Assembly: GCF_030405905.1 (NCBI RefSeq)
Contig: NZ_JASATW010000040.1
Coordinates: forward strand, 5,008 to 29,007
Length of the DNA stretch: 24,000 nt
Reading direction: 5' to 3'
From: Sphaerothrix gracilis Ecp01
Lineage (GTDB): Bacteria; Cyanobacteriota; Cyanobacteriia; Phormidesmidales; Phormidesmidaceae
Below the pieces are notes generated by a model. The model did not search any database, was not told the DNA's origin, and saw nothing but the letters and a program-made list of their open reading frames with translations. Of this stretch, positions 1 through 24,000 are shown in pieces. Positions within the stretch are counted from its first letter, which is position 1. Every line of letters starts with the position of its first letter. The position numbers and the translations under genes were made by a program.

Positions 1-1341
1 ATCCCCAACTTCTTTTTTAATATAAAGTGATTCTATTAACAGTGTAATCGATTCCTCGTACTGTTCTAATCTATGAAGTATACTTCCAAGATTACCTAAA
101 GAGACAGACTCACCCAGCCTATCTCCTAATTTACGTTTTAGCAGCAATGAATCTTCAAGAAGTTCTATCGCTTTCTCATAATTTTCAAAAATGTAATAGA
201 CATTGGCCAAATTATTGAGAACACGAGATTCGCCTGTAATATCTCCTTCACCAAATAAATTCAATGCTGAATAATAGAAATCTACCGACTTCTCAAAGCT
301 TCCTGATGAAAAATAAGTTTCCCCAATATTGTTGAGTATAACAGCTTCGCTATGTCTGTCGCCTGAAAGCTTGATTATAGCCAGAGCTTCAAAATAAAAA
401 TCAATAGATTTTTCATACATTCCCAAACCAGCATAAATAGAAGCAATATTACTCAGTACTGATGCTGAGTCTATAGCATTAAAATCTAATTCATTGGAAA
501 ATTCTAATATTTCAAGTGCTTCAGAATATTTGCCAGATAGCATTAAGTTTTCGACAACTTCATTGAAAATTATTAGCTCTCCTTGAACATCGCCTATTTC
601 TTGGGTAATTAAAAGAGCGTCATTATAAAGGTTTAATGCTTGTTCATAATTGCCCGATCTACCATATACTCTTGCAAGATTAATGAATGCTTCCCTTTGC
701 ACAGTTTGATCATCCAATGATTCAGAAACTGCTAAGCTTTGCTCAAAGTAATTAATAGATTCTGAGTAGTTTGATAAAGTAAGATAAACTCTGCCTAAAC
801 TATTAAGGTTGGCTATTATACTTAAATCGTCAGGACTCAGGGAGTTGGTGCGGATTTCTAAGGCCCTTTCATATAAACTAAGAGCTTCAGCATAAGCTCC
901 TTGAAATTCATAAATTGCAGCTAATTTATCAAGAATAATAGCTATTTTTGGATGCTGTTCTCCTAACAGTTCATAGTAAATTTCGAGAGATTGTTGATAT
1001 AAAATAGTCGCTTGCTGATAGTTGTTGAGAGAGTGGTAAGCGCTTCCCAAATTATCTAGGGCCTCAGCTTGCCTAATTTCTTCGCTAATTTCTCTGTAAA
1101 TCTCCAACGCCTGCTGCCAAGACTCGATCGCCGCTTGAAACTCACCAGCCTGATACTGCTGACGGCCCAGTTCCAACAAGCGATCGCCCTCAGCTCTGCG
1201 TTCCGAGTTGCTGTCTGCTTGCGCTAACAATGGACTCGCCAGCTTGAGACCCAATTCTTGAGAAAAGCCTGGTTGTGGAATAGTAGGAACGCTCAGCGCC
1301 GCGATCGCCGCCAAACCAAACAGCCTCGCTAAATACTTCAT
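1..1341 (-). CDS. Tetratricopeptide-repeat (TPR) protein with a signal-peptide-like N-terminus. Partial: the 3' end runs off the left edge, 447 codons are visible.
   Basis: Absent from the supplied ORF track because it is open-ended. Manual minus-strand translation from the ATG at 1341-1339 stays open to base 1. It starts MKYLARLFGLAAIAALSVPTIPQ, followed by many ~40-aa TPR-type units such as AEALDNLGSAYHSLNNYQQATILYQQSLEIY, EAVILNNIGETYFSSGSFEKSVDFYYSAL and SRVLNNLANVYYIFENYEKAIELLEDSL. Confidence 0.8.
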   Translation of the reverse strand, partial: MKYLARLFGLAAIAALSVPTIPQPGFSQELGLKLASPLLAQADSNSERRAEGDRLLELGRQQYQAGEFQAAIESWQQALEIYREISEEIRQAEALDNLGSAYHSLNNYQQATILYQQSLEIYYELLGEQHPKIAIILDKLAAIYEFQGAYAEALSLYERALEIRTNSLSPDDLSIIANLNSLGRVYLTLSNYSESINYFEQSLAVSESLDDQTVQREAFINLARVYGRSGNYEQALNLYNDALLITQEIGDVQGELIIFNEVVENLMLSGKYSEALEILEFSNELDFNAIDSASVLSNIASIYAGLGMYEKSIDFYFEALAIIKLSGDRHSEAVILNNIGETYFSSGSFEKSVDFYYSALNLFGEGDITGESRVLNNLANVYYIFENYEKAIELLEDSLLLKRKLGDRLGESVSLGNLGSILHRLEQYEESITLLIESLYIKKEVGD

Positions 1342-1590
1342 CGTCAGCCTGGCTCCCTTCCCACGAGCTACCACCAATCAGCATATAGGTCTCGGCAGAA
1401 AATACTTATTCAACTTTTGGCAATCTTTGAGAAAGATCAAGTTCAGAAACACAGCCAAAGCGATCGCCTACCTAGAGTCAAAATCAGTCAACCAATAGCA
1501 CGCTATGAGCAAGCTGCAGTCTCATGCTTGTTAAGTGTCAAAACTGATTACACGGGGGCGTCACGAACCATCACTCAGTCGATAAACTAA

Positions 1591-1793
1591 GGCATCGTTG
1601 TGCAACCATCATGATGCAGTGCCCTCATTGTCATTCCGAAGATATCCGAATCCGTTGTAACCAGACGACCAGCCTGGGCTATCCATTGCATTTTTGCCGC
1701 AGTTGCCAGCGCAGCTTCAACGAGTGGACGGGTACGCCGTTCAACCATATTAAGGTGCCGACCGATATCGTCTTTAGCAGGCATTTCTGTTGA
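1591..1793 (+). pseudogene. IS6-family insertion-sequence remnant: terminal IR-like sequence plus an N-terminal zinc-ribbon fragment of the transposase, truncated after 60 aa.
   Basis: The 60-aa ORF MMQCPHCHSEDI...CRSCQRSFNEWTGTPFNHIKVPTDIV matches the CxxC...CxxC...FNERTGTPF...PTDIV N-terminus typical of IS6-family transposases. The DDE domain is absent. GGCATCGTTGTGCAA at 1591-1605, just upstream of the ATG, resembles the IS26-type terminal repeat GGCACTGTTGCAAA (from memory). Confidence 0.55.
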
Positions 1794-2021
1794 TTTAGGC
1801 AATATGCTGCTGCTGTAGTCATTAGGCAACGCCGTGTTGCTTTAATAACAATCAGAATGTTTCTGAAATCAGAATAATCTTTCAGGTGGAGACTTGTGCG
1901 ATCGCACTATCGCCCATAAAGCCAGCTAATTCTGTGGATTCGCTAAAAAAAAATCTAAGATTTGCTGAATTTATACTCTGGCATCTGTTGATATGGGAGA
2001 AGCCCTCTCTCACAGATAGCC

Positions 2022-2399
2022 ATGTCCCAGCCAATCGGCCTCAGTGAACTGATTCAGCAAGTTAAAAAGGAACTGCTAGCTCCTGTACTGGATAGAAAAT
2101 CAGATCCCCCCATTCTGTTTGTCGAATCGGTCGAACTGGAGCTGCAGGTGACCGCACGACGCGAAGGCAATGCCGGTATCAAAATCGATGTTCTCTCAGT
2201 CGGTGGCGGTGAAGCCGGTGGCGGCGTCAGTCACGAGAAAGCCCATACGGTGAAAGTTCAGCTATCGCCTTTATTCGATAAGGCCCAATTGCTGGAGTGG
2301 TATAAAGATCTCTATGGAGATGAGATTATGCCAGCGGTTAAGCGGAGTATGGAGGCTTTACTCAAAGGGGATGAAAGCAACATAGCCGACCGCTACTAG
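2022..2399 (+). CDS. trypco2-family small protein (trypsin co-occurring domain 2), predicted partner or regulator of the adjacent CHAT peptidase.
   Basis: 125-aa ORF. The pattern LSELIQQVKKEL...ILFVESVELELQVTARREGNAGIKIDVLSVGGGEAGGGVSHEKAHTVKVQL matches the trypco2 family as I remember it (E-rich helix, then VELEL...V strands with a G-rich loop). Its stop at 2397-2399 lies 1 nt before the CHAT ATG at 2401. Confidence 0.7.
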   Translation: MSQPIGLSELIQQVKKELLAPVLDRKSDPPILFVESVELELQVTARREGNAGIKIDVLSVGGGEAGGGVSHEKAHTVKVQLSPLFDKAQLLEWYKDLYGDEIMPAVKRSMEALLKGDESNIADRY

Positions 2400-2400
2400 G

Positions 2401-4026
2401 ATGATGAAGCACCTAGAAATCTACTTGTTCCCAATTGATGCTCAGCGCTTTCAGGCAGTGGCAAGCCAGTCTCCCGCCGGAGACGGTTCTGCAGAATCAT
2501 CATTGCCTTTTTGGCAGGGAGCCCTCGACCGCCGCAAGACGCTGATTAAGCTCTTGGAGCTGTCTAGTGGGTTTCGGGCTGAGGCGTTTCCTGACGCTGA
2601 TGAACAAGATTGGATGATTCAAGAATCGCTTTTAGCGCCGGATCGGCAAAGTTTTCATCCTGCTTATTTGGAGACGGTGGGACAGCGCCTCTATCAGGCT
2701 CTATTTCCGGTTGGCAGTAGCTTACGCTCAACATTTGAAACGTCTTTACGCTTGGCTGAGCCTGAGCCAGCTAACGAGGATTTGCACCTGCGGCTGAAGT
2801 TTGCAGCTAACTCGGCTGAGCGATCGCGCTTGGCAGACTATCCCTGGGAACTGCTCCACGATGGTCAGCGTTTTTTATTGCACCATCGTGTTGTCCTTTC
2901 GCGCTACCTTGCCTATGAGGCTCTCCCGCCAGCGTTGCCATCGCAAGCGCAACTGCGAGTTTTATTAATATCCTCCACGGCTTCTGATCCAGCTCAAGGA
3001 CTAATCAAGCTACCCGAGACTGAGCAGCAGGCAATTCGTCAGGGATTGTCTAAGGCTGAGACTTCTGGAGTGATTGCATTAGAGTCGTTATCCCCGGTGA
3101 CTCGTCGAGGGTTGAGCATCTATCTAACTGACTGTGATCCGTCGTTACGCCCTCAGGTGATTCATTTTGATGGTCACGGGCTCTATGGCAAGCGGTGTAT
3201 CAATCCTGACTGTCGGCAGATGCACAATAGTACCAAGGTCGAGCGCTGCCGCCGGTGTCAGCACCTATTACCCGACTCAGAAGGCTTTCTGCTGTTTAAA
3301 GGGGAGTCAGGCGGATCAGACTATGTGAGTGCTCGGGAGTTTGCGGCTTTACTGCCGTCGGGAGTGGCTTTGGTGGTTCTCAGTGCCTGTCAATCGGGCA
3401 TGGCTGTGGCGGGAGAGTCGCTGTTTAACGGCACGGCTCAGCAGCTAATCGATGCCCGCATACCGGCTGTGGTGGCAATGCAGTACATGGTTAGGGTAGA
3501 TGCGGCCAGCCAGTTTTCCGAGCAGTTTTACCGGGTGCTGGGAAAGAAGGAACCGCTGGTGGTAGCACTGCGGGAGGGGCGGAAGTGGATGATGGAGTTG
3601 GTAAATCAGTGGTATCGACCGGTGCTTTATCTGCGCTGGCGGGATAATGGAGGGGGGCAGTTGTTTCAGGAAATGCTGGAACCCGAGCTATCAGATTCTT
3701 CTAAATTCTACGACTCGCAAATCGCACCACCGACACCTTTGCTGCCGCGCTCGGAGTGGCTTCGTCTCTATCAGGATTTGATGAATGCTTTTGAGGATAC
3801 AGATGATTTTCAAAAGATGTTGGAGCTGTATGTAGGAGAAAACTTTGAGGCACTATCCTCGCGGTACAAGCCTTATGACAACCGGGTGCTCGATACCGTA
3901 AAAAGGCTGAATGGAGAAGGGAAAAGCGTGGCGCTGGTGAGTGGAGCCGTGCAGGCTAAGCCACAGAGTCCACACTTGCAGTATTGGCGTGACTGGCTAA
4001 ACCGTTTAGAAGATGGCACAGCTTAA
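2401..4026 (+). CDS. CHAT-domain (caspase-like Cys/His) peptidase with an internal zinc ribbon and a C-terminal effector-associated (death-like helical) domain.
   Basis: Catalytic dyad motifs are VIHFDGHG (His codon 3175-3177) and VVLSACQSG (Cys codon 3388-3390). A CxxC...CxxC insert (CINPDC...CRRC, 3196-3257) sits between them. The C-terminal ~95 aa (about 3739-4026) is helical: EWLRLYQDLMNAFEDTDDFQKMLELYVGENFEAL...VLDTVKRLNGEGKSVALV. Confidence 0.85.
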   Translation: MMKHLEIYLFPIDAQRFQAVASQSPAGDGSAESSLPFWQGALDRRKTLIKLLELSSGFRAEAFPDADEQDWMIQESLLAPDRQSFHPAYLETVGQRLYQALFPVGSSLRSTFETSLRLAEPEPANEDLHLRLKFAANSAERSRLADYPWELLHDGQRFLLHHRVVLSRYLAYEALPPALPSQAQLRVLLISSTASDPAQGLIKLPETEQQAIRQGLSKAETSGVIALESLSPVTRRGLSIYLTDCDPSLRPQVIHFDGHGLYGKRCINPDCRQMHNSTKVERCRRCQHLLPDSEGFLLFKGESGGSDYVSAREFAALLPSGVALVVLSACQSGMAVAGESLFNGTAQQLIDARIPAVVAMQYMVRVDAASQFSEQFYRVLGKKEPLVVALREGRKWMMELVNQWYRPVLYLRWRDNGGGQLFQEMLEPELSDSSKFYDSQIAPPTPLLPRSEWLRLYQDLMNAFEDTDDFQKMLELYVGENFEALSSRYKPYDNRVLDTVKRLNGEGKSVALVSGAVQAKPQSPHLQYWRDWLNRLEDGTA

Positions 4027-4078
4027 GCTAGCAGTCGCTTAGGATAGAAGGCATGTTTGCGCCTGAGGATGACTGGGT

Positions 4079-4885
4079 ATGGCTGCTACTGAGAACCTGA
4101 CGCTACATCGCTACACGTGCAGCAATACAGGGTATGTCGAGAAACTGGGGGACGGGGTAACGCTGACTCTCATGCAGATACCTGCTGGGGAGTTTTTGAT
4201 GGGCAGTGCTTCAGATGACCGGAACGGTCAAGATAATGAGCGTCCACAGCATCGGGTGAAGGTGCCGCGATTTTTCATGGGGCGAACTTCGGTGACTCAG
4301 GCTCAGTGGCGGGTGGTAGCAGGCTATGAAAGGGTAGATATTGACCTCGACCTCGCCCCCTCAGGCTTCAAGGGAGATGACTTGCCGGTGGAGCGAGTTA
4401 GTTGGTATGAGGCAACGGAGTTTTGCAAGCGGCTATCGAAGGAATTGAGTCGGCGACACTCGCCTCAAAGCCAGCCACAGTATCGTTTACCCTCAGAAGC
4501 TGAGTGGGAATATGCTTGCCGGGCAGCAACAACGACGACTTATCATTTTGGCGATCAGATCGCAGAAAATTTAGCGAATTACGATGGAGGCCTAGAAAGT
4601 AAGGTTGCCAGCTATCCAGCCAATCTCTGGGGATTGTATGACATGCATGGCAATGTCTGGGAGTGGTGCGAAGACGACTATCACGGTAGCTATGACAAGG
4701 CTCCTACCGATGGCAGCGCCTGGATAGCCGATAAAAATACTGAGTATAAAATACGTCGTGGCGGCTCCTGGCGCTACGACCCGAGGAACTGTCGCTCCGC
4801 GTTCCGCAACGACGGTACCCCGGCCTACCGCAACTACGACATCGGTTTTCGGGTTTGTTGTTCGGCCCCCAGGATTCTTCAGTAG
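4079..4885 (+). CDS. FGE-sulfatase / SUMF1-like (C-type-lectin-fold) domain protein, DGR target 1.
   Basis: Hallmark motifs present: [72 protein letters not shown]. The C-terminal 125 bp is homologous to the TR. Confidence 0.9.
   Translation: MAATENLTLHRYTCSNTGYVEKLGDGVTLTLMQIPAGEFLMGSASDDRNGQDNERPQHRVKVPRFFMGRTSVTQAQWRVVAGYERVDIDLDLAPSGFKGDDLPVERVSWYEATEFCKRLSKELSRRHSPQSQPQYRLPSEAEWEYACRAATTTTYHFGDQIAENLANYDGGLESKVASYPANLWGLYDMHGNVWEWCEDDYHGSYDKAPTDGSAWIADKNTEYKIRRGGSWRYDPRNCRSAFRNDGTPAYRNYDIGFRVCCSAPRILQ
4757..4880 (+). repeat. DGR variable repeat VR1.
   Basis: Aligns codon-for-codon with the TR at 14878-15002. Most differences fall at TR adenines (AAC to CGC, TAC, GAC, ACC). It has about 4 non-adenine differences by hand count, more than the other VRs. 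Confidence 0.75.
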
Positions 4886-4924
4886 CTCTTTATACTCTTG
4901 CCCTTTTGCTCTCTGCAGAAAAAA
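4881..4924 (+). promoter_or_regulatory. Conserved post-VR element, copy 1 (candidate DGR target-recognition flank).
   Basis: AGTAGCTCTTTATACTCTTGCCCTTTTGCTCTCTGCAGAAAA. Near-identical copies follow all four VRs, but nothing similar follows the TR. Confidence 0.5.
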
Positions 4925-5104
4925 TTTGCGTTCTTTTTCATTCGCCGTTAGGCGATCGCACTTTGCTATCAAATTCGGTGCTAGTCGTCTTTAGTGCCAA
5001 AAACTTGGTTAAAGTAGGGCATAAAGCCGGAAACTAGGCTAAATAGCTTGAAGAGCATAGAAGCTGTAGAAGCTGGTAGAGTACAGACTGCCTAGGGTGA
5101 GGTA

Positions 5105-6592
5105 ATGGCAGGGTTGGAGAGGAAAGACATCAAAGCGTTAAGAGATGCAATCTATTCGGTTTATCCAAACCATGACCGTTTTGAGATGTTTATTGCACTC
5201 GACGTTGATTCTGAGCAGCTCTGTGCAAGCGATCGCTCCGAAATTAAGATAGCGATCTTTAGGCTGATTCAGCAGGCTGAAAGTATAGGGGAAACAGAAA
5301 AGCTTCTTATCGGACTGCGAGATGCTAGCGAGGTCGAAAAACGAGAGGATATTCAGCAGTTATGTGATGATCTTCTTTTCAAACTGCAACCCACGGTTGA
5401 TCAAGAGAAACTGTCTATTGCAAAACCAGATCTAAATAGCTTATTTCAGCAGTTTGACGCAGCAATAGATTTCCCCTATATTCAAATCGCCTTTTATAGT
5501 GCATTTCAGACAGTTTTTGCTCGCTCTTTCTTCGAAATGCGCCCCGATCGCCCCTCTACTAATTCGTTAGCAGCAATCAGGAGACTTCTGGAAATTTATT
5601 CGGCAGAACTGGCTATTCGATTTGCGGAATACGCTCTTGAAGAGCTATCTCGTTCTCCTCTAGGAATGGGGAGGCAAAACTCGCAGTCTTTCTTTCAAGC
5701 CATAGACGACTGGCGACAGCGTATGGCCAACGAATTTGGTATTACAAGCCCGCTACCTAAAAAGATTCCTCAAGATTCTCAGGGATATTTGCTTGTAGCA
5801 TTTGACGCGCCACGACCAGATCTGTCTGATATCAGCATGACTGCAGAGTTGTACAGGGGGGAAGAAGCTTACTTTGGTCAGCCTGATGCGCCTCAATATT
5901 GCTGCAAGATTGAGGAAGCGGCCAATCGTCTATCTCAATGGATACTATCCGCTACAGAAAAACTAGCAGCTCAGAACTGTAAGCTTGACTGTATAGAACT
6001 GTTCTTGCCTTGCCATCACATAGAAAGTCTTACTGATGTTGCTGATGACTGGGAGGTGCATAATCTTCAGGGGCGATCGCGGCCTTTTGGGTCTCGAAAC
6101 TACATTATTCGCTCTTTGGAGCGGGCTGCTCAGGAACCCACTCAGGTCTGCCTTGCTAAGAATTGGGTTCAGCTTGAGCAATGTAAAAACAAAGATGTCT
6201 GCGACCACTTTCATCTTCAAAGAGATTGCCCAAAAGTAGGCGATTTGGAAGGATTGGAAGCATCTGGATTAAACTTGGTTGCTGATCTCTCCTCTAACAA
6301 GGGTGAACGTCAAGAGATTCTCTTCGACATTATTAACTCTGGGGTGCCTATTACGTTTTGGTTTGGTCCAAATAATCAACAAACGTCAGAAAAACGACTA
6401 AAAAGCTTGAAAGATGCGTTGAAAGATGTCGATCTGACGAACTTTGTGGGGCTAGCACAAGCTTGGAGAACAATTCGTGCTCGGGCTAATGTAAGACTGC
6501 TAGTGGATTGCCCGCACCGCCGTCCGAGCCTACCCGATCCTGAAAATCGGGAAGATGATGATTCTCTAGTGTCTGAGACGCTTAGCCCCTAG
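5105..6592 (+). CDS. VMAP-like adaptor (vWA-MoxR associated protein) with an N-terminal effector-associated domain.
   Basis: 495-aa ORF immediately upstream of the MoxR and vWA genes. Its N-terminal ~75 aa (KDIKALRDAIYSVYPNHDRFEMFIALDVDSEQL...IFRLIQQAESIGETEKLLIGL) has the same helical pattern as the CHAT C-terminus. The call rests mainly on gene context; I recognise no catalytic motif. Confidence 0.55.
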   Translation: MAGLERKDIKALRDAIYSVYPNHDRFEMFIALDVDSEQLCASDRSEIKIAIFRLIQQAESIGETEKLLIGLRDASEVEKREDIQQLCDDLLFKLQPTVDQEKLSIAKPDLNSLFQQFDAAIDFPYIQIAFYSAFQTVFARSFFEMRPDRPSTNSLAAIRRLLEIYSAELAIRFAEYALEELSRSPLGMGRQNSQSFFQAIDDWRQRMANEFGITSPLPKKIPQDSQGYLLVAFDAPRPDLSDISMTAELYRGEEAYFGQPDAPQYCCKIEEAANRLSQWILSATEKLAAQNCKLDCIELFLPCHHIESLTDVADDWEVHNLQGRSRPFGSRNYIIRSLERAAQEPTQVCLAKNWVQLEQCKNKDVCDHFHLQRDCPKVGDLEGLEASGLNLVADLSSNKGERQEILFDIINSGVPITFWFGPNNQQTSEKRLKSLKDALKDVDLTNFVGLAQAWRTIRARANVRLLVDCPHRRPSLPDPENREDDDSLVSETLSP

Positions 6593-6606
6593 TCCCTTGC
6601 TCGCCC

Positions 6607-7812
6607 ATGACCTGGAAATACAAGTACTTTCAAGGAAACTGCCATAGTGCTCAGCCTTCTGGCATGAAGCAGCCCCCTGAAGCTCCCCCCTGGCGGCGAT
6701 TTTTGCCGCGAGAAGAATTTCTTACGCAGCAACAGGCCCAGAAGCAGGCTGACGAGCAGGAACAGACCAAAGATGAAATCTACTGGACAAAGCTTCAGAA
6801 TCTCGCCGACGAAGATACACGGGCTATTCAACGGGGCAAGAGCTTTCGCATTTCTACTGGTAAAGAAGGAATGGCGGTGATTGATGCAGTCAATGCTGCG
6901 ATTCATCTACGGCGACCGCTGTTAGTAACGGGTGCCCCCGGCTCTGGTAAAACCTCACTGGCCTACGCGATCGCCTATGAGCTTCAACTGGGTCCCGTCC
7001 TCACTTGGCCCATTACTGCTCGCTCTAATTTGGTCGATGCTGAATATCGCTATGACGCTATTGCCCGTCTGCAGGACGCTCAGCTCGACAAAACCCGTAA
7101 TTTGATTGACTTAGCTGTTTTACTAGGTGTCGATGTTTCCCGTTTGCAAGAGGCCCAACTTGACAAAACTCGTCAAGGGGCAGCAACTCCGGAGGAAGGC
7201 GACTTGGGCGACTATATTCAGCTTGGCCCAGTGGGGACGGCCTTTTTGCCCTCCCTGCGGCCTCGGGTGTTGCTGATTGACGAAATTGATAAAAGTGACC
7301 TGAACCTACCCAATGACTTGCTCAACCTGTTTGAAGAAGGAGAATTTGAAATTCCAGAGCTGGTGCGTCGTAAGCGGCGTGGGCAAGATACCGACGATCC
7401 CAACGCCACCGTCACGGTACGCACTGCCGATAAAGAGATGGAGGCTCCCGTTACGAATGGTCGGGTGAAGTGCTGCGAATTTCCCATTGTGATCATGACC
7501 AGCAACGGTGAGCGCGACTTTCCCCCTGCTTTCTATCGTCGCTGTTTGCGGGTGCAGATGCCCAGCCCCGACGAAGACTCACTGAAACCGATTGTGCAGT
7601 CTCACTTTGAAGAGAGCGATCGCTGGGATGAGGTAGAGTCGCTTATCCGCAAATTCGTGAGTAAGGATAAGGGCAAAACCTCAGATCGGGCGACCGACCA
7701 GTTGCTCAATGCCGTTTATCTGATGGGGCGTCACCCAGACAGCCTGAGCGCGGATGAAAAAACTCGGCTCCGGGAGTTGTTGTTTCAGTCGTTGGGTGGC
7801 ACCGACGCATGA
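6607..7812 (+). CDS. MoxR-like AAA+ ATPase.
   Basis: Walker A is LLVTGAPGSGKTSLAYA and Walker B is RVLLIDEIDKSD. MTSNGERDFPPAFYRRC looks like the sensor/arginine-finger region. Its stop overlaps the next gene's start in an ATGA at 7809-7812. An internal Met start is possible. Confidence 0.85.
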   Translation: MTWKYKYFQGNCHSAQPSGMKQPPEAPPWRRFLPREEFLTQQQAQKQADEQEQTKDEIYWTKLQNLADEDTRAIQRGKSFRISTGKEGMAVIDAVNAAIHLRRPLLVTGAPGSGKTSLAYAIAYELQLGPVLTWPITARSNLVDAEYRYDAIARLQDAQLDKTRNLIDLAVLLGVDVSRLQEAQLDKTRQGAATPEEGDLGDYIQLGPVGTAFLPSLRPRVLLIDEIDKSDLNLPNDLLNLFEEGEFEIPELVRRKRRGQDTDDPNATVTVRTADKEMEAPVTNGRVKCCEFPIVIMTSNGERDFPPAFYRRCLRVQMPSPDEDSLKPIVQSHFEESDRWDEVESLIRKFVSKDKGKTSDRATDQLLNAVYLMGRHPDSLSADEKTRLRELLFQSLGGTDA

Positions 7813-10592
7813 CACAGTCTGGGGCCACGGGAGCATCGCCAGATCTGGTGAATGCGTTTCTCCAGCGGCTGGCTAAGGCGCAGGAACTTACGGGTATTGA
7901 AACCACGACCCAAATGGCGGAGCTGCTGTGGTTGGCGACTCATCTGGAATCAGATTTCCCATCACCCGAGTCTCCGGGTGATCAATCGGAGGATATAGAT
8001 GTCTCGCAAGACGATGAGGGCAGTCGCAGACTGACGCCCTCTACGGGGCGATCGCCATCTACTTCCTCTCCAGAGCACCCTTCTTCTAAACGAATAGACA
8101 TCGTAGCACCTACGCCACAGAAGGCATTGCCTCCCGAAGTGCTACCGGTGCAGATTGTTGACCCCGCAATGCTCTCTGACCCTCTAGCCATCATTAGGGC
8201 TCTCAAACCGCTCCTGCAGAAAATCGACGCCGGTACTGGCAGCCGTCTCGACGAATCTGCCACAGTTGATTTCATTGCTCGCACCCAGCTCTGTGTGCCA
8301 AAGCTGCAGCCTGATCAAGAGACGTGGTTTGACATCATTTTGGTGGTCGATCGCAGTAGCGCGTCGATGGTGATTTGGCAGCGCTTGGTACAAGATATTG
8401 TGCGCGCGCTCCGTCGGTACGGAGCCTTCCGCGATGTCCGGGTGTTTGATTTGGTGATCTATCCCGAAGCGCAACCAGCAGATCAGGTCATGCTGCGGTC
8501 TCATCCTCAGCGCCCAGATCACCATCCCAAAGAACTTATTGACCAGACAGGCCGTCGTCTTGCCATTGTCCTCAGCGACAGCACGGGTGCTCACTGGTGG
8601 CAGGGCATCCTAACGCCTACGCTAGAAACCTGGGGCCACCACATGCCTGTAGTTCTGTGGCAGATGCTGCCTCCTTGGATGTGGCAGCGCACTGCCCTAG
8701 GGCGAGGTATTCCTGTTTCCCTCAGAAATGATCTACCAGGAGGCACTAACCAGCGGTTAAAAAAAAGAGCCCCTGCGCAAAATACTCCGGCTAGTCTTCA
8801 GCAACGCATAGCCCTTCCGGTGGTGACTGGTGAAGAGCGTGACCTCAGCCGCTGGAGTCAGTTAGTAGCAGGCAAGCCGGGAGTGACTCCCGGCTTTTTG
8901 CTGCCGCCACCAGGGGGCACCGTGCCCCGCTCATCATCAGTGGAAACGCTCGCAGATGTTGAACTGGCTGAACGTCGAGTCGAGCGCTTTTTGCGGCTTT
9001 CTTCTCCCGATGCTCAGTGGCTGCTGATGCTGCTAGCGGCTGCCCCAGTGATTACCCTGCCCATCGTCCGGCTGATTCGAGAGGAGAAGCTTCCAGATGT
9101 GCGATCGCCCCTACCCATTGCCGAGGTCTTCACCGGTGGTTTATTGCAGCGTCTTCCTGGTCAAGAAGAGCGGGCACTGGAATCTACTTCGACTAAACCA
9201 GAGCAGTCGGATGAGCTGATAGAACCGCAAGACTTGGTGCAGTATGACTTTGCTGGCCGGGTGCGGGGGGTTTTGCTGAGTGGCAAGTGGCTACCGCCAG
9301 TAGACGCTGTCGATGTCATCAATAGTGTGTCTCGGGCGATCACCCGACGATTTAACCGCCTCTATCCTTATACCTTCCAGGCTTATCTTAAAGACCCTAA
9401 TATAGAACTACCGGAAGGTTTGGAGGGCGCGAAAACTTTCGCCACCATCACGGCTGATATTTTGGCTTCACTAGGACGACCCTATGAAGACCTAGTTCAA
9501 CAACTCAGAAGGGGAGCAGCGAAAGTTCCTGTCCCGGTTACAGAGCTCGATCCCTATGGTCGCCGTCTCCAAACCTTTGAATATGAAGTCGCTGAATACC
9601 TGAATCTTCCACCCCTTGAATCATTCGAGTTTGTTGATGCGCAACTTATAGATGACGACTTTCCACCATCTCTTGATACTGAAGACTTCACCATCATTAC
9701 CTTAGAACCGCAAACATCATCGAGGCCGGTACTGCAACCCTTTGAATTTGTGCTTGCCAAGCTCATACCTAGTCAGGATACGAATGAGTGGGTGATTGAG
9801 CGTCAGCAACGGCAAGCCAATCGCTTTACTGAACCCCTAGCAAATGACATTTACTTAAAGATGGTGGCAATTCCTGGTGGTACCTTCCTGATGGGTTCCC
9901 CAGAGAGTGAACCTGGACATTACGATCGCGAATCTCCTCAGCATGAAGTCGCTGTCCAGCCTTTCTTTATGAGCCGTTACCCAGTGACTCAGGTCCAATG
10001 GCGAGCTGTGGCAGCGCTACCCCAGGTAGAACGAGAGCTAAACTTAAACCCTTCAGGATTCAACGGCGAAAACCGCCCCGTAGAGCAAGTCTCTTGGGAT
10101 GACGCGGTTGAGTTCTGCGATCGCCTCTCAGCTCACACTGGACGTCAATACCGCCTGCCGACTGAAGCGGAATGGGAATACGCCTGTCGGGCTGGCACAA
10201 CGACACCATTCCATTTTAGCGACATGATTACCACGGAAGTAGCTAATTACAATGGCAGCGCTTATGCAGACGGGCCGAAAGGTGAGAGCCGAGGCGAAAC
10301 CACGCCGGTAGATCACTTCGAAATCGCTAACGCTTTTGGCCTAAGCGACATGCACGGTAACGTTTGGGAGTGGTGTCAGGATGACTGGCACAACACCTAT
10401 GAGGGAGCTCCCATAGATGGCAGCGCCTGGGTAACTGGCGGAAATACTGAGTATAAAATCAGACGTGGCGGTTCCTGGTTCGACAACCCGAGGCACTGCC
10501 GCTCCGCGTACCGCATCAGGCTCAACCCGGACAACCGCGACGTCAACGTCGGTTTTCGGGTCTGTTGTTCGGCCCCCAGGTCTCTTCAGTAG
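7809..10592 (+). CDS. vWA component of the vWA-MoxR system (SAV_2336 N-terminal-domain family) fused to a C-terminal FGE-sulfatase domain, DGR target 2.
   Basis: The N-terminus (LVNAFLQRLAKAQELT...MAELLWLATHL), a low-complexity S/P linker, then WFDIILVVDRSSASMVIWQRLVQDIVRALRRYGAFRDVRVFDL match the SAV_2336-type vWA proteins as I remember them. The C-terminal ~250 aa (from about 9840) carries IPGGTFLMGSP, PQHEVAVQPFFMSRYPVTQVQW, LPTEAEWEYACRAG, MHGNVWEWCQD, RGGSW and [10 protein letters not shown]. Confidence 0.85.
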   Translation: MTQSGATGASPDLVNAFLQRLAKAQELTGIETTTQMAELLWLATHLESDFPSPESPGDQSEDIDVSQDDEGSRRLTPSTGRSPSTSSPEHPSSKRIDIVAPTPQKALPPEVLPVQIVDPAMLSDPLAIIRALKPLLQKIDAGTGSRLDESATVDFIARTQLCVPKLQPDQETWFDIILVVDRSSASMVIWQRLVQDIVRALRRYGAFRDVRVFDLVIYPEAQPADQVMLRSHPQRPDHHPKELIDQTGRRLAIVLSDSTGAHWWQGILTPTLETWGHHMPVVLWQMLPPWMWQRTALGRGIPVSLRNDLPGGTNQRLKKRAPAQNTPASLQQRIALPVVTGEERDLSRWSQLVAGKPGVTPGFLLPPPGGTVPRSSSVETLADVELAERRVERFLRLSSPDAQWLLMLLAAAPVITLPIVRLIREEKLPDVRSPLPIAEVFTGGLLQRLPGQEERALESTSTKPEQSDELIEPQDLVQYDFAGRVRGVLLSGKWLPPVDAVDVINSVSRAITRRFNRLYPYTFQAYLKDPNIELPEGLEGAKTFATITADILASLGRPYEDLVQQLRRGAAKVPVPVTELDPYGRRLQTFEYEVAEYLNLPPLESFEFVDAQLIDDDFPPSLDTEDFTIITLEPQTSSRPVLQPFEFVLAKLIPSQDTNEWVIERQQRQANRFTEPLANDIYLKMVAIPGGTFLMGSPESEPGHYDRESPQHEVAVQPFFMSRYPVTQVQWRAVAALPQVERELNLNPSGFNGENRPVEQVSWDDAVEFCDRLSAHTGRQYRLPTEAEWEYACRAGTTTPFHFSDMITTEVANYNGSAYADGPKGESRGETTPVDHFEIANAFGLSDMHGNVWEWCQDDWHNTYEGAPIDGSAWVTGGNTEYKIRRGGSWFDNPRHCRSAYRIRLNPDNRDVNVGFRVCCSAPRSLQ
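10463..10587 (+). repeat. DGR variable repeat VR2.
   Basis: By hand alignment to the TR, 11 substitutions fall at TR adenines (AAC to TTC, GAC, CAC, ATC, CTC, GTC; ATC to GTC). Only 1 substitution falls elsewhere in the mutable core (TGT to TGC). Confidence 0.9.
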
Positions 10593-10631
10593 CCCTTTAT
10601 ACTCTTGCCCTTTTGCTCTCTGCGTAGAAAA
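10588..10631 (+). promoter_or_regulatory. Conserved post-VR element, copy 2.
   Basis: AGTAGCCCTTTATACTCTTGCCCTTTTGCTCTCTGCGTAGAAAA, ending directly at the likely ATG (10632) of the next FGS gene. Confidence 0.5.
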
Positions 10632-11477
10632 ATGCCAGCCCAACCCTCTCAGCTTATCGTCAACAAACGTCGGGGACAGAACCAATACTACGAGGAGTTT
10701 CTAGCCGAAGGCGTTCTGCCGTTGCGCATGATGCTGATTCCTGCCGGTCGCTTTCTCATGGGTTCGCCTGAGAGTGAACTAGAGCGAACTGAGGCTGAAG
10801 GCCCGCAGCATGAAGTCGCCGTGCCGCAGTTTTTCATGGCTAAGTATCCTGTGACCCAGGCCCAGTGGCGGGTTGTGGCAGCGCTGCCGGAGGTAAATCA
10901 AGGACTAAACTCCGATCCCTCTAAGTTTAAGGGAAATGACCGCCGTCCCGCCGAGCAGGTGTCTTGGCAGGATGCGGTCGAGTTTTGCGACAGGCTCACT
11001 ATTCACACCAACCGCCAATACCGCCTGCCGACCGAAGCTGAGTGGGAATACGCCTGCCGTGCTGGAACGACAACCCCCTTTCACTTCGGTGAGACGCTTT
11101 CTACTGACTACGCCAACTATCGAGGAAATGATGAGAAATACGGAGCTTATGGCCCAGGGAGCCGAGGCGAGTATCGCAAACAAACCACTCCAGTAGATCA
11201 TTTTGAAGGGGCGAATGCCTACGGCCTCTGCGATATGCACGGCAATGTTTGGGAATGGTGTCAAGATGACTGGCACGAAAACTATGAGCAGGCTCCTACG
11301 GATGGCAGTGCCTGGGTAACCGGCGGAAATGCTGAGTATAAAATTATACGTGGCGGTTCCTGGAGCGATGTCCCGAGGTACTGCCGCTCCGCGTTCCGCT
11401 TCAGGGACTTCCCGGACTTCCGCGACTCCGACATCGGTTTTCGGGTTTGTTGTTCGGCCCCCAGGATTCTTCAGTAG
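10632..11477 (+). CDS. FGE-sulfatase domain protein, DGR target 3.
   Basis: The track ORF starts at 10605. I prefer the ATG at 10632 (MPAQPSQLIV...) because 10605-10631 lies inside the conserved post-VR element. Motifs present: [73 protein letters not shown]. Confidence 0.88.
   Translation: MPAQPSQLIVNKRRGQNQYYEEFLAEGVLPLRMMLIPAGRFLMGSPESELERTEAEGPQHEVAVPQFFMAKYPVTQAQWRVVAALPEVNQGLNSDPSKFKGNDRRPAEQVSWQDAVEFCDRLTIHTNRQYRLPTEAEWEYACRAGTTTPFHFGETLSTDYANYRGNDEKYGAYGPGSRGEYRKQTTPVDHFEGANAYGLCDMHGNVWEWCQDDWHENYEQAPTDGSAWVTGGNAEYKIIRGGSWSDVPRYCRSAFRFRDFPDFRDSDIGFRVCCSAPRILQ
11348..11472 (+). repeat. DGR variable repeat VR3.
   Basis: By hand alignment to the TR, about 18 substitutions fall at TR adenines and 2 fall elsewhere. 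Confidence 0.9.
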
Positions 11478-11520
11478 CCCTTTATACTCTTGCCCTTTTA
11501 CGCTCTGCAGAGAAATAAGC
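11473..11520 (+). promoter_or_regulatory. Conserved post-VR element, copy 3.
   Basis: AGTAGCCCTTTATACTCTTGCCCTTTTACGCTCTGCAGAGAAATAAGC. It contains the 10-bp palindrome CTCTGCAGAG. Confidence 0.5.
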
Positions 11521-11548
11521 TGTTAAGAAATAAATCAACTTCTTGCGA

Positions 11549-11737
11549 TTAGTCGTCTGATGTGGGTGTTCCGTGGCGGCTGCTATCGGATTCTGAGTTG
11601 CTGACGCCTAAGTCCGTTGTCTCATCTGCGGCTGATTCCAGATGGTTTTCTTTTCGCGTAAACACATAGTGCTCAAAGATTTTGCGCCTCAGCCGATGGG
11701 TGTCGCCGTGCATCAGGTGGGCTTCCCAGCTCTGTAA
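11549..11737 (-). pseudogene. Displaced 3' fragment of the DGR reverse transcriptase gene: the authentic C-terminal 60 codons plus stop, cut off by the IS insertion.
   Basis: The minus strand from 11731 down to 11549 reads SWEAHLMHGDTHRLRRKIFEHYVFTRKENHLESAADETTDLGVSNSESDSSRHGTPTSDD*. If the IS and one CTGTAA copy are removed, this is in frame with ...LQPLVQRLQ of the RT. SW.(A/G)H..HGDT..LR is the usual DGR RT C-terminal motif. Confidence 0.8.
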
Positions 11738-13454
11738 CCAACATTCCGCAGGTTGCCAAAAGATTAGGTAGGTGCATAGTAGGGCTCAACATGAGCCCCC
11801 AAGAATCGGATGATTGTGCGCCGCTCATCAGTCAGGTTACTAATCTGCTTGAGGTGTCCGAACTGCACAAAATGAATGCCCTGAAACTTCTGAATGACCC
11901 ACCGAAAGGTAGGGTTGACAGTAGGCTGTTTTTTCTGGTCGAGGATTGTTTGCTGTTGTGCCGCCAGGGTTTGTCTAAGCTTACGTTCAGCTAAGGTGTA
12001 GACCATCAAAGTCAGGGCCATGACCAGGGCTAGAGCCTCGACTCTTTGGGCTTTTTTGACAAACAGGCTGCTGGCGAAGAACAACGGGTCTTTGAGAAAG
12101 CGAAACCCGCGCTCAGTCTTCTGTTGGCCCTTGTACTCTTGCAATAGCTTGTCAGCAGGCCACTGCTGGGTATCGAGGTGATTGGTGGCCAGGATAAACC
12201 GACTGCGCTGGTTCTGGTAGGCAGTGCTCCGGCGCTCAAGCTTGGCTTTGAGGCGGTAGCCGGTGGCAGGTGGTGTGTCTTTAGCTTTTGCTTTAGTTCG
12301 CTGACCCGGTGCCCGTTTCGGTCGAAGCGTCTCAACGCTGACCTCAGTGAGGTGATGGACCGCCAAGGTGTCTTGGAAGCGCATCAGGGCTTCGAGGGCA
12401 TCGGGCTTACAGGCAAAGACCTGTTGCTGCAGCTGCTTGAGGTTGCGGTGCAATCGTTTCTCTAGCTGCTTGAGTTCGGGCTCCCACAGCGACTGGTCAG
12501 CCTTGCGCGTCAGACTCTCAATCAGAATCCAGCGCTGCTGAACTCCACCATACTCAGCGGTTGTCTCCCACATCCGGTAGTCCTTGAGGGTGCAAGCAAC
12601 TGGCGTCAGTTCGCTGGTATCACTTTGCACGAGCGCTTGGGCATCGCTCAAGGTTTGGGGTACCCGTGAGACCCATTTGAGTGAGCCGACCTGCTGTAAG
12701 TTCGGCTCGCTGTAAAAGGCTGCGTCGATAACGAACACACTGTCCATCTGCCAACTGTTGGCAAACTGGCGCATCAACCCGGCAAACTGCTGCGCGTCAC
12801 TCTGGTTGCCATCTGCAACCTTCAGCCACAGCGGCACGCCCCCATCCGCGCTACACATTAGATTCACCACAAACTGCTTCAGGTCGGGTCGTTGGTCTCT
12901 TGAATAGCCTCGACAGATCTCGATAGGCACCTGATCTAAGTCTCCCGACTCAACCCTCTCCCGCCCATACTCGCCTTGCAACGAAAACGAACTCGAGTCT
13001 AGATGAACCTGGCCAACATCGACGCCAAATCGCTCCACCGCCTGCATCGCCACACGCAAAAAGAAACTGCTGGTGCCCTCTTCATATAACTCGTCGAGCA
13101 CACGTCCGAGACGGTCATCGTTCAGGTAACTCGCTTGTATGCCTTCGCCGAGCAAATGCTCAACCGGCTTACTCTCAAAGAACTCGCTGAACAGGTACAG
13201 AGGCGCGCTCACAAAACCCAAGCCGTTCAGTATCAGTGCTTTGACCACTTGCCCCGCGCTGATGTGCTCCAGCTGATGCTGGCCTAATTGTGCGTTGGTC
13301 AGTTCCACCAGTCCTACCTCGTCAACCATCCCGGCAACCAAGCCTAGGTGATCCAGATTCTCTATCTTCAATCGATGCATCCATTCTCTTGAGGGCTGCT
13401 TCTACTCTACGGCACACCACCTTTCTTATTCATTGTCAACCTGCGGAATGTAGG
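11738..13454 (-). mobile_element. IS1634-family (IS4 superfamily) insertion sequence, apparently complete at 1717 bp.
   Basis: The terminal inverted repeats are CCAACATTCCGCAGGTTG (11738-11755) and the reverse complement of CAACCTGCGGAATGTAGG (13437-13454), matching at 17 of 18 positions. They are flanked by the direct repeat CTGTAA at 11732-11737 and 13455-13460. One long transposase ORF lies inside. Confidence 0.85.
11764..13380 (-). CDS. IS1634-family DDE transposase.
   Basis: 538-aa ORF. The N-terminus IENLDHLGLVAGMVDEVGLVE...ISAGQVVKALILNGLGF is the DUF4277-type start typical of IS1634/IS4 transposases. A DDE-type core follows (VFVIDAAFYS...). Confidence 0.85.
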   Translation of the reverse strand: MHRLKIENLDHLGLVAGMVDEVGLVELTNAQLGQHQLEHISAGQVVKALILNGLGFVSAPLYLFSEFFESKPVEHLLGEGIQASYLNDDRLGRVLDELYEEGTSSFFLRVAMQAVERFGVDVGQVHLDSSSFSLQGEYGRERVESGDLDQVPIEICRGYSRDQRPDLKQFVVNLMCSADGGVPLWLKVADGNQSDAQQFAGLMRQFANSWQMDSVFVIDAAFYSEPNLQQVGSLKWVSRVPQTLSDAQALVQSDTSELTPVACTLKDYRMWETTAEYGGVQQRWILIESLTRKADQSLWEPELKQLEKRLHRNLKQLQQQVFACKPDALEALMRFQDTLAVHHLTEVSVETLRPKRAPGQRTKAKAKDTPPATGYRLKAKLERRSTAYQNQRSRFILATNHLDTQQWPADKLLQEYKGQQKTERGFRFLKDPLFFASSLFVKKAQRVEALALVMALTLMVYTLAERKLRQTLAAQQQTILDQKKQPTVNPTFRWVIQKFQGIHFVQFGHLKQISNLTDERRTIIRFLGAHVEPYYAPT

Positions 13455-14483
13455 CTGTAACCGCTGCACCAGGGGCTGAAGAGTGATTTTGCCGGTTTCG
13501 TAGTCTTGCTGGAGCTGCTTCATCCGTCGCCGTGCCCGTCTGAGATTGTCATTGCGCACCCGAATCCGATCCGGTAAGACACGGAAGCCGACAAAGCTAG
13601 CCCCATGATGGGTTTCAAAGAGCTGACTCTTAATCGGATGCATTTTCAGCCGTAACGTGACCAGGAAATCTTCCATTGCCCGTTTGGCCGCTGCCAACTC
13701 CTGCCAGTCATTTGAAAAGGCGGCATAGTCATCGACGTACCTGAGATAGTAGCGCAGCTTAAGCTGTCGCTTCACAAAGTGATCAAAGGGGCTGAGATAG
13801 AGATTGGCGAAAAACTGGCTGGTCAAATTTCCGATAGGCAAGCCCTTGCGGCGTTGAACTGGCGTCAGTAAGTCATCTCCCGGAAAGTATTCAATCACCG
13901 GCTCCTGCTCATTGCTGGCGTCGATAATCGTATCAATCAGCCATAGCGTATTGGGACACCTAATTTTCTCTCGGATCAAGGTCTTGAGGATTTTGTGATC
14001 GATTGAGGGAAAATACTTCTGGATGTCCCCCTGCAGGCAGTAGCGCTGACTGCGAGCAAATTGGGTGAATCGTTTCAGAGCCCGATGTGTGCCGTAGCCG
14101 CTGCGGTTGGCATAGGTATCGACAATCAGCGTCTGCTCCAGCAGCGGCGTGATCACATTACACAACGCATGATGCACCACCCGGTCCCGATAAGGCGCTG
14201 CTGAAATCAAACGCGGCTTGGGATCTCGAATCTTGAACGTGCGGTATGCCCCAGGGCGATAGGTGTGGTCTTCCAGCTCCTGCTGCAGGGCCGGAAGTTC
14301 CCGTTCCAGAGCATAGTTAAACGCCAGAACATTGTCCCGAAAGCGTTTTCCCTTTTGTGCCTGCCGTGAGGCCAGCAGCAGATTTTCAAAGTCAAGGATG
14401 TCTGGCCAGAGATTACCGTGACGTTTCATGGGACTTCTGACTCTGCTATTTGATCCAGCCGCCGAGATCGGTACCGATAGCAT
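13407..14483 (-). CDS. DGR reverse transcriptase, 3' end interrupted by the IS. The last 15 codons plus stop (13407-13454) are IS-derived, and the likely true start is the ATG at 14429.
   Basis: RT motifs present: [51 protein letters not shown] (the DGR-type I/LGxxxSQ motif) and [11 protein letters not shown] (YxDD). It lies downstream of an Avd gene and close to the TR. The start [20 protein letters not shown] at 14429 avoids overlap with avd. Confidence 0.9.
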
Positions 14484-14772
14484 TGATGAGCTGCCCTACA
14501 TACTGGTATCGCTTATGAGATAACAAATCAAAATCCAGCAGCAGCCGGGTTTGATAGCGCAGGACATCTAATTTGCTGTTGATGACCTGGAGCTGAGGCA
14601 GTTTATCGCGCTGATAGCGAGCCATAATCAAGCTTTCCAACAATCCATAAAGGCCCATCACCATGCGATCGCCTAGCTGGAATCTATGGTCTCGGGGCAA
14701 TCGATTGAGAATCGGCACGTACCATTTAATCAAGTCGTAGGTTTTCTGAATAATCGGTAGCTCAGTTGCCAT
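14446..14772 (-). CDS. avd: DGR accessory variability determinant (Avd; four-helix-bundle, 23S rRNA intervening-sequence-protein-like).
   Basis: The track ORF is 183 aa (14446-14997), but its first 75 codons run antisense through the TR. Starting at Met76 (ATG at 14772-14770) gives 108 aa: [53 protein letters not shown]... This is the usual Avd size and pattern, directly upstream of the RT. Confidence 0.8.
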
Positions 14773-14877
14773 CGGTTCTCTGTATGTGGATAGGACAGAG
14801 GCCAGGATACAGTATGCAACATCGGCTTCATTTTTACCGTCAGGCTGCTGTATGCTGCTGACGGGGTAGGCCGCTAA

Positions 14878-15002
14878 ACGTGGCGGTTCCTGGAACAACA
14901 ACCCGAGGAACTGTCGCTCCGCGTACCGCAACAGGAACAACCCGGACAACCGCAACAACAACATCGGTTTTCGGGTCTGTTGCTCGGCCCCCAGCACTCT
15001 TC
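14878..15002 (+). repeat. DGR template repeat (TR).
   Basis: This 125-bp intergenic copy of the VR sequence has 11 AAC codons where the VRs carry mixed codons: ...TGG AAC AAC AAC CCG AGG AAC TGT CGC TCC GCG TAC CGC AAC AGG AAC AAC CCG GAC AAC CGC AAC AAC AAC ATC GGT... Its 3' end (TGC TCG GCC CCC AGC ACT CTT C) differs from the VR 3' ends (TGT TCG GCC CCC AGG ...), as expected for IMH* versus IMH (IMH = initiation of mutagenic homing site). Confidence 0.9.
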
Positions 15003-15172
15003 TATCGCCAGCAATGGCCGGTCAGAACTGGCAGGTGGGAATCTGTCGGGCGTACCCCAGAAGAGTCCAGACCTACTCCGGCGATATCCATCGAGGTATC
15101 CAAAAATCAAACCGGGCCAGCTATTTTGGTAGGGCAACCGAAGACCTAGCTGGCCCTCTCACCTTACCGCCA

Positions 15173-15985
15173 ATGTCTCTCACCATCCGCCGCACCCCCC
15201 GCCAATGCCGAGGCTACCCGGAACCCCTTTTAGAGATTACCGATGCCCTACCCCTGCACATGGTGCTCATCCCTAGCGGCACCTTCACGATGGGCTCCCC
15301 CGACGATGAACCCGATCGCAAAGATAATGAAGGGCCGCAACGAGAGGTCACCGTGCCGACGTTCTTTCTAGGCCGCTACCCGGTCACCCAAGCTCAATAC
15401 GAAAAGGTTATGGAGACGAATCCAGCCACTCGGTACGAGGCAGACCGACTTGTTGCCCCTAACAAGCCTATTGTCGGTGTGAGCTGGCAGGATGCGGTCG
15501 AGTTTTGCGATCGCCTGGCTCAGCTCACGAGCCGTCCCTACCGCCTGCCCTCAGAAGCGGAATGGGAGTACGCTTGCAGAGCGGGCACAACCACCCCCTT
15601 CTACTTCGGCAGAACCCTGACCGACGAACTCGCCAATTACCGAGCCTCGGCAACCTATGCAGAGGGTCCAGCGGGGCAATTTCGTAACGAAACGACGCCA
15701 GTAGACCATTTCGATGTCGCCAATGCCTTTGGTCTGTCTGATATGCACGGCAATGTCTATGAGTGGTGTCAGGACAACTGGCACGCCACCTATGAGGGGG
15801 CTCCTACTGATGGCAATGCTTGGTTAATCGGTGGAGATAAAAGGTATAAAATTATACGTGGCGGTTCCTGGGACGACAGCCCGGGGTACTGCCGCTCCGC
15901 GTTCCGCAACGTGGGCAACCCGGTCAACCGCTACATCAGCATCGGTTTTCGGGTTTGTTGTTCGGCCCCCAGGACTCTTCAGTAG
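15173..15985 (+). CDS. FGE-sulfatase domain protein, DGR target 4.
   Basis: The track ORF starts at 15014. I prefer the in-frame ATG at 15173 (MSLTIRRTPRQ...), which gives 270 aa like its paralogs. Motifs present: [73 protein letters not shown]. Confidence 0.88.
   Translation: MSLTIRRTPRQCRGYPEPLLEITDALPLHMVLIPSGTFTMGSPDDEPDRKDNEGPQREVTVPTFFLGRYPVTQAQYEKVMETNPATRYEADRLVAPNKPIVGVSWQDAVEFCDRLAQLTSRPYRLPSEAEWEYACRAGTTTPFYFGRTLTDELANYRASATYAEGPAGQFRNETTPVDHFDVANAFGLSDMHGNVYEWCQDNWHATYEGAPTDGNAWLIGGDKRYKIIRGGSWDDSPGYCRSAFRNVGNPVNRYISIGFRVCCSAPRTLQ
15856..15980 (+). repeat. DGR variable repeat VR4.
   Basis: By hand alignment to the TR, about 14 substitutions fall at TR adenines and 2 fall elsewhere. 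Confidence 0.9.
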
Positions 15986-16030
15986 CCCTTTATACTCTTG
16001 CCCTTTTGCTCTTTACAGAGAAAAATAAGC
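15981..16030 (+). promoter_or_regulatory. Conserved post-VR element, copy 4.
   Basis: AGTAGCCCTTTATACTCTTGCCCTTTTGCTCTTTACAGAGAAAAATAAGC. CTCT-TTAC-AGAG can form a short stem-loop where copy 3 has CTCT-GC-AGAG. Confidence 0.5.
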
Positions 16031-16403
16031 ATTTGAGGAATTTCGCATCGTAGTTCAATGGCTCATGAAGGTCTCAAGAGAGTACCGGCTTGGGAGTAAC
16101 GAGCGTCTCCAAATGGGCGAGATACACAGGAAGCCGCTACAGCTACCGCAAATCCTAGCTCTAGAGTATGCGGAAACTCAATATTTTCAGATGAAGTCAT
16201 TCGTAGACGCGACATAAGACCTGCAGTTATGTCTGAAGACACTCGCTCGTCACTCAGCCAAGCGGAAACTATCAAGTGTCAAGCGTTTAGCGTGACGCGA
16301 CAGCAAGATAGTCGAGTTGGCAGATCTGTGAGCGTGATCGGCAACGTCTGCCCCCTTGTTGCGACACCTGCGATCAAAATGACAACTATGATCGCTAATG
16401 CGG

Positions 16404-17207
16404 TCAAGCTCGGGCTGAAGGATTGGCTTCAGTTGAGCGAGTGGCTGCGGCGCGTTTGCGATAGCTATCGGTATGGATTTCGACAATCAAGGCATGATGC
16501 ACGAGACGATCTACCGCCGCGACCGTCATCATGTCGTCGGCAAAAATGGTGTCCCATTGACTGAAAGGCTGATTGGCCGTGATTAAAAGACTGCGCCGTT
16601 CATAGCGATGGGCAATGAGCTCAAAGAGGACCAAGGTTTCGGCTTCTGACTTTTTGACGTAGCCAAGGTCATCAATGACTAGCAGATCAAAACGGTCCAG
16701 CTTGTGGAGCAAAGCGGGCAATTGCAACTGCAACTGCAACTTAGCCTGCTGCAATTGCTGTACCAATGCCGTCGCAGTGAAGAATTTAGCCCGTTTGCCG
16801 AGTTCGACAATAGAGCGCGCCAAGGCTGCCGCCAAATGAGTTTTGCCGACACCGGAAGGCCCGAAGATTAAACAGTTTTCGGCGCGCTCTAGCCAGCCGG
16901 TATCCGTGGCCAGTTGCATCAGCGGCAGCGGATTGAGCTTTGGGACATGGTTCTAGTCAAAGTTGGAAACCGTTTTGGCGGCGGGGAGTTGGGCCTCTTG
17001 CAGGGCGCGTTTGAGGCGCACACTCCAGCGTCGGTCCACCTCCAATTCGCAGAGTGCCAGTCAGAATTGAGCGTAAGACCACTGTTCTTGCATGGCCTGG
17101 TGTTCGAGGGTTTCCCAGTGCTGGAGCATGTGAGAGAGGCGGGCAGGCCAGTAGGTTGCTTGAAAATAAACTCGTCCCGGACTTTGAGGTGTAATCGTGC
17201 GTTTCAC
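16404..17207 (-). pseudogene. istB: IS21-family istB (AAA+ helper ATPase) pseudogene with two in-frame stop codons.
   Basis: The intact 171-aa ORF (16404-16919) contains WLERAENCLIFGPSGVGKTHLA (Walker A) and FDLLVIDDLGY (Walker B). Reading the same frame upstream gives VKRTITPQSPGRVYFQATYWPARLSHMLQHWETLEHQAMQEQWSYAQF*LALCELEVDRRWSVRLKRALQEAQLPAAKTVSNFD*NHVPKLNPLPLMQLATDTGW. The stops are a TGA at 17063-17061 and a TAG at 16955-16953. A GTG start at 17207 would give a normal ~267-aa IstB. Confidence 0.8.
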
Positions 17208-17338
17208 AGTGCCCTGCCGACGGAAATGTCTTCGGCGTTGAGGTGGGAAGATCGGTCGATAAGTACATAGAGGTATTTCTCATGGACGGTTTGCAGGTGT
17301 AGGGAAAATGCTTGGTCGTGATTGAACTGGATGAGTCG
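17204..17338 (-). pseudogene. Possible C-terminal fragment of IS21-family istA; the rest of the gene is missing.
   Basis: The minus-strand frame reads ...QFNHDQAFSLHLQTVHEKYLYVLIDRSSHLNAEDISVGRAL*, with its TGA overlapping the putative istB GTG (GTGA), the usual istA/istB junction. Only ~45 codons remain before the neighbouring gene's stop at 17339. The assignment is by position only. Confidence 0.35.
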
Positions 17339-17725
17339 CTAAAGATTCAGCAAGGCGTTGCCGTGTACAAACATCTGCGGGTCTTCCGAGACGACCATCC
17401 ATTGGTTGCAGCCCATGTCCCAAACCTCGCCTCTGACCATGACTTTGGTACCAACGGTTAAGTCTGTGATGATTTCACTTTCAAAGCCATAACCTGCTCG
17501 CAGGGGTGTAGTTGTGATAGTGACGGCAGCGTGATACTGATGAGGTGCCAAGGGCACCAACTCTCCGATGCGGAAGCCGTCTGCCCAGGTAACATCGGGA
17601 CAAATCTCGGTGATGAGAGGAGGTAAAGCTTGAGCGATATCAGTCGTATCTAAGGAAACGGATGTCATTTCAACAGGCAGTAACGTAAGGCAGGCGGCAA
17701 GACCGATGTGAGTTGCTTTCAGCAT
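17339..17725 (-). CDS. Hypothetical small protein with a hydrophobic signal-like N-terminus.
   Basis: 128-aa ORF starting MLKATHIGLAACLTLLPVEMTS. I recognise no family. Confidence 0.4.
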   Translation of the reverse strand: MLKATHIGLAACLTLLPVEMTSVSLDTTDIAQALPPLITEICPDVTWADGFRIGELVPLAPHQYHAAVTITTTPLRAGYGFESEIITDLTVGTKVMVRGEVWDMGCNQWMVVSEDPQMFVHGNALLNL

Positions 17726-17975
17726 GGTGATTTTCCTGAACTTTTCCTGAGGTCAGTATCGAAAGCAGAACGAATTTCTTCGAGGAAACTTGAGTGGGTT
17801 AAGAGAAAGTTGGTGGAAATTTTACCGTCGTGCTGCATCAGCGTTGCGGTTGGCTTCTATGACAACTGTTTCAGCGGCTAGGCAGTTACAGGAAAGATCG
17901 AATATTATCGATGCAAGCTTATCTAAATTTCCGATAACTTCCCGATCTCCCTGAGTCGTCATCTGCACCAACGTC

Positions 17976-20360
17976 ATGAGCAATCGTCAACGCGGTGTTG
18001 TCTTAACCGAGCACGGTCAGAAACGATTAGAAGCAGCGATCTCATCTGCCCAGGACGAAGTAAAATTCGGCAAGCGATTTACTCAAGAAGAAATTTCAGA
18101 ACGAGCTCGACTTAGCATAAAAACAATCAAGAAAATTCGCAGTTGCAGAGACCGAGTTGACAAGGCTTCGCTCTGTGATTTGTTTAAGGCTTTTGGTCTG
18201 GAATTAATTGCCTCAGACTTTGGTCAGCCAGAGGAATCAATAACGACTTCAGATACTGAGTTAACATGCGCAAAGCTTTCTTCTATTCTCATTGATATAA
18301 CAAGTAAGAATATTGATACTAAACTTGAAGCATCTATAAAAGAGACAATCGATCTAGTTCAAGACAACATTCAAAGCAAAGAAGCAGAATCTTTACTCGG
18401 CGTCTCTAATAAGTTTTATGATAGCATTCGAAACCATTGTCGAGAAAAGATCTTATACCTTTACAGTGAAATAAAATTACTCAATCACTACAAAATACGT
18501 GTCGAGAATATTTATGTCGACACCTATGTATTGGAAGGCATAGAATCAGGCTTATTTGCAACTGTTCCAGACTTAGTAAAGACAGAAACATCTATCAGTT
18601 CTTTTGAACGTATAGGTTTGGGTCTTCGAAAAAAAAGAATATCTGGGCTTGATGCAGTCAAGAAATTTCCTAGACTAATGGTTCTAGGAAAACCTGGAGT
18701 GGGCAAAAGTACTTATCTTAGATTTCTTGCAGTTGCATGTAGTCAAGAAAAAATATTCAAGGAAAAGATTCCCATATTAATCGAACTGAGAAGTCTGGAA
18801 AATCCCAATTCACTAAATATCAACGAAATAATTTGCAGAGAGACAGGTTTAAAAAATGTTCAAGATATTGAGAATGCATTCAGCGAAGGAAAATTTTTCA
18901 TCTTGTTAGATGGCTTAGACGAACTTTCGCAAAGCCAAAGAGAACATGTTCAAAGAGAATTAGATTTCTTTATCCAAATTTACTACAAGAACCGTTTTGT
19001 TATTACTTGTAGAACTCAAACAACTGAGTTTTTGATGGACAAGTTTGTTTATGTCGAAATAGCTAGTTTCAATTCTACCCAGATTTGTGAATTTTCTAAG
19101 AACTGGTTTGTCTCTCAATTTGGAAGTAAGGGAGATCAATTGCATGATTCATTTATCAATAAACTAAATCTTCCAAAAAATAAGCGGAATGCAGAACTAG
19201 CCACTACACCAATTCTGCTAAGCCTTATTTGCTGGATCTACTCTGATACAGGGAAATTACCTGAAAAAAAGCACAAGTTATATGAAAAAGGTCTCGACCT
19301 GCTTTTAGAGAAGTGGGATGAAGCTAGAGGGATTCATAGAGAGGTTAATAACGAAGCTTATAAACCGCTCAGTAAAGAAGATAAGCAAAATCTTTTTAGT
19401 TGTATTGCATTTGAAAAGTTCAGCAAAAAACAGCGAATACTTTTTGAGCTAGAAGAACTTTGCGAGCAAATAGCCAATCTGCTTAGAATCAAGGCTGATG
19501 AAGCACAATCAGTTTTGAAAGAAATCGAGTTTCAGCATGGAATAATTATTGAACGAGCACAGGATATATATTCTTTTTCTCACCTCACTTTTCAAGAATA
19601 CTTTGTCGCAAGGAAAATTTCAAAGTCTGATTTCTCAGAAAACTTTCGAGTTGTCCAGAAGAATTTTGGAGATCATGAATGGCGCGAGGTTTTTGTTCTT
19701 CTATTCGGCATTTTGAAAAAACCTGATGAAGCATTCATTTTGATTAAGAGAAGTATTGAAGCGCCAATCTTAGGTAATCCTAAGCTGCGAACATTCATTT
19801 ATTCTATAAAGCAGAAACCTTACTATCTAAGGAGCCAGAAGAAATCAGGTGCATTGAGAGTTGCATATTTGCAATTTGTACTTGAGTTGTTGCCATATTT
19901 AGAGGTTATTTATGACCATGGCTTCACCTTAAATCAGTCGTTCGCTAACGAGACTGACAAGCCTTTCAGCTTAGACTATGGCTTGTTGAATTGCTGTCAG
20001 TTGGTTCTTAGTAGAATTAAGGTAAATCAATTTACCCAAGGTCATTATTCTAGTCAGCTTGAATATAGCTTCTTTAACTCTTTTGAGCTTCTTAGAAAAA
20101 AACTTCCTGACCTAGGAAGTGCTTTTTTGAAGTGGTGGCCTGAGTTTGGGAGTGGTTGGCTTCAGGAGCTAAGAGATTTTATGAACGAATACCTGGAAAT
20201 AGATCAGTATTGGAATTTTTCACAGAGAGAGAAAGATATGATTTCACAATTTAGCTATTCTAGCGAACTTCTGTTGATATGTATCAATTTGTCGGATTTT
20301 GTCAGCCTTGAAATAAAAAGGGCGATTGAAAATGCTTTGCTAGATATTGACTTGAATTAA
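17976..20360 (+). CDS. NACHT-type STAND NTPase with an N-terminal XRE-like HTH domain.
   Basis: Walker A is MVLGKPGVGKSTYL and Walker B is FFILLDGLDEL. The FVITCRTQ and ELATTPILLSLIC motifs are typical of NACHT. The N-terminal ~85 aa (FTQEEISERARLSIKTIKKIRS) is HTH-like and homologous to the N-terminus of the next gene. The gene is markedly AT-rich and I saw no HIP1 sites in it. Confidence 0.85.
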   Translation: MSNRQRGVVLTEHGQKRLEAAISSAQDEVKFGKRFTQEEISERARLSIKTIKKIRSCRDRVDKASLCDLFKAFGLELIASDFGQPEESITTSDTELTCAKLSSILIDITSKNIDTKLEASIKETIDLVQDNIQSKEAESLLGVSNKFYDSIRNHCREKILYLYSEIKLLNHYKIRVENIYVDTYVLEGIESGLFATVPDLVKTETSISSFERIGLGLRKKRISGLDAVKKFPRLMVLGKPGVGKSTYLRFLAVACSQEKIFKEKIPILIELRSLENPNSLNINEIICRETGLKNVQDIENAFSEGKFFILLDGLDELSQSQREHVQRELDFFIQIYYKNRFVITCRTQTTEFLMDKFVYVEIASFNSTQICEFSKNWFVSQFGSKGDQLHDSFINKLNLPKNKRNAELATTPILLSLICWIYSDTGKLPEKKHKLYEKGLDLLLEKWDEARGIHREVNNEAYKPLSKEDKQNLFSCIAFEKFSKKQRILFELEELCEQIANLLRIKADEAQSVLKEIEFQHGIIIERAQDIYSFSHLTFQEYFVARKISKSDFSENFRVVQKNFGDHEWREVFVLLFGILKKPDEAFILIKRSIEAPILGNPKLRTFIYSIKQKPYYLRSQKKSGALRVAYLQFVLELLPYLEVIYDHGFTLNQSFANETDKPFSLDYGLLNCCQLVLSRIKVNQFTQGHYSSQLEYSFFNSFELLRKKLPDLGSAFLKWWPEFGSGWLQELRDFMNEYLEIDQYWNFSQREKDMISQFSYSSELLLICINLSDFVSLEIKRAIENALLDIDLN

Positions 20361-20427
20361 TTGCTATTGAGTGAGTCTAATTCTATTTGAATCGAATTAC
20401 TCATTATTATTAATTTTGTTTGAAGCT

Positions 20428-23400
20428 ATGAATCAAAGGTCGAATCGTTGTCGGGGTGTTATGTTGACACCACATGGGCTGAGCCGATTGGGCGAAGCAA
20501 TTTTGACAGCTCAAGATATTGAGAAATTCGGTGCCCATTTTACTCAGATCGAACTCTCGGAGCGGGCAAATCTCAGTATTAAAACCCTCAAGAAGATCCG
20601 AGACCTTTCAGCTCCTGTAGATGAAGCCTCAGTGCGATCATTTTTTCGGGCATTTGATTTGGAATTAGAAACTGCCGATTATGGCCGAGCTGAAAAATCT
20701 CCTCAACAGTCTGAGTCTCAAGCTAGCAATTCTGATCCGAGCCTCGCTCCTAAAATCGACTGGGGCGAAAAGCCCGATACCGCGATTTTCTTTGGGCGCA
20801 CGGAGGAAGTAGCGACGCTGGGCCAGTGGGTGATGGAGGAGCGGTGCCGAGTGGTGACGTTACTGGGGATGGGCGGCATTGGCAAAACGTCATTAGCGGC
20901 AAAGTTGGCAGATCAGATTTATGAGCAGTTTGACTATGTGATCTGGCGCAGCCTGCGGGAAGCGCCGCCGTTGGATGAAATCCTGGTACGGCTGATTCAG
21001 TTTCTCTCAGATCAGCAGGAGACGGAAATCAATTTGCCGAGTCGGTTGGGCGAGCGCATCATTCGCCTGCTGCACTATTTGCGGGAATATCGCTGCTTGC
21101 TGGTGCTGGACAATCTAGAGTCGATTTTACAGGCAGAATCAACGGGACAGTTTCGCAATGGGCATGAAGGCTATGGGGAACTGATTCACCGGATTGGGGA
21201 GGCGGAGCATCAAAGTTGTCTGCTGCTAACCAGTCGGGAATGTCCGCGAGAACTGGCTCTGATGGCGGGCAATCGCCTCCTCGTGCGTTTGTGGTCGGTA
21301 ACGGGTATTGACACTGACGCCGGACGGGAAATTCTGAAGACGAAGGGCCTGGAGTTAGAGGATGCGGATACCCAAGGCCAAGAGCTGATTCGTCGGTATA
21401 GCGGTAATCCCCAGGCATTGCATCTAGTGGCCACGGCAATTCAGCGGGAGTTTTTGGGGGATGTGAATGACTTTCTGGAAGAGGAAGGGGCCGCAGTTGA
21501 GGATGTGCACAGTCTGCTCGATCAGCACCTGACTCGTCTGGCTCCTTTGGAGCGTTCTATCTTGTTCTGGCTGGCGATTAACCGCGAACCCGTGGGACTA
21601 GATGAGTTAATGGAAGACTTGTTGCCGTCTGTGACGAAGCGGGAAGTGCGGAGTGCGTTGAGGGGGTTGAGCGATCGCTACTTGATAGAAACCGTGGGCA
21701 AGCAATTTACTCTACAAAACGTGATTATGGAGTTTGCCACAGATCGCTTTATAGAACAGATTGTTAGAGAACTAGAGACTCAAAAGTTCGATCTCTTTCA
21801 TACTCATGCTCTGATTAAAGCCACTGCTAAAGATTATGTGAGAGAAACCCAGATTCGATTGATCTTAACCTCACTGATAACTAAGTTTGACAACCTGAAA
21901 ATACAAGTAAATTCTGCCTTATTGTCTATCAAAAAAAACTCTTGCTGGCGTAAGGGTTACGCAGCTGGAAATCTATTAAATATACTTTGCCAAACCCAAC
22001 CTGAAGTTTCCCAATTTAACTTTTCTCAGCTCACTTTAAGGCAAGCTTACCTGAAGGGAATACGTCTCAACGCACTAGATTTAAGTAATACTAATTTTTG
22101 TAAGCCTGCGCTCACGTACCCCTTTGGGCAAGTTTATTCAGTTGCCTTTAGTCCTAATGGGAAATGGTTGGCTACTACTAGTAGCGATGCCACCATTCGA
22201 TTATGGAATATTGAGGAGCAATGTTGTGTTTACACACTCATCAGCAACATCTCTGGTTTCAATTTTGTGGCATTCAGTCCTGATGGGAAACAGTTAGTTA
22301 CACGTAGCCACGATACTAGTGTTCGATTATGGGATATTGAACAGCAGCAATATGTTCGTACGTTCACTGGGCACGAGGCTTGGGTAATTTCAGTTGCTTT
22401 TAGTCCTGATGGGAAACAGTTTGCCACGGGTAGTCAAGATACCACCGTGCGGTTGTGGGATGTTGCGCAGCAGAGATGTATCCATATCTTCATCGGTCAC
22501 TCAAAGATGGTGAGGTCAGTTGCTTTTAGTCCCGATGGAAAATATTTGGCTACAGGCAGTAACGATACCACCGTGCGGTTGTGGGATGTTGCGCAGCAGA
22601 GATGTATCCATATCTTCATCGGTCACTCAAAGATGGTGAGGTCAGTTGCTTTTAGTCCCGATGGAAAACATTTGGCTACAGGCAGTAACGATACCACCGT
22701 GCGGTTGTGGGATGTTGCGCAGCAGAGATGTATCCATATCTTCATCGGTCACTCAAAGATGGTGAGGTCAGTTGCTTTTAGTCCCGATGGAAAATATTTG
22801 GCTACAGGTAGCGGCGATACTACTATTCGTCTCTGGGATACCGGACAGCAACAGTGTATCCATACCTTTACTGGTCACACGGCATGGGTTAGATCGGTTG
22901 CCTTCAGTCCTAATGGAAAATGGTTGGCCACTGGTAGCCGCGACACTACTATTCGGCTGTGGGATCTTGAGCAGCAACAGTGCATCCATACCTTTACTGG
23001 TCACGCAGCTTGGATAATTTCAATTGCCTTTAGCCCCGATGGAAAATGGCTGGCCACAGGCAGCCGTGATGCTATTGTTCAATTATGGGATACCAGACAG
23101 CGACAGTGCATCCATACCTCCAATAGTCACACAGCTTGGGTCAGCACAGTTGCTTTCAGTCCTGATGGAAAATGGTTAGCCACAGGCAGCGGCGATACTA
23201 CCGTGCAGCTATGGGATATTGAACAGTGGAAATGTATTTATACTTTCAAAGACAACAATGATTGGATAATTTCAGTTGCCTTTAGCCCTAATGGGAAATG
23301 GCTGGCTGTGGGCACCGCCGATGCCACCTTACAATTGTGGGATATTGAGCAAATCCGATGTATCTACACATTTGACGGTCATTCGGCTGAAGTTATTTCG

Positions 23401-24000
23401 ACCGTCTTTAGCCCTAATGGAGAGTGGTTGGCTACGGGCAGCGGTGATGGCACTGTGCGACTCTGGGATATAAATCGACGGCAATGTGCTCATACTTTCA
23501 CTGGGCACAACGATTGGGTCAATGCAGTTGCTTTTAGTCCTAATGGAAAATTTTTAGCTGCAGGCGGTGGTAATGGAATTATTCTGTGGGACGTACAACA
23601 GCGACAATGTGCTTATGCCTTCAACGACCAAAACGATTGGGTTAATGCAGTTGCCTTCAGTCCTGATGGAAAATGGTTGGCCACTGGTAGTGAAGATGCG
23701 ACCGTCCGACTGTGGGATATGAAGCAAAGGCAATGTGTTCATACCTTTCTCGGCCACACTGCTGCGATCAACTCAATTGCTTTTAGTCCTGATGGAAAAT
23801 GGTTGGCCACAGGCAGCGGTGATAGCAGCGTCCGACTGTGGGATTTTGAAACAAGAGCATGCTCAAATATATTACCTTTGCCGGGTCTATATGAAGGTAC
23901 AAATATCTACGAGGCACAAGGTCTTACCAACGCACAGCGAAGTATGATGCTGGCACTCGGCGCAATCGACTGCTCATCCAACGAACATTACGAAAGTTGA
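20428..24000 (+). CDS. NB-ARC/AP-ATPase-type STAND NTPase with an N-terminal XRE-like HTH and 14 C-terminal WD40 repeats.
   Basis: The track ORF starts at a GTG at 20371. I prefer the ATG at 20428 (MNQRSNRCRGVMLTPHG...), which aligns with the start of the preceding paralogous N-domain. Walker A is LLGMGGIGKTSLA and Walker B is CLLVLDNLES. There are 14 units of the form GH..V.SVAFSPDGK.LATGS.D.TVRLWD. The stop TGA falls at 23998-24000. Confidence 0.9.
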   Translation: MNQRSNRCRGVMLTPHGLSRLGEAILTAQDIEKFGAHFTQIELSERANLSIKTLKKIRDLSAPVDEASVRSFFRAFDLELETADYGRAEKSPQQSESQASNSDPSLAPKIDWGEKPDTAIFFGRTEEVATLGQWVMEERCRVVTLLGMGGIGKTSLAAKLADQIYEQFDYVIWRSLREAPPLDEILVRLIQFLSDQQETEINLPSRLGERIIRLLHYLREYRCLLVLDNLESILQAESTGQFRNGHEGYGELIHRIGEAEHQSCLLLTSRECPRELALMAGNRLLVRLWSVTGIDTDAGREILKTKGLELEDADTQGQELIRRYSGNPQALHLVATAIQREFLGDVNDFLEEEGAAVEDVHSLLDQHLTRLAPLERSILFWLAINREPVGLDELMEDLLPSVTKREVRSALRGLSDRYLIETVGKQFTLQNVIMEFATDRFIEQIVRELETQKFDLFHTHALIKATAKDYVRETQIRLILTSLITKFDNLKIQVNSALLSIKKNSCWRKGYAAGNLLNILCQTQPEVSQFNFSQLTLRQAYLKGIRLNALDLSNTNFCKPALTYPFGQVYSVAFSPNGKWLATTSSDATIRLWNIEEQCCVYTLISNISGFNFVAFSPDGKQLVTRSHDTSVRLWDIEQQQYVRTFTGHEAWVISVAFSPDGKQFATGSQDTTVRLWDVAQQRCIHIFIGHSKMVRSVAFSPDGKYLATGSNDTTVRLWDVAQQRCIHIFIGHSKMVRSVAFSPDGKHLATGSNDTTVRLWDVAQQRCIHIFIGHSKMVRSVAFSPDGKYLATGSGDTTIRLWDTGQQQCIHTFTGHTAWVRSVAFSPNGKWLATGSRDTTIRLWDLEQQQCIHTFTGHAAWIISIAFSPDGKWLATGSRDAIVQLWDTRQRQCIHTSNSHTAWVSTVAFSPDGKWLATGSGDTTVQLWDIEQWKCIYTFKDNNDWIISVAFSPNGKWLAVGTADATLQLWDIEQIRCIYTFDGHSAEVISTVFSPNGEWLATGSGDGTVRLWDINRRQCAHTFTGHNDWVNAVAFSPNGKFLAAGGGNGIILWDVQQRQCAYAFNDQNDWVNAVAFSPDGKWLATGSEDATVRLWDMKQRQCVHTFLGHTAAINSIAFSPDGKWLATGSGDSSVRLWDFETRACSNILPLPGLYEGTNIYEAQGLTNAQRSMMLALGAIDCSSNEHYES
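22441..22818 (+). repeat. Three tandem, virtually identical 126-bp WD40-coding units.
   Basis: Units at 22441-22566, 22567-22692 and 22693-22818 each begin ACCACCGTGCGGTTGTGGGATGTTGCGCAGCAGAGATGTATCCATATCTTCATCGGTCACTCAAAGATGGTGAGGTCAGTTGCTTTTAGTCCCGATGGAAAA. Units 1 and 2 differ only at TAT versus CAT (Y/H). Unit 3 diverges only in its last ~15 nt. Confidence 0.9.

Follow-up and report, generated by a model that had tools for sequence, protein, structure and literature searches.

Comparative genomics has described cyanobacterial VMAP systems in multicellular hosts, in which an ATPase of the MoxR type, a vWA protein with a C-terminal FGS domain and a VMAP-C protein with an N-terminal EAD are combined with an EAD-tethered peptidase and a linked DGR with its template repeat (TR) nearby (Kaur et al. 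2020, PMC7159879). For the VMAP ternary systems of cyanobacteria and gammaproteobacteria, the share with a linked DGR was put at about 80%, the link being mostly a vWA-FGS fusion (Kaur et al. 2020), and the same linkage has been described for a cyanobacterial RT clade (Doré et al. 2024, PNAS, PMC10907252). The latter study described DGR-diversified putative antigen sensors for DGR 4, 5 and 7 of Thiohalocapsa PB-PSB1 and for cyanobacterial RT clade 5E; there, the DGR target joins a vWA to a variable C-type-lectin domain beside MoxR, VMAP, Trypco1/2 adaptors and peptidase effectors, several targets share one TR, and signalling is modelled as running from sensor to MoxR to VMAP effector. The locus analysed here, which resembles both, comes from the filamentous cyanobacterium Sphaerothrix gracilis Ecp01 (GCF_030405905.1; NZ_JASATW010000040.1, positions 5,008-29,007, forward strand). 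This 24,000-nt stretch is the window; all coordinates are positions within it, and the block studied spans 2022-15985. We consider it reasonably likely that the block encodes a ternary conflict system of the VMAP type, with vWA and MoxR, coupled to a DGR, with the sensor-to-CHAT wiring set out below. The locus is a further member of an already described kind and the system itself is not new; given the DGR linkage in both reports, its architecture is typical for cyanobacteria and no special case. An earlier, sequence-only reading had stated the predictions of Kaur et al. accurately and knew of no experimental test; our literature search likewise turned up no experiment on a system of this kind. 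Every step downstream of DNA diversification rests on inference. Compared with the systems of Kaur et al., S. gracilis has CHAT and Trypco2 instead of trypsin and Trypco or a caspase and an alpha/beta-hydrolase, and it has four variable repeat (VR) targets and an IS-disrupted RT. From the systems of Doré et al. it differs in lineage and effector set; moreover, diversification in PB-PSB1 was shown by metagenomics, whereas the S. gracilis RT is truncated. PADLOC defence models gave no match to the vWA or VMAP protein, a point against our reading.

The genes, coordinates, 1-nt gap and ATGA overlap listed in the sequence-only reading were all found again in the ORFs, and the profile searches, together with structure comparison for MoxR, agree with its assignment of the signalling core to VMAP, MoxR and vWA (SAV_2336) families. 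The VMAP adaptor (5105-6592, +) has an N-terminal EAD1 (29.3 bits) and a C-terminal VMAP-C (36.4 bits), both exceeding their Pfam cut-offs (24.2 and 27 bits), on either side of a variable middle region with few homologues (32-46% identity); VMAP homologues occupy the same gene order in other loci. The AAA+ ATPase (6607-7812, +; Pfam AAA_5/AAA) has kept both Walker motifs (A, GAPGSGKT; B, LLIDEID), which are invariant in our alignment A2. It is not matched by the AAA_3 profile, and its placement as MoxR-like comes from structure comparison, in which the best Foldseek matches are the MoxR-family NorQ (E 4e-7) and CbbQ2; many homologues are labelled MoxR-like in their source annotations. NorQ and CbbQ work on vWA partners (NorD and CbbO, respectively), and both pairs mature metallo-enzymes. 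In S. gracilis, too, the AAA+ gene adjoins that of the vWA partner, here with an ATGA overlap, whereas the NorQ-NorD and CbbQ-CbbO pairs come without VMAP, adaptor, protease or hypervariable domain. The partner (7809-10592, +) belongs to the SAV_2336 N-terminal family (NCBIfam NF041121, SAV_2336_NTERM; E 1e-100, 338 bits, cut-off 200) and is fused to an FGS domain (Pfam FGE-sulfatase E 1.5e-56) that carries VR2 at 10463-10594 and matches the TvpA structure 2y3c in a PDB profile search (E 1e-24). In its vWA-type part, predicted strands beta-1 and beta-4 end in the invariant residues D181 and D257. The vWA fold itself was not confirmed by the PDB profile search, the Pfam VWA models matched none of 43 family members, and the best vWA match in Foldseek (E 0.04) is not convincing. 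Genes for effector-EAD, EAD-VMAP, AAA+, vWA-FGS and FGS are syntenic in loci L001, L002, L003, L007 and L056 and partly so in about 15 further loci; since other cyanobacteria show this gene order too, the genes are not neighbours by accident.

Upstream of the core lies the effector arm, with a Trypco2-domain protein of 125 aa (2022-2399, +; Pfam PF19631 E 2.2e-18) followed after 1 nt by a CHAT (caspase-like) protease (2401-4026, +; Pfam CHAT E 2.7e-24), a pair also found in L002 and L056. The protease has both the His motif HFDGHG and the Cys motif LSACQSG, with a CxxC...CxxC insert between them. While its CHAT domain is clear, the proposed EAD at its C-terminus (aa ~448-528) scores only 18.3 bits against Pfam EAD1 (E 3e-3), under the cut-off of 24.2, and BLASTP found no match between the EAD1 regions of CHAT and VMAP. 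With hhalign, however, this C-terminus matches an EAD1 profile at E 1.6e-5 (Prob 79%; shuffled controls E at least 0.23). In addition, the CHAT core of the window shares 65% identity with that of L056 as far as aa 436, and the likeness ends where EAD9 replaces EAD1; in L056, EAD9 stands in for EAD1 on both the CHAT and the VMAP side. EAD types also agree within other loci (EAD1/EAD1 in L001 and L007; EAD9/EAD9 in L002 and L056), and the two EAD9 copies of L002 share 82% nucleotide identity. Although weak in Pfam, an EAD1 on CHAT is thus supported by profile comparison and by the concerted EAD swap in a relative. According to Kaur et al. (PMC7159879), caspase-superfamily effectors are always accompanied by an alpha/beta-hydrolase neighbour; at this locus there is none, which we count against our preferred explanation.

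Besides the fused FGS domain, the block encodes three stand-alone FGS proteins with the C-type-lectin fold, all on the plus strand: FGS 1 (4079-4885; Pfam FGE-sulfatase E 3e-54; VR1 at 4756-4887), FGS 3 (10632-11477; E 4e-57; VR3 at 11348-11479), which probably starts at ATG 10632 rather than at TTG 10605, where the longest ORF opens, and FGS 4 (15173-15985; E 4e-56; VR4 at 15856-15987). The sequence-only reading was right about the FGS domain of the last; its start at 15014 is probably wrong, since it falls inside a conserved non-coding RNA (14990-15156). The probable start, ATG 15173, aligns with start codons in L006, L008 and L056, and the N-terminus from there resembles those of FGS 1 and FGS 3. 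A 132-nt repeat occurs in five copies, namely the four C-terminal VRs and a single TR (14878-15009, +), which lies on the target strand, opposite to avd and RT, in the same position and orientation as in L004, L006, L007, L008 and L056. Differences between VRs and TR are concentrated at template adenines, with 13-18 of 31 TR adenines changed in each VR; non-adenine differences fall mostly within the 3' IMH region and are most numerous in VR1 (11 across the repeat). All four FGS domains were therefore rewritten from one template, as had been claimed. Across 14894-14963 the TR places 27 adenines in 16 codons, of which 11 are AAC, and this AAC-codon design allows ~5e15 variants per sensor while making stop codons impossible. 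Shared with Bordetella phage BPP-1 (Mtd) and Treponema denticola TvpA are retrohoming from TR to VR that is mutagenic and adenine-specific, a C-type-lectin/FGE fold with the VR at its C-terminus, an Avd and an RT, and an IMH/IMH*-type 3' difference between VR and TR. Unlike in those systems, no stable hairpin follows the VRs of this locus; instead, a CT-rich element beginning at the VR stop codon (TAGCyCTTTATACTCTTGCCCTTTTGCTCT) follows VR1 (4883-4918, +), VR2 (10590-10625, +), VR3 (11475-11510, +) and VR4 (15983-16018, +). The targets also differ, being cytoplasmic signalling proteins as opposed to a tail fibre (BPP-1) or a surface lipoprotein (TvpA).

Directly 5' of the TR, an alignment of 16 loci revealed a -10-like hexamer, TATGCT, with a conserved GGGGTAGGC motif (14851-14871, +), which may be the promoter and the 5' end of the TR-RNA. 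Overlapping and following the TR 3' end is a structured RNA conserved in 16 loci (14990-15156, +), for which RNAalifold gives 36 pairs, 21 with compensatory changes; it has no match in Rfam, and we take it to be an analogue of the DGR RNA spacer. A precedent is the DGR of Trichodesmium erythraeum IMS101 (L031; Pfreundt et al., Sci Rep 2014, PMC4143802), where the TR-RNA is independently transcribed from its own promoter as a 265-nt RNA with a transcription start mapped ~26 nt upstream of the TR. A region homologous to that structured TR-RNA is present in the window, and the two loci share a homologous RT (63% identity), Avd and TR; in both, a structured RNA lies 3' of the TR, every VR is followed by a CT-rich element, and MoxR and vWA-FGS genes are found upstream. 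In Trichodesmium, however, the genes are all colinear, the TR lies downstream of the RT, and the targets, reported to number 12, are dispersed, whereas S. gracilis has four local targets and an avd-RT cassette inverted relative to the TR, a layout conserved in the closest clade. A template RNA made from a promoter of its own, on the strand of the targets, would explain why the cassette can sit inverted.

The minus-strand positions of Avd and RT given in the sequence-only reading stand, with corrections. Pfam bAvd (E 5e-20) covers aa 82-183 of a longer ORF (14446-14997, -) with an internal Met at aa 76, and the avd gene proper probably spans 14446-14772 (108 aa). This Avd is 57-89% identical to those beside homologous cyanobacterial and Acidobacteriota RTs and about 35-47% in more distant Planctomycetota and Pseudomonadota loci. 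The 5' 343 codons of the RT (13455-14483, -; Pfam RVT_1 E 2e-18), likely starting at Met19 (14429), are 60-81% identical to RTs of the closest cyanobacterial DGR loci. What had been missed is a 1717-bp IS1634-family insertion sequence (11738-13454, -), which sits between VR3 and the remaining RT, within the RT reading frame. It has a transposase (11764-13380; NCBIfam transpos_IS1634, 355 bits; Pfam DUF4277 and DDE_Tnp_1), 37-nt imperfect terminal inverted repeats and a perfect 6-bp target duplication, CTGTAA (11732-11737 and 13455-13460). The present RT ORF (13407-14483, -) runs through 15 IS-encoded codons to 13407; the severed 3' end, its last ~60 codons, lies at 11549-11737 (-), and excising the IS with one copy of the duplication in silico restores an RT ORF of 403 aa. 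The severed part includes the SWxxH..T..LR motif, kept in every readable homologue of the C-terminal alignment. Because this motif was removed, diversification has probably come to a halt, leaving the four sensors frozen; unless a second RT elsewhere in the genome takes over, truncation of this one most likely means that the repertoire no longer changes. The Trichodesmium RT is damaged as well, there by a stop codon (PMC4143802). The description of the locus as a programmable receptor thus probably applies to its past and not its present and, as the IS truncated the RT, it is a poorer experimental candidate than, for instance, Leptolyngbya sp. PCC 7375 (L007), whose RT is intact.

The four rewritable binding domains probably work together with an ATPase and a caspase-like protease as an alarm of the immune type. 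In the mechanism we favour, the cytoplasmic FGS domains, one fused to the vWA subunit and three as free paralogues, would be hypervariable ligand sensors. Ligand on the vWA-FGS protein would be coupled to the MoxR-like AAA+ hexamer, which would remodel the vWA subunit as NorQ acts on NorD and CbbQ on CbbO. VMAP may bind the ATPase/vWA pair via VMAP-C and, via its N-terminal EAD1, recruit CHAT through the EAD1 at the CHAT C-terminus, with Trypco2 as an obligate CHAT neighbour that could be cofactor, regulator or substrate. Clustered CHAT would then cleave cellular or invader targets, leading to growth arrest or death of the affected filament cell.

The direction of signalling is disputed between Kaur et al. 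and Doré et al., with FGS as either effector or sensor. Kaur et al. (PMC7159879) class FGS domains as "primary effectors" of cyanobacterial VMAP systems and proposed the opposite wiring of the same parts: VMAP senses invasion, MoxR activates the VMAP-recruited peptidase, and this cuts the vWA protein to free FGS domains that directly bind or neutralise invader molecules. A variable VMAP middle region would suit a fast-evolving sensor, and three free FGS paralogues require no covalent tie to the signalling core. To our knowledge, however, all DGRs studied so far (Mtd, TvpA) use their hypervariable lectin-fold domains for ligand recognition, and a non-catalytic binder would make a weak terminal effector beside a caspase-like protease of the same operon. 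Doré et al. (PMC10907252) also argue for a sensor role, and we regard the reversed order as unlikely, if still the strongest competitor of the sensor-to-CHAT wiring. Slightly more doubtful is that the system is directed not at invaders but at tunable signalling or self/kin recognition in the multicellular filament (for example in regulated cell death, differentiation or homeostasis), with a ligand specificity tuned by the DGR and then fixed, for which Vallota-Eastman et al. can be cited. Decayed or lost DGR cassettes beside intact sensor genes (L001, L017, L054, L070, L074, L075 and the window) would fit this, as would the developmental work of cyanobacterial CHAT proteases such as HetF, to which the NCBIfam match here is weak. 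By contrast, the neighbourhood of mobile-element remnants and other STAND/NACHT-WD40 conflict-type genes, and the exchange of effector and adaptor modules between close relatives (window vs. L056), which is typical for conflict systems, argue against it, and ~5e15 variants per sensor are hard to square with a single endogenous ligand. That the whole module is an inactive relic heading for loss, as the IS within the RT, flanking IS remnants and DGR decay in related loci might suggest, is very improbable, since none of the nine other reading frames of the block is broken or shortened in comparison with homologues, the catalytic and nucleotide-binding motifs have been kept, the sensors are not disabled when the diversifier is lost, and the insertion is recent, as its intact transposase and perfect target duplication indicate. 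Of the flanking remnants, one is an IstB fragment (16404-16919); the other is a zinc-ribbon ORF (1611-1793), for which an IS origin is only a guess.

The gene block of Sphaerothrix gracilis (Nodosilineales), a thin filamentous cyanobacterium, had been described from its sequence alone as a vWA-MoxR-VMAP (VMAP ternary) system in which four FGE-sulfatase (FGS) domains are tied to one diversity-generating retroelement (DGR). Every gene listed in that sequence-only reading was reproduced in our ORF map, and profile searches together with synteny support the classification. A Trypco2 gene (2022-2399), a CHAT gene (2401-4026) and the FGS1 gene (4079-4885) are followed by a gene matching EAD1 and VMAP-C (5105-6592), an AAA+ ATPase gene (AAA_5/AAA, 6607-7812) and a gene at 7809-10592 whose product has an N-terminal SAV_2336 N-terminal family domain (NCBIfam, 338 bits) and a C-terminal FGS domain, so that profiles place the last three of these genes in the VMAP-C, AAA+ and SAV_2336 N-terminal families. 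Two more FGS genes, FGS3 (10605-11477) and FGS4 (15014-15985), lie on either side of a reverse transcriptase (RT) gene (RVT_1, 13407-14483, minus strand) and a bAvd match within 14446-14997 on the minus strand (72.5 bits vs. a cut-off of 40); avd itself is probably 14446-14772. Chance adjacency of these genes was ruled out by synteny in other genomes. Among loci anchored on RT or VMAP genes elsewhere (the L-numbered loci), the order VMAP, MoxR, vWA-FGS, FGS recurs in L001, L002, L003, L007 (from Leptolyngbya sp. PCC 7375) and L056, and a MoxR and/or vWA family member is present in at least 20 of 73 RT-anchored loci. L001 has the order EAD1-trypsin, EAD1-VMAP, AAA+, vWA-FGS, FGS, FGS, L002 has Trypco2, CHAT-EAD9, EAD9-VMAP, AAA+, vWA-FGS, FGS, and L003 has VMAP, AAA+, vWA-FGS, FGS; L056 corresponds to the window almost gene for gene, with Trypco2 (78% identity) and CHAT (65%) followed by VMAP, AAA+, vWA-FGS, FGS and a convergent RT. 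The vWA protein of L007 additionally carries WD40 repeats between its vWA and FGS parts. According to Kaur et al. 2020 (PMC7159879), FGS domains are nearly restricted to cyanobacterial VMAP systems, the vWA protein usually carries the FGS as a direct fusion, and a DGR accompanies about 80% of the VMAP systems of cyanobacteria and gammaproteobacteria; Doré et al. 2024 (PMC10907252) reported that in multicellular cyanobacteria most DGRs act on putative VMAP-system sensors. The locus thus belongs to an already described kind, a VMAP system with a DGR in the typical architecture. Specific to it are a CHAT-Trypco2 arm without an alpha/beta-hydrolase, four local targets, an inverted avd-RT cassette and an RT disrupted by an insertion sequence (IS).

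The VMAP protein matches PF20028 (VMAP-C) over aa 247-462 with 36.4 bits (cut-off 27) and its EAD1 domain scores 29.3 bits (Pfam cut-off 24.2). The family is small and fast-evolving: six proteins were found in the homologue search, and the homologues P0002-P0006 have the same VMAP-C domain and the same neighbour genes. Neither the vWA nor the VMAP protein is covered by a PADLOC model. For the ATPase, AAA_5 (32.6 bits, cut-off 22) and AAA (30.7 bits) matched and Walker A and Walker B are invariant in the family alignment; the profile search gave no AAA_3 match, and sequence-level searches of the PDB, with the single sequence or a profile, gave none either. An exact-sequence look-up returned no record, and the identical sequence is present among the homologues as P0007. 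The best Foldseek matches of the predicted model (pLDDT 69) are NorQ (E 4e-7, TM 0.60 on target) and CbbQ2, the latter annotated as 'MoxR AAA+'; NorQ and CbbQ are MoxR-family ATPases that work on vWA partners. Taken together, the Foldseek results and the AAA profiles support placing the window ATPase in the MoxR clade. N-terminal to its AAA+ core, aa 1-32 (window 6607-6700) contain family-invariant residues (W3, P24, PPWR at 27-30 and F32) in a region modelled at pLDDT below 50.

The fold of the vWA subunit is the weakest assignment of the ternary system. Its gene lies directly downstream of the ATPase gene, with a 4-nt overlap, and membership of the SAV_2336 N-terminal family is unambiguous (NF041121, 337.8 bits vs. 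a cut-off of 200, aa 33-516). More than 150 homologues were found, mostly with a C-terminal FGS. As criterion for a vWA domain, Kaur et al. 2020 (PMC7159879) give two conserved aspartates, one closing core strand 1 and the other core strand 4. In the window protein, the invariant D181 (motif VVDRSSASM, after predicted strand 175-180) and D257 (motif IVLSD, after predicted strand 250-256) end predicted strands 1 and 4 of a region in which beta and alpha elements are predicted to alternate. Searches for the fold itself did not confirm it. With the threshold relaxed to E<=1, Pfam VWA models still matched 0 of 43 members of the family; PDB searches with the vWA region, as single sequence and as profile, gave no match, only the FGS part alone being matched; and Foldseek with a 560-aa model of the region found nothing in the PDB below E 0.01, the vWA matches falling at E 0.04-0.3 with phosphoribosyltransferases ranked higher. 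An hhalign comparison of the vWA-region profile with the integrin alpha-M I-domain and the CMG2 vWA domain, using approximate sequences of these two, aligned the beta-1 motif only, at low probability.

The claim that four FGS variable repeats (VRs) are tied to one template repeat (TR) is confirmed by adenine-biased differences in all four. A 132-nt repeat occurs in five copies in the window; the TR is the adenine-rich one at 14878-15009, which falls outside the FGS domains. The four VRs form the final 130 nt of the FGS reading frames, and each of them (4/4) spans the stop codon and ends 2 nt past its last base. Per VR, 13-18 of the 31 TR adenines are changed, and over the full 132 nt the mismatches fall at TR adenines in 15/26, 13/18, 18/26 and 14/21 cases (58-72%). 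Non-adenine differences are concentrated in the 3' terminal 35 nt of the repeat, with 1-4 per VR in the mutagenised core (14894-14963). This core has 27 adenines over 16 codons, 11 of them AAC, and of the 31 adenines in the whole repeat only two fall elsewhere than at codon position 1 or 2, a design that permits about 5e15 protein variants and zero stop codons. The TR/VR pattern is the standard DGR signature, far beyond chance, and the FGS family profile matches TvpA (2y3c, E 1e-24). These data show that all four FGS domains were rewritten in the past, by adenine-directed change, from a single template. It is common for one template to serve several targets: L004, L010 and L024 have three each, and twelve were described in Trichodesmium (PMC4143802). 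At position 14914, the TR and VR1 have T and VR2, VR3 and VR4 have C; the T may represent a template mutation that postdates the last rewriting of VR2-4, an order of events that is complicated by VR1 carrying the most non-adenine differences of the four.

Rewriting has probably ceased. The RT domain shares 60-81% identity with its counterparts in the closest cyanobacterial DGR loci, but the gene is split by an IS1634-family element at 11738-13454, between VR3 and the RT, identified by profile and terminal repeats. The element encodes an intact transposase of 538 aa (NF033559, 355 bits vs. a cut-off of 100), has 37-nt imperfect inverted repeats at its ends (78% complementary) and is flanked by a perfect 6-bp CTGTAA duplication (11732-11737 and 13455-13460); because the transposase is intact and the duplication perfect, the insertion is likely recent. 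It lies in RT codon 343 with its right end inside the RT frame, so that the 358-aa 'RT' read today ends in 15 IS-derived codons. Excising the IS and one duplication copy in silico yields a 403-aa ORF ending at 11549, and the severed 3' end (11549-11737) encodes a tail containing QSWEAHLMHGDTHRLRRKIFEHY. The motif SWxxH..T..LR..F is present in every readable homologue of the C-terminal alignment, from closely related cyanobacteria to Planctomycetota and Pseudomonadota, and the insertion at codon 343 separates it from the remainder of the protein, so that a conserved C-terminal segment is missing from the RT. We therefore take the DGR to be inactive at present, provided that no other RT in the genome stands in for it, and the idea of a currently programmable system is not supported. 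For the same reason, the broken RT, the Sphaerothrix copy is not the best test case, contrary to its earlier recommendation as an attractive experimental candidate; it could instead serve as a natural 'frozen repertoire' control. A Mutator-family transposase occupies the same RT-FGS junction in L007 (11385-12494), where the RT (377 aa) is intact.

Damage of this kind is not confined to the window. Of roughly twenty related VMAP-FGS loci, seven have a damaged RT/avd/TR cassette or have lost it: the window through IS insertion, L054 through an internal deletion, and L001, L017, L070, L074 and L075 with only remnants left. Remnants or frame-broken copies of avd/RT lie at L001 16781-16843, L017 1730-2732, L054 10001-10811, L070 10001-10189, L074 5526-5618 and L075 10001-10150. 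Loss of the diversifying cassette is thus recurrent, and the damaged-cassette loci keep the FGS, vWA and ATPase genes together with a CT-rich element that follows the VRs. In the window this element starts at the VR stop codon (4883-4918, 10590-10625, 11475-11510 and 15983-16018), has the consensus TAGCCCTTTAyMCTCTTGCCCTTTTGCTCT with repeated GCCCTTT units, and is present after all four VRs and absent 3' of the TR. It also follows VRs in L004, L008, L010, L017, L031 (Trichodesmium erythraeum IMS101), L070 and L074. Whereas phage BPP-1 has a hairpin after its VR, the window has the CT-rich element without a stable hairpin: the VR flanks fold no better than shuffles. Pairing of the element with the TR-RNA was also rejected, as shuffled sequences give equal duplex energies and the pairing sites show no conservation. 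We hypothesise that the element serves in target recognition.

To place the DGR among its relatives, the restored RT was scanned against one genome per species, giving 73 loci onto which the window proteins were mapped and in which adenine-biased repeats were sought. Two layouts emerged, colinear and convergent. In the colinear layout (Trichodesmium, Scytonema and others), the TR is just downstream of the RT. In the window, the TR is on the plus strand like all four targets, with avd and RT on the minus strand, and the closest relatives (L004, L006, L007, L008 and L056) likewise have the TR upstream of avd in opposite orientation; L005, L017, L054, L070 and L074 have the convergent gene arrangement without a template call. 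Inversion of just the avd-RT cassette accounts for the difference. Both layouts have about 165 strongly conserved nt 3' of the TR, corresponding in the window to a putative structured RNA at 14990-15156 (plus strand), directly 3' of the TR, with homologues in L004, L006-L008, L010, L011, L014, L016, L019, L021, L022, L024, L025, L031 and L056. For this region RNAalifold predicts 36 pairs, 21 with compensatory changes, including a helix that joins the TR 3' end to a segment 60 nt downstream; Rfam, searched at gathering thresholds, gave no match. The Trichodesmium homologue of this region is an abundant RNA of 265 nt for which a separate transcription start has been mapped (PMC4143802), and the window RNA corresponds to the 3' part of this TR-RNA. 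A TR-RNA with its own transcription start makes an inverted RT cassette workable. A scan for promoter and terminator consensus sequences gave fewer sites than in shuffles and was uninformative. With 15014-15172 being non-coding, the likeliest start of FGS4 is not 15014 but ATG 15173, to which the start codons of relatives align. Combining these strands, one may propose that the diversifier is disposable ('diversify, then lock') and that the structured RNA and CT-rich element form an undescribed cyanobacterial DGR targeting code, a proposal that we consider rather unlikely as a whole. If true, a prokaryotic receptor repertoire would have a life cycle of diversification followed by locking, and the targeting code would differ from the phage BPP-1 hairpin.

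On the effector side, the CHAT protein has the catalytic His and Cys motifs. Between them, aa 264-287 (window about 3190-3260) form a CxxC...CxxC insert (KRCINPDCRQMHNSTKVERCRRCQ) that is kept in L056 and is presumably a zinc ribbon. The CHAT C-terminus scores 18.3 bits for EAD1, under the Pfam cut-off of 24.2, and BLASTP of the CHAT EAD1 against the VMAP EAD1 found no significant match. Using hhalign, a VMAP-type EAD1 profile aligned to the CHAT C-terminus over 80 columns with E 1.6e-5 and Prob 79% (shuffles E>=0.23). Comparison with L056 is informative: the two CHAT proteins are 65% identical through aa 436 and unrelated beyond (window 3709-4026 vs. L056 17449-17650, minus strand), and CHAT and VMAP both carry EAD9 in L056 and both carry EAD1 in the window. 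The adaptor pair has thus been exchanged in concert on CHAT and VMAP, as homotypic EAD pairing predicts. The EAD9 copies of L002 share 82% nucleotide identity. These comparisons support a homotypic pair, the same EAD type on VMAP and on the neighbouring effector. Kaur et al. 2020 (PMC7159879) noted that caspase-superfamily effectors come with an alpha/beta-hydrolase neighbour, a syntax rule and not a core requirement; a profile search detected this family in no ORF of the block, and CHAT is paired with Trypco2 in the window, L002 and L056.

Starting from the past rewriting of four FGS domains, the conserved operon structure, the matched adaptors and the broken RT, we infer a mechanism in which cytoplasmic FGS domains would act as sensors (after Doré et al. 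2024), binding would be transduced via the MoxR-like ATPase and the vWA subunit, VMAP would recruit CHAT by EAD1-EAD1 contact, and the CHAT protease would carry out the response with Trypco2 as partner. The roles could also be reversed, with VMAP sensing and FGS being a released effector, an alternative put forward by Kaur et al. 2020 that is conceivable here. A role in signalling or kin recognition outside immunity (Vallota-Eastman et al. 2020) is likewise conceivable. DGR-coupled VMAP systems are so far the closest proposed bacterial analogue of a receptor repertoire feeding a caspase-type response. No experimental study of any VMAP system was found in the literature searched, and a well-annotated locus helps in choosing what to test; handles for reconstitution are the adaptor-domain swap, the structured, independently transcribed template RNA and the element after every VR.

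With an IstB fragment, a NACHT gene and an NB-ARC/NACHT-WD40 gene at its flanks, the block lies in a region rich in mobile and conflict-type genes. The IstB-like ORF (IS21 helper ATPase; 16404-16919, minus strand) is truncated, covering profile positions 86-234 only, with no IstA adjoining. The two STAND NTPase genes are at 17976-20360 and 20371-24000, the latter running off the window; one encodes a NACHT with an NCH2 domain and has a low-GC body (36%), and the other encodes NB-ARC/NACHT and, after it, at least 14 WD40 repeats, whose coding sequence is a tandem array of 126-nt units with 61-83% mutual identity. At the other end, window positions 1-1000 have 33.5% GC and no ORF above 30 aa, and a degraded transposase may conceivably begin at 1611-1793, where a 60-aa ORF encodes a CxxC...CxxC zinc ribbon.

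Follow-up and report, generated by a model that had tools for sequence, protein, structure and literature searches.

A four-target diversity-generating retroelement with an interrupted reverse transcriptase gene in Sphaerothrix gracilis Ecp01

Genes and repeats at the locus

The window, a stretch of 24,000 nt, carries one template repeat (TR), four variable repeats (VR) and the following genes and tracts, all on the forward strand:

2022–2399, +, Trypco2 adaptor, a putative effector partner, upstream of target 1
2401–4026, +, CHAT caspase-like protease, a putative effector partner, immediately upstream of target 1
4079–4885, +, target 1 ORF, 268 aa, FGE-sulfatase/CLec fold only
4753–4887, +, VR1, 3' end of target 1, the worst fit to the present TR
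4886–4925, +, pyrimidine-rich tract after the VR1 stop codon
5105–6592, +, EAD1 and VMAP-C protein
6607–7812, +, MoxR-like AAA ATPase
7809–10592, +, target 2 ORF, 927 aa, SAV_2336-type N-terminal and FGE-sulfatase/CLec domains
10460–10594, +, VR2, 3' end of target 2
10593–10630, +, pyrimidine-rich tract after VR2
10605–11477, +, target 3 ORF, CLec-only, likely true start at ATG 10632
11345–11479, +, VR3, 3' end of target 3
11478–11515, +, pyrimidine-rich tract after VR3
14875–15009, +, TR (mutable part 14876–14965, IMH*-like 3' part 14966–15009)
15173–15985, +, most likely ORF of target 4, 270 aa
15853–15987, +, VR4, 3' end of target 4
15986–16025, +, pyrimidine-rich tract after VR4

All four targets that end in a VR have the FGE-sulfatase/C-type-lectin fold; an upstream extension of the target 4 ORF to 15014, which would overlap a structured RNA, is probably spurious. 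Target 2 comes after the MoxR-like AAA gene and forms with it and the EAD1/VMAP-C gene a 'VMAP ternary' gene set. The same order (EAD/VMAP, AAA, large target) recurs in the related loci L001, L003, L004 and L006 and has been described for clade 5E (PMC10907252). An earlier note on this DNA took one target to be fused to a vWA protein, the name that the literature gives to such targets (PMC10907252). Pfam found no VWA domain in it even at E<=1: the N-terminus of target 2 is the NCBIfam 'SAV_2336 N-terminal' domain, and its structure model gave weak and mixed matches.

The repeat occurs exactly five times in the window, always on the + strand, with pattern starts at 4757, 10464, 11349, 14879 (TR) and 15857; in shuffled sequence the 5' flank pattern is expected 0.06 times and the core pattern 0 times. 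The five strings that the earlier note had aligned by hand are identical to the sequence in every letter. The TR/VR homology is longer than was noted there, spanning 14875–15009, and includes one more variable codon upstream (AAA at 14876–14878 in the TR; ATA, AGA or CGT in the VRs). In the mutable part, 30 adenines are spread over 17 codons, of which 11 are AAC, as had been counted before.

Substitutions were tallied over a core of 72 nt (14894–14965; 27 A and 45 non-A positions). Mismatches to the TR at A and non-A positions numbered 13 and 3 for VR1, 11 and 1 for VR2, 17 and 2 for VR3, and 13 and 2 for VR4, so that 54 of 62 differences (87%) fall on TR adenines. Fisher p values run from 7e-5 (VR1) to 7e-8. 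The adenine-specific divergence first seen by eye is thus borne out by a substitution count, the differences concentrating on TR adenines instead of spreading evenly. Every one of the 27 core adenines is the first or second base of its codon in the frame shared by all four target ORFs, and 24 of them are altered in at least one VR. The flanks had been called invariant; on the 5' side this stands for the other copies but not strictly for VR1, which reads CGTGGCGGCTCCTGG. The IMH-like 3' stretch carries fixed differences between TR and VRs at 14983, 14995, 15003 and 15006. Among the VRs the non-adenine core sites and the IMH are near-identical while the neighbouring 5' coding flanks of these paralogues differ by 15–30%, implying repeated overwriting from the TR.

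Each of the four VRs is followed, after the stop codon, by a pyrimidine-rich octamer-repeat tract that is conserved among the four and across the clade. No such tract stands after the TR, and we found no description of a post-VR tract of this kind in the literature. The earlier note had passed over this tract, as well as the inversion of avd and RT and the split in the RT gene reported below.

The split reverse transcriptase gene and the template RNA

Between target 3 and the TR lie, on the reverse strand:

14446–14772, –, avd accessory gene, 108 aa, intact (NF033474, E 1.6e-39, above cut-off)
13455–14429, –, 5' part of the RT gene, M1–Q325 of the original protein
11740–13454, –, IS1634-family insertion sequence, about 1715 bp, inside the RT gene
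11549–11737, –, displaced 3' end of the RT gene, encoding LQSWEAHLMHGDTHRLRRKIFEHYVF... and then a stop

The RT had been neither located nor examined in the earlier note; it is encoded opposite to the TR and the targets, next to avd, which is transcribed divergently from the TR. Its best match is the Bordetella phage DGR RT (bRT; PDB 8ub7, E 3.6e-49), far ahead of group II intron RTs (E 1.9e-17) and of chains labelled retron-type RT (about 1e-7), and the motifs IGNLTSQ and YVDD are present. Together with the adenine bias, this supports the DGR reading first made from the letters alone.

As it stands, the RT ORF (13407–14483) runs into the insertion sequence, which supplies its last 15, foreign residues and leaves a fusion of 340 aa counted from the first Met. 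The insertion sequence encodes an intact transposase of 538 aa (11764–13380; NF033559, E 6.5e-106), its terminal inverted repeats match at 20/22 positions, and direct copies of the target-site duplication CTGTAA(CC) lie at 11732–11739 and 13455–13462. In principle, an assembly artefact could have produced the junction, but the clean target duplication argues against this. Insertion took place at codon ~325 of a 385-codon gene, at the loss of the last 60 residues: all homologues continue ...LQSWEAHLxHGDTYRLRRK..., and the window's ORF departs from them after ...RLQ. The lost segment is present in all eight close homologues aligned (8/8) and aligns to bRT residues about 300–323 (SW..H...DTH.L), showing that it has been kept across phyla; the lost residues include a helix whose conservation extends from cyanobacteria to the Bordetella phage RT. 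When the RT was read through the insertion, the alignment reached bRT residue 323 of 328 and the score rose from 171 to 180 bits.

Directly 3' of the TR, and overlapping its end, lies a structured, spacer-like RNA, listed here with the elements upstream of the TR:

14851–14856, +, TATGCT, candidate –10 element of an independent TR-RNA promoter
14863–14871 (CGGGGTAGG) with 15072–15080 (CCTACTCCG), +, long-range duplex
14996–15156, +, structured spacer-like RNA as a whole
14996–15002 with 15060–15066, +, P1
15028–15049, +, 9-bp stem with GGGA tetraloop, an Avd-binding-type stem-loop
about 15081–15101, +, hairpin
15102–15113, +, A-rich linker
15114–15123 with 15147–15156, +, long stem

Across 51 sequences 97.3% of cells were paired, and 29 of 37 pairs showed compensatory changes; none of 500 shuffles scored as high, and pairing dropped to 31–45% when the partners were slid. 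The long-range duplex covaries as well: in about 50 loci its pairing is kept by variants such as GGGACAGG/CCTGTTCC and GGGGCAGG/CCTGCTCC. It corresponds to the 'cPRT Stop duplex' of cyanobacterial DGR RNAs; both a 9-bp stem with a GNRA loop and the Stop duplex are published elements of Cyanobacteriota DGRs (bioRxiv 10.1101/2023.10.23.563531). A consensus scan for a TR-RNA promoter found no full sigma-70 site. Related inverted loci have a similar TAT(C/T/G)CT 6–9 nt upstream of the GGGG strand.

Relation to described elements

The same script found more than 60 homologous cyanobacterial loci with TR/VR pairs. The window's DGR falls within a published cyanobacterial clade, 'clade 5E' of Dore et al. 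2024 (PMC10907252; see also Vallota-Eastman et al. 2020, PMC7517822), whose members diversify sensors of MoxR/VMAP conflict systems. Its RT is 65–84% identical to those of Nodosilinea, Leptolyngbya, Acaryochloris, Nostoc, Fischerella and others, and it shares with the clade Avd, C-type-lectin/FGE-sulfatase targets (one long, with short lectin-only ones), a MoxR ATPase, VMAP, EAD/Trypco adaptors and protease effectors at the locus, and transposases nearby; it differs in that its RT is split by an insertion sequence. Of 67 related loci whose TR could be detected, 51 have avd-RT-TR in this order on one strand. In the window avd and RT instead lie on the – strand, opposite to the TR and every target (+), a layout common to a clade of 12 loci, this one included, so that the TR lies upstream of avd on the other strand.

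Trichodesmium erythraeum IMS101, whose locus L033 is among the relatives, has an RT of the same family, multiple targets and 17 rewritten codons. Its TR is an independently transcribed, abundant non-coding RNA of 265 nt (Pfreundt et al. 2014, PMC4143802), against about 295 nt predicted here. In the sequenced Trichodesmium strain a point stop codon has inactivated the RT while TR and VRs remain, and in the window the IS1634 insertion has probably done the same; the Trichodesmium TR is on the RT's own strand, downstream of it. With its 12 VRs (PMC4143802), scattered genome-wide and not clustered within 11 kb like the window's four, that DGR also shows that the earlier placing of four targets at the high end was overstated: four within 11 kb is high only against the 1–3 per locus in 80 related loci counted.

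The prototype BPP-1 (bRT-Avd-RNA structures 8ub7–8ube) resembles the window in its adenine-specific TR-to-VR transfer, Avd and RT, a VR that forms the C-terminal end of a C-type-lectin fold, IMH/IMH*-type 3' differences, and a spacer RNA with a stem-loop, the sequences on either side of the TR pairing in a duplex. BPP-1, however, belongs to a phage, has one target (mtd) and keeps the order mtd-avd-TR-brt on a single strand, whereas the window has a cellular element with four targets and a TR antisense to avd-RT; and the VR of BPP-1 is followed by a GC-rich hairpin/cruciform in place of the pyrimidine-rich repeat tract. The Thiohalocapsa PB-PSB1 DGRs and vWA-MoxR-VMAP ternary systems likewise join a diversified lectin domain to a large N-terminal region; the gene lies in a MoxR-VMAP operon alongside EAD, Trypco and CHAT-type partners, and a role as antigen sensor was proposed (Kaur et al. 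2020, cited in PMC10907252). They belong to another phylum and RT subclade, and the window's target lacks a Pfam-detected vWA domain. The window contains a genuine chromosomal DGR of a well-described cyanobacterial type, and an ordinary example of it.

Origin of the repeats and present state of the element

Could the repeats have arisen without retroelement activity, as a conserved C-terminal motif of lectin-fold paralogues plus a pseudogene fragment, homogenized by gene conversion? The four target genes are 65–82% identical over 300 nt, and conservation of lectin-fold C-termini is general. Yet neither gene conversion nor drift puts 87% of the differences at adenines of a single non-coding copy, all of them in the first two positions of their codons; that copy adjoins Avd and an RT of DGR type, a conserved structured RNA comes after it, and the same arrangement recurs across dozens of genomes. 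We regard this origin as extremely improbable, the substitution spectrum effectively refuting it. A narrower doubt concerns VR1, which might be a drifting relic last written by an older TR or a paralogous DGR, leaving only VR2–VR4 as targets of the present TR. Its adenine share is the lowest (17/29 mismatches over the whole block), its 5' flank is changed where the other copies are invariant, and it is the most distant copy, at 10 kb, among a different effector set (Trypco2-CHAT). Two of its codon changes, AGG to GAC and AAC to GGT, are unexplained by adenine mutagenesis of the present TR alone; most related TRs read AAC where this one has AGG (or AAT at the next codon), and from such a template both would be plain adenine substitutions. 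On the other hand, VR1 reads TGT like the present TR and unlike VR2–4, which read TGC, the IMH-like end and the post-stop tract are kept as well in it as in VR3, its adenine enrichment is still significant, and DGRs are known to make occasional non-adenine changes (PMC5758913). Overall, a relic status for VR1 seems to us doubtful.

Given that the conserved RT C-terminus is stranded beyond the insertion sequence, the DGR is, judging by its sequence, probably inactive now. The four VRs might still be diversifying through the truncated fusion with Avd or through another DGR RT of the same genome: the catalytic YVDD, IGNLTSQ and everything aligned to bRT residues 3–286 are intact, the truncated protein retains fingers, palm and most of the thumb and might keep some activity, and avd, TR, spacer RNA and the four VR ORFs with their IMH-like ends are all undamaged. 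Moreover, two or three DGR RTs occur together in some related genomes (Leptolyngbya PCC 7375, with two, Leptothoe and Fischerella), so that action in trans is conceivable; no second RT is visible within the 24-kb window. A contig of the same strain that could show VR variation was looked for and not found. What weighs against continued activity is the conservation of the lost segment in all the close homologues and in bRT, and the loss of thumb helices in other RTs usually abolishes template-primer binding, which by analogy may apply here. We therefore think it unlikely, if well short of negligible, that the element still works.

While active, the DGR would have transcribed an RNA of ~295 nt (about 14863–15156), TR plus folded spacer, on the + strand from its own promoter, to which the divergently encoded Avd and RT would bind. 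By analogy with the Bordetella phage system, this RNA may prime its own reverse transcription, the RT misincorporating opposite the 30 template adenines. The cDNA would then replace the homologous last ~130 nt of the four genes, at the end of the C-type-lectin (FGE-sulfatase) fold, rewriting 17 codons and allowing about 1e17 possible peptides per target.

Altogether, we consider a cyanobacterial-clade DGR that rewrote four lectin-fold targets, and is now probably inactive, the best explanation of the locus, with a probability of roughly 85%. Because the RT is interrupted, 'DGR' names what wrote the repeats and not necessarily a working element. Its targets may be sensors with rewritten tips: target 2 would act as the large, sensor-type component in a conflict system of MoxR ATPase and VMAP, and the other three are short lectin-only proteins, one of them adjoining the Trypco2-CHAT protease pair.

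The template repeat and its variable copies

Searches with patterns for the 5' flank and the invariant core found exactly five copies of the repeat, all on the plus strand and starting at 4757, 10464, 11349, 14879 and 15857; the expectation in shuffled sequence is 0.06 for the flank pattern and 0 for the core pattern. The template repeat (TR) is non-coding, and the variable repeats (VR1 to VR4) form the final ~130 nt of four ORFs.

14875-15009, plus strand, TR
4079-4885, plus strand, target 1, ending in VR1
7809-10592, plus strand, target 2, ending in VR2
10605-11477, plus strand, target 3, ending in VR3
15173-15985 (likely), plus strand, target 4, ending in VR4

The strings aligned by hand in the earlier note agreed letter for letter with a MAFFT alignment and with an ungapped comparison. 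We compared TR and VRs over a 72-nt core (14894-14965), in which the TR has 27 adenines and 45 other bases. The adenine-site divergence claimed in that note held: 54 of the 62 core differences fall at TR adenines (Fisher p between 7e-5 and 7e-8 in every VR).

Mismatches to the TR within the 72-nt core
VR1: 13 at adenines, 3 at other bases
VR2: 11 at adenines, 1 at another base
VR3: 17 at adenines, 2 at other bases
VR4: 13 at adenines, 2 at other bases

The differences are thus concentrated on adenines; an even spread over A, C, G and T is what the note had named as incompatible with its claim. All 27 core adenines lie at codon position 1 or 2 in a frame shared by the four ORFs, 24 of them are altered in at least one VR, and the count of 11 AAC codons in the TR was correct. 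The 5' flank, described as invariant, is so in VR2 to VR4 but carries one change in VR1. Furthermore, the TR/VR homology is longer than had been stated, running from 14875 to 15009 and including an additional variable codon (TR AAA, 14876-14878). With 17 adenine-containing codons, about 1e17 peptides are possible per target; each VR encodes a peptide with 9-13 residues changed relative to that of the TR. Past the last variable adenine the TR differs from all four VRs at 14983, 14995, 15003 and 15006, and, as judged from the alignment, these fixed 3' differences have the pattern expected of IMH* versus IMH. The CAGC (TR) versus CAGG (VR) difference is common to all related loci inspected.

Of the 45 core positions without an adenine, each VR departs from the TR at only 1-3, whereas the 95 nt of coding sequence 5' of the repeat contain 14-28 differing positions between the four paralogous targets. 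If the TR had repeatedly overwritten these genes, one would expect just such homogeneity, limited to the segment that they have in common with the TR; this speaks for past activity of the element. VR1 has GAC GGT in place of the TR's AGG AAC, which requires three non-adenine changes. Since most related TRs carry AAC at the position of this AGG, VR1 may have been last written from an earlier version of the TR or from a different diversity-generating retroelement (DGR).

An inverted avd-RT segment, interrupted in the RT gene

The remaining parts of the DGR lie between targets 3 and 4.

14446-14772, minus strand, avd gene
13455-14429, minus strand, 5' part of the reverse transcriptase (RT) gene
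11740-13454, IS1634-family element with a 538-aa transposase (DUF4277 and DDE_Tnp_1) and 20/22 terminal inverted repeats
11549-11737, minus strand, displaced 3' end of the RT gene

The Avd gene (108 aa), immediately left of the TR, matches NF033474 (DivGenRetAVD) over its full length with 134 bits (cut-off 80), and PF22296 as well. Among solved structures, the best match of the RT is the Bordetella phage DGR RT (bRT, 8ub7, E 3.6e-49); the best group II intron RT comes next (E 1.9e-17), and chains labelled retron-type RT score ~1e-7. Its motifs include PIGNLTSQ (PIGSLTSQ in bRT) and the catalytic YVDD. The RT is thus far closer to bRT than to retron or group II intron RTs, with which, according to the earlier note, a true DGR RT should not group; together with the concentration of differences on adenines, this means that the DGR claim withstood both tests set for it. 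The closest RTs, at 82-84% identity, are from Nodosilinea and Leptolyngbyaceae cyanobacteria. The protein clusters of the window RT and of target 2 are singletons; the 358-aa RT ORF has no exact database record because the called gene begins at an internal Met.

The gene order is target 3 on the plus strand, RT and avd on the minus strand with avd nearest the TR, then TR and target 4 on the plus strand. Since the adenine bias is on the plus strand, the template RNA must be plus sense. We surveyed this layout in four homologous loci found by exact protein and 80 loci from reference genomes, using the same simple TR/VR finder throughout. A TR was detectable in 67 loci: in 51 of them avd, RT and TR share one strand and a target follows, and in 14 the TR sits on the opposite strand, upstream of avd, as in the window. 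In a neighbour-joining RT tree, 12 of the opposite-strand loci (window included) form a single clade, sister to a group with the common order. The difference amounts to inversion of the avd-RT segment alone, and a TR antisense to avd-RT is inherited and fixed in the subclade. Wu et al. state that TR and RT can be on different strands and that co-transcription is not required (PMC5758913), so an opposite-strand TR is an already documented kind of variation. The whole subclade works or worked with a TR RNA antisense to avd-RT, confirming that co-transcription of template and RT is dispensable. A possible third arrangement is seen in a gammaproteobacterial locus (L074, Candidatus Parabeggiatoa sp. 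HSG14, ~9051-10850), with the TR downstream of the RT on the opposite strand; its RT is 67% identical to the cyanobacterial clade, it has the same spacer RNA, and horizontal transfer may be involved.

The window holds the RT lineage, TR/VR adenine bias, VR position, lectin fold, Avd, IMH/IMH* and spacer RNA of a DGR; its RT gene, which a working element needs intact, is split by the IS1634-family element. The RT is collinear with eight close homologues up to ...PLVQRLQ and then runs into 15 unrelated residues and a stop, where all eight continue SWEAHLxHGDTYRLRRKxFDxYxF.... Directly downstream lies an intact IS1634-family transposase (NF033559, E 6.5e-106). The insert ends in the inverted repeats CCAACATTCCGCAGGTTGCCAA and CCTACATTCCGCAGGTTGACAA and is flanked by a direct duplication of 6-8 bp, CTGTAA(CC), at 11732-11739 and 13455-13462. 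We found these ends by aligning both junctions after the divergence of the RT C-terminus had been noticed; a generic inverted-repeat finder missed them. On the far side lies exactly the missing RT C-terminus (last 60 residues): reading 11737 to 11549 on the minus strand gives LQSWEAHLMHGDTHRLRRKIFEHYVF... and then a stop. Joined, the two parts give a protein of 385 aa whose alignment, with bRT SWSGHAQWADTHNL facing SWEAHLMHGDTHRL, reaches bRT residue 323 of 328 and scores 180 bits instead of 171. The original RT stop would lie 72 nt from the target 3 stop, the same convergent spacing as in the homologous locus L001.

At the sequence level, then, the insertion in the RT gene is real, and, with the transposase intact and the duplication perfect, it is recent. 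The segment lost from the RT is conserved from cyanobacteria to Bordetella phage, and the RT is presumably inactive. A megablast of the element against plasmids gave no match. Two metagenome searches, one with the RT junction predicted for an IS-free gene and one with a strain-specific 39-mer from between avd and TR, likewise gave no match, and so neither an empty site nor alternative VR alleles; no contig of the same strain was found. A parallel is found in a cultured strain of Trichodesmium, in which the RT carries a stop codon and TR and VRs persist (PMC4143802). The window thus provides a clean natural case of DGR decay by IS insertion with all other parts intact, and the strain, if cultured, is a natural RT-knockout control.

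Targets and neighbouring genes

All four targets match PF03781 (FGE-sulfatase, C-type-lectin fold) with E 1e-54 to 1e-57. The view that four targets are at the high end for a DGR was not borne out: Trichodesmium has 12 (PMC4143802). The other surveyed loci have 1-3 VRs within +/-10 kb of the RT; four clustered targets are above average and unremarkable.

Target 2 (927 aa) lies downstream of two genes of the kind found in vWA-MoxR-VMAP ternary conflict systems: one for a VMAP protein with an effector-associated domain (5105-6592; VMAP-C 36.4 bits, cut-off 27; EAD1 29.3 bits, cut-off 24.2) and one for a MoxR-like AAA ATPase (6607-7812; AAA_5, dynein-related/MoxR type, E 9e-8, above cut-off). Residues 1-674 of target 2 have no Pfam VWA match even at E<=1, and its N-terminus matches the NCBIfam SAV_2336 N-terminal domain (E 1e-100). 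In an AlphaFold model built from 31 homologues (mean pLDDT 68), residues 175-365 form an alpha/beta core; Foldseek gave this model weak matches throughout (best E 0.009), some to phosphoribosyltransferases and others to MIDAS/vWA domains. The family consensus contains a vWA-like pattern, ILVVDRGSSM ... IVLSDCAG, and such targets of this clade have been described as vWA-containing (PMC10907252). The fusion to a vWA protein named in the earlier note was not confirmed by these comparisons.

Upstream of target 1 are a Trypco2 adaptor and a CHAT protease. The three genes form a tight run (2022-4885) with overlap or gaps of <=52 nt, which suggests that the VR1 protein is the sensor of a caspase-like effector that stands apart from the MoxR/VMAP set. 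Beside target 4, a 171-aa ORF (16404-16919, minus strand) matches IstB, the helper ATPase of IS21, over its C-terminal two thirds alone and is probably the remnant of a second mobile element. Further right (17976-24000, plus strand) lie a NACHT NTPase (794 aa, NACHT and NCH2) and a WD40 protein of >1200 aa that runs off the window, its blades forming 126-nt tandem repeats at 22141-23823; this pair is a second, unrelated STAND-type conflict or signalling module. GC falls to 0.36 at 18001-20000; the left edge (1-1000) also has low GC (0.34) and is without long ORFs. HIP1 octamers (GCGATCGC), a cyanobacterial hallmark, occur 16 times in the window against 0.4 expected; together with the closest RTs, they mark the source as a filamentous cyanobacterium outside the set of reference genomes searched.

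The template RNA and the tract behind the variable repeats

Beyond the mutable part of the TR, ~165 nt are strongly conserved across loci regardless of RT orientation. RNAalifold on 51 sequences gave 37 pairs in 7 helices. Standard pairs occupy 97.3% of cells, versus 31-45% when partners are slid by 1-3 columns; compensatory double changes occur in 29 pairs, and none of 500 shuffles reached the observed values.

Elements of the template RNA
14863-14871, CGGGGTAGG, 9-nt strand just upstream of the TR, pairing with 15072-15080
14996-15002 with 15060-15066, P1, linking the TR end to the spacer
15028-15049, 9-bp stem with GGGA tetraloop
between the GGGA stem-loop and the long stem, a hairpin and then an A-rich stretch
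15114-15123 with 15147-15156, long stem

The duplex between upstream and downstream strands covaries across loci (GGGACAGG/CCTGTTCC, GGGGCAGG/CCTGCTCC and GGGACAAG/CTTGTTCC). The GGGA stem corresponds to the Avd-binding stem-loop (9 bp and a GNRA loop) of Cyanobacteriota DGRs, and the window also has counterparts of their 'cPRT Stop' duplex with its adjacent stem-loop and adenosines; both are reported to be conserved among those DGRs (Handa et al., bioRxiv 10.1101/2023.10.23.563531). A search of the whole window against Rfam at gathering thresholds gave no hit; no curated family therefore covers the spacer RNA. The Trichodesmium TR is transcribed from a start site of its own as an abundant RNA of 265 nt (PMC4143802). 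A consensus promoter and terminator scan of 14650-15300 found nothing; the -10 proposed for the TR RNA is a candidate based on positional conservation in relatives. Because the RNA spans 14863-15156, the ORF start at 15014 is probably spurious; the in-frame ATG at 15173 is the most likely start of target 4 and would give a paralogue-like protein of 270 aa.

Over the 83 nt past the core, a stretch that reaches ~40 nt beyond the stop codon, pairwise identity among the four VRs is still 89-93%; the TR shares nothing there. Right at the stop codon of each VR gene starts a pyrimidine-rich tract of octamer repeats.

4886-4925, plus strand, tract after VR1
10593-10630, plus strand, tract after VR2
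11478-11515, plus strand, tract after VR3
15986-16025, plus strand, tract after VR4

From 103 distinct VR ends of the clade, its consensus is CCCTTTACCCTTTTGCCCTTTTGCCCTTTT, in which a purine recurs at roughly every eighth base. The tract, highly specific to VR ends, follows every VR in the homologous loci L001-L085 and is absent after the TR. In the same loci, mean pyrimidine content over the first 40 nt is 0.81 after VR genes versus 0.52 after other long ORFs. In relatives a GC-rich hairpin with a GNRA loop and a T-run often come after the tract; in the window, one HIP1 copy sits within a small hairpin after the VR1 tract.

We considered several explanations. A general cyanobacterial 3'-UTR feature was rejected because, of 71 strict matches to three consecutive units (1.27 Mb, both strands), 56 coincide with a detected VR end, and an undetected VR is expected at most of the remaining 15. 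A G-quadruplex or i-motif, which takes four C3 runs, fits many relatives but was dropped as a general explanation, since the window's four tracts have only two CCC runs each. Pairing of the tract with AGGGCAA of the spacer RNA was likewise set aside, as the complementarity is lost in other loci, and a short palindrome after the tract, TCTCTGCAGAGA, is not kept among the four VRs. Another reading, to which we give roughly one chance in three, is that the tract might serve this clade as a cis-acting target-site signal, standing in for the GC-rich hairpin/cruciform seen in the Bordetella phage DGR. As such it could mark the lectin genes that accept cDNA, or keep the sense strand open for cDNA annealing. 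In the DGR literature searched we found only the IMH and a GC-rich inverted repeat (in a minority of DGRs), and no description of the tract.

Altogether, the DGR identification was correct: the DGR in the window belongs, as a new member, to a cyanobacterial clade that is well described. Its avd-RT is inverted, as is typical of the subclade, its template RNA is complete, and one of its four lectin-fold targets lies in a MoxR/VMAP conflict system; its RT gene has recently been split by the IS. The clade, the lectin-fold targets, the MoxR/VMAP link, the independently transcribed TR RNA and the conserved RNA elements are already published, and as a DGR the window adds little to them. The post-VR repeat tract is the sole element for which the searched literature offered no description, and it offers a concrete and testable way in which a cellular DGR without the hairpin might recognise several dispersed targets.

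Follow-up and report, generated by a model that had tools for sequence, protein, structure and literature searches.

An IS1634-family insertion sequence splits the reverse transcriptase gene of a DGR in Sphaerothrix gracilis Ecp01

Introduction

The window analyzed here (the whole stretch of 24,000 nucleotides) derives from the filamentous cyanobacterium Sphaerothrix gracilis Ecp01 and contains a diversity-generating retroelement (DGR), a targeted hypermutation system, whose reverse transcriptase (RT) gene is interrupted by an insertion sequence (IS). The locus raises the question whether the original C-terminus of the RT can be recovered and, if so, whether the loss of this part is likely to have switched off the diversification of the four VRs.

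Results and Discussion

The RT gene as it stands and as restored

The RT gene is distributed over the following parts of the minus strand:

13455..14429 (-): retained 5' portion of the DGR RT gene, encoding residues 1-325, with the NTE, the fingers, the palm with YVDD, the IGNLTSQ motif and the first 1.5 thumb helices (Pfam RVT_1)
13407..13454 (-): 15 IS-encoded codons and the stop codon that now close the RT ORF, aligning to nothing in homologues
11549..11731 (-): 3' remnant cut off from the RT gene, consisting of 60 codons and a stop codon, starting with SWEAHLMHGDTHRLRRKIFEHYVF and ending in a variable, disordered tail

The present product consists of 325 authentic residues (...LQPLVQRLQ) followed by 15 IS-encoded residues, resulting in a total length of 340 aa. 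Most of the protein, including the catalytic palm, is retained. In this interrupted form the RT is 100% identical to the NCBI protein P0001 of Sphaerothrix gracilis, the only match at this level, which is annotated as an ordinary RNA-directed DNA polymerase of 340 aa.

The in-silico excision of positions 11738-13460 (1723 bp) joined ...VQRLQ in frame to SWEAHLMHGDTHRLRRKIFEHYVF...SDD* and restored an RT of 385 aa when the ATG at 14429 is taken as the start. After removal of the IS and one copy of CTGTAA, the empty site reads GTGCAGCGGTTACAGAGCTGGGAAGCC. The claim of an earlier note on this DNA, that the RT is split by an IS and that its C-terminus is recoverable, was borne out by this excision, since the in-frame ORF of 385 aa matches the intact homologues. 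For the public database this implies a correction of the annotation: the RNA-directed DNA polymerase of 340 aa represents an IS-split gene with a true product of 385 aa. The full-length, uninterrupted RT gene of a DGR is lacking here, the gene being split after residue 325 of 385, and the locus is a DGR by descent with a disrupted RT.

The assignment of the RT to the DGR type, also made in the earlier note, was upheld. The motif IGNLTSQ aligns to IGSLTSQ of the Bordetella bRT (motif 4, [I/L/V]GxxxSQ), and bRT (8ub7) was the top match in sequence (E value 9.9e-52, the value of a group II RT being 1.8e-17) as well as in fold (TM 0.83). In addition, avd as well as the template repeat (TR) and the VRs adjoin the gene.

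Structure and ends of the insertion sequence

The inserted element and its boundaries were determined as follows:

11738..13454 (-): complete IS1634-family insertion sequence of 1717 bp, with the transposase on the same strand as the RT; ends set by the inverted repeats and the target duplication
11764..13380 (-): transposase ORF of 538 aa, open and uninterrupted (NF033559, Pfam DUF4277 and DDE_Tnp_1)
11738..11755 (no strand): terminal inverted repeat CCAACATTCCGCAGGTTG, distal to the transposase start, matching the opposite end at 17 of 18 positions; the same end is found in the related copies L001, L002 and L003
13437..13454 (no strand): terminal inverted repeat proximal to the transposase start, with CCTACATTCCGCAGGTTG as its reverse complement
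11732..11737 (no strand): target-site duplication, copy 1, CTGTAA; its minus strand encodes Leu324-Gln325 of the RT
13455..13460 (no strand): target-site duplication, copy 2, CTGTAA, identical to copy 1

The inverted repeats CCAACATTCCGCAGGTTG and CCTACATTCCGCAGGTTG match at 17 of 18 positions, and at 20 of 22 when extended. With the ends fixed, two 6-mers are expected to match by chance in 1 of 4096 cases. The transposase scored 355.2 bits against the NCBIfam profile NF033559 (IS1634 family; cut-off 100 bits), with residues 5-529 covering profile positions 2-481 of 483. The characteristics of the family, namely a full-length profile match, terminal inverted repeats and a direct target duplication of 6 bp, were all found. 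Every coordinate and sequence given before for an IS1634-family element with 17/18 inverted repeats and a perfect 6-bp CTGTAA duplication agreed with this analysis. An element that is excised during development, as in heterocyst-forming cyanobacteria, was ruled out, because the element encodes a DDE transposase and has inverted repeats and a target duplication, and does not encode a site-specific recombinase.

Transposases of 536-538 aa with an identity of 78-84% were found in other marine cyanobacterial genomes. An identical copy of the IS was not detected in the scan for the transposase, which yielded only four relatives (78-84% identity) in a genome collection that evidently lacks the source genome. 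Exact-sequence look-ups of the transposase and of the truncated RT (P0001) gave no match. In the related copies L001, L002 and L003 from three cyanobacterial genomes, the homology stops at 11738 in all three cases; at the other end it stops at 13454-13456 in both copies that have this end. The two copies with both flanks carry 6-bp duplications of their own, CAGAAG and CTCTAA. These shared ends and independent duplications uphold the assignment of the inverted repeats and the target duplication in the earlier note.

The inverted repeat 21-mer CCTACATTCCGCAGGTTGACA was present in at least 120 metagenome contigs, mostly near contig ends (~100 nt), as expected for a repeated element. Of eight more distant metagenomic elements with the same inverted repeat core, only one was bounded at these positions by a perfect 6-bp duplication. 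The scarcity of duplications in these distant copies may stem from chimeric assembly of multicopy repeats. Preferential targeting of DGR RTs by this group of IS was rejected, as a relative of the RT was encoded in none of the 120 metagenome contigs with the inverted repeat.

IS-free loci in relatives

IS-free syntenic loci were found in relatives, and their DNA is colinear across the junction with the sequence repaired in silico. This colinearity with the IS-free orthologues was obtained by retaining exactly one copy of CTGTAA. The gene order in the relatives is target, avd-RT, a convergent FGE target of 283 aa, a large FGE target, AAA and VMAP-C. An IS-free allele of the same lineage was not found, the best intact homologue being 84% identical, and an exact 27-nt probe for the empty site gave 0 matches in metagenomes.

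Conservation of the severed C-terminus

The restored tail SWEAHLMHGDTHRLRRKIFEHYVF agrees with the C-terminus that is conserved among 65 intact homologues and in the Bordetella bRT. The intact homologues range between 353 and 387 aa in length, with 84% identity for the best one. The split proposed in the earlier note would be contradicted by intact DGR RTs that normally end near VQRLQ. The homologues do not end there: past VQRLQ, the motif SWEAHLxHGDTxRLRRKxFDxYxF was present in all 14 intact homologues of the printed alignment.

In the alignment of 66 sequences, the severed piece spans seven invariant columns (S326, W327, H330, L331, H333, T336 and L339) and six further columns that are nearly invariant. 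The remnant retains all 13 of these residues. Of its conserved 24 residues, 22 match the closest homologue, compared to an identity of 84% overall. The segment is homologous to the C-terminus of bRT, residues ~302-323 of 328 (SW..H....DTH.L).

In the AlphaFold model, the cut falls inside the thumb helix 317-331, and the helix 337-346, with a pLDDT of 73-85, is lost. The thumb of bRT holds the template:primer duplex as well as the 'Thumb Ring' RNA, an element that is needed for cDNA synthesis (bioRxiv 10.1101/2023.10.23.563531). Data on C-terminal truncations of bRT were not found in PMC12875486. The conserved thumb motif SWxxHLxHGDT is a candidate for an essential element.

The remaining components of the DGR

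Outside the RT gene, the following components were identified:

14446..14772 (-): avd accessory gene, 108 aa, apparently intact (Pfam bAvd PF22296, 72.5 bits), 85-88% identical to the Avd of the relatives L005 and L007
14878..15009 (+): TR on the strand opposite avd-RT, adenine-rich, with 29 A in the 117-nt core
4756..4887 (+): VR1, 3' end of the FGE-sulfatase target gene 4079-4885; mismatches to the TR: 14 at A, 6 at non-A
10463..10594 (+): VR2, 3' end of the 927-aa FGE-sulfatase target gene 7809-10592; mismatches to the TR: 11 at A, 2 at non-A
11348..11479 (+): VR3, 3' end of the FGE-sulfatase target gene 10605-11477, convergent with the RT remnant; mismatches to the TR: 17 at A, 4 at non-A
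15856..15987 (+): VR4, 3' end of the FGE-sulfatase target gene 15014-15985; mismatches to the TR: 13 at A, 4 at non-A

The presence of four VRs and one TR, as described previously for this stretch, was confirmed, and the inverted placement of the TR was also found in the relatives. For the 117-nt core, 55 of 71 mismatches between the one TR and the four VRs are located at the 29 A positions. In the compared repeats, this A-position bias is indicative of past DGR activity. Avd and the TR are intact, and the four FGE-sulfatase/CLec target ORFs are open. The locus resembles a conflict system, with CHAT, NACHT, WD40 and AAA/VMAP genes adjoining. A truncated IS21 IstB relic is located near the locus. 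The Rfam scan of the window gave no match.

Consequence for the diversification system

The present allele is best explained by transposition of an IS1634-family element into the DGR RT gene, close to its 3' end, with duplication of the 6-bp target CTGTAA. The insertion left an ORF of 325 authentic and 15 IS-encoded residues, and the last 60 codons are stranded 1.7 kb downstream. Among the residues encoded by them, ~24 are highly conserved and complete the thumb subdomain. Since this subdomain grips the template:primer duplex and the Thumb Ring RNA in the homologous bRT-Avd ribonucleoprotein, the truncated RT is most likely unable to make cDNA. Lacking cDNA, the mutagenic retrohoming from the TR to the four VRs would therefore be stopped in cells with the IS allele. 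Taken together, an RT split by the IS, most likely without cDNA synthesis, and a halt of VR retrohoming in these cells are considered highly probable. The loss of RT activity is likely, judging from the conservation of the severed part and the position of the cut in the modelled thumb, and from the same two observations we infer that the VRs are frozen. The perfect target duplication and the undecayed DGR parts argue for a fairly recent, although undated, insertion.

Diversification would continue if the truncated RT, composed of 325 residues and a basic IS-encoded tail of 15 aa, were still active enough to keep the DGR on. It retains the palm (YVDD), the fingers, the NTE and the first thumb helix, and its ORF, which bears an ordinary annotation at NCBI, would still be expressed in the context of the avd-RT operon. 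However, the segment lost from this protein includes 13 columns that are invariant (7) or nearly so (6) among the 66 homologues, and it is conserved as far as Bordetella bRT. Moreover, one thumb helix is broken and the next is deleted, and the thumb of bRT contacts the template:primer duplex and is ringed by the RNA needed for cDNA synthesis. Sufficient residual activity is regarded as quite unlikely. The VRs would also not be frozen if the RT in cis is dead and a second DGR RT elsewhere in the genome serves the TR and the VRs in trans. Several related DGR loci are present in Thiohalocapsa PB-PSB1, where the use of the machinery of another locus in trans is suspected (PMC10907252), and in Leptolyngbya sp. 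PCC 7375 two related RTs (P0032 and P0078) are located on one contig. A supply in trans seems rather unlikely here; among the best 120 matches, most of which are without names, the named ones include only one Sphaerothrix gracilis protein, which weighs weakly against it.

A different reading concerns the age of the insertion, which could be an old scar in a DGR that has long been dead. Each VR departs from the TR at 2-6 non-A positions (16 over all four), a synonymous TGT>TGC change is common to VR2-4 and absent from every TR, and the nearby IS21 IstB relic suggests an older history of IS traffic. On the other hand, a long-dead system is difficult to reconcile with a perfect target duplication, a full-length transposase and a 60-codon remnant that is open and keeps all 13 invariant or nearly invariant residues, with 22 of 24 conserved positions matching compared to 84% overall; avd and the TR are likewise undamaged, as is each of the four target ORFs. 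An old insertion is considered unlikely. It is highly improbable that the junctions arose during assembly, through a chimera caused by repeats that placed the IS inside the RT gene. This type of IS does break many metagenome assemblies, with the inverted repeat ~100 nt from the contig ends in most matches, but both junctions are located in one contig and are flanked by a perfect 6-bp duplication, which would not arise from chimeric assembly, and the removal of the IS restores an exactly colinear, in-frame and conserved gene.

The preferred reading is thus a genuine IS insertion with a most likely inactive RT. With everything else intact, such an RT-disrupted DGR offers a handy natural negative control for VR turnover in the DGRs of cyanobacterial conflict systems. 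It is unlikely that the hypermutation system is polymorphic for on and off states within the population, with the IS allele as one of them. If this were true, cells whose RT is free of the IS, or has lost it by precise excision, would go on varying the four immune-sensor VRs, and IS-bearing cells would hold a fixed, selected repertoire; IS traffic would then work in effect as a switch by which useful receptor variants are fixed.

Comparison with known systems

Elements of the IS1634 family are 1.5-2 kb long and generate target duplications of 5-6 bp. The element described here resembles them in its single DDE transposase ORF, its length of 1.7 kb, its terminal inverted repeats and its 6-bp target duplication.

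Two motifs are common to the RT and the bRT of the Bordetella phage BPP-1 (8ub7 series): IGxLTSQ and, at the C-terminus, SW..H....DTH.L, which is cut off here by the IS. The bRT differs in its size of 328 aa and in the absence of a long disordered tail, and the identity is 34%. In BPP-1 the TR is located on the same strand as avd and brt, whereas in S. gracilis it is found on the strand opposite avd-RT.

Vallota-Eastman et al. (2020, PMC7517822) described cyanobacterial DGRs by which FGE-sulfatase/CLec domains of regulatory and conflict proteins are diversified, and noted transposases in the vicinity of these DGRs as well as, in Anabaena sp. 90, a DGR that is degraded. The present locus is similar to those of the survey in having an RT, Avd, a TR and multiple CLec/FGE-sulfatase targets that adjoin CHAT, NACHT, WD40 and AAA/VMAP genes. 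In contrast, the survey covers transposases near DGRs and RT-only remnants, and no IS inside the RT of an otherwise complete DGR.

The closest precedent for the interruption itself was described by Doré et al. (PNAS 2024, PMC10907252): in DGR 3 of Thiohalocapsa sp. PB-PSB1 the RT is interrupted by a transposon, and the authors regard the diversifier as disrupted or degraded. By presenting a natural off state as notable, the earlier note overstated its novelty, since transposon-interrupted DGR RTs with coexisting intact alleles had already been described in that study. Gene disruption of this kind is ordinary, and the insertion adds an example without revealing a new phenomenon or mechanism. 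Both hosts are multicellular, and in both the DGR diversifies C-type-lectin-fold sensors of putative conflict systems and has a transposon-interrupted RT. The hosts differ, Thiohalocapsa being a purple sulfur bacterium and S. gracilis a filamentous cyanobacterium, as do the mobile elements. In Thiohalocapsa, long reads revealed the coexistence of intact and interrupted alleles, whereas the present case consists of one assembly in which no intact allele was found. The S. gracilis case differs from PB-PSB1 also in that it shows exactly where the element inserted, which target was duplicated and which structural element was lost.

Interruption of the RT gene and in silico excision

The DGR reverse transcriptase (RT) gene of Sphaerothrix gracilis Ecp01 is interrupted by an insertion sequence (IS), and all coordinates of the earlier note were found to be correct by direct reading and by script. 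Copies of the 6-bp target duplication CTGTAA were located by script at 11732-11737 and 13455-13460, with 1717 bp between them (11738-13454). The terminal inverted repeats of the IS, CCAACATTCCGCAGGTTG and CCTACATTCCGCAGGTTG, match at 17 of 18 positions and at 20 of 22 when extended. The IS has a single long open frame:

11764-13380 (-), transposase ORF, 538 aa

The RT frame (-) starts at the ATG at 14429 and comprises 325 residues ending ...LQPLVQRLQ. The 15 codons and the stop following ...VQRLQ in the present ORF (13407-13454) are IS-internal, as proposed. Excision of 11738-13460 joins ...VQRLQ in frame with SWEAHLMHGDTHRLRRKIFEHYVFTRKEN...SDD*, giving a product of 385 aa with its stop codon at 11549-11551. 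The mechanical RT ORF has 18 extra codons at the 5' end (14429-14483, -; ATG at 14483) and overlaps avd. Since all homologues and the NCBI protein begin with MKRHGNLW, encoded from the ATG at 14429, the latter is the real RT start.

Two of the closest intact RT homologues (P0004 and P0008, 82% identity) are encoded on contigs with the gene order of the window:

FGE target, divergent avd-RT, convergent 283-aa FGE target, ~950-1100-aa FGE target, AAA ATPase, VMAP-C

No IS was found in these two loci, and their RT genes have 357-380 codons. The nucleotide alignment of the repaired window with the IS-free loci shows no gap across the junction if exactly one CTGTAA is kept, which is the strongest evidence for a true target duplication. 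Two related IS-free contigs from different JGI samples (L007 and L008) carry identical RT (P0008) and Avd genes. Their target gene calls differ (338 vs 219 aa; 953 vs 780+224 aa), which points to DGR targets that, in an IS-free relative, vary at the population level or have disrupted frames.

The severed C-terminus

Among 5.8 billion proteins searched, thousands were close homologues of the RT. The only 100% match was a 340-aa NCBI protein of Sphaerothrix gracilis, which is a truncated form since only 84% of the restored query is covered. Its IS-encoded tail aligns to nothing in the homologues. All other top matches are 353-387 aa in length and cover 89-99% of the query. Past ...QRLQ, every intact homologue in the alignments reads on SWEAHLxHGDTxRLRRKxFDxYxF. 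Of the columns covered by the severed stretch in the alignment of 66 sequences, seven are invariant (S326, W327, H330, L331, H333, T336 and L339) and six nearly so, and the residues of all 13 are kept in the window remnant. The same motif is recognisable at the C-terminus of the Bordetella phage BPP-1 RT (bRT; LASWSGHAQWADTHNL, residues ~299-315 of 328). Full-length DGR RTs thus extend beyond VQRLQ, and the frame 11549-11731 is clearly homologous to RT C-termini, which bears out the proposed restoration of a canonical C-terminus.

IS family and related elements

The assignment of the 538-aa protein to the IS1634 family was verified with the NCBIfam equivalog model (355 bits, cut-off 100, approximately the whole profile covered). 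Pfam DUF4277 and DDE_Tnp_1 were also detected. In representative genomes, a scan detected relatives of the IS in three further cyanobacterial assemblies, and one fragment; their transposases are 78-84% identical to that of the window. Nucleotide homology to these copies ends at 11738 and, on the other side, at 13454-13456, the latter boundary resting on the remaining copies as L002 lacks the second IS end. This places the boundaries without recourse to the inverted repeats or the duplication. Both copies with available flanks have the same termini as the window IS and own perfect 6-bp duplications, CAGAAG (L001) and CTCTAA (L003).

A 21-nt IS terminus was found in at least 120 metagenome contigs, mostly ~100 nt from the contig end, where a repeat that is present in many copies and interrupts assemblies would be expected. 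The transposases on these contigs are 51-82% identical to that of the window. Of eight complete elements, only one showed the 6-bp duplication in perfect form at the boundaries concerned; its absence from the other seven is attributed to chimeras in which different copies contributed the flanks, but is a caveat. Two of the eight are short (386-405 bp) and MITE-like; they share the terminal inverted repeats of the IS and were apparently derived from this IS group as MITEs:

L017 402-806, short element on a metagenome contig
L083 1021-1406, short element on a metagenome contig

RT relatives were found on none of 120 IS-terminus contigs, so there is no sign of DGR-RT targeting by this IS group, and the insertion looks incidental.

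The DGR locus

The interrupted gene contains Pfam RVT_1. Its best solved-structure match by sequence was bRT (8ub7, E 9.9e-52), with a group II intron RT at only 1.8e-17, and the DGR-specific motif IGNLTSQ aligns with IGSLTSQ of bRT. The AlphaFold model of the restored RT (66 sequences, mean pLDDT 72) also had 8ub7 as first fold match (TM 0.83, normalised to bRT). The associated elements are:

14446-14772 (-), avd, bAvd family, directly upstream of the RT gene on the same strand
14878-15009 (+), template repeat (TR), 132 nt, adenine-rich

Four open genes of the FGE-sulfatase type (C-type-lectin fold) each have a variable repeat (VR) at the 3' end. In a 117-nt core that includes 29 adenines, 11-17 A positions and 2-6 non-A positions of each VR deviate from the TR (55 vs 16 in total). 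The locus is a genuine DGR, and all four of its targets were diversified in the past. The term 'immunity-like locus' is supported by Trypco2, CHAT, EAD1/VMAP-C, MoxR-like AAA, NACHT and WD40 domains in the surrounding genes.

Relative to avd/RT (13455-14772, -), the TR is encoded on the opposite strand, directly before target gene 4 (ATG 15014), so its transcription must diverge from that of the RT operon. The inverted arrangement recurs in both IS-free relatives (TR at L005 2296-2427 and L007 5335-5466) and is therefore a clade feature. The stretch equivalent in role to the 'spacer' RNA of bRT would share sequence with target 4 at its annotated 5' end; the FGE domain of this target begins only at residue 82. 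Directly after the stop codon of all four VRs, a conserved CCCTTTATACTCTTGCCCTTTTGCTCTCTGCAGA-like stretch of ~30-40 nt was found that is absent from the TR and may serve, downstream of the IMH, in target recognition or as a terminator:

4886-4925, 10593-10632, 11478-11517 and 15986-16025, conserved post-VR stretches

Further features of the window are:

16404-16919 (-), IS21-family IstB helper ATPase, N-terminally truncated (profile positions 80-231 of 232)
17976-20360, NACHT NTPase gene
20371-24000 (+), WD40 ORF directly downstream of the NACHT gene, still open at the window end (1209 aa up to there)

The IstB gene is what is left of a second mobile element and lies between the NACHT gene and target gene 4; the adjoining small ORFs (16957-17283 and 17339-17725) had no family match. 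The WD40 ORF contains at least 14 WD40 repeats, for which a 126-nt tandem array (repeats at 22141-23823; 11 copies, 61-83% identity) codes.

Age of the insertion

The perfect target duplication, the full-length transposase, the open and undecayed 60-codon remnant and the intact avd, TR and four targets argue for a fairly recent insertion. In the remnant, 22 of 24 conserved residues equal those of the closest homologue, at least as good as the rest of the protein. Weak counter-signals are the non-A differences between TR and VRs, most numerous in VR1 (6), and a synonymous TGT>TGC (Cys) common to VR2-4 (column 37 of alignment A5, TR 14914). TGT is found at this site in the TR, in VR1 and in the TRs of two relatives. 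As a non-adenine difference, the TGC would be erased by simple overwriting from the present TR.

Probable effect on RT function

Thumb helices are predicted by the model at residues 293-312, 317-331 and 337-346, with a helix of low confidence and a disordered tail after them. The cut after residue 325 would thus fall within the second thumb helix, with the third one lost. In the cryo-EM structures of bRT-Avd-RNA, the thumb contacts the template:primer duplex, is ringed by a 'Thumb Ring' RNA, mutation of which lowers cDNA synthesis, and takes different positions in the resting and the active state (bioRxiv 10.1101/2023.10.23.563531). No experimental bRT truncation data were found in PMC12875486. 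Given this role of the thumb, the position of the cut and how strongly the lost residues are conserved, loss of cDNA synthesis is the most probable outcome of the insertion.

Comparison with known DGRs

The observation of the earlier note is confirmed and its interpretation supported. The practical value lies in an annotation correction and a natural RT-disrupted genotype. The locus fits the class of DGR-diversified conflict systems known from multicellular bacteria, cyanobacteria included (PMC7517822, PMC10907252). In Thiohalocapsa PB-PSB1, which has DGR loci of the same functional class, the RT gene is interrupted by a transposon in DGR 3 and replaced by MITE-like repeat arrays in DGRs 4 and 5; intact and interrupted alleles coexist in long reads, and disruption is discussed among the causes of low VR diversity (Doré et al., PNAS 2024, PMC10907252). 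Transposases around cyanobacterial DGRs and one degraded DGR were also described (Vallota-Eastman et al., PMC7517822). Given these preceding reports, the case presented here adds a new example, cleanly resolved, to a phenomenon already known.
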